Origin: Kiritimatiellia bacterium
Lineage (GTDB): Bacteria; Verrucomicrobiota; Kiritimatiellia; RFP12; JBMNHG01
Direction of reading: 5' to 3'
NCBI GenBank assembly: GCA_050950285.1
Contig: JBMNHG010000011.1
Span: 1 to 64,000, forward strand
DNA: 64,000 nucleotides
A model generated the notes under the pieces. That model was not told the origin of the DNA, did not search any database, and saw only the letters and a list, made by a program, of their open reading frames with translations. How positions within the stretch are numbered: position 1 is the stretch's first letter; every line of letters begins with the position of its first letter. Both the position numbers and the translations under genes were made by a program. Below are positions 1 through 64,000 of the stretch, in pieces.

Positions 1-143
1 TGTCCCAAGATCAAGCGTGTCCGACCCCGTGGCAGCCTGTCAACCCCGGGAACGCGAGGCGCCGCACTCGCCCCGTCGCCTTCGCCCCCTCGTTCACGTT
101 GACGACTCTACCGTTTCTGCTTTCGTGTACGGGTGTCGCTGTC

Positions 144-503
144 TTATTCTTTTAGTGTTCGATCCTCGCCAAGACCCGCTTCGAAGACGGCCGCGATGTG
201 AAGTTTTGCCCCACAAGCGGCGGCGTAGCGATAAAGGGTGGAGAGGGAAAGATCCTCGCCATTGACGATCTGAGAGATGCGCGGCTGGCTGACGTTCATC
301 CGCTTCGCGATTTCCTTTTGCGTGAGCTTCGACTTTTTAGCGATTTGCCGGGCAATCCCAGCGGCCTCGTTTTCAGCGATCGTCTCGGCGAGGACATCCG
401 CGTACCCCGGCATGGCTTCCGCCTTCCGAGTCAACGCGTTCGTCACAACCATGCGATCCTTCATCCAGGCTTCGCGTTCTTTTTTTGTCATCGGTTTTTT
501 CAC
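144..503 (-). CDS. XRE/HTH_3 helix-turn-helix protein, HigA-like antitoxin or regulator
   Basis: 119 aa ORF with LTQKEIAKRMNVSQPRISQIVNG HTH and STLYRYAAACGAKLHI tail typical of HigA-like antitoxins. Confidence 0.8.
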   Translation of the reverse strand: MKKPMTKKEREAWMKDRMVVTNALTRKAEAMPGYADVLAETIAENEAAGIARQIAKKSKLTQKEIAKRMNVSQPRISQIVNGEDLSLSTLYRYAAACGAKLHIAAVFEAGLGEDRTLKE

Positions 504-595
504 AGTCCAAGTCCTTTCTTGATCGCCAAGGCGTGTTTGAGTGAGGGTTTTCGCTTACCGCTCCGCTGGGAACGTGAACGACGAAGGGTGCCTCA

Positions 596-1281
596 GAGGT
601 GGGGCGACGCCGTCCCGGCGAGCCGCCTTTCCCCCCACCCTTTCCACCATAATCTTGAAAAAGGCTTCGAGATTATGGCGACCTGCACAAAGCCCCAAAG
701 GGGCGGTCTCACCTTAGCCCAGGGCAAGCGCCGCGCCGCCCTGGGATGCAAGGAAAACCCACCGTGGCCTGAAAGGCCACCTCAATCGCCGCTTCAATGG
801 AGCCGCGCCCAAAGTGGACGCGGCGTCCTCGCCGCGTGTCGCCTCCGTCAACAGGGGCACGGGCATTCCTGTCCGTGTTCGTCCACGGGTTGGAAAACCC
901 GTGCCCCCTTTGCCCGCGCCTCGGAGGTGGGGCGACGCCGTCCCGGCGAGCCGCCTTTCCCCCCACCCTTTCCACCATAATCTTGAAAAAGGCTTCGAGA
1001 TTATGGCGACCTGCACAAAGCCCCAAAGGGGCGGTCTCACCTTAGCCCAGGGCAAGCGCCGCGCCGCCCTGGGATGCAAGGAAAACCCACCGTGGCCTGA
1101 AAGGCCACCTCAATCGCCGCTTCAATGGAGCCGCGCCCAAAGTGGACGCGGCGTCCTCGCCGCGTGTCGCCTCCGTCAACAGGGGCACGGACATTCCTGT
1201 CCGTGTTTGTCCACGGGTTGGAAAACCCATGCCCCTTTGCCCGCGCCTCGGAGGTGGGGCGACGCCGTCCCGGCGAGCCGC
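596..1281. repeat. Tandem duplication of about 328 bp made of REP-like palindromes plus one variant CRISPR repeat per unit
   Basis: GAGGTGGGGCGACGCCGTCCCGGCGAGCCGCC starts at 596, 924 and 1251. Units are near identical and contain hairpins CCATAATCTTGAA/TTCGAGATTATGG, CCCAGGGC..GCCCTGGG, GTGGCCT/AGGCCAC and GGGTTGGAAAACCC. Confidence 0.9.
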
Positions 1282-1621
1282 CCCTCGCCCGCGCCCCGGC
1301 GCGGTGCGCCTCAGAAGACAAAACACCCGCGAAAACACAATCACGCTTCAATGGATCCGCGCCGATGAAGGCGCGGAAATTTCGCAGGCAAATGTCCCAA
1401 GATCAAGCACCTCTGCAACAGGGGCACGGACATTCCTGTCCGTGTTTGTCCACGGGTTGGAAAACCCATGCCCCTTTGCCCGCGCCTCGGAGGTGGGGCG
1501 ACGCCGTCCCGGCGAGCCGCCCCTCGCCCGCGCCCCTTTGCACCGTGCGCCTCAGAAGACAAAACACCCGCGAAAACACAATCGCGCTTCAATGGAGCCG
1601 CGCCGATGAAGGCGCGGAAAT
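1176..1621. repeat. Duplication with about 240 bp period that includes the terminal CRISPR repeat and its trailer flank
   Basis: About 1176-1381 recurs as about 1416-1621. CRISPR repeat copies lie at 1346 (one mismatch, GGATCC) and 1586. Confidence 0.85.
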
Positions 1622-3412
1622 GACGAGCTGACCACCATCTTCCGTCCCCGGAAGGATTAGCTTCAATGGAGCCGCGCCGATGAAGGCGCGGAAATCCCCG
1701 AGCTGTGGAGAGATGCTGTGATCGGCTGGCTGCTTCAATGGAGCCGCGCCGATGAAGGCGCGGAAATAGGATAATCCGGCCTTCGGGCCGGGGGATTTCG
1801 CGCCGGGCTTCAATGGAGCCGCGCCGATGAAGGCGCGGAAATCCACAAGGGTCCAGCCGGTGTTGCGCACTTCAACGAGCTTCAATGGAGCCGCGCCGAT
1901 GAAGGCGCGGAAATGCCGCGGAGGGCGCAGCACTGCACGCCGGACGCGCCCCCGGGCTTCAATGGAGCCGCGCCGATGAAGGCGCGGAAATTCGTCCTGG
2001 CACGCGCACGGGCCAGCACGCACGTAGGCGCGGCTTCAATGGAGCCGCGCCGATGAAGGCGCGGAAATGACAAGGTACCGCCAGCATCGTCGCTGAGCAT
2101 GGCGCCGCTTCAATGGAGCCGCGCCGATGAAGGCGCGGAAATGTCCTCCGTCGGAAACGCGCCAGTCCCACACCGCGCATCGCGCCTGCTTCAATGGAGC
2201 CGCGCCGATGAAGGCGCGGAAATTAGGCGCGAACAACGGGCGGACGCGCGACGAGATCAGCGAGCTGCTTCAATGGAGCCGCGCCGATGAAGGCGCGGAA
2301 ATCGCGGGTGCATGGAGATCACGGAGGAGGACGCGCCGAGCCGCCAATGCTTCAATGGAGCCGCGCCGATGAAGGCGCGGAAATTCATGCGCCGCAAGCC
2401 GGTCGCCTCCAGGCAAGAATCGCGCAACTGGCTTCAATGGAGCCGCGCCGATGAAGGCGCGGAAATTCGCGTTCCACGGCGTTCTGGCCCGACGGACGTA
2501 GCGGCCGGCCGGCTTCAATGGAGCCGCGCCGATGAAGGCGCGGAAATTGGCCGTTGAACAAGCGCGTGACGGGCAGAACCGCGCAGGACGCGGCTTCAAT
2601 GGAGCCGCGCCGATGAAGGCGCGGAAATATTCCCTTGAGGACTCGCCGCCGAGCGACACGCTCTTCAACCAAAGCTTCAATGGAGCCGCGCCGATGAAGG
2701 CGCGGAAATACGGAGGGCAGAAAATGAGCCAAGCGTATCATGTGCGACAGAGGCTTCAATGGAGCCGCGCCGATGAAGGCGCGGAAATGGCTATATACGA
2801 CCCCATTTTGCGCCGGAACTGGTTGTCCCCTGGGTCGGCTTCAATGGAGCCGCGCCGATGAAGGCGCGGAAATGCGACACGTCGTGCCGCTGAGTGGCGT
2901 CCGAGCGCCGCAAGAGCTTCAATGGAGCCGCGCCGATGAAGGCGCGGAAATCAGCGGCGCGCTGAAGAGCAGTCGAGCGGCGAGTCGGGCTGGCTTCAAT
3001 GGAGCCGCGCCGATGAAGGCGCGGAAATTCCAAATCGGCAGGGAGTTCTTGGGCTACGAGCGAGCAAGCGCGCTTCAATGGAGCCGCGCCGATGAAGGCG
3101 CGGAAATACGGAATCGGCGTTCGAGGCGGCGACGTCGCCGGGCAAGCAAGCGCTTCAATGGAGCCGCGCCGATGAAGGCGCGGAAATGTTTAGTAACTGG
3201 TCTGACGGCAACACGAGTTCGAGCAGCTTCAATGGAGCCGCGCCGATGAAGGCGCGGAACTTACTGTCGGCACAGTATCCAGCCGCCGGCGTTCGCCGCT
3301 TCAATGGAGCCGCGCCGATGAAGGCGCGGAAATGACCCACGTGGCGCACGGCGTCGGGAGCCACGGACAAAACCAAGCTTCAATGGAGCCGCGCCGATGA
3401 AGGCGCGGAAAT
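1586..3412 (-). CRISPR. Type I-G CRISPR array, 24 repeats and 23 spacers; repeat ATTTCCGCGCCTTCATCGGCGCGGCTCCATTGAAGC (36 nt)
   Basis: Repeats counted at 1586, 1660, 1732 ... 3298, 3377, with spacers of 36-49 nt. The ATTGAAGC 3' end and the leader next to cas2 set the minus orientation. The repeat at 3226 has a variant end. Confidence 0.99.
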
Positions 3413-3633
3413 GGTGCCTACGACAAGCCGTTGCTTGTCAGGGCGTTGCAAAGCCGTTTTCGAGCGGTCTTGGAAACAGTACCCCAAACGGGGTTCCCGA
3501 TCAAGCCAAAAGCGCTTGATAGGGCAAGAAAAAGTCGATTTTCAAAGAGCGTCGAGCGGCGTCCGCAAATTCCACACCATTGGACCGCTCGAAAGCGGAT
3601 GCGTGCGACTGGCCAGCCGACAGACAGCGGAGG
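3413..3633 (-). promoter_or_regulatory. CRISPR leader with a 12 bp inverted repeat
   Basis: Non-coding stretch between the cas2 stop and the first repeat. TTTCGAGCGGTC (3458-3469) pairs with GACCGCTCGAAA (3583-3594), and a partial copy TCGAGCGG lies at 3552. Confidence 0.8.
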
Positions 3634-3927
3634 TCAGACAATCTGGGAGCGTTGCTCCGGTCGCCAGACCTTCCCGACGTAGGCGATGTCCGGGACGGGG
3701 CGTTCGCCCTTCAACGGCGCCGGCGTCGACGAGCAGGGTCTGGTCTTCGCTGGCGTTCATGCGCGCTCTTCAGCTCCTCGATCAGCTCCAGGCGTTCCCG
3801 CGGAGTTGAGCTGGCAGCAGAAGACGGAGTATTGCACGCGTTCGCCCCACCCGCGCATGAGCTTGAAGACGCGCGCCCGGCGTTTGTCGTCCGGTATGTC
3901 GTAGGAAACCAAGTAGAAACGGCGCAT
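3634..3927 (-). CDS. cas2: CRISPR-associated endonuclease Cas2 (two apparent frameshifts)
   Basis: MRRFYLVSYDIPDDKRRARVFKLMRGWGERVQYSVFCCQL continues in other frames as ..EDQTLLVDAG.. and ..DIAYVGKVWRPEQRSQIV*. Confidence 0.9.
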
Positions 3928-3938
3928 GGCGGAATCCT

Positions 3939-5608
3939 TCAGCGTGTGGTGATGCCTGAATAGGACGGGATTTCGCCGCGAAGAACCTTGGCGAGCAGCT
4001 TCGCCTGCACGCGGACCACCGACCGCCATGAACAGCGGTAGTCGAACACGGGATGCGTGATCATCTGGTCGAGGCGCAGCTCGTAGGCGCGAATCAGCGC
4101 CTTCCGGGCGGTGTCGTTCATGGCGCAGCCTGCGGGTCCCGTGATGAAATCGGGCGGAGCCACCATGCCGGTGTTGATGGCGGAGAGGACCGCGGAATCC
4201 GCGACCAACGGGCGGAACTCCTCCATCAGGTCGAGCGCCAGCGCGGGGCGCCCGTGGCGCGGACGGTGGAGAAAGCCCCAGAAAGGATCGAGGCCTTCGG
4301 CGAGCAGGGCGACCGTCGCCTCTTTGACGAGCATGGCGTAGGCAAACGAGAGCATGGCGTTGACCGGGTCTTTCGGGGGGCGGCGGTTGCGCGACGTCGG
4401 CGAGAAGCTTTCCCGAGCCGGCCCTTCGGCAAGCATGGCGCCGAAGTTGGCGAAGTAGAGCGACGCCACGGAGCCCTCGACGCCCAGGAGCTGGTCGGCG
4501 TCCGCGCAGGCGTCGATCCGGGCGGTCAGGCTGGCGCATGCTCGGCAAGCGGGGCGTCAATGTCGCCCGTCGCGTATTCCGCCGCAGCAGGGTGCGCTGG
4601 TTCAGCGCCTTGGCGCGGACGAACGCCCGCGCGAAGCGCGAGGCGGCGGCCGTCGTCCGCCGCGGCGGCGAACTGCGCGGCGCGATCATAGGCGTTGCGC
4701 AGGCCGATGCCCGCCGTGACTCCGTAGAACCAGTGCCCCATCGAAAGGTGGACGACCGGGATGCCGCGCTGGCAGAGCAGGTGGAGGCACTGCGCGGAAA
4801 CGGAAATGTTGCCGCAAAGGACGAGCTGGGACACGTCTTTCAGGGGGAACACGCCCAGTTTCGCATGGCCTTTTTCAACAACCAGGGCTTCGCCGGACTT
4901 GCCGACGCGGGCACCTTGCTCCTGCACGTACAACGGGAGGGCGTCGTCGCGCGCGGGATAGAGACGGCGGATGTCGGGAGGCTCCCCCTGCCGTCCGGTC
5001 AAGAGGTTCGTTTCATCCGGAAGGCAAATGCCCGACAGTGAACAGCCGACACATTTCGGCGAGTCGGTAAGAGGCGGGGGCGGATGCGAGTTGTTGGCAA
5101 CGGCGCGGGCCTCCGAGATCAGGTGCAGGGTGCGGGCTTCAAGTTCGGGCGTGAAATCGACGCGGACACGTCGGCGGGACGCGGCAAAATAAAGCATGCC
5201 GAAATCGGAGGCGTGGCCGTGCTCGCGCAAGAGGAGCCCTTGGCACATGAGCTGGACACGTTCAGGCTCGTAGCAGCGTTGGGGCGTGGGCGGCACGCTG
5301 CCGCGCTTGGTATCCACGGGCACCGCCTGGCCCGCTTCGAGTTCCAGCAGGTCGATCTTGCCGGACAGCCCCAAGGTTTCGGAGCCCAGCGAGACCGAGC
5401 GGGCGATGACGGGCGGATCGTCGGGGTCGTCGGGCGGGGGCGGCAATGGATCGTCTTCGCCGTCGATGCGGGAATGGACGGAGCGCCCATGAACCGTATA
5501 GTCATTATCCTCCCATCGCTCCCCTACGAACATGAGGTGAAAAAGGCGCGGACAGTAGGCGTACTCGTTCACCATGCGCACGGGCAGGATGGCGGGGGAT
5601 TCGCTCAT
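3939..5608 (-). CDS. cas4/cas1: Cas4/Cas1 fusion (frameshifted around 4500-4700)
   Basis: Cas4 part: YCPR, GKIDLLE, VDTKRG, KCVGCSLSGIC. Cas1 part: LYVQEQGARVGK, RNRRPPKDPVNAMLSFAY, GFLHRPRHGRPALALDLMEEFRP. Confidence 0.93.
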
Positions 5609-5675
5609 CGTGAAACATCTCCGCTTGGTTTTCTTTTTCCAACAGCAATGTGGGGCGGTTTCTTTCTATCGCCCC

Positions 5676-6569
5676 CTAAACTTGCCTCGCAGGAGTGAAA
5701 TTACGTTTTTGATCGATGACGATTCGCTGACTGCGGAAGACTGCGGAAACACCGATCAAAGAAAGCGCTGCCGCATCTGGCTCGTCCCGCTGAAGTTCTG
5801 CGTGAGCAAGCAACGATCGGCAGACGTCCAAAGTGATCGGAACATTCCAAATCGGCCATGTAAAGAAAGTGTCGTTACTTTTTCTGCCCTTGAAACCCGT
5901 CGTCTCGAGCGTGCGCGTTGTCGGCATCACCGGGAAAAGGGGAAGCGCCTCAATCGCCAGACGGTTGGCGCCGCGGACATTCGTTGCCTTTTCATCGCTT
6001 GGGGCTTTCCAACGCAGAGCGTAGCGGCGATCGTCGGCGGGGTCCCAACGCATGGAGAAATCAACATCAGCATAACGCCATGGGCCAAAAAGCGCTTCTC
6101 GCAACTGCTTGAGCGAAGTAAGCTTGCATATCTCATTCATGAACTTAAGAAAATGCTGGTGGCCGGAACCGCTCATCGTACGCCATGCGGTATCAGAATT
6201 GATTGCAGGCTTGTATCGATCGGGAACTGAAGCGTCCCCCAATGCGGCAATGAATTCAAGATCCCAAGTCGAACCAGAAAACCATTTTTCACGAGCCGCT
6301 AAAACAGCCTCGCGAAACTTATCGACAGGCATCTGCGGGTTGTTGGCCATCGTAAGCGGCGGGGCGTCTTTGCGAGCTCTAAGAATCCGAGCAAGGGAAA
6401 GGATCGAGGGTTGCTTTTTTGTTTTGAGAACAGGCGTCCACTTGCCGCCATCTTGCATCCAAAACATCTGGGCGGAGCCGGCTTCATCGAGAACCCGAAA
6501 AGCACCCAGGGCTGCGAGAAACCCAAGGGGATTCGCGCCATCAATGCCAGTTAGAACAAAGTCGCTCAT
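5676..6569 (-). CDS. Type I-G large subunit, Cas8u2/Csb3-like
   Basis: 297 aa ORF overlapping the cas3 stop, with LTGIDGANPLGFLAALG, RWDPADDRRYAL, GANRLAIEALPLFP and FTWPIW motifs typical of the small I-U large subunit. Confidence 0.8.
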   Translation of the reverse strand: MSDFVLTGIDGANPLGFLAALGAFRVLDEAGSAQMFWMQDGGKWTPVLKTKKQPSILSLARILRARKDAPPLTMANNPQMPVDKFREAVLAAREKWFSGSTWDLEFIAALGDASVPDRYKPAINSDTAWRTMSGSGHQHFLKFMNEICKLTSLKQLREALFGPWRYADVDFSMRWDPADDRRYALRWKAPSDEKATNVRGANRLAIEALPLFPVMPTTRTLETTGFKGRKSNDTFFTWPIWNVPITLDVCRSLLAHAELQRDEPDAAALSLIGVSAVFRSQRIVIDQKRNFTPARQV

Positions 6570-9184
6570 GGATTCTCCTCCATGCTGACCTGCCAGTCGG
6601 CAAGCCGCAAGACGGTTTCAAGATAGGCCAGCCCCCACCATCCGCATTCACGGGTGAGGGACCAGAAACGCTCGGCGACACCCGAGTCGAGGCGGTGCGC
6701 AGGCGCGGCGATGCGTTCTTCACGACTCAAAGCCACGCCCCCCACGTCCACGGGGGGCGGATCATCGTCGCGAACAGGCGGCGCAAACGGGCGGGCGTGG
6801 CCGTGGTGCGCTGCAATGAGGTGAAGCGTGAGGTCGTCGCTCACACCCAGTTTCTGCGCAAGCTGGACGGACAGCATCTCATGGCGAAACCCTCGCGGGA
6901 GCGTCGATTTTCGCAAGGCCCTTTCTCGGTCGGCAAGCGCATTCGGCATGGACGACGACTTTGCGAAAAGCGTGTCTTGCGCCCAGGCAAGATTGAGGTC
7001 GCCCCCGAGGAGCATGGCCTGGAATCGTTCATCGGCCTTCCCGAGATCATGATAGGCCGCGGCATCTCGGACAGCCGTCTGAGCAAAGTCTGGAAGCGCG
7101 GCTTGGACATGATCAAGATGCTCCTTCAGAGACACCGAGACGGAAGCATGTGAAAGGGCGTCGTCTTCGTCGTCTCCGCCAGAGGCTTGTCCTGCACATG
7201 AAAGCATGATGCCACATCCTCCGGGATACCGATCAACGCGGACGGGAGAGACAAAATCCGCCAGCGGAGCAAATCTGTCGGGATCTTCACATGCGGCTTG
7301 GTGAAGGATGGCAGGCAGATCCCGTGCGGCGATGTCGTTGTCCGGCGTTTTGGCGAAATCGAGGAGCGTCGCCACGGCACCTTCGGCGCCTTCCGGATTT
7401 GAAAGGGCGGGAGGGATGCGGAACACGCGGCGACGCCTCATGACCCAATAGGCTTTTTCAGCTTGATCGGAATAAGACGCCGAATCAAAAGCCGTGCTTT
7501 CCGCCATGACAACCGTATCGCCCGGACGGAGGTGCATCGGGTCGGAGAGAATGAAGCTGTCTTCAGGCCCGCGCCAGACAAGGAGCGTTTCCTGGACTTT
7601 CCCGCCATCCGCCTCGTCCTGAACGACGCCGGCGACATCGCCGAAGTCCATCAATTTTCCTTCTTGCGCCCATTGTCGAAATTGGTGGATGGGAACGGGA
7701 AGGCATTCAACGGCAAGAGGCGGCAGCATGGACAACGTTGCGACCCACTTTTCAGGATCGTCGGGAAGATCGGCCCGCCAGCAAAGTTGAATGTCGGCAG
7801 ATGTCCGTTGGGAGCCATGAATGAAGAGGGAAACCTCGGGTTGGGCGGCCGGTTCGGGAGCGGTCTGGCAGAGTGCGTCGAGATGGGAGGGCAGCAGAAC
7901 AGGGGCGTCTTGTGTGGGTGACAGCAAGTCGGAGGAACCCTTGGGCAACCGGGACAGCCCGAAATCGACGTTCGGCAACCCCTTGAGCCACGCCCATGTG
8001 GCCTTGAGCGCTGGGCCGTAGATGAAGTCGTCATCAGAGGCTTCCTTGGGGAAGACGATGACAGCCTGGGCGGCAATGTCACGGCCTGCTCGGTTGAGAC
8101 GCCCAAAACGTTGGCGAAGGGCATCCAGGCTGGCGCATTCGGTGACGAGGGCGTCAAAGTCGAAATCGGCGCCGACTTCAAGGCACTGCGTCGATACGAC
8201 AATGCGAGTTCCGTTGAGTGCGCAATCGTTCCCCGTGCGCAATTCGCTTTGCAAGGTGGCGGTCAATTCATCGCGATCGAATGGACGCATGCGACCGACA
8301 AGGAGCGTAGAGCCCTTGAGCTTTGCAGCAACCGCTTTTGCAGTCGCGACACGATTCACCATGACGGCAAGCGAACGGGGTTTGCCATCGAGCAGTTCAT
8401 TCGCCTCTTTGACAAGCGCGTCGACCAGCTTTCCTTTGTCAGACTCTACAAGGCGAGTTGGCTTGGAGGCTTCGAGACGGGGCTTAAGGACGTCATGGGT
8501 GCGGTCGGCATCCGAAAGGTGTAAAACCGATTGGGTGTCCTCAGGTGGTGTTGCGGTCATCTGCACAAAGGCGAAAGGAGTCGTCGAGGGCTGCCGATAT
8601 CGAGAGATGGCGGCGAGTGTCTGGGCAAAGGGGCGGCTGATATGCGCTTCGTCAAGCAAGACAAGGGCATCGTTGGCGGTCAATGCTGCGTGGATCGGCC
8701 AAGAGGACGGTGAGACGCCGTAACCGCGGAAGAGCATCCGCGAGCCAAGTTGATCGATGGTCGTAGAGACGACGAGGGGCTGGGTGACGGAGCGAACCCA
8801 TGTGGAGTCTCGGTAGATGCCACCGCGTAACTGCACACAGTCTAGGGGAGAATCTGTCCCGGAAAGATCGCGCAATGCGGCGGCGACTTTGGCGACCTCC
8901 GGTTGATCGGGGCGCGGATTGGCAAGGGCGGCGGCGATGCGCTGGGCTCGCTCAAATGCCTCGTCGACGATGATGCGCCGATTGACCGTATAGAATATTC
9001 TGCGGCATCTACCTGTTACAGCGAGCGCGAAAATGGCGGCATCGATCGCGACGGTCTTTCCACTGCCGGTGGGCACGGCGATAAATTCGGGCCACTCGTC
9101 AGCACAGGCGAGGCGGGCCAGTTCGGATTGCCAAGGGAAAGGGGAATAGTTGTGGAGTTGTGTGAAAAATGCTTCAAAGTTCAT
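6566..9184 (-). CDS. cas3: Type I-G Cas3 helicase with C-terminal HD nuclease
   Basis: PFPWQ, PTGSGKT, DEAH, TAT, STQCLEVGADFD and QRFGRLNR helicase motifs; C-terminal EHL..V, HDLGK, RHE, HHG, RLAD. Confidence 0.96.
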   Translation of the reverse strand: MNFEAFFTQLHNYSPFPWQSELARLACADEWPEFIAVPTGSGKTVAIDAAIFALAVTGRCRRIFYTVNRRIIVDEAFERAQRIAAALANPRPDQPEVAKVAAALRDLSGTDSPLDCVQLRGGIYRDSTWVRSVTQPLVVSTTIDQLGSRMLFRGYGVSPSSWPIHAALTANDALVLLDEAHISRPFAQTLAAISRYRQPSTTPFAFVQMTATPPEDTQSVLHLSDADRTHDVLKPRLEASKPTRLVESDKGKLVDALVKEANELLDGKPRSLAVMVNRVATAKAVAAKLKGSTLLVGRMRPFDRDELTATLQSELRTGNDCALNGTRIVVSTQCLEVGADFDFDALVTECASLDALRQRFGRLNRAGRDIAAQAVIVFPKEASDDDFIYGPALKATWAWLKGLPNVDFGLSRLPKGSSDLLSPTQDAPVLLPSHLDALCQTAPEPAAQPEVSLFIHGSQRTSADIQLCWRADLPDDPEKWVATLSMLPPLAVECLPVPIHQFRQWAQEGKLMDFGDVAGVVQDEADGGKVQETLLVWRGPEDSFILSDPMHLRPGDTVVMAESTAFDSASYSDQAEKAYWVMRRRRVFRIPPALSNPEGAEGAVATLLDFAKTPDNDIAARDLPAILHQAACEDPDRFAPLADFVSPVRVDRYPGGCGIMLSCAGQASGGDDEDDALSHASVSVSLKEHLDHVQAALPDFAQTAVRDAAAYHDLGKADERFQAMLLGGDLNLAWAQDTLFAKSSSMPNALADRERALRKSTLPRGFRHEMLSVQLAQKLGVSDDLTLHLIAAHHGHARPFAPPVRDDDPPPVDVGGVALSREERIAAPAHRLDSGVAERFWSLTRECGWWGLAYLETVLRLADWQVSMEENP

Positions 9185-10773
9185 AAGGCCACCTCCCTGT
9201 GCCGGTCAGAAGGGACTGGCTTGAAAAAGCCATAACCGCGATACCGCCCCGCGCCGAGCAACACCGGACCTTCAACAACAGACGGGAAACGCAACCACAC
9301 ATGAATTTGCTGGCGGTCAGGCACAAGCAATGGAAAGCCGCTTTTGTCGGGACGAGAACGGGGTGAGCCCCGCAAAAAAGCGTTTTTGTCGATGTCAATT
9401 TCGACGGGATTCGGCAGTCCGACGTGTTCGCAGCTCTCTGCAATGGATGCGGTAATTTCTGCGAAGCGGGCCTGCGGTGTTTTGCTCTTGATGCGGCGAT
9501 CCAGAACAACGGGCGTGACGGTAGCCCAAGTATCTGATGGGCGGCACCACGTATCAGCTCGGAGCGCAAGAGGTCTTGATGAACGTTCTTCGCGGTCAAG
9601 CATCCAGACTCCAAGTGCTCCGAGTGTGAGCTTGATCGGGGTTGGCACTCCTTGTTTGTAGAGGAGTTGGGCAAGCGCTTGACCACGTTCACGAGGTGAA
9701 ACCGAACGAGGGAATGCGATGGCCATACCGAGAAGATGGCCGTCTGCGTGTTCATGGCCAACGAATGCAAGGGGAAGAAGAGCAATGTGGGGGGAGTCGG
9801 TTGCGGGCTTACCATCTGCGGTGTGGCCTGTCAGCCACTCTGGAGCATGTTCACGATCCTTCGTGCCGATACAGTCTTTGAGTATCTTGCCGCGAAGAGC
9901 GGTTGTAAGACGAGCCGTGGCTTCAAGGCCGAGCACACGACCATCGAGCTTTGTGAGTATCAGAAGATTAGGGTCGAACGGGCCGGGAAACGGATCGGGT
10001 GTTTCTTGCACTGCGTTACAGACGTAAGCACAATTGAGGCTGGCAGAGGGATACTGTCGAAGGGGCACGGTGCCGCCGAAACGTTTCTCCAGATCGGCTT
10101 GTAAAAGTTTTTTGGATTTTCCTTTTGCGGCGGCAATTTGCGCAGAAAGGTCAAAGTACTCCTCTATCGTGTCGTTGTTGAAGCAGGACTCCAACCGATC
10201 CAGAAATCCGGCGCTGGTAACACGCAGATTCAGGTTGCCGGTGGCTCTGGGCAGGTAGTTTGGCGATGGTGGATCGTCAGCAACCCACATCTGAACGAAC
10301 GAGGACGAATGTCCAATCCGTGTGACCTTCGAGCAGAGCCGAGCAAGCGCATCAACATGCGAAGATGCATCTGCCTCCGGCCATATCAGGAAAACATACG
10401 GATCTTGGAGGTGGACTTTTGGGAAGGAGCGCGGTTGGCGGTTTCGGGCCACGCCAACAGCCCCGGGCAGCCTTTTCCGAAGTTCCGCCGGCTTGCTTGC
10501 GGACGGAAGCGAGTCGTTAACCGGAACAAACTGTTCAACGACGGTTCGTGGGTCTGCATGACTGGCGCTGATGGCGGGAGGTGGCAATGCTTCGATCCAG
10601 AGGAGCGCTGCACGCTCGGCGCCATCGGGTGCCGAGGTGCAGCCTTCATGGAGAGCAGCTACCATTGCCATGAAAACGCGAGCCGGATGGGGCGGCCATT
10701 CAACACATCCGTAGTCACTCGAATCCGTGGCCGTGGCATAGCCCGTGAGGTAGTGGATGCCAAGAGCGAACAT
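9181..10773 (-). CDS. csb2: Type I-G Csb2 (Cas5/Cas6 fusion)
   Basis: EWPPHPARVFMAMVA, RIGHSSSFV, WATVTPVVLDR and GPVLLGAGRYRGYGFFKP G-rich loop. Confidence 0.93.
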   Translation of the reverse strand: MFALGIHYLTGYATATDSSDYGCVEWPPHPARVFMAMVAALHEGCTSAPDGAERAALLWIEALPPPAISASHADPRTVVEQFVPVNDSLPSASKPAELRKRLPGAVGVARNRQPRSFPKVHLQDPYVFLIWPEADASSHVDALARLCSKVTRIGHSSSFVQMWVADDPPSPNYLPRATGNLNLRVTSAGFLDRLESCFNNDTIEEYFDLSAQIAAAKGKSKKLLQADLEKRFGGTVPLRQYPSASLNCAYVCNAVQETPDPFPGPFDPNLLILTKLDGRVLGLEATARLTTALRGKILKDCIGTKDREHAPEWLTGHTADGKPATDSPHIALLPLAFVGHEHADGHLLGMAIAFPRSVSPRERGQALAQLLYKQGVPTPIKLTLGALGVWMLDREERSSRPLALRADTWCRPSDTWATVTPVVLDRRIKSKTPQARFAEITASIAESCEHVGLPNPVEIDIDKNAFLRGSPRSRPDKSGFPLLVPDRQQIHVWLRFPSVVEGPVLLGAGRYRGYGFFKPVPSDRHREVAL

Positions 10774-10777
10774 AAGA

Positions 10778-12067
10778 CTATTCCTCGGGGGTAGTTGCGG
10801 CGATTTCCTGACTTCTGCGGAGCAAGGTAACAAGCGAGGTGGAAGGGGTCAGTACAAGCGGTTCACTACGCCACACGAGTCCAAGTGCCTCGGCGGCGGC
10901 GACTGCCTCCTCAACGCCTTCAAGTGCTTCGGCAGCGACGAGCCTAAACTTTTGCGGAACCTCTCCCGGCGTTGCAAGCAGTTCCCACTCGGAAACGCGT
11001 TCAGGCCAGAGCAAACAGCGTGAGCGCAAGTCAAACCCGGTTTCGTAGGCAAGTGCCGCAGAGGCAAGTGCGATCGTTGCGAGAACAGTCCGTCCAGCGA
11101 TATCGCGTTCTTCTGAGCGATCGCCATTAACGGGAAAATGCAAACGACGAAGGGCGGCTAAAGACAAGACAGCCGTTTGCTCGGCGTAGTCCAGTGTCAC
11201 ACCGCCAGGTATTTCATTCTTGTTCTCGTCCCTGTAATCTGGGGTGACGTTTCCGTGATTCGCCGTCGAGGGTTTACCCGCATCTGGAAAATCAGTGGCG
11301 TCGGCTAAAATATACACATCCTTCTTTTTGCTTTTTCCATATAGCAAGCATTTGCCTTCTTGATCCCTCACGGCTTCATTTGCATTCGTTGTCATCGTGC
11401 CATCCGGTTTGCGGAAAATCGGGCCGGCCTCTTTTCTGATCTGCAGGGGGTCGATACGACTAGATGTCTTTCTGCCGACAATTGCGTTGATCCCAACTAT
11501 TTCTGACACGAAAGCGCGCTGAAATTTTGCTCCAAGCCCACCTCTAGGTCCTGTCGAGTCCCACATGCCGAAGATGAGTGCTGTGGGGCAGAGTTCGTAA
11601 AGCGGTGTTGCATTCTGAAGACTGGCGTTGTCGAGAGACCTTCCGATATCTGTCTGCCTGAATCGTACGCCATTAATTTCACTGTCACGCAGAATCGCAT
11701 CAGCAATGCGATGAGGTGCTGTGAGGCTGGTTACTGTTCCAACCGCATTCGGCAATTGCTCACCGGAAAAATCTACTACAACGAGCGGTAATGAGATCTG
11801 CCCTGCGTCGATCGCGTTTTGGAGGGCTTCCTCATGGCGGTTGGCCTGTGACTGAACGGAATCAATCAGGACGCATGGGATCGTCGCGATTGAACCGTCG
11901 GGTTGTTTGACGCGACGATTTTCCAATGCGTAAGTCCCCTCTGCATAGGTCGGCGGGAATACTTTAGCTCCTTCGCCTTCAGCGGGTTGGAGGCGGTTTC
12001 TTGTACGGAAGGCAGCCGCGTTTCCGGCGACGGCGTTTCTGATGAGGTCAACAGTGAGTGTGCTCAT
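10778..12067 (-). CDS. csb1: Type I-G Csb1 (Cas7 backbone)
   Basis: KVFPPTY, IDSVQSQANR.E, APHRIADAILRDS, PTALIFGMWDS, SRIDPL, LRSRCLL. Confidence 0.95.
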   Translation of the reverse strand: MSTLTVDLIRNAVAGNAAAFRTRNRLQPAEGEGAKVFPPTYAEGTYALENRRVKQPDGSIATIPCVLIDSVQSQANRHEEALQNAIDAGQISLPLVVVDFSGEQLPNAVGTVTSLTAPHRIADAILRDSEINGVRFRQTDIGRSLDNASLQNATPLYELCPTALIFGMWDSTGPRGGLGAKFQRAFVSEIVGINAIVGRKTSSRIDPLQIRKEAGPIFRKPDGTMTTNANEAVRDQEGKCLLYGKSKKKDVYILADATDFPDAGKPSTANHGNVTPDYRDENKNEIPGGVTLDYAEQTAVLSLAALRRLHFPVNGDRSEERDIAGRTVLATIALASAALAYETGFDLRSRCLLWPERVSEWELLATPGEVPQKFRLVAAEALEGVEEAVAAAEALGLVWRSEPLVLTPSTSLVTLLRRSQEIAATTPEE

Positions 12068-12135
12068 GATTTTGTCCTTTTTGTTGTGGTTGATCGTTTC
12101 CTGTAGGTCATATTCATTGCTGGCAGCATCCCGCA

Positions 12136-12212
12136 ATGAAATGCCTACGACAAACTAGGTACGGCCGGTGGCCGGTGGCCGCTTCAAAAAACGATGAAAA
12201 TTCCTGCTGCAT
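12136..12212 (-). pseudogene. Possible 5' remnant of a second I-G cas3
   Basis: MQQEFSSFFEAATGHRPY resembles the F..FF..ATG..PY start of I-G Cas3 proteins and then breaks off. Confidence 0.4.
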
Positions 12213-12628
12213 ATCATGCTCCGAAGGTCGTTTCAGCAAGACGCACTTCCAAAGAAGGATCCCAACTTTCAAAACATGTCGATCAAACCACAGGAGCAAG
12301 GCAAAGTCAATTCATGGACAAATCCATTCTTGACGATTCCGGCCCTCTGATGTACAAGGGGTTCGTGTTCGATCACGCGGGTCTATGTCCCCGAGTCCGC
12401 CGGTTTGTTCGAGAGATGGATGCGATGCGTTCCCTGCTCGAAGCGCTTCCCCGAGTATCCAAACCCCAGCTGCAAGTGCAACGTCTTTCTCGCTCGTCGG
12501 GCTGTTCGGGCTGGTGCGGCGGTTCCGGCCATCAACGGATTCCCGGCGACCTGTCCCCCCCCGCCGGCCAGTAGCACGCTACTGGCCGGCAAGGGTTTCC
12601 TTTTCGGCGCAATCAAGGAGAGTTTGTC

Positions 12629-13888
12629 ATGGGCATCAGCATCGGGTTCGTCGGTCTCGGGGGGTTTGGAAGCGCTTTCGTCCCCCTTTTCAAACAACAT
12701 CCGCTCGTGGATCGCATCGGCTTGTGCGACCGGGAGCCGGGGCCGCTGGAGAGGTTCGGAAACGACCCCTTCTACGCCGACAAGCTCGACCGGGAGCGGG
12801 ATCTCTACCCGGCGCTCGACGACATCTGCAAGGCCGATTTCGATGCGCTCGCCATCTTCACGCAGCCGTGGCTGCATGCCCCGCAGTGCATCCAGGCGCT
12901 CGAGCACGACAAACACGTCCTGAGCGCGGTGCCCATCACGTCGGTTCCCGACGGCGACGAAATCCTCGATTGGTGCGACAAGCTGGTCGCCGCCGTCAAT
13001 CGCACCGGGCGGCACTACATGCTGGGCGAAACGACCTACTATCGCCCGCAGGCGATGTTCTGCCGCAAGAAGGCGCGGGAGGGCGCCTTCGGCGATTTCG
13101 TCTATGCCGAGGGCGACTACATGCACGACGTCGATTATTCCTTGTCCAACCTTCGCCAGGTGCAACATGCACGAACGTCCAGCCAATCCGGAAAGGAATG
13201 GCTGGCGTACAGCGAGCGGTACTGGCGTCGGGGCGTTCGCAGCGGCCCCATGCACTACCCGACCCATTCGGTCAGCGGCCCCGTCTGCGTGATGAACGCC
13301 CATGCCGTGCGGGTCAATGCCTACGGCTATGCGAACCGGACCGGCGATCCGCATTTCAAAAACTACGCCTTCAGCAATGAAATGGCCTTGTTCAAAATGA
13401 GCAATGGAGCAGTCGTCCGCATTCTCGAGACGCGGGAGACGCCCGGCACGGCAGGAGCCGACAGCGAGACCTTCCGCATTTTTGGAACGCGCGGCAGCTT
13501 TTCCGAGAACCGCTGGTTCGCGACGGAGCGTCCGGATTTCGAGAATCTCGATCTGTCGAACCTCCCGGTGACGGAAACCCACCACCTGACCTCCGCCGAG
13601 ATGGTCGATCCGCTGCCGCCCGAAGTCCAGTCCGCCTTCAAAAAGGCCATGCACCAGGACAAGGATGAAAGCGAGTTGCTGAGCATGGAGTTCACCCCCG
13701 AAGGCCATGGCGGTTCGCACCCCTATCTCGTCCATGAATTCGTCGATGCCGTGGCACACGATCGCATCCCCGCGATCCACGTCTGGGAAGCCGTCCGCTA
13801 CATGGCGATGGGCGTGGCGGCGCACCAGTCGGCCTTGAAAGATGGCGAAACGGTGTCTGTGCCCGACTGGGGCGATGCCCCAGCCTAA
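12629..13888 (+). CDS. Gfo/Idh/MocA family NAD(P)-dependent oxidoreductase
   Basis: IGFVGLGGFG Rossmann motif, KHVLSAVP, YMLGET, HYPTHS, GHGGSH; RBS AAGGAG. Confidence 0.92.
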   Translation: MGISIGFVGLGGFGSAFVPLFKQHPLVDRIGLCDREPGPLERFGNDPFYADKLDRERDLYPALDDICKADFDALAIFTQPWLHAPQCIQALEHDKHVLSAVPITSVPDGDEILDWCDKLVAAVNRTGRHYMLGETTYYRPQAMFCRKKAREGAFGDFVYAEGDYMHDVDYSLSNLRQVQHARTSSQSGKEWLAYSERYWRRGVRSGPMHYPTHSVSGPVCVMNAHAVRVNAYGYANRTGDPHFKNYAFSNEMALFKMSNGAVVRILETRETPGTAGADSETFRIFGTRGSFSENRWFATERPDFENLDLSNLPVTETHHLTSAEMVDPLPPEVQSAFKKAMHQDKDESELLSMEFTPEGHGGSHPYLVHEFVDAVAHDRIPAIHVWEAVRYMAMGVAAHQSALKDGETVSVPDWGDAPA

Positions 13889-13936
13889 TGGTGTTTGACT
13901 TCCATTGCCAACCCAAAGCAAGAAGAGGAAAAAGAA

Positions 13937-14279
13937 ATGACGACGATGAATTACAATCCGTGTGGGAAGCCGGACGCGGGGAACCCGCACGTTAGGCTTG
14001 GTGGGAGAGCCGTCGCATCGGGAAGGCCGAGGCGCGGGGCGCCACTCTGCAAACGAATGGCCGTCGCCGTGTCGTCGCTCGCCATTTTGATGTCCACGGC
14101 TCGTGCCGTGGACACAACGGTATGGACGTGGGATGACGGCGGCAGGGTCGTGGAAGAACCGACGACAGTCACTCAGACCCAAAATCAAGGAATCATTGCC
14201 TGGCTGCCGGTCTGGCAGATTCTGACGGGGGTGTCCGTCAGCACCTCGCGCACTTGGAACGCTTCTCTTTATCCTGTGA
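13937..14279 (+). CDS. Small secreted protein with a group II intron-like leader (one apparent frameshift), ending GTLLFIL*
   Basis: ATG 13937, signal peptide KRMAVAVSSLAILMSTARA. An alternative frame gives GGA ACG CTT CTC TTT ATC CTG TGA (14256-14279), followed directly by AGGAGG and ATG 14293. Confidence 0.6.
13965..14050 (+). ncRNA. Group II intron domain V-VI-like remnant
   Basis: AAGCCGGACGCGGGGAACCCGCACGTTAGGCTT forms a D5-like hairpin with AGC triad, purine-rich loop and AC bulge. It is followed by a GGTGGGAGAG...CCACTCTGC D6-like stem. No RT gene or D1-D4 seen. Confidence 0.7.
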
Positions 14280-14292
14280 AGGAGGATTGGCC

Positions 14293-15506
14293 ATGCGTCT
14301 GTCCGCAGTCAAGTCCGCGATTCTTCGTTGCGGCATTCACGGTTCCGGCGTCTGTTTTTGCCGTGCCGTCGATTTCCGACGTCTCGGTGACGGCCGAAGG
14401 GAACCTTTTCACGATCGCCTACACGCTTTCGGGGGAAGACGCGATCGTCACCGCCGACATTCTGACGAATGGGGTCAGCATCGGCGGCGCGAACCTCGAT
14501 TACCTGTCGGGGGATGTCAACGCGCTCGTCGCGGCAGGCCCGGACAAGGTCGTCAAATGGCGGGCCGATCTCGCCTGGCCGATGCACGAGGTGTCGCCTG
14601 CGTCCGCGAGCGTGGAACTGAAGGCCTTTCCGCCGTCGTCGCCGCCGCAGTACATGGTCGTCAATCTCGATCGGCTCGACACGGCCTCGGCGGTTTCGTA
14701 TTACGAATCGCTCGACCATCTTCCTCGAGGCGGTCTCACGAATGCGATCTACAAGACCTCGCGCATTGTCTTTCGTCGCATCCCTTCGGCCGGCACGACC
14801 TACCGCATGGGATACGACGGCGGCGAGCCATCGGGCGTCGGTTGGCAGAAGAACAATGGCTGTTCGCCTTGCCATGTCATGTTCACGAAGGACTTCTACT
14901 GCGCAATTTACGAATTGACCGGCGCACAGGCCGCGTTTATCACGGATGCCGTCCAGCCGACGCCCGATGTCGCCTCGCATCCGAATGTCGGGCCGAACTT
15001 CAATGCGTACACGGGCGCCAATGGCCTGCTGGACACGTTGCGTTCGCGCACGGGGACGACCGACTTCAATCTGCCGACCTCGGCGCAGTGGGAGTTCGCG
15101 GCTCGTGCGGGCGAGCGCGCCAATTCGCACAACGGCTTTCTGGATTCCAGGCAATGGCGACTACCCGGATCTCCGGGCCATCGCCTGGCACAACAAGAAC
15201 GCAGGAAGCGCATCGCATGAGGTCGGACTGCTTCAGCCGAACAACTACGGGCTTTACGACGTCCAGGGCAATGTCGCGGAGATGTGCCTCGACCTGGTTC
15301 CACCGTCTGGATGGACCGACCGCACGGGGCAGGTCCTGACCGATCCGCAGGGGTATCAGGGCACGGATGCGACGTCCATCGTGCTTCGCGGATCCCACCG
15401 CTGGGCCGGCCCCGACTATCTGCTGGTCTGGGCCATTGCGTCAGAGCAGAAAGATCGAGGCCCGAACAATTTTGTCGGCGTCCGTTTGGTTTTCAACATC
15501 GACTGA
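14293..15506 (+). CDS. Secreted FGE-sulfatase (SUMF1/C-type lectin fold) domain protein, frameshifted
   Basis: LPTSAQWEFAARAG, EVGLLQPNNYGLYDVQGNVAEMCLD, VLRGS..GVRL; frame breaks near 14325 and 15140. Confidence 0.85.
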
Positions 15507-15525
15507 AATAGACAGGGGGAAAAAG

Positions 15526-16737
15526 ATGAACAGGATTTCCGTTTTTGCGGTTTTGGTTCTGCTGGCGGCGCCCGGCTTCGCCGCAGTTCCAAGGATTGTC
15601 GACGACAGCCTGACGTTTTCACAAGACAACGAGATGGCCACGATCGCCTATCAGTTGACGGGGGCCGACGCCATTGTCACGGTCGACATCCTGACGAACG
15701 GCGTTTCCGTCGGCAAGGACGTTCTTGCCGAGCTGACTGGCGACGTTCGACACAAGGTCGCGCCGGGGGCTCGCGCAATCGAATGGCGTCCTTGGGTGGG
15801 TTTGTTGAGGGATGTCAAGATCCCCCGGGGGTCGGTCAGCGTCAAGCTGACGGCGCATCCGACATACGCGCCGCCCGCGATCATGGTCGTCGATTGCAAG
15901 GGCTCGGGAACCGAGGCCATCACGTACTATGAGTCGCTGGAGCAATTGCCCGATGGCGGCCTCGCCAACGACAAGTACCGCCGCCAATGCCTTGTCCTCA
16001 AAAAAATCACCCCTCGGAACCGTGACTGGCGAATGGGGTCGAAGGTGCAAGGGACGCCCGGGGGGGAAGTCGGGCACTGGCCGGGCAAGGTCGGCGAGGA
16101 TGTCTGCCATGTGACGCTCTCCGGTGATTACTACATCGGGATTTACGAATTGACCCGCGCCCAGATCGAGTGCCTCGACGGCGGCGCCGGCACGGCTGGC
16201 GACGGGATGCGCCCCTATTGTGAAACCGGATCCAACTACAACTGGATGATGGGCAAGCTTGCCGCCTGGAACGCCAAATTCGGCGAAGCCGGCCTGACGC
16301 TGCCGACTTCCGCGCAGTGGGAATATGCCTGCCGGGCCGGTACCGAGAGCGCGTTCTGCAACGGTCGGAGCCTGGCGCACAACAATTCCAACGAGGCCGA
16401 CGATGTCTGCTGGTGCAACCGTGATTCCGGCGGTGCATCACACGACGTCGGCACGAAGAATGCAAATTCGTTCGGCCTCCATGACATGCACGGGAATGTC
16501 TGGGAACACTGCCTCGACAAGGTCGATCCGGTTTTGGGCTTGCCGTCGCATCTCAACAAGAAACTGCTTGATCCGACGGGCTATGCCGGCAACGATGCCA
16601 CCAACAGTGTCATTCGTGGTGGCAGCTACTGGTATGAGGCCCAGTATTGTCGGAGTGCGCATATCGCAGCCTACCCCATCTCCTCAACGGGAGCTAACGA
16701 TCATTATGGGTTCCGCTTGGCGGTGGACATTCGGTAG
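15526..16737 (+). CDS. Secreted FGE-sulfatase domain protein, paralog of the preceding gene
   Basis: Signal peptide, LPTSAQWEYACRAG, NSFGLHDMHGNVWEHCLD, VIRGGSY..GFRL. Confidence 0.9.
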   Translation: MNRISVFAVLVLLAAPGFAAVPRIVDDSLTFSQDNEMATIAYQLTGADAIVTVDILTNGVSVGKDVLAELTGDVRHKVAPGARAIEWRPWVGLLRDVKIPRGSVSVKLTAHPTYAPPAIMVVDCKGSGTEAITYYESLEQLPDGGLANDKYRRQCLVLKKITPRNRDWRMGSKVQGTPGGEVGHWPGKVGEDVCHVTLSGDYYIGIYELTRAQIECLDGGAGTAGDGMRPYCETGSNYNWMMGKLAAWNAKFGEAGLTLPTSAQWEYACRAGTESAFCNGRSLAHNNSNEADDVCWCNRDSGGASHDVGTKNANSFGLHDMHGNVWEHCLDKVDPVLGLPSHLNKKLLDPTGYAGNDATNSVIRGGSYWYEAQYCRSAHIAAYPISSTGANDHYGFRLAVDIR

Positions 16738-16741
16738 TCAA

Positions 16742-18271
16742 ATGAAAACATCCATTCTTCGAGGGCTTGCCGTCCTCGCGCCAACCGTTCTTCTCGCCGC
16801 GCCGGACGGGAAGCCCGACACGATCATACCCTATCGGCCGTATGCCCTCTACTATCCAGGCGAGGAAATCGTCCTGAAGGTGCCGGGCGGCGTGAAGGCA
16901 TGGCGCGCGATCGACATGGACGGCGAGATTGTCGCGACCGGAAAAGTCACCTGTTCGACATCGTGGGTGCAGGAGCGCGACTTCTCAAAAAAGTACGGGG
17001 CGTTTCGGTACGAAGCCCTCGACGAGGACGGCAAGATCGTCAATTCGATTTGGTTGGCGCGTCTGACCTCGCGCGAGGCAAGCCCCTGCCCCTGGGTGGG
17101 GGTCGGCACGCACAATCACCATGGCTGGTACTACGGCGACAACCGCTTTGTCGACGTCCTGGCTGCGGGCGGCATCGGCGTCGTCCGCGACGGGCCGCAC
17201 TGGGATGCGTGCGAGCGGCAGAAGGGCGTCTACACCCCCTATCGTGGACTCGACGCCTATGTCGACGCGCTGAACGCCAGGGGCATCAAGCTGATCATGC
17301 TCGTCTGCTACGGCAACCCAATCTACGACAACCCCGTCGATGCCGACGCGTACGCGAACTTCTGCTCGTATCTTGCGAAGCGCCATCTGGGCAAGGTCGA
17401 GTGGTACGAGATTTGGAACGAGCCGCAGAATTTCTCGTTCGCACCATACTACAAGAAACCGTATGACAGCGGCGTTTGCTGGGTGACGAACTTCGTGACG
17501 CTCTGCCACAAGGCCGATGCGGCGATTCGGGCGGTGGACCCGAAGGCGAACGTTGCGCTGAGCGGCGAGGATGTCGAGTTCTATCTCGACATGATGCTCA
17601 CAAACGGCATGGCCCAGGCGCACAACGTCGTTTCGTTCCACCCGTATTGCCACACGCAGCACCGCCCCGAGCGCGAGTATTTCCTCAAGGACTTCGGCGC
17701 CAAGCATCGGGCGCTGGCGAAGAAGCACGGCGGGGCGGATCGCTGGGTCGTCACCGAGGCCGGATGGCCGACCTTTGACGGGGAGGGGCAGTTTTGGGAA
17801 GTGGCCGGCTGCTATCCGAAAGCCAGCTACGCCGGCCAGGCCGAGTGCATCGTCCGCATGTATCTCGCGGCCAAGGAGGCGGGGTGCGAATTCGCCTGCC
17901 AATACGACTTCATTGACGACGGGGGCGAGCGATCGGGGGCCGAAGACAGCTTCGGCATGCTGCACCGAGACCTCACCCCCAAGCCGTCCTTCGCGGCGGT
18001 CGCCTACCTGACGCGCCTTCTGGGCACGGCCACGTTCCAAAAGGACCTTTCGACGGAGCCAGACAAATATCGCGTGGCGGGCTTTGTCAAAAATGGCAAG
18101 CCCATTCTGGCGGTCTGGAGCATCGAGGGCGAATGCGAATGGGAGGTGCCCGCGCCTTTCGGCCCCCTGAACGAGTGCCGCGATCTTTGCGGCAATCCGC
18201 AGCCCGCGCCCATCATCGACGGAAGGCGCATTCTCCTGACGGAACGACCGATTTACCTGATCGGAAAGTGA
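16742..18271 (+). CDS. Secreted clan GH-A glycoside hydrolase (GH39/GH5-like)
   Basis: Signal peptide, YEIWNEP acid/base motif, SFHPY, VTEAGWP nucleophile motif, FGML..DLTPKPS. Confidence 0.8.
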   Translation: MKTSILRGLAVLAPTVLLAAPDGKPDTIIPYRPYALYYPGEEIVLKVPGGVKAWRAIDMDGEIVATGKVTCSTSWVQERDFSKKYGAFRYEALDEDGKIVNSIWLARLTSREASPCPWVGVGTHNHHGWYYGDNRFVDVLAAGGIGVVRDGPHWDACERQKGVYTPYRGLDAYVDALNARGIKLIMLVCYGNPIYDNPVDADAYANFCSYLAKRHLGKVEWYEIWNEPQNFSFAPYYKKPYDSGVCWVTNFVTLCHKADAAIRAVDPKANVALSGEDVEFYLDMMLTNGMAQAHNVVSFHPYCHTQHRPEREYFLKDFGAKHRALAKKHGGADRWVVTEAGWPTFDGEGQFWEVAGCYPKASYAGQAECIVRMYLAAKEAGCEFACQYDFIDDGGERSGAEDSFGMLHRDLTPKPSFAAVAYLTRLLGTATFQKDLSTEPDKYRVAGFVKNGKPILAVWSIEGECEWEVPAPFGPLNECRDLCGNPQPAPIIDGRRILLTERPIYLIGK

Positions 18272-18714
18272 CGGCATGTGGTCGCAGTTGTTCACGATAA
18301 CGGGTCCGTGATCGGCAAGCAGAGATCTTCCTCCGGATCAGCGTCTGCTCTCGCAAGCTCGTGCCATCGCAACCGCTCCGCGTCCACACACGGCATCTGC
18401 CCACGCACATGCCGCTCCGGTTTCTGGTCGCCTCGCGTCAACCACCCGTCCCGCCTCCCAGCGGAACGCCGCCTTTTTCAGACGGGTAAGCTTCTGCGAT
18501 GGACACCATCCAAAAACTGGTTCCGAGCGGAATTGCCATTCTCGCGGCGACCCTGCTCTCCCTGTTCGTGCGAGACAGCGTCGCCATGATTCTCGCCTCT
18601 TATCTCGTCGCCATGCTTGCGCCGGTTCTTGCGCTTGTCCGATGCTTGCGCCCCGGACGTCCCCGGTGGCGGATTCTGGCGGCAACGGATCCTACGTCAT
18701 GGAAGACTGACGAG

Positions 18715-21700
18715 CTACCAGCGGTAGTAGCGGTAGGGATCGTCGTCTTGGCGGGGGGTGTCGGCGTAGAGGCGGAAGCCGTCGGCGGGAGGGTCGCGTA
18801 GGCGGTCGAGGAAGCCGGAAGCCGGCGTTGCGCCAAGGTTGCAGGCCAGGCGCGTGACAAGCTGCGAGGCGCGGCGGCGGTTGACGCGCAGGGCGATCTC
18901 GGCGTCGTCGAACACCCACGGCGCGATCGACGAAAAGACAATCGTCCCCTTCCCGATCGACCGGGCCAGCAGAACGTCGTCGCCAAACCGGGCCAGTCCG
19001 TCGAGGTTGGACGGATAGGTCCACTGGATGTCGGCATTGGACACGCCGCGCAGCGCGGGATGGGCGCGAAGCGAAGCATGGAACGCCGGATATTCATGCC
19101 GCGAACAAGCCCGCGCCCCCAGTCCGGGAAGCAGGGTGTTGGCTTCGACCGCCGAAACGCCCAACACGAGGACGTTCACGCCGCGCTCCACAAGCGGCGT
19201 CAGACTCCCCCCCACCTTCACGCCGGGGCCGAAGACCAGCACGTCGCCGGGCTTGGCATCCTCTGCGGATGCGGCGGCGGCAAAGGGAATTTTGAGGGTG
19301 TGCAGCGTCTTGGCGACCGCGTCGCCGCCCTCCAGCACCCAGGTCGTGGCGGCGGCGGCGGCGGGCAAAGGACGATCCGCCTGCTCAAGCACGGCGGCAA
19401 ACGCCTCTTCGGCTTCGGGCGAGCGTTCGGTGCGTCCGGACACCTCAAGCTGGCAAAGCATGACGCGCACGCCGGGCTCCGTGTATTCCAGGACGGGGGC
19501 GTACTGCAAATCAAAGCCGCCGTGGACTCGCGCGCGAAAGTCGCCAACCGCCGGCTTCTCGGGGAGCACGCCCGCGACCAAGCCGCGGTTGCCCGCGCGC
19601 CAGACGCGCCGGTTCTCGAAGCCCTCCCACTGGCGGACGGGGAACTGTCCGCTCATCTTGTCTTCGTCCAGCGTCTCGGGCAGGAGCGTGGCATTGCCGC
19701 GCCAGTCGGTCAAGTCGAGCGAATCGAAGGCGCCGTCGAGCGAAAAGAGATTGCGCAGGCCATATTCCTGCGTACGGAACCCGAGCGCGGAGAGCGTCGC
19801 CGCGTCCTGCTCAAGAACGACGATCTTCACGCCGGCGCGTGCAACGGCGGCCAGATCGAAGGGCACGCGATCAAGCGCCCGCCGCCCAATGACGAGCAGA
19901 CCGTCCCCGGGCGCGGCCTTCGCCTCTTCAAACGGCACGCCGACCGCCGTCAGCAACGCCTTCGCCGTGCCTTCGGGATCGACGACGCGCACCGACGACG
20001 CGAGGCGCGCCTTGCGCGCCGCCGGAAGCACGCGCAGGGCGAAAGCGTCCTGCGCGCTCCACTGGCCCGCCTCCGTCCCTTCCACCACGCGGAAGTCGGC
20101 ATGGATCTGCGCCCTGCCGGGCGCATGCGTGGCGGGAATCTTGACGGCGATCGGGACATCGGCGCGCCCGCCGGGCGCGATCTCGACGCGCCCCTCGGCC
20201 TTCGCGCCCACGCCGGGAACCACCCAGCGCCAGGCGATCGTCTGGCTCCGGCGGGTGTCGTTGAGCATCACGAGCGACTTCTCCAGCGTCTCGCCGGCGC
20301 GGCAGGCGTCGTTGACGACGGTGAAGCGATCCGTCGGCCCGGCGATCCAGCCGAGCAGCGGCGCATGGGTTTCGCGGAGGACGCAGCCGACGCCGCGAGG
20401 CAGCTCGTCGGCCTGGTCGAAGAGTCCGTGGTAGTAGTCGCTCTTCACGACGCCGAAAGCCTTGATGCCGTCGAGCGCCCCCGCGCGGGGGACGCCGCCG
20501 CTTGGAAGCGCCGGGTTGTTGGTGAAGAACGTGCCGCCGTCCATGTCCCACGGCAGGAAGGACGTCACGCCCCGGGCGCGCATGTCGCGGTAGTTGCGCC
20601 GGGCGTACATCGAGAGCACCTCGTGGGTGTCGGCCTCCTCGATGAGCGGCTGGGTGAAGTTGCCGCCGTAGTAGGACGGCCGGTTGCCCTTGAGCTTGTA
20701 CTGGTGGCGGTCCATCAGCAGGCGCTTGGACGGCGAATCGCCAAACGCCCGCTCGCCCAGGAACGAGGCGTTGAACTCGTTCATCCAGCATTGCTGCGTC
20801 CAGTCGCGGGCGGACCAGATGTTGACCTGCTTCGGCCCGCCGCGGTAGCTCGACCAGCTCGCGATGTGCGGCGTGCCCCATTCGACGAGGAAGAGCGGCA
20901 CCACCCCGTGCCGCTCCCAGTGCTCGAACCAGTCGCTGCGCTCCTGGATCGGCGCCCAGTTCAAGTAGCAGTTGAGCGTGTAGAACGTCCCGAGCGCGCC
21001 GGATTCATGGTGATAGACGGGGCGCGTCGGGTCGAACTCGCCCATCTTTTCGTTCACGACGAGCGCGAGCTTGCGGAACCGCTGGCGCCAGTCGATGATG
21101 CCGGTGGGAATCTCCTCCGGCTTCCCGGAAATGATTTCCGGGTTCTGGTCGCTCTCGTACCCCGTCTGGTTGTGCGTCGAGGACCAGTAGAGAAGCCCGG
21201 GCACGTTCTGGAAGCGCTTGACGATGTACTGGACGAGGCGGTCGTAGGCGGGGCCGTACTGCCAGTGGTGGGGGTTGTCGGGATTGTCGAAGCGGTTCGG
21301 GTGCGGCAGGCCGATCGTCATCGCCATGCCGACCCGGCTCGTCTCCTTCAGCGTCAGCTCGATCATCGAAAGGTCGCCTTCCGAAAAGCCGTAGTTCGCC
21401 TCCGACACGAGCGAATTGAACCCGGCGGCCTTCATCTTGAGCGCCGCCTGGCGGACGTCCTCGCCGCTCACCGCCCCTTCGACGGGGTAGCGCGTGTTCC
21501 GCGGACGAAAGTGAACGACCGAGCCGTTGAGCAGCAGGTTGCGCCCCTCGATCCGGATTTCGCGGAACCCGAATTCCTCCGGGTACCCCTCGTCGATCGT
21601 CCTGCCGTTCCGCTCCAGACGCATCTTGAGCGTGTAGAGATTCTGCGGCGCATCGAGATCCCAGAGCTTGGGGTCCGTCCAGGCGCCTCCAAAGACGAAG

Positions 21701-23673
21701 CGCTTGCCTTCCTCGACCGCGAACGCCTCCGAGGCGAACGTCTTGACCCGCCTCTCGCCGTCGTACACCTCGGCGACGGCGCGGAGCCCGCGGACGGCGT
21801 CCGCCGCCGCATCCGCGCATTCAAAGCCGACCGAGAAGTCGAGCCGGCCGTCCTTCACCGAAGGACGGCACTGCACGTCCGAGATCCGCACGCCCTTTGG
21901 CTCGGCGGCGAGCCAGACGTCGCCATGGACGCCGCGGCAGTTGACCGCCTTCTTGGTGAACGTGCGCGCCGTGTCGGGGGCGTCGAAGGCCGTGACGAGC
22001 GTTTCGGGAAGTTTCGCCGACGTGTAGAAGGCGATTTCATGGGCGCCGGGTGCAAGCGCGTCCGTCAGACGGATCTCCCCGCCGGGGAAGAAGACTTCGC
22101 CGGCCTTTCGGCCGTCCACATAGACGAGCACGGCCGAGGGGATCCACGCGAAACCGAGCTTCACCTCGCGCCCGCGCCACGCGTCGGGAATCGCCACCGT
22201 GCGCGCGTACCACGCGCCGTCGAACTCGCCGACCTCGCGTCCGAACACATCCGCGCCCCGTTCGTCGTAGACGGCCATGCCGTTGCGGACGTGGCCTCCC
22301 TTCGACGGCCACTTGCCGGGGACCTTGAAGAACAGATTCATCGCCGCCGTCTTCGGCGCCGCATCGAGGCTTTGGGGCCGATCCTCGGGCTTGAACGCCC
22401 AGAGGCCGTTGAGGGAGATCTTCTCGCGTGTCAGGGTCCTGACCCTGCCCGCATCCGCCAAGCTCCACATCGCCTCGCGCGACGGCATCGCGACCATCGG
22501 CGGGATGGCCGCGACGGCGGTCGCGGGCGGCAGGTCGAACACGGGCGCCGCCTTCGCCCCGGGCCGGGCCTCGACCACGGCGAGGACCTTCCGCGCAATC
22601 CTCCGATGCCCTTCAAACCCTGGATGCACGCCGTCGGGCGCGCGTTCGCACGGCTCGTACATGCGGGGATCGCCGAAGAGGTCGGTGACATCGACATAGA
22701 CGGCGTAGTCGCGGAACTTCGGGCCGTTGAGCGCCTTCGCGAGCGCGTCGTTCAGGACGGCCGCCTCCCGCCCGTGCTCGGCATACTTGCCGCCCTCGCG
22801 GAACGCCTCGACATTGTCGCCGCCCACGACGACAACGAGCGCCTGCGGATTCTCGCGATGCAATGCCTCGACGAATTCGAACAGGCGGTAGGCGACGTCC
22901 TCCCCCTTGTTCTTGTAGAGCAGGTCGTTCGTTCCGATGGTGAAGGCGATCACGCCGGCCCGGCGAATCCCGGCCAGCATCCGCTCTCGCGTGACCCCGC
23001 CGACGTCCGAATCGAACGCCTGGTTGTGGTTGGCGCTCCGCGTGAGCACGCTGCGCCACGCGGACAGGCGGCTGCCGGCCTTGGCGTCGTTCACGTACTC
23101 CAGTCCGAGCCCGTCCGCGACCTGCTTCGCCCACGCCTTGCCGGGGCCGCCCGCCTTGGTGCCGAACGTCATCGAATCGCCGATGGCGTAGACGATGCCC
23201 CGCCCGGTCTTCCGCTTGCCGACGACTTTGCCGTCCGAGCCCGCCGTCCAAATCGAAAGGTCGAGCGGGGCGTATTCCGCGCGGTACTCCGCATCCGCCG
23301 TGATCGTCACCTCCGCCCATTTCGGATGGAGCTTCTTCCGCGAATCCCTCCAGCCGACGAACATCTTGCCGTTGTAGTTGCCGGGATGTTCGAGGACGAG
23401 CCTGCCGGTCGTTTCGACAAAAACGGGCTCCTTCCAGTTCGAGATGAATTTCGCGGTGTAGGTTTCGTCGGCGAAAACATCGCCGACAACGAAAACGGAC
23501 AAGGCAAGGGCTACTAACTCGGCCACAAATAGCGCTGCGCACGGAGATTTAGGCATTGGGAGCTGGAATTTGGAGCTGGGAGCACGGACATTCCTGTCCG
23601 TGTCACGGGTTGGAAAACCCGTGCCCCTGTTTTGCAGTATGAATTGTGGCCGAGTTAGTAAAAAAGTCTTCAC
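18715..23673 (-). CDS. Large secreted protein with an SGNH/GDSL esterase domain and a GH2-like glycoside hydrolase
   Basis: GDSMT, GTND and DGVHP (SGNH); ISLNGLWAF, PKLWD..PQNLY and FGFREIRIEG..LLLNG (GH2-like). Signal peptide is interrupted in frame by a MITE. Confidence 0.8.
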   Translation of the reverse strand: MKTFLLTRPQFILQNRGTGFPTRDTDRNVRAPSSKFQLPMPKSPCAALFVAELVALALSVFVVGDVFADETYTAKFISNWKEPVFVETTGRLVLEHPGNYNGKMFVGWRDSRKKLHPKWAEVTITADAEYRAEYAPLDLSIWTAGSDGKVVGKRKTGRGIVYAIGDSMTFGTKAGGPGKAWAKQVADGLGLEYVNDAKAGSRLSAWRSVLTRSANHNQAFDSDVGGVTRERMLAGIRRAGVIAFTIGTNDLLYKNKGEDVAYRLFEFVEALHRENPQALVVVVGGDNVEAFREGGKYAEHGREAAVLNDALAKALNGPKFRDYAVYVDVTDLFGDPRMYEPCERAPDGVHPGFEGHRRIARKVLAVVEARPGAKAAPVFDLPPATAVAAIPPMVAMPSREAMWSLADAGRVRTLTREKISLNGLWAFKPEDRPQSLDAAPKTAAMNLFFKVPGKWPSKGGHVRNGMAVYDERGADVFGREVGEFDGAWYARTVAIPDAWRGREVKLGFAWIPSAVLVYVDGRKAGEVFFPGGEIRLTDALAPGAHEIAFYTSAKLPETLVTAFDAPDTARTFTKKAVNCRGVHGDVWLAAEPKGVRISDVQCRPSVKDGRLDFSVGFECADAAADAVRGLRAVAEVYDGERRVKTFASEAFAVEEGKRFVFGGAWTDPKLWDLDAPQNLYTLKMRLERNGRTIDEGYPEEFGFREIRIEGRNLLLNGSVVHFRPRNTRYPVEGAVSGEDVRQAALKMKAAGFNSLVSEANYGFSEGDLSMIELTLKETSRVGMAMTIGLPHPNRFDNPDNPHHWQYGPAYDRLVQYIVKRFQNVPGLLYWSSTHNQTGYESDQNPEIISGKPEEIPTGIIDWRQRFRKLALVVNEKMGEFDPTRPVYHHESGALGTFYTLNCYLNWAPIQERSDWFEHWERHGVVPLFLVEWGTPHIASWSSYRGGPKQVNIWSARDWTQQCWMNEFNASFLGERAFGDSPSKRLLMDRHQYKLKGNRPSYYGGNFTQPLIEEADTHEVLSMYARRNYRDMRARGVTSFLPWDMDGGTFFTNNPALPSGGVPRAGALDGIKAFGVVKSDYYHGLFDQADELPRGVGCVLRETHAPLLGWIAGPTDRFTVVNDACRAGETLEKSLVMLNDTRRSQTIAWRWVVPGVGAKAEGRVEIAPGGRADVPIAVKIPATHAPGRAQIHADFRVVEGTEAGQWSAQDAFALRVLPAARKARLASSVRVVDPEGTAKALLTAVGVPFEEAKAAPGDGLLVIGRRALDRVPFDLAAVARAGVKIVVLEQDAATLSALGFRTQEYGLRNLFSLDGAFDSLDLTDWRGNATLLPETLDEDKMSGQFPVRQWEGFENRRVWRAGNRGLVAGVLPEKPAVGDFRARVHGGFDLQYAPVLEYTEPGVRVMLCQLEVSGRTERSPEAEEAFAAVLEQADRPLPAAAAATTWVLEGGDAVAKTLHTLKIPFAAAASAEDAKPGDVLVFGPGVKVGGSLTPLVERGVNVLVLGVSAVEANTLLPGLGARACSRHEYPAFHASLRAHPALRGVSNADIQWTYPSNLDGLARFGDDVLLARSIGKGTIVFSSIAPWVFDDAEIALRVNRRRASQLVTRLACNLGATPASGFLDRLRDPPADGFRLYADTPRQDDDPYRYYRW
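23512..23660. mobile_element. MITE with 15 bp TIRs and TA target duplication (IS630/Tc1-like ends)
   Basis: TA-CTAACTCGGCCACAA ... TTGTGGCCGAGTTAG-TA; a second copy lies at 57535-57677; internal REP-like palindromes. Confidence 0.88.
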
Positions 23674-23683
23674 GGGAAAACCT

Positions 23684-25864
23684 TTACCGAAGAATGAAGC
23701 AGGTGCCGACGTCCGGCTCGACCGTCACCAGCGGACGGAAGGCGGGATCGATGCCATCGACGAGATACGCTGCCGCCCACGTCGTGTCCCTGCCGCGGAT
23801 GTCCCCATCCGCCGCATAATCCAGCCAGCACTTCCCCGTCGAGTTCGTGATCGACTTTTGCGCGCGGTAGATGCAGGTCGTCACCTTCTTCGTTGCGGAC
23901 TGGCCGTCGAGGTACGGCGTTTCGAGCGAAGCCGGCGGGACGCCCTTGAACGTCACGTTGGTCAACGCCGGCATGTTGTTGAAAATGGTATGGCCGAGCA
24001 GAGAGAAATTCGGCCCGACAATGATTTCGCCGACACCCTCCATCGAGCCGAAACTGCCCGAATAAATGCCAGTGTCTTTGTTGAAATGAAAGGCCAGCGA
24101 ATCGAACCCGCTCAGATCGAGCTTGCCGACATTGTGGCAGCCTTGAAACGGCCCGTAGGTCGTGCCGTCAAGGTACCCGCCGCTCATCGCGGGATCAAAC
24201 ACGATGTTGGTCAACGTGGCGCAGTCGAGAAACGCCGCGTTGAGCCAGTTGCAACTCAGCCTCTTAAGATCGGGGCCGAAGACGACGGACGTGATTGGCA
24301 CACCATAAAACACGCCGCGCTCGATCGACGAGATGCTGTAAAGACGGAGATCCTTCTGCCCCGTCGTCTGCGGAACCCCTTGGAACGCATAGTCCCCGAC
24401 AACCTTTACGGAGTCTGGAAGGAACGGGGTCACTTCAGCGAGGTTGGTACACATGCTGAAAGCGTATCCCCCGATCGTATGAAGCCAGGATTCCGGCAAG
24501 ACGAGCCTGCCGACGTAACCCGCCGCAGAGGTCGGTTCGATGTAATCGACGCGCGTCTTGCCGTTTGCATACCCAAAGGCAGGCGACACATTGACAAAGG
24601 CGAGCCAGTTCCCGTTGGTGTCGGTGACCGATGTCGAGAAATCGAGCTCCGACACCGTGGACGGATGCGAAACCCAGGCGCCGACCGTCAACGCCTTGAT
24701 GCCGTTCAACGAGGCGTTGAATTTCCACCCCTGCCGCGTGCTTTCGACGGTGGTTCCGTCGTAAACCCAATCGCCGAGCTCGCCGCCGCTGTCGCTCATG
24801 TGAACCAGGAAAAGGTTTTTTGAATAGGCGTCGGGCACCAGCGCGGAATCCCAATGGGAATCGAGGGCGTTGATCTCGCCGTTCTCGCAATACTGCGCCC
24901 AATCGTCCTTGTACGCTTCGGGAACGACCGTGTAAAGATCGTAAAGCGAGGTTTTCGTCGTGTAATTGTAGATCCGGTACAGCGACGTCCCCGTGATGGC
25001 GGGCGGCCCCGCCGTGAATTCAATGACATCCAGACTGTCCATGCTGTGGAGAAAAGAGTCCGAAATATAGGTTAGCGACGAGGAAAGGATGAGCTTTTTA
25101 ATGTCGCCCTTGTAATCGTAGAAGGGTCGGGAACCGAGACTGGTGAAACCGGAAAAGTCGATCGTTCCCGTCAACTTGGAACAATAGGCGAAAACACTTT
25201 CGCCGCTGATCGCGCCTTCGGACATGGCCGGATCGAAATTGACCGTGGTCAACTCCTTGCAGGAACCGAAGCAACCTCTCTCATAGTTGCCCTGCAGCGT
25301 CTTGAGTGCGCTGCCAAACGTCACGTCGGTAATGGACGAGTCGTAAAAGCAGGCTTGCGACAGGGTCACGGCGCCGCGCAAAACCAACGACTGCCGCGCT
25401 TTCACGGAATGAAATGCGCCGGCGCCAAGCGTCGTCACCGAATCGGGAAGGAAGTTGACGACATTCGTCAGATTGACGCACCCGCCAAATGCGCCCTCGC
25501 CAATCGAAGTCAAGCCGGTTGCCGGAAGCACAAGCTCGCGGAGATTCATTCCCGTTGTCGTGGTTACCGATTTTGGCCTCCAGTTGTTGGTCGTCTTGCC
25601 GAACAGGGCTCCCAACGAATCGATTGTGAAGGATGTCCCTGCTGCGTTCGTGACCGGCTTGGAAAAATCAAGCGTCGAAAATTCATCCGGACAGCCGACG
25701 CAAGGCCCGACCGTGAGGTCGGTGGCGGTGGCGGTGACATTCGTAAACGTCCAGACGCCGTCGGTCATGGTGTCGGCGTCCGGGTCGAAGAACCAGTTCG
25801 CCGCCGTGGCGGCGGTCGCGCCGAAAAGCATCAGCGAAACAAAACCCAGCAGTTTCTTTTTCAT
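23684..25864 (-). CDS. Secreted leucine-rich repeat (BspA/LRR_5-like) surface protein
   Basis: Signal peptide, repeats such as LTSIGEGAFGGCVNLTNV and LHTIGGYAFSMCTNL, two homologous halves; ends GTCFILR*. Confidence 0.85.
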   Translation of the reverse strand: MKKKLLGFVSLMLFGATAATAANWFFDPDADTMTDGVWTFTNVTATATDLTVGPCVGCPDEFSTLDFSKPVTNAAGTSFTIDSLGALFGKTTNNWRPKSVTTTTGMNLRELVLPATGLTSIGEGAFGGCVNLTNVVNFLPDSVTTLGAGAFHSVKARQSLVLRGAVTLSQACFYDSSITDVTFGSALKTLQGNYERGCFGSCKELTTVNFDPAMSEGAISGESVFAYCSKLTGTIDFSGFTSLGSRPFYDYKGDIKKLILSSSLTYISDSFLHSMDSLDVIEFTAGPPAITGTSLYRIYNYTTKTSLYDLYTVVPEAYKDDWAQYCENGEINALDSHWDSALVPDAYSKNLFLVHMSDSGGELGDWVYDGTTVESTRQGWKFNASLNGIKALTVGAWVSHPSTVSELDFSTSVTDTNGNWLAFVNVSPAFGYANGKTRVDYIEPTSAAGYVGRLVLPESWLHTIGGYAFSMCTNLAEVTPFLPDSVKVVGDYAFQGVPQTTGQKDLRLYSISSIERGVFYGVPITSVVFGPDLKRLSCNWLNAAFLDCATLTNIVFDPAMSGGYLDGTTYGPFQGCHNVGKLDLSGFDSLAFHFNKDTGIYSGSFGSMEGVGEIIVGPNFSLLGHTIFNNMPALTNVTFKGVPPASLETPYLDGQSATKKVTTCIYRAQKSITNSTGKCWLDYAADGDIRGRDTTWAAAYLVDGIDPAFRPLVTVEPDVGTCFILR

Positions 25865-26079
25865 TTTTCTTCTCCGTGGTAAAGGTGCGGACCGGCGAAA
25901 ACTCCATGTGAACGCACGATCGCCCGTTTACACTTCACTATACTACCATACCCTTGGGGAATTGAAAGTTAAGAGTTTGCAAGGGGAATGTGGGTAATCG
26001 GTTACTCGTAGGGGACAGGCCCCGAAAAGCACCAAAAAAAGTACGGGATTTAGGCTGAACGTAAGCTTGCCAAGCTAGA

Positions 26080-26241
26080 TTCGTGTTTGAAAACATGAAA
26101 AACGAGCCAATATTCGTGTTTGAAAACACTAAAAAGTGTGCAGGACAAAATCTGTCGCTTGACGGCAAAAGTGACTTTTGCTAGGCTGTTCGTGTTTTGA
26201 AACATTAAAAACAAGTCGTATTTAGTGTTTACAAACACGAA
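26080..26241 (+). promoter_or_regulatory. Sigma70 promoter flanked by two pairs of 20 bp palindromic operators
   Basis: TTGACG (26159)-17 bp-TAGGCT (26182) with an extended TG. TTMGTGTTTNNAAACAYKAA boxes at 26080, 26113, 26189 and 26222. Confidence 0.8.
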
Positions 26242-26251
26242 AGGTCAACGT

Positions 26252-27463
26252 ATGGACGACTCTGAAATTCTTTCCCTTTTGAATGCCTCGGATCGGCTGA
26301 TCCGTTCCGTTGCCATGACGTTCCGTCGCTACCTCTGTTCTCGGATCGACTGGAACGACCGGCTCATCTGCATCAAGGGGCCGAAAGGAACCGGCAAGAC
26401 GACGCTCATCCTCCAGCATATCCGGGAAACGTTCGGGACGGGCGGCAACAAAGCGATCTATGTCGCCCTCGACCACATCTGGTTTGCAACGCACGATGCG
26501 TTGGAGGCCATCGAATACTTCCACTCCCACGGATTCACGCACCTCTTTCTCGACGAAGTCCATCATTTCCCGAACTGGGCCAGCCTGATCAAAACGATTT
26601 CCGACTTTTATCCCGACCTGTTCGTCGTTTACAGCGGATCGTCCCTCCTGAAGCTCAGCGAGTCGCGAGCGGATCTTTCGCGCCGGCAGGCCGTCTATTC
26701 GCTCAAGGGGCTTTCCTTCCGGGAGTTCCTGTCTTTTGAACAAGGCATCGAGGTGCCCGTCCTTCCTTTGGAGGACGTTCTTTCCGACCATCGAAGCCTG
26801 GCCGAAGGCATTGTGAGTTCCGTCAAGATTCTTCCGCTCTTCGCCCAATACCTCGCCTCGGGGTACTATCCGTTCTATCGCTCCGTGTCGAGCCAGTTCA
26901 AAGACCGGCTTGCCGAGGTCGTGAACACGGTTCTTGACGTGGACTTCCCGGCGGTCGAGGACGTGACACCTTCAACCATCCGAAAGGCGAAGAAAATGCT
27001 GGTGATTCTCGCCAAGAGCTGTCCCCAGCAGCCGAACATGTCGGCGCTCTACCGGGAGCTGGGAACCGACCGGAACCTCGGCCTCAAGATCCTGGACGCG
27101 CTTCAGCGGGCGGAACTGCTTCTCCTCCTTGAATCGGGCGCCGCAAAACTCAAGCGCATGTCGAAGCCGGAGAAAATCTTTCCGGGGGACACGAACCTGA
27201 TGCATGCGCTCGTTCCCGCGCCGGATGTCGGGGCGCTTCGCGAGACCTTTTTCGCCAATCAGCTTCGTGCCGGCGGCCACGATGTTCTCGCGCCGGACAA
27301 AGGCGACTTCCTGGTCGATGGCAAGTTTCTCTTCGAGATCGGCGGGAGCCAAAAGGGCTTTTCACAAGTCAAGGACATCCCGGATTCCTATATCGCGAGC
27401 GACGGGATCGAACTGGGGTTCGGCAACAAGATTCCGCTTTGGCTCTTCGGATGCTTGTATTAG
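26252..27463 (+). CDS. AAA_14/DUF4143-type ATPase with a C-terminal nuclease-like motif
   Basis: Walker A GPKGTGKT, Walker B LFLDEVH, SGSS, GYYP, RETFF, GDFLVD..FEIGG, KIPLWLFG. Confidence 0.9.
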   Translation: MDDSEILSLLNASDRLIRSVAMTFRRYLCSRIDWNDRLICIKGPKGTGKTTLILQHIRETFGTGGNKAIYVALDHIWFATHDALEAIEYFHSHGFTHLFLDEVHHFPNWASLIKTISDFYPDLFVVYSGSSLLKLSESRADLSRRQAVYSLKGLSFREFLSFEQGIEVPVLPLEDVLSDHRSLAEGIVSSVKILPLFAQYLASGYYPFYRSVSSQFKDRLAEVVNTVLDVDFPAVEDVTPSTIRKAKKMLVILAKSCPQQPNMSALYRELGTDRNLGLKILDALQRAELLLLLESGAAKLKRMSKPEKIFPGDTNLMHALVPAPDVGALRETFFANQLRAGGHDVLAPDKGDFLVDGKFLFEIGGSQKGFSQVKDIPDSYIASDGIELGFGNKIPLWLFGCLY

Positions 27464-27498
27464 GCGCACAGGAGACAGCCCCCCCAAATCGTATTGCC

Positions 27499-28050
27499 TC
27501 ACTTCCGGTTTTTCCTGCGGGCGGCTTGCTGGGCTTTCCTGGCCTTTTTCGCCTTTTCGCGTTTCTTCTTTTCGGCCGAGCCTGCACCTGCCCGGGAACC
27601 GGGGTCGCGCGGTTCGTATCCGCCGTCGATGCGCTCGCGAATCAGGCGGTAATGCCCTTTGATCCGCTCTACGTAGCCGGGATCCTCGATGAGAACTTCG
27701 CGGCATAATTCCAGCGCTCCGGACGACAGTTCGCTTTGCTCGCCAAGGGGATCCAGGGACGGGCCTTTGCACTGGTCGACCTCTTCCGGGCTGGGATCCC
27801 AGCGCATCCATTTTTTGTAGAACTCGCGTGGCTCCCAGCCCCAGCTTATCGTGGCGATCTGGGTTTTCCGCCCTTTCTGCATCACGGTGAAAATCACGCG
27901 CCGGCAGTCGCACCCTTCTTCGGTACAGTACTGTTCGATGAAGGCGTATTCGCCCGGCGGAAGCCCGTGCTGGGGCGCAAGCAGCGTGATGCTTCGCGTC
28001 TCGTTGATCGCGAGCGTGGGAAAATATCGGTAGAAAGGGTAAAAAGGCAT
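27499..28050 (-). CDS. Hypothetical protein with a YC...GCDCRRV putative metal-binding motif and basic tail
   Basis: 183 aa ORF with a good RBS, a Cys cluster and a KKKREKAKKARK..RRKNRK tail. Confidence 0.7.
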   Translation of the reverse strand: MPFYPFYRYFPTLAINETRSITLLAPQHGLPPGEYAFIEQYCTEEGCDCRRVIFTVMQKGRKTQIATISWGWEPREFYKKWMRWDPSPEEVDQCKGPSLDPLGEQSELSSGALELCREVLIEDPGYVERIKGHYRLIRERIDGGYEPRDPGSRAGAGSAEKKKREKAKKARKAQQAARRKNRK

Positions 28051-28112
28051 GGTTCTCGTTCTCCTCTTTTCATTGACATAATTTGCACGGATTGCGAAGA
28101 AAATGCAAGCGT

Positions 28113-29277
28113 TTACGAGCTGGCGTATTCGCGGGCCTCAAGCACGCGCATGGATTCGTCGTCGGCGGAAAGATACGCGAGCGAAAAGGTCTCGCCGCCC
28201 GACGGGACGGACAGGACGACGTGCGCGCCCGCGTAGGCGGGTTCGGGGACGTCGTGGCAGGGTCGAGACGGCGCCATGAAGGTCGGGCAGATCGACCGCG
28301 CTCCGGGATGAAGCGCGCGGTCGGCGAGGCGCTCGATCGTGTCGGCGCTGTTCTGGCGATGGTTCCAGACGCAGTTCACCCACGCCCGGGGACGCAACGC
28401 CCGGACGAGCTTTTCGGGCATCGAGAAATAGCCGTGGTGGTTGATCTTCGCAACGGAGACGGGCGGCGCCACGTCGGCGAGACGGTCTTCGATTTCAAAG
28501 CGCTCGACGCCTTCCGGCATCTGCGCCTTGTCCGAGAAATCGCCCGCCGTGTAGAAACTGAACGCGCCGTAGCGGACGATCATCCCGAGGCTCATCCCGT
28601 TTTCGTTGATCCACTGCCTGCCGGAAAAACCGGGCTGGCAGTCGGGATAGTCCTCGTAGAGGTTGGTGATCGCGCCCGTCCTCTCGTCGGCCATGCGCCC
28701 GTTGGCGCACAGGTTGAAAATCGAAAACCCCTCCGCCCCGCCATGCAGCATCCGCACCTGGTCGCGACGGCCTTCGACGAACTTCTCGACGACGAGCCCG
28801 TCGCGCTCGACGAGCGCGTCGTAAAGCGCGCGCATGGCGTCGAGCGAACCATCGCGGTCATAATCGGAAATCCGGCACGGATCGTCGCAGTCCGGCCACG
28901 CGCGGTCGAACGCCCGCTGGAAGCGGAGCGTTTGCGCCGCGACCGGAAAGCCGAGCGCGTGGTCGGCGTGGTAGTGGGAGAGCATCAGGATGTCGACCCG
29001 GGTCTTGTCCGCCGCGGGATTGACCCGGGTCACATAACGCGCGATCCAGTCGCCGGCGTGGCGCGACGCATCCGGCAGGATCGGCGCCGGCTCGCGGCCG
29101 GTGGTGTCGATGGCGCCGCAGTCGAGGAGCATCGTCGTGCCGTCCGGGAAAATCCAGAACATCGACTCCCCGACGCCGGTGTAGATGAGGTGGATCTGCA
29201 ATTCGCCCTTTTCCCACCCCGCGCCACGTCGAGGCGGGCGGGATCTTCGGAGGTTCCTTTCGCAGACCAAACTTCAT
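28113..29277 (-). CDS. MBL-fold metallohydrolase (ComEC/Rec2-like)
   Basis: PDGTTMLLDCG, SHYHADH, NENGMS, TAGD, KINHHG; start region appears frameshifted. Confidence 0.8.
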
Positions 29278-29299
29278 TTTTGATGATGATCGACAAAGT

Positions 29300-30268
29300 T
29301 TACTGCGGCTTCGGAACGCCCTTGGGGAAGGCATACCGGATGACCTCGGGCGGGAGCAGGTCGAACGGCACGTCCTGCAACTGCTCGGCGGGAATGTCCT
29401 TGGGCGCCAGCGAAGCAGGCGGCGCGAGCTTCTTCCAGTACTGCGGATCCGCCGCCAGCGCCTTCTCCACCTCGACGAAACGCCTCGAAGTAGCGCTTGC
29501 CGAAATCGCGCTGAGCCTCCGTCGTGAAATGGATGCCGTCCGGCTGCAAGGTGTACTCTTCCTTCGACGGGACGAACCGCCCCGGGCCGTACAGGTACTC
29601 GCAGGTCAGGGTCTGGTTGTGTGGAAATGATTTTGCCGAACCAACCCGATGCGTTCTTCTGGGCGAGTCCGCCCGACGATGAGCGGAACGCCCTCGGCGT
29701 CCAATTCCGTGCGCAGGCGCGAAACGAGCAGCGGGAAGCGCACCTGGTAGAGGTAGCCGCCGCGACGCATGCAGTCCGACTCGCCCTGATGCCAGAGGAT
29801 CGCCGCCAGCGTACCCTGCTCCATCGCCTTCTTCGTCCGCTCAGACGCAGTCGTCGTAGGGATGCCAGTCGGTCTTGCCCTTGCGCATCGACTTGCCCGG
29901 CTCCCACACCGCGAGAGGCGAGGCCGCCGACGGCGCAGGGGACGACGCCGACCGTGATCGTCGGGTCGCTCTCGGCCAGCGCCTCGGCAAACGTCTTGCC
30001 CGGGCCGACGCCCGGAATCGTTGACGTCGAAATGAATGGGGTCGACGCACGGCACCCACCCCGCCCGCCCGGTTCATCATCAGCACGCGCGGATGCGGCC
30101 TGGCGCTCTCGGCGTCGGGCGTCCCGCGCCCCGCCATGTTGCTTTGGCCCGGCCAGCACGACGATCTTGAACTTGTCCTTCGAGGGCGGCGCGGCGTCCG
30201 CCTTCCACGGCCGGCGCCAACGCGCCGACGGCGAGCAGCAGGACGGCGATTGTCTTGGTCGTCTTCAT
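29300..30268 (-). CDS. Sialate O-acetylesterase (SASA/CE6-like), multiply frameshifted
   Basis: GQSNMAGRG, GVGPGKTFA, VGVVPCAVGG, ILWHQGESD and DGIHF found across frames. Confidence 0.75.
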
Positions 30269-30270
30269 GT

Positions 30271-31514
30271 TCACTTCTCCAGCATGATGTTGCGGATCGA
30301 ATCGATCTCCTCCTGCTTGACGCCGATCTTGAGCAGGTACTCGACGACGCGCTCGGGGACCGTGGCGCCGTCCTCAGGGGCGAACGTCCTCGAAAAGCTC
30401 GACGGCCTTCCGGCTGTAGCGGTAGCGGGGCAGGTTGACGTTGAACGACGGCAGCTCGTAGTCGTCGTAGAAATACCGCTCGTCGCGCCCGATCACGCCG
30501 CTGATGAGGAAGGCGAGCGTGCCCGTGCGGTCCGACCCGACGGCGCAGTTGATGTACACCGGATAGTTTTCCGCATCCGCCAGGAACGTGAAAATCTTCC
30601 GCAGCTCGGGCAGGTTCGGTTGGTAGTACATGTGATACGGGATGATCGGGAAGAAGACGTGGCGAATGCCAAGCGTCGCGAGATCCGTTTCGCCCCATTG
30701 CCGGCAGCGCGTCAAAAACTCCTCCTCGTTGCGCAGGTCGAGTTCCCGAACGAACGCCGAGCTTGTCCGACATAGAGCTCTTCGAGCGTCTCCCGGCTCG
30801 CCCGGGCCCAACTCGCCTGTCCGCGGTAGAGCATCCCCTGGCGGACGCGGACGCCCTCCGCGTTCACGCCGCCGCCGAGGTCGCGCATGTTCCAGGACGG
30901 CGCGCCGATCATGCGCGGCGGCGTGTCGGTGGTCGTGAACGACCGGACGTCCGAAACCGACTTCGCGCCGTCCGCATCCGTCGCGCTCACGCGCCAGTGG
31001 TATGTTTTGCCGAGCTTGAGGAAGGCGGGGCGCATCGCCGAAACCGGCTTGTTGGAGACGATCCTCTCGACGATCGGATTTTGCGAAATCCGGCGTCTCC
31101 GAGAACTCGACCACGACGCTCGTGAGCGCGTCGTCCGACGTCCATTGGAACGGCTTGTACTCGCGCTCCTCCTGTTCCGCGCGCTTCATGAGCTCGGCGG
31201 TCCAGTCGTTGTTCATGTAGAAGTTGAAGCGATCCTGCCAGGGCTTCACCTTGGTCGCCTTGTCGCGCCCCGCCTGCACCCAGGCCTCATAGGCGGCGTT
31301 CTGCTTGTCGCGCGCCTCGATCTCCTCTTTCGTCAGCTCCGGACGCGGCGGCTTCACGCCGCGTTTCTCGAAGTTGGCCAGAAACCTCCTTCACGCACGG
31401 GGAATGCAAGTCGTACGTCGCGCCGTCTTCCGGTGCGACGAGCGTGATGGACGCCCCCCATGCCGCGACGCGAAACGCCGCGACGGCACAGGCAAGAACA
31501 AGATGGCGCTTCAT
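30271..31514 (-). CDS. Secreted tyrosine/inositol phosphatase-like protein (CX5R), multiply frameshifted
   Basis: NMRDLGG, VRQGMLYRG, ELDLR, YPVYINCAVGSDRTGTL, DYEL. Confidence 0.8.
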
Positions 31515-31516
31515 TT

Positions 31517-32629
31517 TCACCTCACCACCACGAAACACTGTGCCGACGAGCTTGTCCTTCAATCAGCAGAAGGCGGTTCTCAAGCGGCGTCCCCGCCGGC
31601 ACCGCTGCCGCCGAAAACGTCGAGTCTTTCATGTTAAGCACCCCGTTCTCGGCATACGGAGCCCACTCGTTCGCATACTTGCGGCGGATGTAGGTCGTGA
31701 CCTTTTGCGCCGTGCCGGCATACGTGAGGTCAAGCGACGCAGGCGGCTTGCCGCGAAAACAGACATTCGTCAGCGAGGCGTTGTTTTCAAATGTCCTGTC
31801 GTTTCCAATATTCTGGATTGCCGTCGATAACCGGGAACACAACCGTTTCAACATTCACGCCACGAAACGTACGATCAGCAAGCGACACCACGCCGTTCAG
31901 AACAAGCGGATCTGCCAGTGTAATCGAGCAATCAAAGACGCACGATGCGATGCTCACGTTGGAACATGCAGCGTCGAATACGATGTTCGTGAGCGTCGTC
32001 ACGCCGTTTAACATTTGATACTTGTGGCCGCGGCTTTTCAAACTCCTCGAGATCGGGACCAAACGTCATGGAGGTTATCTTGGTTCCCAAGAAGATCGTA
32101 TCCGTTTGCATGCCCACGACCCCTCTCAGGAACAAATCCCCCGCAATCGGCGAATTGTAAAAGGCGGCCGGAGAAACCGACGTCACCGAATCAGGCAGAA
32201 AGGGAACAACGTTCGTCAGCGACGTACACCAACCGAATGCGCATTGAGCAATGGACGTCAGATTCGTTTCCGGCAGCTTCAGCGAACCGACATATTCACC
32301 GCCGGCGGATCTGCTTTTCACCGAGGTTATGGTGCATCTGTCATATTTGTCGTCTGCATACGCAAACTTCGTGTCGAGCCCAACGATGGCATAGACCGTG
32401 TTGCTAGCGTCCAAAACCGGCCTTGGCGAAGTCCAATTCGGAAAACGACCGTCGGCCAATTCCCGCAAGGCCCGACCGTGAGGTCGGTGGCGGTGGCGGT
32501 GACATTCGTAAACGTCCAGACGCCGTCGGTCATGGTCCCTTCGACCGGGTCGAAGAACCAGTCCGCCGCCGTGGCGGCCGTCGCGCCGAAAAGCATCAGC
32601 GAAACAAAACCCAGCAGTTTCTTTTTCAT
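31517..32629 (-). CDS. Shorter LRR surface-protein paralog of 23684-25864, multiply frameshifted
   Basis: Near-identical signal peptide and first about 50 codons; LTSIAQCAFGWCTSLTNVVPFLPDSV; C-terminus reconstructs as GTV(F)VVVR*. Confidence 0.75.
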
Positions 32630-32739
32630 TTTTCTTCTCCGTGGAAAGGTACGGACCGGCGAAAACTCCATGTGAACGCACGACCGCCCGTTTACACTTC
32701 ACCATACTTGCCATACCCTTGGGGAATTTGAAAGTTAAG

Positions 32740-34756
32740 CCGAAGTTCCAGCGGCTCTTTCATGCCCGAAACGGCCATATTTTCTTGATTTAGCGGCATT
32801 CCGGCACCCCTAAGGCAGCAAAATCCGTTCCATTTGCGCCCATGTAATTGTTAATAACTTTTTTGACGAAACACCATTTTTACGCTTGCATGAGACTGAA
32901 AGGTCTGCTAAATTGAGCCCATGTACATTGACATCGTGCCGAACCGCAAATCCCCGCCCGCAATCCTGCTGCGCGAGAGCTGCCGCGAGGCGGGCGCACC
33001 GTCAAGCGCACGCTTGCCAACCTGTCGATGCTGCCGCCCGAGGCGGTGGCGGCGCTGCGCGCCGCGCTCAAGGGCGAGCATCTTGTGGAGGCCGACAGCC
33101 TTTTCGAGATCGAGCGATCCCTGCCATGCGGCCACGTCAGGGCCGTCCGCACGGCAATGAGCCGGCTCGGCATGCGGGATCTGGTGTCGTCCAAGCCCTG
33201 CCCGGAGCGCGACATCGTGCTGGCGATGATAGCCCAGCGCATAATAGAGCCGGGCTCGAAGCTGGAGACGGTCTCCCTGTTCGGGGACTCCACGCTCGCG
33301 CAGGAGTTCGGCGTGCAGGACGTGGACGAGAACGACCTTTATGCGGCGATGGACTGGCTCGCGGCCCGCCAGCCCTTCATCGAGCGCAAGCTGGCCGGGC
33401 GGCACCTTGCCGAGGGGGCGACAGTCCTGTACGACGTATCGAGCAGCTCCTACTACGGCAAGCAATGCCCCCTGGCAAAGCGCGGATACAACCGCGACGG
33501 CCTCAAGCTGCCCGGCATCGTCTACGGGCTTATGACCGATACCGACGGCAGGCCGGTCGCGGTGCGGGTGTATCCCGGCGACACCGCCGACCCGGTGACG
33601 GTGCCGGACCAGATCGACCGGCTGCGCGGGGGCTTCGGCATAGCGCGGTTCGTCTTCGTGGGTGACCGCGGCATGCTGACGAACACGCAGATCGACCGCC
33701 TGCGGCAAGCAGGAGGGCTGCGGCTGGATATCCTGCCTGCGAAGCTCGGACATCCGCAGGCTGCTGGAGACACGCGATCCCTCCGGTGCGCCGCTGTTCA
33801 CGCAGGGCAACCTGGCCGAGATCATCCATCCCGACTTCCCCGGCGAGCGGCTGGTGGCCTGCTACAACCCGGTGCTGGCGATGGACCGCGCCCGCATGCG
33901 CGGCGAGCTGCTGGAGTCCACCGAGAAGGATCTCGTCAAGCTGCGCGACCATGTGGGGCGCCGGAGGAGGAAACCCCTGACGGCAGCCGGGATCGGCGTC
34001 AGGGCGGGACGCGTGATCAACCGCTACAAGGTCGCCAAGCACTTCAGGCTGGACATCGCCGACAACCACTTCGGCTGGGAGCGCGACACGGAATCCATCG
34101 CCCGCGAGGCCGCCTGGACGGCATCTACGTCGTGCGCACCAGCGAGACGCCCGAGTCGCTTTCCGCAGAGGACGCGGTGCGCGCCTACAAGAGCCTGGGC
34201 GACGTCGAGCAGGCCTTCAGGACCTTCAAGGGCGTCGATCTGCTCGTCCGCCCGATCTACCACCGCCTGGAGGACCGCGTGCGCGCGCACGTGCTGCTGT
34301 GCATGCTCGCCTATTACGTGGAATGGCACATGCGCCAGGCCCTGGCCCCGCTGCTCTACGCCGACGAGGAACTGGAAGCCGCCCGCGCCAGCCGCGATCC
34401 CGTCGCCAAGGCGCAGCCCTCGGAAAACCTCAAGCGCAAGCGCGCCCGGAAACGCACGCAGGACGGACTGCGGCTCCGGCGCTGGGACGGGCTGCTTGGC
34501 GCGCTATCGACACAGGTGCGCAACACATGCTGTTTCGGAGAAGGCAGAACCGCCGTGCGCTTTACCCGCGACACGATGCCCAACGCCTTCCAGGCCAAAG
34601 CCTTCCGACTGCTCGAGGCGGACCACGCCTGCTGGCGGAACAACAAGGGGCGTTTCCATGTAAGCGGAACGGGAAAATGGCGCCAGAAAGCGCGTAGAAT
34701 GCTTGCCTGCAAGGGTTTGCGAATGAGCAGGCTGTTGGAAATCGCTGGAACTTCGG
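32740..34756 (+). mobile_element. IS1634-family insertion sequence
   Basis: 14 bp TIRs CCGAAGTTCCAGCG (32740-32753) and CGCTGGAACTTCGG (34743-34756); 6 bp TSD GTTAAG on both sides. Confidence 0.93.
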
Positions 34757-34761
34757 GTTAA
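32921..34761 (+). CDS. IS1634 DDE transposase (apparent frameshifts)
   Basis: MYIDIVPNRKSPPAILLRES, LYDVSSSSY, RGYNRD, VGDRGM, YKSLGDVEQAFR..K, RPIYHRLEDRVRAHVLLCMLAY. Confidence 0.9.
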
Positions 34762-34887
34762 GAATTTGCAAGAAATGTGTCGGAATTGTAAACGGGAGGT
34801 TGTTGGAGTTTGCGGTCGATCGGATGGCCATGGAGGACGAGGTTGACGGATGGCATGGCCCACGACGGGCGAACGATGCGCCGAAAC

Positions 34888-34935
34888 GGTGGGGACCGCC
34901 GTCCCGGCGGGTGTTCTGGAGACCGCGGTCCCCAG
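34888..34935. repeat. REP-like palindrome related to those in the CRISPR trailer
   Basis: GGTGGGGACCGCCGTCCCGGCGG...CGCGGTCCCCA resembles GGTGGGGCGACGCCGTCCCGGCG at 598. Confidence 0.55.
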
Positions 34936-35039
34936 CGGCACTGCAAACCTTTTGCATAGCATCTCCCTGGGGCGGGCACCGTGTGCCTGCCCAAGCCGTC
35001 AGCCCTCTTGATGCGCGCCTTCCCGTGGCGCACGCGCTC

Positions 35040-35464
35040 GCAAATGGGCTCGGGCGTACAGCTCGGCGACATCCGTTTCGTGTTCGCGCCGTTTGAAAGG
35101 CAGACGACCTGCGTCCTCTACGACTACCTCGTGCCCGGCACGCCGGCAGAGGCCAAGGTCGGATTCTCGAGCCCCTGGCGCACGGCCTACGTTGACCGCG
35201 TCCACATCCTGGACGACGTGACGGCGGATGTCGTCCGCTCCGGCAACCGCGTGACGCTGACGGCGACGGTGCCGCTCGCGGCGATCCACTTCACACCCTC
35301 GGGCGAGGTGAAGGGCAACGGTCGGGCGCGTCTTTTCCGATGCAAGCGGCACCCGCGCGGCGGTGCGACACTACTGGTCGAACAAGAACACCGCCATCAT
35401 GAGCGACCTCCCGACGGAAGTGATGGTCAATCCCGATCTCTGGGGCACGTTCAGATTCGAATGA
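35040..35464 (+). pseudogene. Orphan C-terminal fragment of a protein homologous to 37702-41575
   Basis: ..RHYWSNKNTAIMSDLPTEVMVNPDLWGTFRFE* aligns by eye with ..TMVDDVPTETRLHPAGWVQIDFED*; no 5' part present. Confidence 0.6.
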
Positions 35465-36372
35465 GCAGACTCGGATTGTTTTCGCATGAGACGAGACGGT
35501 TGTATCGCTTGACGAGCTCCGAAACCGTCATCCGTTGCGACGATGGCTTGAACCGAGACAACTCCAAAATATTCGAAGCCAAGAACTGTTCGACATCGAA
35601 AAACTCAACTTGCTCCGAAATCCCGAAATTCTCCGCCAATCCTTCGGCAATGGAAACTTTGCGGTATGTTGTAATGATCAACGGACGAAGCCCCTGCTCG
35701 ATGTTCTCGGTGCATTTCCGCAGCAAGGCTTCGCCCGGCGACGACGTTACATGAATGACAACGTCTTCGGCCACGTAGTCGCCGACTCGATCTGTCACAT
35801 CATCAGCGACAAACGCCCCGTGAGTTTCGATTTTACGTCCCAGGATCAGCTCAAGCTTGGCTCCGACCAAATGTTGAAGGACGACACCCACAAACATCGT
35901 TCCGGGGTCTTGTTTCTGACGGGTTTCAGCTTGTTCCAGAAGGTCACGGACCGCCGTCCGCAAGGAACTTTGCTTATCCAGCCGAAACACCATGGGCTTC
36001 GCCTCGAAAAACTTTTTCACACGCTCGATCCACCATTTCTCAATGGCGTCGAGATCAACCTCTTCGGATTGTGCAAGCCGGTTGAGAAATCGAACGTAGT
36101 TTTGCATGTTTCCGATGCTTCCACGACTCGTGCGACCTCCTTCTTCGGCTAAAACCTTCGTAATGCCATGATCGCGAAGAATGGCTTGAACCGCTCCCTT
36201 GCCCAAGCCAAGCACCTGTCCGCCGCCTTCGGTCAGCAATTTGGCGTCATCCAGCGGCAGGCCGTTTCGCTTGGCATGGCGTGTGGACAACCAAGGCGAC
36301 GCAGAGAGCCCCGCGTCCCTTCATTTTCGAATCAATAGCGAACGCTTCAAGCCGTTTATTGTACTTGGACAC
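35451..36372 (-). CDS. DUF4928-family protein, putative restriction endonuclease partner (frameshift near 36285)
   Basis: GALCVALVV / TRHAK..GLPLD..LLTEGGGQVLGLG, EGGRTSRGS, QHLVGAKL, GDY..EDVVIHVT; translationally coupled to the methylase. Confidence 0.75.
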
Positions 36373-37525
36373 AATAAAGCTCCTTTTTCGAGGCAATGTT
36401 GCAGAGCGGATTGAGCAAATGATGCGCCAGCCATTTCACAACAGGAACGGCAACGGCGTCGCCCATTGCCTTGTAGCCGTCATTGTAACTGCCGGGAAGC
36501 TGATACGAATCCGGAGCCCCCATCAGCCTGGCCGTCTCGCGAACGGTCAAAAGACGAGTGTTCAACATGCCGTTTTTATCATGGATCACGACGATCTGAC
36601 GACTGCTCCCGCCTTCAGGCGTCCGCAAACATCCCGCGACGTTGTCAAACCGCAGCTCAAGCACCTGCTTGCCATTGCGTGTTCGGCGGTACCCTGGGAA
36701 GACGGAGACGCCCGGTTTTGAAACTGAAAAGAGCTCCTTGCGATGAGAAGGAGGAATCATCGCAAATAAATTGTCGCGTTTATCAGGTGGATCTACGGGG
36801 GCATCCCATTCCAAGATGTCTGACAACCCTTTTCTTCTCGGGTATGGCTTCGGAAGGTTCCACCATACCCAGTCCTGACATTTCTCAGCTACTTTTTTTA
36901 TCGCGTCGGTGTGACACCATAGTGGCTTGAAAGACTGCAATCGCGCAGGAATTTCAAATTGTGTCGAGAAAGCAATGACAAAAACACGCGGACGGGACTG
37001 CGGCACCCAATCCACAGCGTCAAGAACGACCGCGCCAACCGAATATCCTCGTTGGCGCAACGCGTTGTGCAATTGCAGATAGTTCTTGCCTCCATGCGCG
37101 GAAATCAACCCGACAACGTTCTCGGCCACGAGAACCGGCGGCAAAGTATCGCACTCGTCCAAAACACGCAACCACTCCCAGACAAGTCCGCTCCTCGCCG
37201 ATTTGATGCCAACCATATTGCCGGCAAGAGACAAGTCCTGACAAGGGAAACTGGCCCATGACATGACGGTCTCAGGCAAATCAGAGCCTCGAACCTGCTG
37301 TATTGGGGCGGTTAGAAAATGAGCCTGTCCATGGTTGGCCTGGTACACCTTGGCCTTGCGCTCGCAAATGTCATTCGCCCAAACAACGGAAAAATAATCC
37401 GACAAACCCTCCGTTACGAGTCCGCTGCCAGCAAAGAAATCAGACACCGGGAAAAAATTCACTTCTTCCCGGACAACCTGGCTACGGCTTGTGTTTGCCG
37501 ATTTTGTTGTTTTTTTCTGCTTCAT
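36356..37525 (-). CDS. dcm: C5 DNA cytosine methyltransferase
   Basis: FFAGSG (motif I), SFPCQDLS (IV), ENV (VI), PQSRPRVF (VIII), RETARLMG, MGDAV. Confidence 0.95.
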   Translation of the reverse strand: MKQKKTTKSANTSRSQVVREEVNFFPVSDFFAGSGLVTEGLSDYFSVVWANDICERKAKVYQANHGQAHFLTAPIQQVRGSDLPETVMSWASFPCQDLSLAGNMVGIKSARSGLVWEWLRVLDECDTLPPVLVAENVVGLISAHGGKNYLQLHNALRQRGYSVGAVVLDAVDWVPQSRPRVFVIAFSTQFEIPARLQSFKPLWCHTDAIKKVAEKCQDWVWWNLPKPYPRRKGLSDILEWDAPVDPPDKRDNLFAMIPPSHRKELFSVSKPGVSVFPGYRRTRNGKQVLELRFDNVAGCLRTPEGGSSRQIVVIHDKNGMLNTRLLTVRETARLMGAPDSYQLPGSYNDGYKAMGDAVAVPVVKWLAHHLLNPLCNIASKKELYCVQVQ

Positions 37526-37701
37526 GAAACAATTGGATAAAAGAACCCCTTCTTTGTCCTTCAATTTTACACAAATTGGGCAGACAATCAACCATCAAGC
37601 CAAACTATCAAAACATTGCGCGATTAAATCAAATAAAACGGGTTTGAGTCATCCTCCTGAATCGACTATACTTCGCCATCATGAATAAGGATTTACTTTC
37701 C

Positions 37702-40700
37702 ATGAAAAAACAGTCGCCACTACTACTGGGGAGTGCACTTATGGCCTGGTTCGCTACAACCGCCTCCGGAGGCACGTCGTGCCTGGACGGCGTCGCGGCG
37801 GCGCTGCCGCTCAAGGACGGGCGGGCGCCCGTCATCGACGGTCGGCTCGACGACTGGGACCGCTCGGGCGCCGTGCTCGCCTGGAACGCGGAAGAACTCG
37901 CCGAGTCGGAGAATGTGGCGCTCTTTTTCATGTACGACGAGGCGAACTTCTACGTCGGCGCCGAGATGGCGCTCGGGGATCACGACAACACGAACGAAAA
38001 CCGCCCCCAGGACCGCTACTGGCAGGGCGACCTCGTCCAGATCCGGATCTGCACGGATCCGTCGCTCCCGCACCCCCTGCCCCGCGCCAACCGGCGCGAT
38101 CCGGATTCGCCCTTCCGCGGCAAGGACGACGTCACCTGCATCAACCTCTGGCGGAACTCCGTGGACGGAAGCGACAACCTGTACGTGACGCCCGGCGCGT
38201 TCTTCGACTGCCCGAACGCGTTCTTCCCCGAAGGCTCGGCGATGAAGTCGACGGTCGGCGAGCGGTCGCTCACCATGGAGGCGCGCATCCCCTGGAGCGC
38301 GCTCGGCGTGAAGGACGGCAAATGCCCGTTCGCGCCGGGAGACCGCATGGCGGCGGTCGCGGACATCAAGTGGTTCCCGGGGTCGGACGGGCACGCCACC
38401 GCCGCCATCTACCACAGGGACCCGGGATCGTTCGCATTCCTGAACATCGACACCTGGGGGCAGATCGAATTCCACGCCACGGGCAACCTCCCGCCGTCCG
38501 GGGTCACCTTCGCCTCCATCGCCGCCGCGGCACGGCAGCGAAACGCGGTCGATACGACGGGCTATGCCGAGATTCGCTTCAATCTGCCGAAGAAGGCGAA
38601 GGTCTCCGTCAACATCTTCGATGAAAAGGGCGGCGTCATCCGCGAACTGATCGGCGGCGAGGAGCGCGAGGCGGGCGAGGTGGCCGTGTACTGGGACGGA
38701 CGCGACGCGCTCGGCTTCCCGTGCGAGGCCGGCCGCGACTACCGCTGGGGCGCCTACGCGCACGACGGGCTCGACGTCGCCTACTTCGGCACCGTCGGCA
38801 CGAGCGGCGAGCCGCCGTACGAAACGAAGGACCGCCTCGGCGGCTGGGGCAGCGACCACGGCCCCGTCGTGGACGCCGCCTGCGACGAAACGGGGCGCTA
38901 CTACGTCTGGCACATGTGCGAAAGCGGCAAAGGCATCGTCAAGACCGATTTCGACGGCAAGGTCGTCTGGCGCACCATGCCGTTCGTCGTGGACGGCTGG
39001 GGCAACTATTCGTGCCTCGCCGCGGCCGACGGCAAGGTCTACCTCGTCTATGAACGGCGCGACGAGAACGCGCCCGTCGTGAAACTCGTAAAGGTCGACG
39101 CCGCGACCGGCAACTACGACATCTGGCCCTCCGGCGCCGGCACGATGGACATCGCCATCGATCCCGCGCCGCCGGCGCTGCCGCCCGGCTCCGCCGTGCG
39201 GCCCGCCTACGCCTTCAACATCGCCGGCATCGCCGTGAAGGGCCAGGAGCTCTTCATCTCGGACTTCAACGGCGACCGCATCCTCGTCCACGACGCCGAG
39301 ACGGGCGAGAAGACGCGCGAGATCCCGGTAAAAGGCCCGCGCGGCCTCTGGCTCCACGACGGCGCGCTCGTCGTGGCGACGCTGCCGGGCGCGGTCGTGC
39401 GCGTCGATCCGGAAACCGGCGCGACGGCGACGCTCGTCGCGGAAGGGCCTCGACGCCCCCTACGGCGTCGCGGTCGACGCGGCGGGGCGCATCCACGTGA
39501 GCGACCTCGGCGCGAGCCAGCAGATCAAGACGTTCGAGGGCGGCAAGCTCGTCCGCACGCTCGGCAAGCGCGGCGGCCGCGGCTTCCTCGGCAAGATCGA
39601 CACGACGTCCTTCCAATATCCGTTCGGCCTCGCCGTCGACAAGACGGGCGTCCTGATGGTGACGGAGGCGTCCACGCCGAAAATCGTGACGCTCCTCGAT
39701 GCGGCCACGGGCGAAACGCTCCGCAAATACTACGGCTACACGGCCTATTCGCCCTCCAACATCCCCGACCCGGACGACCCGCTGCTCCAGTACTATTCGC
39801 TTTCCGGCCCCGATTCCTTCGCGCGGGCGCGCGTGCCCGACGCGGGCGGCGCGGGATTCCCGGACGCCTCGTGGGATTTCATCGGCGCCGGGATCCCGGA
39901 ATTCGGCGCCATCATGAACACCATGACCATGCCGGAGATCCTCAAGGCGGACAACGGCAGGAAGTACCTCGTACCGGACGGCACGGCCGACCACCGCAAC
40001 CCCACGCAGCCCATGACGGTCTGCCTCGTGGACGGCGACGCCATGAAACCGGTCGCGGGCTACTACCGCCTGCCGTCCGAGGAGAAAAACCCGAAGACCC
40101 ACGCCTTCGAGCTTTGGATGGACGCAAACGGCGACCACCGCATGCAGCCGGAGGAAAAGGTCGCCGTCTCGTCCGTCGAAGGCCGCACGTTCCGGCTCGC
40201 GAACACGACCGGCGCGCTGCACATGACCGCGAACGGCGACCTCTTCATCCTCACGATGGACAACTTCGTCATCGGCGTTCCCTGCCGCGGGTTCTCGGAA
40301 AGCGGCGTGCCGCAGTGGGACGCCGCCGCGGCGTACATCGCGATTCCCGGAATCATCCCCGGCATGGACAAGCTCTACTGCACCTGGCGGCTGGGACTCG
40401 TCGGGATGCGCCGCGATTCCGAAGGCAACTTCTACGCGGCCGTCGCGTGCAGCCCGCCATACGCGACCGAGGCCTACACGAAGTACATGCACCAGGGCAT
40501 GGGCCACACGGCGGATGTCGGCGCGGTGTTCATGACGAAGTACGATCCCGAGGGACGGCTTCTCTGGCGCGTCGGCCGCAAGGCCGTCGGCGGCATGAAG
40601 CCCGGCGAAATCCTCCACCACTGGTGCTACGCGGGGCTCCTGAACGACGAATACTCCGTCGCGGCGTCCGAATGGGGCGTCTTCACCCTCTACACGAAGG

Positions 40701-41575
40701 ACGGCTTCTACGTCGACCACCTCTTCGACATCCCGGGGATCCCCGGCCGCGGCATCCCGTATTCGTTCGGCGGCGAAGACTTCTCGGGGCGCATCCACTA
40801 CTTCCCCGAGCGGGACGAAGTGTGGGCGTACAACGCCGGGCACACCTTCAAGGTCTCCGGCTTCACGAACGGACGCGTCAACGGCGAATGGCGCACCGAT
40901 GGCACAGTCCGGCTCGAACGCGTGATGCCGCTCGTCTTCCCGGGCGCGAAGCCCAAACCCATCGGCGACGTCTCCTTCGCCCGCCGCGACGGCCGGCTCG
41001 TCTTCCGCGCGCACGTCAAAGACCCCACGCCGCTCGTCAACGCGGCGACCGAGGCGAACGCGGTCTTCAAGGGCGGCGACGCCGTCGGCTTCGAGATCGG
41101 CCCCGCCACGACGCCCGCCACGATCCCCGAGCGCCGGCCGACCGGACGCCCGATCGGCTTCACGCGCGTGCTTGCCGCGCGCATGGACGGCAAGGACCGC
41201 GTGATCGCGTTCAAGCCGTTCACGGACGGCGAGAAGCGTCCGCAAACGTATGCGACCCCGGCGGGCGGCACGAGCGACTTCGAGTTCGTCGGCGACATCC
41301 CCGGCGCGACCGCGACGTTTACGCTCGATGCGGACGGCGCCGGCTACACGGCGGAAATCGCCGTTCCCTGGCCGTTCTTCGAGCTCGACGCCGCGAAGCC
41401 CGTTTACGGCGACGCCGAGGCGCTCCTCTCGGGCGACGGCGGCCGCGGCTTGCAGACGGTCGAAAAAGCCTATCTCCACACCCCCGACTCTTCCGCCACG
41501 ACCATGGTCGACGACGTCCCCACCGAGACCCGCCTCCATCCCGCCGGTTGGGTGCAAATCGACTTTGAAGATTAG
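37702..41575 (+). CDS. Large secreted protein with CBM9/DOMON-like, FlgD Ig-like and NHL beta-propeller regions (frameshift near 39450)
   Basis: PVIDGRLDDW, VSVNIFDEKGGVIREL..VYWDGRDALG, repeated P.GLAVD motifs; joins ORFs 37681-41568 and 39497-41575. Confidence 0.75.
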
Positions 41576-41796
41576 GGGTTTATCGCGGCAGGGGGGCGAT
41601 CCGCCGCGCCGGCTCGCGGCGCGGCGGAGTTGCCGGTGCCGTTGGGGCCGATGAGGGCGACGTGCTCGCCGGGGGCGATGTCGAACGAGAGGTCTTGAAA
41701 CACCGCGGGAGCGTCCGCACCCCGCCACCCGAAGGCGAGGGTGCGGACGGCGATGGCGGGGGGTGTCGCTGTCGGGTCTTCCGGCGCGGGACTCAT
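41572..41796 (-). pseudogene. Truncated ABC transporter ATP-binding subunit
   Basis: VFQDLSFDIAPGEHVALIGPNGTG, breaking at the Walker A motif. Confidence 0.7.
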
Positions 41797-44700
41797 TGCG
41801 CCAGGATCATCACGACGCCGCCGGGGAAGTGGCGTTCGGCGCGAAGGAGGCGGCCTTCGGTGTCGTACTGGACTTTGATCACGCTGCCGCCGCCGCCGGG
41901 GTATTCGCGCAGGCCGCTGTCGGTCCTGGCGGGTGCGCCGAGGATCGCCTCGGCGTCGGCCGTCGTCATGCCTGCGGCGAGATCCTTGAGCGACTGCGGC
42001 GTGGCGACGCCGCCCGCGCCGTCGTCCTTCCCGAAGCGCACGGTGCCGAGCGGCACCTTGTCCTTGGGCGTGTCAAGCCGGACGGCCAGGGTCTGGCGCG
42101 TTTCGTCGGGGCGGCCCCAGTTGGTGAAGATCGTCGCGGTGACCGTCGCCGGCCCCAGCACGGTCTGCTGGTGGGAGGCGAAGTAGTTGCAGAGGACGCT
42201 GTAGTCGCCTGCGGGCGCCTTGGCGATCAGGTATTCCTCGGGGCCGTAGCCGTCGGTGACGTCGCGGGAGACGAGGCCGCCGCGCGTGGTGCGGTTGTGG
42301 CCGTAGAAGGCCTCTTCGCCGCCCGGCTCGACGACGTGCAGGTCGATGTCGGTGTTGTCGGCGTCCCAGGCGATCATGATGCGCAGGTCGGTCTGGAGGG
42401 GCTCGCGGAACTTGGCGTCGAACGCCGGCACGGCCGGCTTGGCGCCGTCCTTCCACTCCGTCGCCTCGATCCAGGAGACGAGCGCGTTCAGCTCTTCGAG
42501 CGCGAAGAGCCCGAGCGTGTCGGCATGGCGCGTCCAGGGGGTGAAGGCGACCTTGACGTAGAGCGCCATCGCCTCTTCGAGCCTGGCGGCGTCGCGCGTG
42601 GCCTTGCCCCATTCGGCGAGCGTGAGGGCGAGGTCGCGGTACGACTGCGGATCCTCGCCGCGCAGCTTGACGACGCGGCGGAACTGCCGGACCGCCAGCT
42701 CGTACTGCTCGGCCTGGCGCAGCCGCCAGGCGAACACGCGCAGCAGGGCGGCGTCTTCGATCTTCAGCTCGGCGAGGTTCGTCAGGATCTTCGTGCCGAG
42801 CGCCGTTTCGCCGCGATTGAAGCAATGGTCGGCGCAGTCGAGGTAGAACGCGGGGCTCTTCCCGAACGTCTCCTTCTGCTTCAAGTAGGCGGCGTACAGG
42901 CCGGCCGCGTCCGCTTTCTTCAGCGCGTCGAGGTACGGCGTCTTCGGATCCCAGGCCTTGATTTCGATCGACGAGACCGCGCCGGCCGGCTTGCCGCCGG
43001 GCGCCGCCTTCGCGGACGGGGCGCCGCCGCCGTAGGCGTGGATTGCCCTGCCAGTACCAGACGGCGCTCTTGCCGCTCTCATGTTCATCTCATCGGCAGG
43101 TTCTTCCTCTATCGCCGCAAGAGCCACGGGCTCCCCCAGATCGGCGTCCGCCATTGCATTGGCAGGCATCCTGGCTTCAGAACGGCGTGACGAGCCGCTC
43201 AAAGAGAAAAGCCGTCGTCTCGGCTCCACCGGCGGGCGCGGCGCGCCGTCTTCCGGCTGCGTTTCGGGCAGGGGCAGTTTGGAGAAGTCGCGCTTGAGCC
43301 AGTCCACGCGCTCCTTCCAGAGCCGTTCGAGCATGGCCAGGTGGCGGGACAGCTTCGATTCGGTTTCGTCGGCGCGGCCTTTGAGCGCGGCGCGCCACCG
43401 TTCGCGCAGCTCGGGCAGCGATTCCGGCGGCTCGATGTCGTGGCGCACCCACTGGTCGAGGCTTTCGAGGACGATGAGGGAGGTCGCCGGGCTCACGACG
43501 CCGTAGGCGCGGCCGAGGGCGAGGAGCTCGTCGGCGAAGTCGTCCGCGCGCGGCGCCAGTTGCGCCACGCGCATCGCGGCCCAGGCCTGGCGCAGCGTGG
43601 CGGCCTCGCGCGCCGACTCGGCGCGGAGGTGGAAGGGTGCGGACTCCGCCCCGTTGCCGAAGTCGATCTTGATCTGCGCCTCGGGCGCGGTCAGCCGGCC
43701 GAGGATCGTCACGCGGCCCGCGGCCGGGCGGCCGACGCCCTGGACGTCGGCGACGCCGGTGCCGACGATGCCGGCGACGCGGGGCGGGGGATTGACGATC
43801 TGCGCGACGGCGTCGGGGATCGTGGTCGTCTGCAAGTCGATGAGCGCGCCGCCGCAGGCCTGGCGGAGGCTTTCGTGGTCGGCCACCATCGACGAGACGA
43901 TGGCGACGGGCTTGGCGCCGGCGAAGGCGAGCGGCTGGTCGGCGAGCGTGTCGAGGCCGTCCGTGAAGAGCAGGCGGCAGGCGGCGGGGTCGGCGTCGTC
44001 GAGCGCGGCGGCGAGCGCGGCGAAGTCCGTGCCGCCGTCGTTGGGGACGTCCTTGAGGTAGGCGACGACCTCGGCGGGCGAGGCGAACGACTGGGCGGGC
44101 TCGGGCGTGTTGCGGAAGACGGTGACGCGGTACTTCGCCGAGGCGGGCAGCGCGTTGACGAGGGCGAAGTCGAGCTTGCGCTCGTCGCTTTCGCGGCTGC
44201 CGGAGGCGTCCCAGAGGATGTCGATGGCGGCGGGGGGCGGCTGGGATTTTTCGGCCGGCTTCGGCGCGAGGGTCGAGGCGTAGAACCAGACGGCGCCGTC
44301 GCGATCCTTCTCGACGCCGGCGAGCTGCGGGGGCAGCTTGGGCAGGGCGACGACGACGTCGCCGGCCGGTTCGACGTCCGTTTCCTCCGCCGAGACGCGC
44401 CAGAAGGACTCGGCCTTTTCGAAGCGCCGGTCGCCGAGGCCGCCGAGCTCGGGCGCGGCGTCGCCGCCGGCGTCGACTTCGATCAGGATGTTGCGCTGGC
44501 CGATCCGCTCGCGCGGCATGGCCAGGCGGAGCGCGGCGTCGCCGTCGGGGCCGATCGCCAGGGGCGTCGTGTAGGAGACGCGCACGGTGCGCGTGCCGTT
44601 GGCGGGCAGGGGGTAGATGCGCGTCTTGTAGAGGTTGCCCTTGACGTGTTCGACGATGCCCGGGTCGATGCGCCGGCGCGCTTCGGTTTCGAAGACGACC

Positions 44701-45011
44701 CGCGCCTTTTCCTTTTTCACGACGACGCCGTCGGTCATGGCGCCGTTGATGTCGATGGCGTAGCCGCTGACGGTGGCGCCGTCGGGCAGCGGGAATTCCA
44801 GCTCGCCTTCGAGGATGCGGCGGTTGGGGTTGCGGAAGGTGAACTCCGAATCGACGGCGGCGTGCAGCCCCTTGACGGCGGCTTTCACCGACAGCCGTTC
44901 CAGGCGGACCGGCGAATCGCCGTCGGCCGTTTTCACCTGCAGGAATCCCTGGGCGGGGGCCGACGCGGCGGCCAGCATGGCGATCGAAGCAATGAGGGAA
45001 TGCCTTTTCAT
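41793..45011 (-). CDS. Secreted VIT domain / vWA-like / TPR / DUF2135 (YfaP-like) protein
   Basis: NPNRRILEGELEFPLPDGATVSGYAIDING (VIT), ILWDASGSR, WDADNTDIDLHVVEP..GYGPEEY (DUF2135). Confidence 0.88.
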   Translation of the reverse strand: MKRHSLIASIAMLAAASAPAQGFLQVKTADGDSPVRLERLSVKAAVKGLHAAVDSEFTFRNPNRRILEGELEFPLPDGATVSGYAIDINGAMTDGVVVKKEKARVVFETEARRRIDPGIVEHVKGNLYKTRIYPLPANGTRTVRVSYTTPLAIGPDGDAALRLAMPRERIGQRNILIEVDAGGDAAPELGGLGDRRFEKAESFWRVSAEETDVEPAGDVVVALPKLPPQLAGVEKDRDGAVWFYASTLAPKPAEKSQPPPAAIDILWDASGSRESDERKLDFALVNALPASAKYRVTVFRNTPEPAQSFASPAEVVAYLKDVPNDGGTDFAALAAALDDADPAACRLLFTDGLDTLADQPLAFAGAKPVAIVSSMVADHESLRQACGGALIDLQTTTIPDAVAQIVNPPPRVAGIVGTGVADVQGVGRPAAGRVTILGRLTAPEAQIKIDFGNGAESAPFHLRAESAREAATLRQAWAAMRVAQLAPRADDFADELLALGRAYGVVSPATSLIVLESLDQWVRHDIEPPESLPELRERWRAALKGRADETESKLSRHLAMLERLWKERVDWLKRDFSKLPLPETQPEDGAPRPPVEPRRRLFSLSGSSRRSEARMPANAMADADLGEPVALAAIEEEPADEMNMRAARAPSGTGRAIHAYGGGAPSAKAAPGGKPAGAVSSIEIKAWDPKTPYLDALKKADAAGLYAAYLKQKETFGKSPAFYLDCADHCFNRGETALGTKILTNLAELKIEDAALLRVFAWRLRQAEQYELAVRQFRRVVKLRGEDPQSYRDLALTLAEWGKATRDAARLEEAMALYVKVAFTPWTRHADTLGLFALEELNALVSWIEATEWKDGAKPAVPAFDAKFREPLQTDLRIMIAWDADNTDIDLHVVEPGGEEAFYGHNRTTRGGLVSRDVTDGYGPEEYLIAKAPAGDYSVLCNYFASHQQTVLGPATVTATIFTNWGRPDETRQTLAVRLDTPKDKVPLGTVRFGKDDGAGGVATPQSLKDLAAGMTTADAEAILGAPARTDSGLREYPGGGGSVIKVQYDTEGRLLRAERHFPGGVVMILAQ

Positions 45012-45399
45012 GGTGGGTCTCCTTCCGGAAACAGATGGATGGACGAGGGGAGGGAAAGGGCAGGACGACTTGGTTTGAATGGTTCCAACAAGCCGGTCTT
45101 TCTTCTGTCGCCGATTATACCGCATTCCAATCTGGAGGTCGGCTCAAAAGGCGGGTGGTTTTTTTTGGGGGGGCAAAAACAGCGGTTGGCGGCTGACAGG
45201 CTTGGATGCCCTGCCTTGGCCATCGCCTCCTGGGACCGCGAGGCTTCCGCCTTGCCCCGCACGGATACAAATCCCGGCGCGCGAGACGACTGCGGCGGGC
45301 TCTTCGTGGATCGCTTCAGAGGGTTCATCCCTCCTGCGGCCTGCGGAGTCCCCTGCGTATGCCCGCATTGCGTGAGCGGTGGGGTTGGAGTCGATGCGC

Positions 45400-47935
45400 T
45401 TATCGGACGATGATCACGGACCCTCCGGGCGCGAGGTAGCGGATGATGACAATGCCCGATCCGCCCGCGCCACCGGGCGAGTGATTGTTGCCGGACATAC
45501 CGCCGGCGCCGCCGCCGCCGCCCGTGCCAGGAAGGCCGACGCGACCGACGAGGTTGCTGTAACATCCGCCACTGCCGCCGCCGCCGAGGCCGCCTGCGGC
45601 GCTCGGAGAGCCCCAATTGCGAGATCCGCCTCCGCCGCCGCCGGCATAATAGGTGGGCGTGCCGGAAATCGCGGACACCAGCCCGTCGCCGCCCGCGCCG
45701 CCGTTTCGGGAGTCCCACGCGACGCTTTCGCCGTCTTCGCCCGCGCCGCCGCCGCCAGCCGCCCGCAATGTCCTGGTAGCTGACGAAAGGCGCACTGCCG
45801 CCATCGTGGCCTTGTCCGGCGGTGCCGCTTCCTGCGGCGCCCGTTGTATTGCTCCAGCGGCTTCCGCCGCCGCCCGAGCCGCCGGAAAGCGCTGGATTCC
45901 CTTGGAAGCCACCCCCGCCGCCCCCTTGGGCCACCCAGAGGCCGAAGGACGAGCTGGCGCCTTTCCCGCCGCAACTTTCGACTCCGCCCGCACCGCCCGC
46001 GCCGACGACGACCGGGGTCGTACCCAGCTTGGCGACGACGGAGTTCGTGACAAAGCCACCGGCTCCGCCACCGCCGCCACCGGTCGCCCCGCCGCCTCCG
46101 CCACCACCGACAACGAGAAATTCGACGTCGCCGCGGTTCGACACCACGAAGTCGCCGCTGTGGGTGAACGTGTGGATGATGTAGCCGTTTTTCCGGCTCA
46201 CCGTTCCGCCGGTCGCGACAACCTGTCCTTTGGGCAGCGCGTAGCGCACGATCACGATGCCGGAGCCACCGGCACCGCCGGGGTAGGGCGTATTGCCGCT
46301 TTGGCCGCCTCCGCCTCCGCCTCCGCCCGTGTTGGGTGTTGCATCGACGCCGGCGAAAGCGCCGCTGCCGCCTTGACCGCCGCCGCCGAGGCCGCCAGCA
46401 CCGCCGCTGTTGGCGCCATCGCGCCTGCCGCCTCCTCCGCCGCCGGCAAAGTGGAAGGTGGAAAAATCGACGCCAAGTCCATACAGGTCCATCTCGTAGC
46501 CGATGCCCCCGTCTCCGCCTTTGTCCGTGGCGTCATTTCCACAGCCGCCGCCTCCGCCGCCGCCACCACCGGCCGTGTAATTTGCCACGGTGCTGTTTCT
46601 GCCGCCGTCGTGGCCTTGCCCGGGAATTCCGGTGCCGCCCAGATGCGCTTCATTGGCAAAGCCTCCTCCTCCTCCGCCCGATCCGCCGTTGCGCCCCCTG
46701 GCGCGGATGTTGCCGCCTGCGCCGCCGCCCGAAGCCTGAATGACGCCAAAGGAAGAGTCTCCCCCGTTTCCGCCATTGGGGTTGCTTGAACTTGGCGTTC
46801 CGCCGCCGCCGACGACGATGGCGTTCGTACCGCCGGCGATGTAGTCGGACAAAAACAGCACGCCGCCGCCACCGCCGCCGCCGCCCGAAGCATCGCCGCC
46901 CGCGCCGCCGCCGCCGACGACGAGGACATCGACCTTGCCGTAGTTCGAGACGACAAACTCTCCGTTGTTCGTAAACGTGTGGATGCGATACCCATTGATT
47001 TCCTCCACGATGCCGCCCGTGGCCTCGACGAAGCCGGTTGGAGGGGGGAGGGGATAGCGAACCAGGACGACGCCCGAGCCACCGGCACCGCCGGGGTAGG
47101 GCGTATTGCCGCTTTGGCCGCCTCCGCCTCCGCCTCCGCCCGTGTTCGGTTCCCCCGAGGCGCCAGGATTGGCGCCACCGCCGCCGTTTCCGCCGCCGCC
47201 GTTTCCGCCAAGTCCGAAAAGCGTTGCGCCATCGCGCTTGCCTCCGCCTCCGCCTCCGCCGAAGTAGAGCACGGGGCCTCCAAAGTCAAGCGCATAGCCT
47301 CCGCCGCCGTTGCCGCCCTTCGTGGTGCCGCTTTCGCCACGGCCGCCGCCGCCGCCACCGCCACCGCCCGTTTGTTGGCCGGCTACGGTGTTGTTTGTTC
47401 CTCCGTCATAGCCCTGGCCGGGAGTTCCGGCGCCGCCTGGATGCGCTTCTCCACCAAAGCCTCCTCCTCCGCCGCCTGATCCGCCGTCGCCCCCCTTGTT
47501 GCGGACGTTGCCGCCCTTGCCGCCGCCAATGGCCGTCCAGGAGCCGAACGTTGAATCCGCTCCATTGGATGATCCAGCCGCCCCGCCGGCACCGACGGTG
47601 ACGGTTGTGCTGCCCGGATCGAGCGTGAGGCTTTTGAAGAGAACGCCGCCGCCGCCGCCACCGCCGCCGGCACCGCCGCCGCCGCCACCGCCGCCGCCCA
47701 CGATCAGAACCTCGACATCGCCGCCGGAGATCATTTCAAACGTGCCGTCGCTTGTGAACGTGTGGACGCGGTAGCCATTGATTTCGCTGACTGTGCCACC
47801 CGTGGCCTGCACCCAGTCCGCCCGGACGGGCAGGGCGCACACCCCGAGAAAGGCCAATGCCCAGAACGCGAGTTTCACCCCGCTGAAACAGTCGATCGAT
47901 CTACCGTTGCCCAACAGTCGTTTCATCGCGTTCAT
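45400..47935 (-). CDS. Secreted protein with three glycine-rich domains (frameshift near 45770)
   Basis: Three units ATGG..NGY.IHTFT..G.F..VLVVGGGG...GGAGGSG.V.VRY; RBS AAGGAGG; ends GSVIIVR*. Confidence 0.85.
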
Positions 47936-48051
47936 CACCGTGCCTCCTTGTGCTTGTGCGGATTGGGGTTGCAACGGCAAATGGCCATGCCAATGCCGAA
48001 TGCAAGCAATACAAGCCAACCACATCCAGCGAAGCGGTGTCAATATCATAT

Positions 48052-48525
48052 TTAGCATTGCGACGCCGCCGCGTCCGGAGGGAACGCGGCGTGTGGCGTG
48101 GCGGCCTGCCCAACGGCGACGTTGACGCGCGTTCCGGGTCGGAGGAGATGCCGCCAAAGCGCGACGGGTGGCGACGGAATCTCGCGCACGGCCTCCTTGA
48201 GCCCGTGCGCGTCGTTCATCCGCATCGAAAGCCGGCCCTCGATGCCAGTCTCGCGGCAACGCGCGAGCCATTCGGAAAATGGATCGACCCCGCGCTCGGC
48301 GAGCAACCGCAAGTTGCGCACGTATTGCGTGTCCGGCGGAAGGTCGCGGAAGCGCTCCCAGACCTCGCTTTCGTAGAGGGTGCGCTGGAGGTTCACGCAG
48401 AAGAGGGGCGATCGGATCGTCCCGGTGCGCGCGTAGGCGTCCACCAGCGCGCGGCATCCCCGCCTGGTCATGTCCTCCGGCGGGTGCTTCGCGTAGAAGT
48501 GCTCGTTGAAACAAATCGTTTTCAT
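48052..48525 (-). pseudogene. Truncated TIM-barrel glycoside hydrolase-like gene (DUF187-like)
   Basis: GVDPF..WLARCRETGIEGRLSMRMNDAH, then the reading loses coherence. Confidence 0.5.
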
Positions 48526-48944
48526 TCCATGGGGTCGAACACACGGACATAGTCCACTTCGAAGGCGTCGGCGTCGGCAAGCGCGGCGAAGGTGGCTTCA
48601 GGGGCGCCGTCCATGCTGGTCTCGACCGCACCATCGCCGCGAAACCCCTTGAGTTCGGTGGAGACGAGCAGGAAGCACTCGGTGCGGGAGACGGCTTCCC
48701 CCGGCTCCCGACCGATCTTGGGGCCTCGCTGGACGCCATCGACGAAGAACGAGCAGCCGTCCTCCGGCACCGCAAACCAAGAGGCACGGCGGCCCCCAAA
48801 ATTCGTCCGATACGACCATGTCGTGGTGTCGAGCGCATCGCCATCGAATTCGTCATGAAAGGCAAGCCGCCATTCACGATCCTCCGGGAGAAGGGACGGT
48901 TCGCGGTCGGGAACGGGAAAGCAGGGAATCGTATTCAGAGGCAA
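48522..48944 (-). pseudogene. GH16-like gene with an internal deletion
   Basis: N-terminal WRLAFHDEFDG..LD..W and C-terminal FEVDYVRVFD are present, the ExDxxE core is absent, and the ORF is only 140 aa. Confidence 0.65.
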
Positions 48945-48985
48945 TTCCTATTTCTGCAAACGGTGTTCAACATGTCAACCATCGA

Positions 48986-50941
48986 TCAGTCCCAGGAATT
49001 CGGGAGAAGGAACGGGGTCGCCGGGAGGCCGGCGGCGTTGTAGAGCGCGGCCGGCGGGTCGGGGACATTCCGGTAGAGGTAGCGCACGGCGCGGACGGGT
49101 GTCGCGGGAGCCGTGAGGCGCACGACGCCGTCGCGGATGGATGCGGCGGCGGGCTGGAATACGCCATCGTCCGAAGCCGTCTCAAAGCCGGGGAGGGGTC
49201 CGTCTCCGCGCTGGACAAGCGGCAGCGTCGCGGGGTCGTAGATGACCGTTGCCCCGTCCGGCGTGGGGTCGAAGCGGATCGGGAGCGGTCCGTCCGCCAC
49301 GAGGTCCGTCCGCCCGTAGGTTTTGACGAGCGCCTGGAGCGCGAGCCGCCGTCCGGCCTCGCGCTTGTCGGCCGGATGGATGTTGCGTTCATCGCCGATG
49401 TCGATCGTGACGGCCATGCCCGTATGCGGTAGCGCGAGCGTGCGGCGCTGTGCCTCGCGCACCTGCGCGAAGCCGTCACCCGTGGCGACATCGGTGCCCG
49501 GCGCGTGCATCGCAAGCTGCACGAAATAGAACGGAAGGTCGGGCTTGCCCCATCCCTCGCGGAGGAGCTCGATGAGGCGCATGTGCGACGCGAGGTAGTC
49601 GGTCGCGCGCGTCCGGTCCGATTCGCCCTGGTAGAAGATCACGCCCTTGACGCCCATGCGGAAGAACGGGTGGATCATGCCGCCCCAGGCGTTTCCGAAC
49701 GTGGGAGGCGGCGTCGGGATCGGAATCGTCCGCTCGTATTGCCATTCGCCCGCGATCGGAAGCGTCATGGCCGGTTCGCCGTCTGCAACGAGCGCGGCGT
49801 CGCGACCGGGGCCGCACCACCAGGAGACGGGCTCCATCGCCGCAAGAAACACATCGAGCACGTTGACGCCCGGACGCGCCACACCGTCCGGGATCGCATA
49901 GTCGTGCGGGAGGACCATGTTCGCCTGCGACCCCGGCACCGGCGCGGCGAAATCGCGGAGTCCGCCAACGCGGACGCCGTTGAGATACGTCCGGTCGGGA
50001 AGCTGGAAGGGGCCGAGCCGGAGCATGAGCGCTTGTTCCGCCAGCTCCTCGGGCAGCGTGAAGGTCCGGCGTAACCGCAGGAGCCCGGAGCAGTCGAGGA
50101 GCTCTTTGCGCTTGTAGTCGGTCGTGATGTCGAGGACGCCGCCTCGCGCGGGATCGGGATCGGTGGCGGCCAACGCGGCGAGCGCCTCGTCGTCGTCGCC
50201 CAGTGCCAGAAGGCGTTCGCGCACGAGCGCCGCCGCGGCGCGCGCGGCGACATTGGAGGCAAGACACGCCAGCGAACGGGCGTCGGCCCCCGGATTCCGT
50301 TGTTGCGGGAGGAAATGCGCGATCGGCGGCCCCGGCCACGCGGCGTTGACGACGCCGACGACGATGTTCGAGCCCAGCGTTTCGCGAAGCGTTCGCGCGA
50401 AGTGGTAGCCGAGCGCGGGAAAGTCGCGTGCCGTGGCGGGAGAGCAGCGGTTCCAGCCCATGACAAAAGGCGGCTCGTCAAGTTCGACGGTGCAGCCGCA
50501 AAGCCCCTGGTCCAAGAAGCGGATGCCGCCATCGGTGGCGGCGGCAATCTCCTTCTCGGGATCGCCCGCGTTGCGGAGCGGCCACCAGGCGTTGGACTGC
50601 CCGGTGAGGAACCACACGTCGCCCACCATGAGATCGTCGAGCACGACGGGGGATTCGCCGTCGCTCTCGATGCGGAGGACGTGCGGGCCTCCCGGAGGCA
50701 TCGCGGGGAGGGCGGCGCGCCAGGAACCGTCGTTGTCGGCTGTGGCCGACGTGACCTCCGCGCCGTTCCAGATGAGCCGGATCCGGGCTCCAGGCGCGGC
50801 TTCGCCGGAGAAACGGATCGGATCGTCCCGCTGCAGCACGGCGTGCGAAGAGAACATCCGGTTGATGCGAAGCGATCCACCTTCCGCGCAAGCGGCGGCA
50901 AGGAGGAGGGCGAGGCAGACGGTGCGGGGGATGTGGAGCAT
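48986..50941 (-). CDS. Secreted sialate O-acetylesterase family protein
   Basis: FSSHAVLQRD, VGDVWFLTGQSN, GVIFYQGES, FYFVQL, NIHPADK..GRRLA, LYNAAGLPATPF. Confidence 0.9.
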   Translation of the reverse strand: MLHIPRTVCLALLLAAACAEGGSLRINRMFSSHAVLQRDDPIRFSGEAAPGARIRLIWNGAEVTSATADNDGSWRAALPAMPPGGPHVLRIESDGESPVVLDDLMVGDVWFLTGQSNAWWPLRNAGDPEKEIAAATDGGIRFLDQGLCGCTVELDEPPFVMGWNRCSPATARDFPALGYHFARTLRETLGSNIVVGVVNAAWPGPPIAHFLPQQRNPGADARSLACLASNVAARAAAALVRERLLALGDDDEALAALAATDPDPARGGVLDITTDYKRKELLDCSGLLRLRRTFTLPEELAEQALMLRLGPFQLPDRTYLNGVRVGGLRDFAAPVPGSQANMVLPHDYAIPDGVARPGVNVLDVFLAAMEPVSWWCGPGRDAALVADGEPAMTLPIAGEWQYERTIPIPTPPPTFGNAWGGMIHPFFRMGVKGVIFYQGESDRTRATDYLASHMRLIELLREGWGKPDLPFYFVQLAMHAPGTDVATGDGFAQVREAQRRTLALPHTGMAVTIDIGDERNIHPADKREAGRRLALQALVKTYGRTDLVADGPLPIRFDPTPDGATVIYDPATLPLVQRGDGPLPGFETASDDGVFQPAAASIRDGVVRLTAPATPVRAVRYLYRNVPDPPAALYNAAGLPATPFLLPNSWD

Positions 50942-50952
50942 GGCCTTCCCCG

Positions 50953-53900
50953 TCAGCGGTAGAGGTCGAACCGGAGGACGGCGAGCCGTTGGGCGGAGGT
51001 TCGGTCGGAGTGTTCTCCCGGGGAGTTGGCACCCAGGTCGATGCGATTCGTTTCGCCGAAGCGGAGGATTCCCGTAATGTCGATGTCGGTGATGTTTCCG
51101 AAGTTGTGGTGGTGCTTGCGGACGAACCGGTTGCCGACGCGCACCCCCTTCGGCACCTCCCGCGCCCCCTCCATGTAGAGCCGCACGCGGACGCCAGAGG
51201 CCCATGCGCGCGGAACTTCAAACTCGATGAAGTCCCGCCCCTCCTCCGCGCTGCGCACATGGCCGCCCGAGAGAAGGTCGATGCTCTCCGTCGGACGGGG
51301 CCGATGGTAGAGATGGATCGAGCCGTTCATCCCCGTGAAGGCATCGCCGTCGGTGAAGTCCACCTCGAGGACGTTGCCGGTCGCCTTGAGGCGCGCCGTC
51401 ACGTCGATGTCGAGATAGCTCGCCGCGGTGGCGGTCGCCAGCGTTTCCCCGTTCAGGCGAATCGTCGCAGGCGTGTTGAAGCAAGGGCCGACCCACGCCC
51501 CGCAGACGAGAAGGATCTCGCCGCCCGCCTCCAGCCATTCCGGGACGGAGAGGTCGAACCTTTTCACGGCCGTCGCTCCACGCCCCGCCGGCCATCCCCA
51601 GAACTGGAAGGCGTCCAAGGGTACGTCCCGCAATCCGCCCGGGGGATGGGACGCGTCGCCCTCCTCCTCCTCCGCCGCCGCGAGGGGGCCGACCTCCCAT
51701 CCGTCCTTCAGATCCTGGGTCGGATCCCTCCATTCGCCCTCGGCGTACATTGAAAAGTCGTGCGACGGCTTCTTGATTTCGTGCCACTGCTCCTGCGATT
51801 CGGCCCACCAGTGGTCGAGCGCGTCGCCGGGGGCGTAGCACTCGGCTTCGACGATCTTCACCTCCTGCATCGGCAGCGGGATCGTCGCCGTCGCGACGCC
51901 GTCCGCGAACGTGAATGCGGGCTCCGTCACGCCGTCGCCGCCGTAGGCGACGAACCGCCGCGGTCGCGCGCCCGTGCGCAAGGCAATCGTCACGTCCATC
52001 CTGGGGTCGTTGCCGGCTTCGGCGTTGTTTGTGGCGTTCGTTTCATTGAAGTTGCAGAGGACGGCCACGAGGTCGAGTCCATTGTGGGAGCGGTAGGGCT
52101 GCGCGAGGACGAGCCGGTCGTCCGTTTCCACGAGCGCGGGCGGATGCCCGGCTGCGGCAAGGAGATCGCGCAGAAAGACGCGCTCCACTTCGTCGGAGGG
52201 GTTCCACATGCCCTTCACGTCCTCGGATCCGCGCCAGAACATCGAGCCGAGATGCACGACCATTCCCTTGCCGACGCGCCGCGCCGTCGCGGCGATTCGG
52301 CCGTCCTCCCACGTCAGGACCGGCTCGGCGCCGTCCGCCACGATCTCCAGCGCGAAGTCGTTTTCGTGCATGCGCCGCGTCGCGCCGTGGATCGTCTGCC
52401 CGGCGAAGGAGGGGAACAGGGTGGAGTTGTCGGGAAAGACCACCTTCGGCACGTAGCCGCGGCGGCAGGCGGGCTCTTTGATTTTCGAGCCGGAGAGGGC
52501 CGCCATCGGCCAGGCGTCGGCCTTGAGCGGCGTTGATTGTCCGGTGAAGGGGTAGGCGACGAAGACGCCGCCGCTCTCGACCCAGGCCTGGATGCGGGCG
52601 ACCGCCGCTTCCGGGATGATTTCGTTGCCGCAGTCGAACAGGACCTTGAAGCCCTCCATCTTGCCGTCCTCGATGCCGTCGTCGTCGAGGTAGAGCGGCG
52701 ACTGCCCGATGGACTGCAGCTCGCCGCGCCCGATGTCGTAGTCCCACGGGCTGCGAACGTCCCGGATCGTTTCGTCGATGGCCGGGAACGGCGTCGGGAA
52801 CGCGTCGCCGGTCAGATCCGTCCGGCGGTAGATGAGGACCTGCGGCTGCTTGAGGTCGATGTCGTAGGTGCCCATGCGGGCGAAGAGGTCCTTGTGTTCA
52901 AGCCACCACGCACGCACCTCGGGGGTGCGGGAGTAGGTCTGTGTCAGGAACACCGGCTTGTGCATGTCGAGGCCGGCGAGGAACACGCGGAGCGCGCTCG
53001 TCCGGGCCTTGGCGACGGTGTCGCAGGGTCCCGCCTGTTCGCTCGTCCCCTGGTAGCCGTAGAGTTTGCCGTAGCGCTTGTACCACGGGAAGAACCAGAC
53101 GCCTTCGCCGGTGAAGTGCGCGAACGCGCCCCAGTCGCGCATGAGGCGGTTTGTGAGGCGCTGCCCGAAGTGCAGAGGCGCCATGAATTCGACGGGGGCG
53201 TCGGGATCGGCCTGGCGCATCGCGTCGAAGACCTGTTCGCAGCGCGCGGCCTTGGTGTCGCGCCGCCACGAATGCCAGAGCGTCCAGAGGCGGCAGCGCG
53301 CCTCGGACATGTTCGGATACACGGCCGGCTTCTCGGTCGAGAGAAAGACGCGGCCGTCCCAGACCGTCCCTTGCAGCACGATGTCGAGCACGTTCGACCC
53401 CTCGGCCAGTTTTTCGGTCACGTCGAGGGCGCACCACGCCCCGACTTCGACCGGCTCGCCTCCGTTGAGCGAAACGGCGTGCCGGAGCGCCCCCATGTTC
53501 ATCGGGAAGAAGTAGAGCCACACGCGGTCGCCGTCTGCGAGGGCGCCACTCCACTCGAAGACGCGGCGGAAGCGGCGCTTGATGTCGCGCTGCCACGCCT
53601 GGCGCCCGTCTCGGTAGCGAGAATCGGCTATTTCGCCTTTCTTGAGGTAGAGCCAGAGGAAGTCCCAGTTGCCGGGGAAGTCGGGAAGATCCACCCATTC
53701 GGTTTCGTCCATCGCCGCCGTCCGCCAGGCGCCGGCGAGGTCGAGGACGAGGCCGGGAAGACCGGCGAAGTGCGCGAATTCCGGCACCGGCACTTCGTCC
53801 CAGAAGGCGAAGGGCCTGTCCGGGCGATTGAACATCGCGGCGGTTTCTTCGAGCGTGACACCCTTGCCGCGCAGATAGTCGTGCCAGGAGTTGGTGGCGA

Positions 53901-54864
53901 CGGCGGAATAGTCGCTGTGCCAGTCGTACCACGGGCAGTGCACGAGCTCGCCGACGGGGTGCATCCACGAGCGCGCGCCGGGCGTCTTGACGGCCAGCAT
54001 CGCGTCCTTTGTCCTCGCGGCGACGTAGCCGTAGATGTCGGGATCGTTCCACGAGAAATGCGGTCGATGCTCGTGGACGCCGTGCCAGCCGCTTTCGATC
54101 CACGGCGCAGGCTTCTCCATGCGGGCGGCGAAGCGCCGCGCCGCCCATCCCCAACTGCCGTCAGGCATGTAAAGGCGGTAGCCGATCGGGACGCCGAAAT
54201 CCCCGGCGAGCTTCCGGCGCGACCAAACCCCCGGCGCGACGATGCCGTCGGAATTGTCGAAGCCTTGCAGTTCGAGCCAGTTGTCGAAGTGCAATGGCCC
54301 CATGTCGCGCAGAAAGGCGAAATCCTCGCGCGGATCGAGGCATTTCCTATCCGTTTTCGGATCGATGCCAACGTTCGTTTTCGCCTTCTCCATCCAGTTG
54401 TGGAAGTTCTCCAGCCCGCCCATGCCGTAGGTGCCCCAACGGAATGCCTTCATGTATTCCGGCACGGCGGCGGAAGCGACGAGCGAGCCGCCTGGCGGCA
54501 AGACCGCCTCCAGCGCCGCCCGGCTCTCGGCTGCATAGATCGCGGTGCGCGCGCCGTCGCGCTCGACGGCGAAGGCCGCGCCGCCGGACGTCGCGTGGAT
54601 GCCGCCCTCGAAGACCACGCCCGGGTCGGCGTAGAGATCCAACAGGAACTTGCCCGCAACCGTTTCGGCCTTCTCCGGCGTCTCGCAGGCGAAGTCGAGG
54701 ACGGTGACGGGGGAGGGGTGTTGCCCATCCCCGAATCCCTCCTTGTCTGGCGCGAGGATTCTCCGCTTCACCTCTGTCCGGCCGAAGCCGCGGAGGTCGG
54801 ACGTTTCGGCGGTGGCTGCCGTTGCGACAATAGCCATGGCGGCGATTCCAAAGGCTTTCCTCAT
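50953..54864 (-). CDS. Large secreted glycoside hydrolase-like protein with a beta-galactosidase trimerisation-like domain
   Basis: Signal peptide, DYS..A..SW..YL, I.AWVESGGVFV; homologous to 57681-61598. Confidence 0.6.
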   Translation of the reverse strand: MRKAFGIAAMAIVATAATAETSDLRGFGRTEVKRRILAPDKEGFGDGQHPSPVTVLDFACETPEKAETVAGKFLLDLYADPGVVFEGGIHATSGGAAFAVERDGARTAIYAAESRAALEAVLPPGGSLVASAAVPEYMKAFRWGTYGMGGLENFHNWMEKAKTNVGIDPKTDRKCLDPREDFAFLRDMGPLHFDNWLELQGFDNSDGIVAPGVWSRRKLAGDFGVPIGYRLYMPDGSWGWAARRFAARMEKPAPWIESGWHGVHEHRPHFSWNDPDIYGYVAARTKDAMLAVKTPGARSWMHPVGELVHCPWYDWHSDYSAVATNSWHDYLRGKGVTLEETAAMFNRPDRPFAFWDEVPVPEFAHFAGLPGLVLDLAGAWRTAAMDETEWVDLPDFPGNWDFLWLYLKKGEIADSRYRDGRQAWQRDIKRRFRRVFEWSGALADGDRVWLYFFPMNMGALRHAVSLNGGEPVEVGAWCALDVTEKLAEGSNVLDIVLQGTVWDGRVFLSTEKPAVYPNMSEARCRLWTLWHSWRRDTKAARCEQVFDAMRQADPDAPVEFMAPLHFGQRLTNRLMRDWGAFAHFTGEGVWFFPWYKRYGKLYGYQGTSEQAGPCDTVAKARTSALRVFLAGLDMHKPVFLTQTYSRTPEVRAWWLEHKDLFARMGTYDIDLKQPQVLIYRRTDLTGDAFPTPFPAIDETIRDVRSPWDYDIGRGELQSIGQSPLYLDDDGIEDGKMEGFKVLFDCGNEIIPEAAVARIQAWVESGGVFVAYPFTGQSTPLKADAWPMAALSGSKIKEPACRRGYVPKVVFPDNSTLFPSFAGQTIHGATRRMHENDFALEIVADGAEPVLTWEDGRIAATARRVGKGMVVHLGSMFWRGSEDVKGMWNPSDEVERVFLRDLLAAAGHPPALVETDDRLVLAQPYRSHNGLDLVAVLCNFNETNATNNAEAGNDPRMDVTIALRTGARPRRFVAYGGDGVTEPAFTFADGVATATIPLPMQEVKIVEAECYAPGDALDHWWAESQEQWHEIKKPSHDFSMYAEGEWRDPTQDLKDGWEVGPLAAAEEEEGDASHPPGGLRDVPLDAFQFWGWPAGRGATAVKRFDLSVPEWLEAGGEILLVCGAWVGPCFNTPATIRLNGETLATATAASYLDIDVTARLKATGNVLEVDFTDGDAFTGMNGSIHLYHRPRPTESIDLLSGGHVRSAEEGRDFIEFEVPRAWASGVRVRLYMEGAREVPKGVRVGNRFVRKHHHNFGNITDIDITGILRFGETNRIDLGANSPGEHSDRTSAQRLAVLRFDLYR

Positions 54865-54865
54865 T

Positions 54866-55241
54866 TCAGTTTTCCTTTCTTGAAAGCTCGTAGCGGTGCG
54901 GGACGGGCTTGGCGAGGGCGCGGACACCGGGCCAGGCGGCGTCGCATCCCGCGAGAAGCCGCTCCTGGTCGTCCCACTCGACGGCCGATGCCGCTACGTC
55001 GTCGGCAAAGCGGAGCGCCGCGCCGTGCGTGGAGTCGCCGCCGCGCCCGGCGTTGGTGAAGCGGATGTCGGCATCGGGGAAACGCATCGGATAGTAGTCC
55101 GCGAGGATGCGGTGGCAGCCTCCGCCCGCGGTGATCGAGTCGCCGAGAAAGGCGACGCGGTCACCGGCGCGGAACAATCCCGGCGCGGGCGGAGGCTGCC
55201 GCGCCTAGCGCCGCTGCGAAAACGGGCAGGAAGAACTTCAT
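54866..55241 (-). pseudogene. SGNH hydrolase with an internal deletion
   Basis: Signal peptide and RVAFLGDSIT..NAGRGGD are joined directly to a C-terminal ..PVPHRYEL; the GxND and DxxH blocks are missing. Confidence 0.65.
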
Positions 55242-55252
55242 GGCCCCGATCC

Positions 55253-57424
55253 CTATCGGATGATCACGATCGTCGGAGCGTGCGTCTTCATCCAGAGTTC
55301 CTTGCCGTCGTCGGAGAGGTGCACGGTGGCGCTCTGCGGCGCGATCGCCGCGTTCCAGGACGCAAGCAACGCGTCCGAAATGTCAAGTTTCTTGCCTGTC
55401 GAGACAAGCGGGACGTCGCCGCCGCCCGCCTTGTTGAAAGCCTTTGCGTCAATCTCGAGCTGCGTGTCGTCGTCAAACTGGACGCTGCTGTCCCCCCCGG
55501 TCATCTGGAGAGGCGCCTCGAGCCAGCCGGCGGCCGGAACCTCGAAGCGGAGGATCGCGCCGTTCTGGAACGTGGAATTGTACGGGCTGGGCGTGACGAG
55601 CTTTGGCGCCGCGCCGGCGAAGACAAAGCGTGTCCGGCCCGCGACCTCCGCCGCGGGGTTGTTCCAGACCGCGCGAAGTGGCCCCGCGAGGTTGAACGTG
55701 CCGTTCGAGACGACGACCGCGTTGTCGAAGCCGGTGATGGTCAAGAAGAACGGCCATGTCAGTGTCGCGCCGTCACCGACATGAATGACGTTCTCGTTGC
55801 CGTTCGTATGCGAGCCAAGGACGAGCGATCTCGTGGGATGGACACCCGTCAGCGTGGATCCCGCGCCCTCGATGCGCAGCTCGTTGCCGATGCCGCGCAC
55901 GATCGTCGTCCCGTCCGGGGCGTAGCCCCATTGGGATTCGCTATAGGCCTCCGTGAGATAGAGAGAACCATTGACTTCGACCTGCGCGCCGTCCAGGACC
56001 TCGAAACGGTTGGAGCAGGACCCCCCCTGTCCGATGTTGATGGCATAGGAGCCGCCGCCGAACTTCGCGGTCGTCCCCGCGCCGGAAACGGACAGGACAT
56101 TGCCGAAATAGGGAGCGATGGTGCCCACGATCGTCGTTCCGTTCGTCGCGTAGAAAGTCGAGCCGCCGAGGATCTCGACCCGGTTGGAGTAGCACTGCCC
56201 GCCGTGCTGCGCCACACGCTGCTTGAAGTCCGTATGCTGGTTGCCGACAAGGACTGCCCACGCATCGACCGTCGAACCATGATCCACCGTGACGGTGTTC
56301 CATGCGGACACGTAGGATACAATCCTCGCCGCGTCAGAGAGGGCGCCCTTCACCTCGCCGCCGCACGAAAGCCCCTTCAGCTTTGCAAACGCCCCGTGAT
56401 CGACCCGAAGGCGGTTGAAGGAGCCGCGCCGACCCACCGCCGTCGGAACATCGGTGTCGCTGCTGTCGTTCCGGATTGACGACCCCGTGCCTGTCACGAC
56501 CAGTTCATTCCCGTTGGAGTGGTAGTCCACGTTTTGGAAGATCCCGCCGTAGCCGATCGCCGTTTGCCGTGGCAAGACGAGCGAAGCGCCATTCTCGACG
56601 ATCAGCCGGTTGCCACCGTAGTTGCCGCCGTAGCCGAAGCGAAAGTTGCCGTTTGTCGTGGCCGCAGGGACTGGCTCGACGACGGTTCCCGCACCGGAGA
56701 TCGTCAGGACGTCGCCGCACCCGCCTTCGGATACGTTCCACAGATTTCCGCCGAGGCTAAAGCCGCATGACGACGCGTCCGTCGCCGCATGGTAACGCAG
56801 CCGCGAACCGCCCGAAATCTCGTTCGTCGAATTGAAGCCGCCGAACATGAAGTGGACTCCCTCGGCCTCCGCACCGTCGAGCAGACGAAACCGCACACCA
56901 AGCTTGTCTGGCGCCATAATGCGGTTGACGTAGGAGCCGACAAAGCGCGTCCCGGAACCCGTGACAGTCAGCGTCATGCCGGGGTGATTGCCGTTATCGG
57001 CGACAACGTTATTCGTCGTCGTGCCGCTGACAAACTGCACCGTCCCGCCGCCCGTGAAGGTCGCCGACGTTCCCAGGTTGCGCCAGTACTGTGATCCCGC
57101 CCAATTCGCCGTCAGGACATGGCCGTCCAGGTCGAAGGTGACGTTGTTGTTCAGGTAGTTGGACTTGATCGGGCCAGGCGGAACGTCCGTGCTGTTGCCA
57201 TCGGTGAGCGGCTGTTTGACCGTGGCGTCGGCGGAGAGCGAAACGGTGCAGTCGTTGGTGAACACCATCGTGGAGGTCGTGATGTCGCCGTCCCAGTTGG
57301 CGGCGTCGTTGATGTCTCCGGACGCGCCGCCGGTCCAGACGGCGGCGGAAGCGGACAAGGCCATCGCGAAGGCGAGTGCGACGGCAAACGGAAAGACGCA
57401 GGAACGATGAACAAGTAGATTCAT
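55253..57424 (-). CDS. Secreted beta-helix (autotransporter passenger-like) protein with no beta-barrel
   Basis: Signal peptide, WTGG...AANW, repeated N.L.V.G.GS / IG.GG..N turns; ends APTIVIIR*. Confidence 0.75.
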   Translation of the reverse strand: MNLLVHRSCVFPFAVALAFAMALSASAAVWTGGASGDINDAANWDGDITTSTMVFTNDCTVSLSADATVKQPLTDGNSTDVPPGPIKSNYLNNNVTFDLDGHVLTANWAGSQYWRNLGTSATFTGGGTVQFVSGTTTNNVVADNGNHPGMTLTVTGSGTRFVGSYVNRIMAPDKLGVRFRLLDGAEAEGVHFMFGGFNSTNEISGGSRLRYHAATDASSCGFSLGGNLWNVSEGGCGDVLTISGAGTVVEPVPAATTNGNFRFGYGGNYGGNRLIVENGASLVLPRQTAIGYGGIFQNVDYHSNGNELVVTGTGSSIRNDSSDTDVPTAVGRRGSFNRLRVDHGAFAKLKGLSCGGEVKGALSDAARIVSYVSAWNTVTVDHGSTVDAWAVLVGNQHTDFKQRVAQHGGQCYSNRVEILGGSTFYATNGTTIVGTIAPYFGNVLSVSGAGTTAKFGGGSYAINIGQGGSCSNRFEVLDGAQVEVNGSLYLTEAYSESQWGYAPDGTTIVRGIGNELRIEGAGSTLTGVHPTRSLVLGSHTNGNENVIHVGDGATLTWPFFLTITGFDNAVVVSNGTFNLAGPLRAVWNNPAAEVAGRTRFVFAGAAPKLVTPSPYNSTFQNGAILRFEVPAAGWLEAPLQMTGGDSSVQFDDDTQLEIDAKAFNKAGGGDVPLVSTGKKLDISDALLASWNAAIAPQSATVHLSDDGKELWMKTHAPTIVIIR

Positions 57425-57534
57425 GGCGATTTCGTTGGGTTGGGGGTTGGTTGTGAATCGGGAAAGAGCCTCTTCCATTGTATGCCTATTTTTATCAAAC
57501 CAACGAATTTGTCAAGTCGGCGAGAATTTTATAG

Positions 57535-57677
57535 TACTAACCCGGCCACAAATAGCGCTGCGCACGGGGATTCAGGCATGGGGAGCTGGAATTTGGAGTT
57601 GGGAAAGGGGCACGGACATTCCCGTCCGTGTCAAGGGTTGGAAAATCCGTGCAGTATGAATTGTGGCCGAGTTCGTA
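57535..57677. mobile_element. Second, intergenic copy of the MITE
   Basis: TACTAACCCGGCCACAA ... TTGTGGCCGAGTTCGTA; the body is closely similar to 23512-23660. Confidence 0.85.
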
Positions 57678-57680
57678 TTG

Positions 57681-60600
57681 TCATTCGACGCAGCCGAGCG
57701 CCACCGAGTCGATGGTCATCGTGGCTTCCGGCGGCCAGCCCCAGGCTTTGCCCTTCCAGTCGACGGGCACCGTCCAGCGGTGCCACAGTTCGAGGGTCTG
57801 CTCCTGGCCGGGCTTGACGAGCTCGGTCACGTTGATCAGCTCGCGGTTCCCGAAGGGCTTGAGCCCGCCGAGGTTGTAGCCCACGCCGTCGATGACGACC
57901 GACGACACCGTGTTTTCAGGATGGACGATGCGGAAGTAGACGTCCTTCCCGTCCCAGGACGCGGGGATCGTGAATTTGCGGCGCAAGAACCGGCACGCAT
58001 TGCGGCCGGGGATTTTCCCGGGCTGCTCCGTGACAAAGTCCTTCATCACGCACGTCCAGTCGCCGTCCAGCGAAATCGTTTCGGCGAACGGCTTCTCTTC
58101 GTGCATCCAGACGACGTCGCAAATGCCCGCCGTGAAGAGCTTGCCGCCTTCGACGCGGATTTCGAGCGTGTTTTCGCCGCCGTAGTTCAGCAGCGCGCTG
58201 ACGTCCGTCGCCTGTTCGCCGTTCAGCTCGCGGTGGACGCGCGCCTGGTCGAAATCGCGGAACGGCGTGCCGTTCATGAGGAGCGTCGCCTGGTCGTAGA
58301 TCGTCTTCGTGGTGTAGCGGACGACGAACGTCGCGCCCTTCTTCTCCGCCGGGATCGTGAACCGGGCGCGATAGACGGCGGGGCCGCGGTAGTCCTTGAG
58401 ATCCGGAAATTGCAGCTTCCACGTCTGGTTCTTCGCCGGGCGCCAGTCGCCCTTGGAGGGGTCGGTCGTGAACTCCCATTCGTCGAACGTGAGGATGTCG
58501 CTCCCGGGCGCCTTCACCTGCGGGAACGCGTGGTCGGGGCCTTTCTTCCAGTAGGTGACCTTCTCGTCCCACCACGTCTGGAGGGCGTCCGTCACGGGGA
58601 TGGGTTTCGCCGCCGCGAAGATGCGCGTCTTCCAAGGCCCCAGCTCGATCTCGGGCAGCCGCACGAAGCCGTCCGAGTAGATCCATCCGGCGACGTCCGC
58701 GCCGGTGAAGGCGTCGTACACGCGCACGGGCTTTTCGGCGGTCTTGAACGCGAGCGCGCTCGTCACCGCGTACGGCGCGTTGGAAGCCGTGTCGTACGCC
58801 ACGTTGAAGGCGATGAGCCAGTCTTCGAGGCCGTCCTTGGACGTCGCCTTGCGCGTCCAGACGTTGTACGAGGAGGCGTCCGCGTTTCGTTCCGCGCCGA
58901 GCTGCGCGAAGAGCTGGTCGGTGAGGTCGTTGTACCGCGACGGCACCCACTTGCCCTGGATGTCGCTCGCTTCGCGCCAGAAGCCGCTCGCGAGGGTGAC
59001 GACGCGACCCTTGCCGACCTTCCGCACGCCGGCGGCGATCGTGCCGTCCGCCCACGTGGCCAGGACGTCGGCGTCGGACGCCGTTTTTTCGAGCGCGCGG
59101 TTCCAGCGCCAGTTCGCGGCCGTGTGCTTGCCGTAGCCGTTGGCGTTGAACGTCCTGCCGGCCCAGAGGGGGAACGTCGCGTTGCCGGCCGCGAACGAAA
59201 GCGTCTTCACGCCCGGCTTGAGATCCGTCGTGCGGAAGCCGGACAGCGCCGCCAGCGGATGCGCGTCGCGCTCCGTTTCCGTGTGGCGGCCCGTTTCCGT
59301 GAAGGCGACGAACGTGCCGCCCGCCTCCACGTACCGGCGGAGGTCGTCCACGATGCCGTCGTTCATCACGTCCGCGCCGCAGTCCAGCAGGAGCGGATAT
59401 TGCTCCGGCGTCACGAGTCCGCGCCGGAGCGCCTTCTCGTGGGTCATGGTGGCGTCGTAATGGACGGACTGCATCTCGCCGCGGGCGAGGTTCCACTGGT
59501 AGACCCCTTCGGTGCCGCACAGGCTCGAGAGCGTGGAGGCGAAAAGCGCCACGCGCGGCTCGTCCACCAGGTACTTGCCGACGAGGCGCGTGATCGGCAT
59601 GCGCGCGGTCATGCCGCCGGTCTTCGCCTCGAAGTCCATGTACTGCTCGATGTCCATGAAAACGGCGGTCGACGACGCGCCCGTGTAGAAGATCGTCCCG
59701 AAGTTGCGGTCGAAGCGATCGTCGGCGGCCACGTCGCGCGAGGGTTCGCCGATGAAGTAGAAGCCGTACTGGCGCCCCATGTCGGGCAAAAAGGGGAAGT
59801 AGAAGCCGTCCGTGGCGGTGGACTGCATCGCGAAGCCGTTTTCCGCGAACGTCGGCGCCATTTCGGACAGGATCGGCATGTCGGCGCCGGAGATGGCGAT
59901 CGGGCGGTCGGGATCGAGCGCGCGCCCGGCGAGGAACACCTTCAGGTTGCGTTCGATGATCTTGCCGTCCTGGAAGTTGATGTTGTCGAGGTGCCGCGCG
60001 TTCGCGCGGGGATCCGCGTAAGGGAAGTTCTGCGCCGGGTTCGGGGAAAGCGAGACGGGGCCCGTGATGCGGCCGCAACAGCGGCCGCCGGGCATTTCGA
60101 TCACCAGCTCGTCCGTGCCGTCGTTGCGCAGCGCGCCGGGCTCGATCGCCGCGCCCATGAGCGTGCAGACGCCGCCGGCGTCGGAAACGGAATGCCGCCC
60201 GTTCGCCCACAGGTGGAAGCGCCCGCCGTCCATCAGGAACCCGACGAGCCGCACGTAAAGCGTCTTCGACCGGTTCGCCGCGAGCCAGTCGCTCGCCGGG
60301 AGCGTCGCCTTGTACCAGCAGCGCCCCGATTCGAGGTAGTTGCAGCGCTGCGAAGGCGGCATCGGGGCGTCCACCCAGACCGCGTCCGCCGACGGCGGCA
60401 CGCCGGTCTCCACCGTCTTGTCCTCGACCCAGCCCTTCGCACCCTGCCACGTGCGCGCCTCGGGGGCCTTGGCCCATTGCCAGTCCAGGCCGAAGATGTC
60501 GAGCCGATCCGGATCCCAGTCGCCGCCCTTGAGGTCGATGAGCTGCATCGGCGGCACGTCGCGCCACCGGCGGTACGCCTTCCGGTCGCCCGTCCAGCGT

Positions 60601-61598
60601 TCGGAGAGTTCCGCCAGCGTGTACCGGGACATGAGCCAGTGCCGCTGGGCTTCGAGGCCTTCCTCGGAGGCGTCCCACAAAATGCCGAACATCCCCTTCC
60701 CCAACTGGTCGCCGATCGGCTTGCCGCAGTAGAACTGCCAGCCGCCGAGGCCGGGGTTCCCGACGTAGCGCTCGATCGTCTGCTTCTGGAACGCGAGCAT
60801 CGGGGACGTCGCTTCGGGGAAGCCGGGACCGTCGTTGTCGAACGGCATGCCCTCCACGCCCTGGATCCATTCGGTGACGAGCGTGTGCGTCTGGACCTTC
60901 GCGCACTTCTCCGGGTTCGCGTCGCGCATCCACGGCGGCATCTGCCCCGCGAACGTCGGGCAAAGCGTCAGCATGGAGCCGGCCCTGGCGGCTTCGTCGA
61001 CGCCGAAGTCCCACGGCAGGTACGAATAGACGCCGGGGCCCTTGGTGCCGGCCACGTCGATGCCGTGCGAGACGAGCCCGCCGATGCCGACCTTCTCCGC
61101 GAACGTCCAGTGGTTCTCCACGCCGTAGCCCAGGAAGGAATCCATCGGGCGCTTGTAGAACTTCAGCGCCCGGAGGTCGTAGTAGTCGAGGTAGGGCGGA
61201 TACGTCTTCGGCTCGGGGAAGCGAAGCCCGCCGTCCTTCGCGAGGGCTCGCTTGAGCGTCCCGGCGTCGGGGGCGTCGAGCACCTTCACGAGGCGTTCGT
61301 CCGCAATCGCGACGGTGGCGGCGCGGCCGCTCGCAAACGTGAACACGCGCGCCGCGCCGCGCGCCGTCTCGACGGTCTCCACCGTCGGACGGAGCGCGCT
61401 GATGCCCGCAAGATCCCGGAGGAGCTTGGCATACACCGTTTCCGCCACGGCGGCGTTTTCGCACGTGAATTCGACCGCGCCTTTTTCAAACGCCGCCGCC
61501 ACGGCGCCGCCGTACCCGCGCAGCTTCACACCGTCCGCAAAGCCGACCGCGCAAACCGCCACCGCCGAAACGGCGACGCCCAGACACTTTCTCGTCAT
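57681..61598 (-). CDS. Large secreted glycoside hydrolase-like protein, paralog of 50953-54864
   Basis: Signal peptide, LRGYG start, LRRYVEAGGTFV, C-terminal jelly-roll-like segments. Confidence 0.6.
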   Translation of the reverse strand: MTRKCLGVAVSAVAVCAVGFADGVKLRGYGGAVAAAFEKGAVEFTCENAAVAETVYAKLLRDLAGISALRPTVETVETARGAARVFTFASGRAATVAIADERLVKVLDAPDAGTLKRALAKDGGLRFPEPKTYPPYLDYYDLRALKFYKRPMDSFLGYGVENHWTFAEKVGIGGLVSHGIDVAGTKGPGVYSYLPWDFGVDEAARAGSMLTLCPTFAGQMPPWMRDANPEKCAKVQTHTLVTEWIQGVEGMPFDNDGPGFPEATSPMLAFQKQTIERYVGNPGLGGWQFYCGKPIGDQLGKGMFGILWDASEEGLEAQRHWLMSRYTLAELSERWTGDRKAYRRWRDVPPMQLIDLKGGDWDPDRLDIFGLDWQWAKAPEARTWQGAKGWVEDKTVETGVPPSADAVWVDAPMPPSQRCNYLESGRCWYKATLPASDWLAANRSKTLYVRLVGFLMDGGRFHLWANGRHSVSDAGGVCTLMGAAIEPGALRNDGTDELVIEMPGGRCCGRITGPVSLSPNPAQNFPYADPRANARHLDNINFQDGKIIERNLKVFLAGRALDPDRPIAISGADMPILSEMAPTFAENGFAMQSTATDGFYFPFLPDMGRQYGFYFIGEPSRDVAADDRFDRNFGTIFYTGASSTAVFMDIEQYMDFEAKTGGMTARMPITRLVGKYLVDEPRVALFASTLSSLCGTEGVYQWNLARGEMQSVHYDATMTHEKALRRGLVTPEQYPLLLDCGADVMNDGIVDDLRRYVEAGGTFVAFTETGRHTETERDAHPLAALSGFRTTDLKPGVKTLSFAAGNATFPLWAGRTFNANGYGKHTAANWRWNRALEKTASDADVLATWADGTIAAGVRKVGKGRVVTLASGFWREASDIQGKWVPSRYNDLTDQLFAQLGAERNADASSYNVWTRKATSKDGLEDWLIAFNVAYDTASNAPYAVTSALAFKTAEKPVRVYDAFTGADVAGWIYSDGFVRLPEIELGPWKTRIFAAAKPIPVTDALQTWWDEKVTYWKKGPDHAFPQVKAPGSDILTFDEWEFTTDPSKGDWRPAKNQTWKLQFPDLKDYRGPAVYRARFTIPAEKKGATFVVRYTTKTIYDQATLLMNGTPFRDFDQARVHRELNGEQATDVSALLNYGGENTLEIRVEGGKLFTAGICDVVWMHEEKPFAETISLDGDWTCVMKDFVTEQPGKIPGRNACRFLRRKFTIPASWDGKDVYFRIVHPENTVSSVVIDGVGYNLGGLKPFGNRELINVTELVKPGQEQTLELWHRWTVPVDWKGKAWGWPPEATMTIDSVALGCVE

Positions 61599-61621
61599 CG
61601 CCTGTGATCCCGTTGTCGACG

Positions 61622-64000
61622 TCAACGAATGATCAGGAGCGTCGCCGGCGCCGAGAGCGCAAACCTCATCGACGTGTCGGTTGCCCTCAGCGAAACGGAA
61701 AAATGGTTCGCCAAGTCCGGATCGACAACCGACGCCCGGAACAACGCCTTGGACGCCGCATCCGTGGAGGCATACGCGAAACACGTCCGCTCCTGCGCAG
61801 TCGCGTTGTCGGCGACCATCGCGAGCGGATCGCCTTCGAGCGCGAAGGCGCCGATGCCGGAGAACGCCGCCGCCCATTCGCCGCCTTCGGACTCGACGGT
61901 CAGATCGCCGCCGCCGAAATTGGCCGTGCCCGCAATCCGCGCGCCGTCCTTCAGGACGATCCGCCTCACGCCGCTCAAGTCGGCGTTGTCGAAGACGTTC
62001 GTTCCGCCGGCGACCACCAGCGTGCCGTCGCCCGTGATCGCGCCGGAAAACACCGCGTCGGGATCGACGCCGTTGAGCGTGAGAACGGAAAAACCGCTCA
62101 TGGCGATCCCGCCGGCGCCATCCAGCCCGCCGACCGTTTCGGCCGCATGGGCCATCGTGTAGTCGGCGGCGGGGCCCAGTTCCAGCACGCGGTCGTCGCG
62201 GAACGCATCAAAGGATTCCACGGCGGCGACGGCGGAAAGATCCACGGCTTTCTTGTAGAAGAACGTGTGCCCCATGTAAACGTTGCCGTTCCAGCTTCCA
62301 TAGAGGTCGGCCGAATCGATCGGATGGTACGTCGCGCCGTCGAACGACACGTCGAGCGTCCACTTGGTCACGCAACGCTTGAGCCCTTGCACGTTGTCGC
62401 CGCAGAACAGACGATACTGGTCGAAATCGACCGGCCCGCCCAGCTCGATCACGAAGGCGTACCCGTTCGCCACCGAAGCGGCGTCCAAGCCGCCCCAGGT
62501 GGCCATCGCACCTCCGACCGCCTTGTTGGCGTCGTACCCGTTCCACTCCTCGCTCGGCATTCGCGCGGTGGCGTCGATGAGCCCTGCGGCCGGCGTCTTC
62601 AGACCGTCCGCCCGGTAGGCGACCGTTCCGGCGGGCCACGGAACCTTCTCGCCGTTCTTGTTGATTTCAAGCTCGCTCAACTGAAGCATAACCCCCTCGC
62701 CCGCGCCCGAATTGCCCCCGCTGATTTCCGTCACCCGGATGCGGATGTACTGGAAAGCCCCCGTCGAGTCGAACGCGCCGGAGATGCGGTTGCCCTCGAA
62801 GGAGGGCAGCGTTTCGGCGCCGGGGAGCGGCCCCTGGACGTCGGCGTCGTGGTCGCGCGGCGGCCAACCGTACAAGGCCTGGAAATCGAACGTCTCGTAG
62901 TTCACGTTGACGACTTCCCACGTGATGCCGTCCAGGCTCGATTCGAGCGCCCATTTCCCGGCCCAGTAGGCGGGGTTGGGCGCATTGGAAAACGACGGCA
63001 CGCGGACGCCGAAGTAGTCAAACGTCGTCATGCCGTCGAGGGTCATGGTGAGGGCCGGGCTGTCGCGGACGCCGGTGCCGAACTCGTTCTGGATGTTGAC
63101 CTGGCAGTAGTTGTTCGTGGCGCCGTCGAGCAGGTTCCGGTACGTCGTGATTTCATGCGAATAGCCGTAGGCGTTCTGATCGCTGAGCGACCCGCCGGTG
63201 TAGTTCGTGGTCATGTAGCCATCGTAAAACCCATGCAGCACCGGCGGCACCGCGATGAACTCCCCGTCGAGCGAAAATTCGAGCTCGGCGGTTTGCGAAA
63301 CCTTTGTACTGGTTCCTGAAATCGGCGCATAGCGGATGAAGCGCGCCACCGTCGGCGCGGTTTCGGGATAGTCCACCGTCGCCCCGGCCCAATCGACGGT
63401 GCCATGCAAGGCGTTCGCGACCGGGTTTTCAAACCGATCGACGAGCGTCGGCATCCGGCGGCAGCGGATGTTCCCGCGCATGTCGAGGCTGAGCGGCGCC
63501 GCCGCGCTGTCGAAGGCGAGCGGCATCGCCGCCGGGTTCTCCGCCGTGCCGGCAAGCGTCCACGTGCGCGCGGCGCCCGTGTTGTAAAGGTAGAACGCGG
63601 TCGAGTTCGAGCGTGGCGCCGCTGGCGATCGACACCGAGGCGGACGCCGGGAAGACGGGAATCGGGTTCAGGCAGTTGACGGGATCCATGCGAGGGCCGT
63701 AGCCCCAAGTGCCATCGACCATGTCTCGTCCATAGCCTGCCGTGCAGAACGTCTCCTGGTCGTCAAAGCGGTACCAGTCAATACCCTCCGCGCCGTCCAC
63801 GCCCACGTCCACGCTGAACGCATACGGCGTGCGACCGGAGGAAATCGTCGCGGCGGCGATGCGGTAGCCGTCGAAGACGACGTTCGCCCCCATGTCGATC
63901 GTGACATAGACCGGCCAGTAGTTCACCGACCAGTCCGTCGCTTCGGAATGCCCCACGGTCAGGATTTTCGAAGCGTCCGTGTTGTCGGAGTTGACGGCGG
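61622..64000 (-). CDS. Partial large surface protein with discoidin/F5-8-like domains (start beyond window; frameshifts near 63500-63600)
   Basis: W.L..S.DG.TW/Y motifs, FQYIRIRVT..MLQLSEL, FSGAITGDGTLV; ends PATLLIIR*. Confidence 0.65.

Follow-up and report, generated by a model that had tools for sequence, protein, structure and literature searches.

In a Kiritimatiellia bacterium, some 70 large proteins that bear signal peptides and are unrelated to one another end alike, in a tail of seven residues placed directly before the stop codon. This tail is a real and apparently undescribed C-terminal tag that occurs far over chance, is restricted to the class Kiritimatiellia, and is interchangeable with a domain of ~80 residues (hereafter FYR domain), both among the orthologs of one family and between genomes; jointly, the two ends account for most surface-type proteins. 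What is new here is the comparative evidence, drawn from sequences, that the tail appears to substitute for the FYR domain, which is itself without a name. As the tail swaps places with this domain in relatives, it is likely a minimal address label for outer-membrane crossing, and we favor, with a probability of about 0.45, the reading that it is a tag for export from the periplasm, probably recognized as a beta-strand, with the class-universal type II secretion system (T2SS) as the probable reader.

The window, i.e., the whole stretch of 64,000 nucleotides that was analyzed (C11:1–64000), comes from a genome of 4.05 Mb that is 99% complete and frameshift-prone. The proteins in it that end, or likely end, in the tail are the following:

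14057–14279, plus strand: small signal-peptide protein with the tail GTLLFIL (14256–14279) after removal of single extra bases (independent runs)
23684–25864, minus strand: BspA-type LRR protein of 726 aa with signal peptide and the tail GTCFILR (23684–23707; in-frame reading, Pfam LRR_5)
31517–32760, minus strand: short LRR paralog whose frame is interrupted by numerous apparent assembly insertions, with a likely tail (frames and homolog P0114)
45400–47935, minus strand: glycine-rich (Gly_rich_2) protein with signal peptide, a frameshift near 45780 and the tail GSVIIVR (45400–45423; in-frame reading, Pfam), its start inferred from three-frame translation
55253–57424, minus strand: passenger-like protein of 723 aa without barrel, with signal peptide and the tail PTIVIIR (55253–55276; in-frame reading)
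61622–64000, minus strand: F5/8 type C (discoidin-like) protein, frameshift-split, with the tail ATLLIIR (61622–61645; in-frame reading), its signal peptide lying just beyond the window at C11:64490

The preliminary description held that secreted proteins of unrelated folds end alike in this stretch, and this was borne out, as four tails lie in frame at the stops that it gave and the fifth (14279) is upheld by four independent runs, all of which (4/4) lack one base at each of 14249, 14278, and 14323. The 3′ side of this small protein carries a Shine-Dalgarno sequence, followed by a SUMF1-like gene. For the LRR paralog, the ending GTV(F)VVVR had been proposed, of which the presence of a tail was retained as likely: one frame reads ...QCFVVVR up to the stop and another ...KLVGTVF, and the homolog P0114 has the C-terminus EDKLVGTTVVVR before its stop, which makes a tail likely. 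The contigs of three runs contain 24 gaps in 25890–32493, a count that refers to the interval as a whole. Of the 37 closest homologs of the 726-aa LRR protein, 34 keep the tail (by regex), two are truncated, and one carries a variant; 21 of the 22 listed homologs of the passenger-like protein, the query record included, end with a tail variant. The latter protein gave no match in the Pfam scan and no barrel family was found, in agreement with its earlier portrayal as a passenger without a beta-barrel. The absence of the motif from cytoplasmic proteins had been noted too, and a sharper contrast is offered by the signal-peptide glycosidases and esterases of the window (18715, 48986, 50953, and 57681), which carry no tail.

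At the scale of the genome, the regex of the preliminary description matches the C-terminus of 69 among 2605 called genes (hexamer gene calls) where 1.6 would be expected from internal positions, and 69 of 4649 frames in a looser ORF set (1.9 expected). The form ending in R/K was found 67 times at the stop vs. 0–5 times at each of the offsets 1–7. In the profile built from 63 seeds, G (54) and T (54) are followed by four of L/I/V/F/M and then by R (59) or K (4), a position that in relatives is also taken by Q, H, N, or E. The codons of the tail are synonymous-diverse, which indicates that selection acts at the protein level. The longest hydrophobic run within the last 25 residues has a median of 4 (68 proteins), the lone 18-residue run among them belonging to a membrane protein that matches by chance.

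Signal peptides, called by a crude hydrophobicity rule and not by SignalP, were present in 55 of the 65 tail proteins with at least 100 aa vs. 553 of 2225 others (p = 4e−23), and the association with N-terminal signal peptides that had been seen in the window thus extends to the proteome. The 10 tail proteins without a called signal peptide are mostly frameshift-split genes missing their start, with one 6-TM chance match. Tail proteins of at least 100 aa have a median length of 1079 aa, and Pfam domains in 37 tail proteins included beta-helix, DUF1565, Gly_rich_2, LamG, F5/8, PKD, PATR, LRR, and two C25 peptidases. Eight of these 37 had no match and the tail was covered by no Pfam family, nor did any NCBIfam model extend over it in 17 tail proteins, so the expectation that no existing model describes the motif held for the proteins scanned; likewise, no description of the tail was found by title or abstract start in the open-access literature searched. 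The preceding domain stops 4–12 residues before the tail, and in one protein a choice-of-anchor Q domain (NCBIfam; residues 1407–1456 of 1468) directly precedes it. In the AlphaFold model of the LRR protein at 23684–25864 (37 sequences, pLDDT 87.5), the last strand spans residues 711–714 and residues 715–726 are unstructured, with a pLDDT of 59 for the last block vs. 86–96 for the earlier ones; as the model leaves these residues outside the fold, the tail is predicted to be an appendage.

Among 130 non-membrane proteins of at least 300 aa with extracellular-type composition, the regexes place the tail at the end of 68 and FYR at the end of 23, while the strict tail was found on just 2 of 1131 proteins with a low extracellular-composition score. 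The remaining 39 of the 130 are mainly RHS pieces, frameshift-split genes, two FYR proteins that the regex missed, TpsA pieces, and a single trimeric autotransporter. The RHS proteins are a genuine exception to the rule that surface-type proteins end in either tail or FYR.

The lineage specificity suggested earlier was supported and narrowed to the class. The DNA pattern G-T-h4-[RKQHNS]-stop, which also allows Trp at the stop position, was detected in 27 of 31 genomes in a panel of relatives (own genome included), with up to 55 matches compared to 0–3 in reversed controls, and is also overrepresented in several further orders of Kiritimatiellia. In 134 genomes from other classes of the phylum it was found 0–3 times, same as in the control, and with a looser pattern the tail-free genome set was still near the control level. 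The neighborhoods of 20 pattern matches in low-count genomes had no gene in common, and as several low-count matches, the recurring GTMVLVQ included, are out-of-frame chance matches, 1–3 matches per genome are meaningless. One family of the class (f11) has no tail match in 12 genomes.

The second type of C-terminus is a domain of ~80 residues closing with F[YF][RK][VI] on about 25–30 other large surface-type proteins, for which no match was obtained in Pfam or NCBIfam scans. An Atlas search retrieved similar domains on Verrucomicrobiota proteins that are unrelated to one another, part of one alignment corresponding to PF28696 (an undescribed number). At E ≤ 0.001, 19,330 representatives match the FYR profile (about 19,000 clusters of sequences). 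Considering the top 149 representatives, the domain is C-terminal in all 24 proteins with a single copy, and 109 of the 125 with several copies have one at their end. The FYR domain model (pLDDT 73) has five strands of at least three residues; the best hit in structure comparison reached a Z of 6.2, FN3 matches had Z values of 5.0–5.7 with rmsd of 2.3–3.2, and several FN3 alignments stop 17–26 residues short of the target's end, whereas Foldseek returned no match for the model at E ≤ 0.001. We infer from these Z values of 5–6 that the FYR domain is probably an FN3-like sandwich ending on strand F, without strand G.

The exchange of the two ends could be followed in the C25 family of the tail-bearing peptidase g471, for which the 43 closest of 71 proteins were combined with 40 of 46 loci (four partial and two cut ones were omitted), resulting in 81 rows past the length filter (74 distinct), with seven regex labels corrected by hand. 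These rows end in the tail (28), in FYR (50, mostly as a module of ~135 residues), or otherwise (3). On the tree, the corrected labels require six end changes, at least four of which are forced by well-supported branches, and the raw labels seven, with 4–5 forced. In the alignment, the Gly-Thr of the tail frequently coincides with the GTPxxWL at the start of the long FYR module, which suggests that tails arose through its repeated truncation. None of the 29 FYR-profile proteins of the source genome carries a tail. Across genomes, tail-rich ones (n = 25) had medians of 7 FYR matches and 2.1 FYR per Mb vs. 30 and 8.3 in tail-free ones (n = 27), and tail and FYR were negatively correlated across 34 families (Spearman −0.52), figures to be read with regard to the phylogeny shared by the genomes, a panel picked by tail count, and a profile built partly from the source genome and its relatives. 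Family f11 has almost no tails and almost no FYR domains.

Short C-terminal signals on surface proteins are known from several systems. The closest resemblance is to the T9SS CTDs (TIGR04183 and TIGR04131), where a Sec signal peptide is likewise combined with a signal conserved at the C-terminus of otherwise unrelated surface proteins, C25 peptidases included. T9SS type B domains end in G-x-h-x-h-h-R. However, the tail here consists of seven residues after a short linker, with no CTD, as no match to TIGR04183 or TIGR04131 was obtained in 17 tail proteins (NCBIfam) and no T9SS CTD in 38 (Pfam). One T9SS study places the CTD export signal in the last 22 residues, comprising the last two strands (PMC4804311), and another describes the type B CTD as a domain of 70–100 residues in which all five motifs are needed (PMC12618676). 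SprA and PorP/SprF were not found in this 99% complete genome, the SprA control itself being silent everywhere; the sole match of the PorV query was a FadL barrel under the cut-off, and the C25 proteins scored far under the PorU cut-off.

With PEP-CTERM, GlyGly-CTERM, MYXO-CTERM, and LPXTG, the tail shares the format of a short C-terminal tag that recurs on dozens of surface proteins within a genome and is frequently preceded by a Pro-rich linker. According to bioRxiv 2023.06.07.544157, tripartite signals join a motif to a transmembrane helix and a cluster rich in Arg, and the shortest of those that contain Cys has 20 aa; the main text of this preprint by Haft has zero occurrences of Kiritimatiell or Lentisphaer. 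The tail, on the contrary, is made of 4–5 hydrophobic residues closed by a single polar one; it does not follow exosortase, and TIGR02595 has eight matches in the source genome (six over the cut-off), none of them on a tail protein. The original assessment that the tail is unlike PEP-CTERM, LPXTG, or GlyGly-CTERM was sustained by its median hydrophobic run of 4 and lack of a basic cluster. BAM beta-signals and autotransporters share with it a C-terminal strand and, in some cargoes, passenger-type repeats (PATR), but tail proteins lack a barrel domain (no barrel family in 38 proteins by Pfam), a terminal aromatic residue, and an alternating pattern. T2SS substrates are also Sec-exported folded proteins, and in Dickeya PelI/Pel3 an Fn3 domain carries the secretion determinant (PMC7949064), which may be compared with the predicted FN3-like FYR domain. 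The difference is that the determinants published for T2SS are composite loops and not linear tails, and the portion of PMC7949064 available describes no linear C-terminal signal common to substrates.

The preliminary description had envisaged a dedicated machine for the tail, recognizable by a co-occurring outer-membrane or peptidase gene. Neither expectation was supported, as every dedicated candidate profiled (exosortase, C25, barrels, a second Omp85, and two secretins) fails to follow the tail, and only class-universal machines are left. The source genome has six secretins (g167, g182, g253, g314, g349, and g810), three of which (g182, g253, and g314) were profiled across genomes. Secretin g253 was not found in the tail-rich G005, G021, G025, and G350, yet occurs in most tail-free genomes, and g314 was not detected in G021, G015, G350, and G010. 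Exosortase was found in 77 of 80 genomes, including all seven tail-free f11 genomes, and not in G116 and G193, which have a few tails; C25 peptidase was not found in the tail-rich G021, G015, and G010 and itself bears tail or FYR. The unnamed barrels g1564 and g712 (one predicted to be OmpW-like) were each found in 0 of 5 genomes, three of them tail-rich, in a comparison with no positive-control genome. Only one Omp85 is held by 4 of 5 tail-bearing genomes tested, the third Omp85 of the source genome is a TpsB that adjoins its own TpsA, and the distribution of PDZ proteins does not follow the tail. Secretin g182 has GspD domains and is accompanied by GspF, G, K, and pseudopilins; Walker-A ATPase candidates are present in the genome, and no GspC or GspC-type PDZ protein was identified. 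Its GspD ortholog was present in 65 of 65 genomes of the class vs. 0 of 15 from other classes (E < 1e−45), where FYR also occurs, and BamA aside, it is the only tested secretion channel found wherever tails occur. As GspD is just as present in f11, nearly without tails or FYR, the T2SS is named by elimination and not by co-occurrence.

Under the favored export reading, a Sec-type signal peptide would carry the protein across the inner membrane, folding would take place in the periplasm, and the tail, hydrophobic on both faces and with a free carboxylate end, would add onto the edge of a receptor's beta-sheet. The FYR domain, ending on strand F without strand G, would supply an equivalent terminal edge strand, and the cargo would be handed to the GspD-type T2SS. 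More specifically, and more tentatively, the tail could be a portable, linear T2SS signal of seven residues that arose repeatedly as an FN3-like C-terminal export module, present across Verrucomicrobiota, was truncated. T2SS substrate choice is a long-standing open question because the known signals are conformational, and a tail of seven residues standing in for a whole domain opens it to a simple test; if the portable-signal reading were true, it would provide a transplantable T2SS signal, of which we found no description, and a function for the FYR domain. Whichever the reader, tail and FYR together allow the surface proteome of an abundant and mostly uncultured class to be predicted by a simple rule, and point to an uncharacterized export or anchoring pathway in Verrucomicrobiota.

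Instead of exporting proteins, tail and FYR could hold them on the surface after export by another signal, through strand addition, whether to a scaffold, to a receptor in the outer membrane, or to one another. We regard this as somewhat unlikely, even though the tandem arrays of FYR (125 of the top 149 representatives) and its internal copies (4 of 29 in the source genome) suit docking as well as export, the cargo is adhesin-like (beta-helix, LRR, LamG, F5/8, and Gly-rich), and T9SS type B domains are reportedly held by PorP-like barrels (PMC9143113). No conserved receptor barrel was found, as g1564 and g712 were not detected in the five genomes tested, and the near-complete coverage of surface-type proteins, proteases too, better fits a transport step than optional anchoring.

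That the tail is a shrunken PEP-CTERM or CAAX-like signal, cleaved or lipid-modified by a sortase-type enzyme, appears improbable, given that it has neither transmembrane segment nor basic cluster and that neither of the two enzyme families profiled, exosortase and C25, follows it. In its favor, many tails come after a Pro-rich linker resembling the start of the genome's PEP-CTERM signals, N-x-S/T sequons are slightly more frequent than expected (ratio of observed to expected 1.2 vs. 0.96), and the genome has two PorU-like C25 peptidases. Still less probable is a role in folding or quality control, with the tail read by BamA, a periplasmic chaperone, or a protease: BamA and DegP-type PDZ proteins occur in all genomes tested, so that the profile cannot separate them from other readers, but the genome's own barrels end in Phe/Tyr with an alternating pattern, periplasmic enzymes have no tail, and a swap with a folded domain would be unexpected for a degron. 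The view that the tail is no more than the final strand of a structure or a side effect of paralogy, to which the choice-of-anchor Q end common to many cargoes could lend some weight, is largely refuted by its presence on unrelated folds, its unstructured state in the model, and its repeated origin on the C25 tree.

In the Kiritimatiellia genome under study (G000), a signal-peptide protein of approximately 210 aa was present in four copies (C2:213195, C8:804871, C10:19313, and C6:56027, all on contigs other than that of the window), and all four close with the tail-like sequence D[GA]A[VI][IF][LI]LR before the stop codon. A large or split RHS-type gene, itself without the tag, lies directly downstream of each copy, and the protein encoded upstream could possibly be a tail-bearing adaptor. 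A shorter signal-peptide product, a peptide of 78 aa with LDTR repeats and the C-terminus VGTTIVVR, is encoded at C3:844011–844226; it is adjoined by a SUMF1-like gene and resembles the small tail protein of the window, which is included among the following features:

1337–12136, 25-repeat CRISPR array accompanied by cas4-cas1, cas3, and csb-like genes
13965–14050, sequence resembling group II intron domains V-VI (25.8 bits, below the Rfam cut-off of 40), shortly before the gene for the small tail protein
14057–14279, plus strand, small signal-peptide tail protein, followed by a SUMF1-like gene
33028–37591, AT-shifted region shared by a transposase and a DNA cytosine methylase with its adjacent gene

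By inspection, the CRISPR system is type I-G-like. The transposase is one we take to be IS1634-like. The intron-like sequence has one other similar site in the genome. When the window assembly was compared with contigs of independent runs, 24 gaps were found over 25890–32493 and 5 over 14249–15515; since each of the gaps listed is a single extra base in the assembly, the broken genes in these two stretches are probably artefacts.

With regard to the FYR domain, the alternative C-terminal end to the tail in the C25 peptidase family, a gene ending in a conserved copy precedes the C25 peptidase gene in many of the relatives' loci L016 and L115–L141, and the preceding gene in G000 encodes an SdrD/DUF11/choice-of-anchor A protein. 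The domain was also internal (approximately residues 220–305) in four G000 proteins with N-terminal anchor-like sequences (C3:25293–41135 and C2:949807). Secretins numbered 2–9 per Kiritimatiellia genome and belonged to several distinct ortholog groups (G000 and 79 relatives). In one relative (G035, L054:3658–5901), a beta-helix protein terminates in LPWLMLLME, a short hydrophobic end motif unlike the tail.
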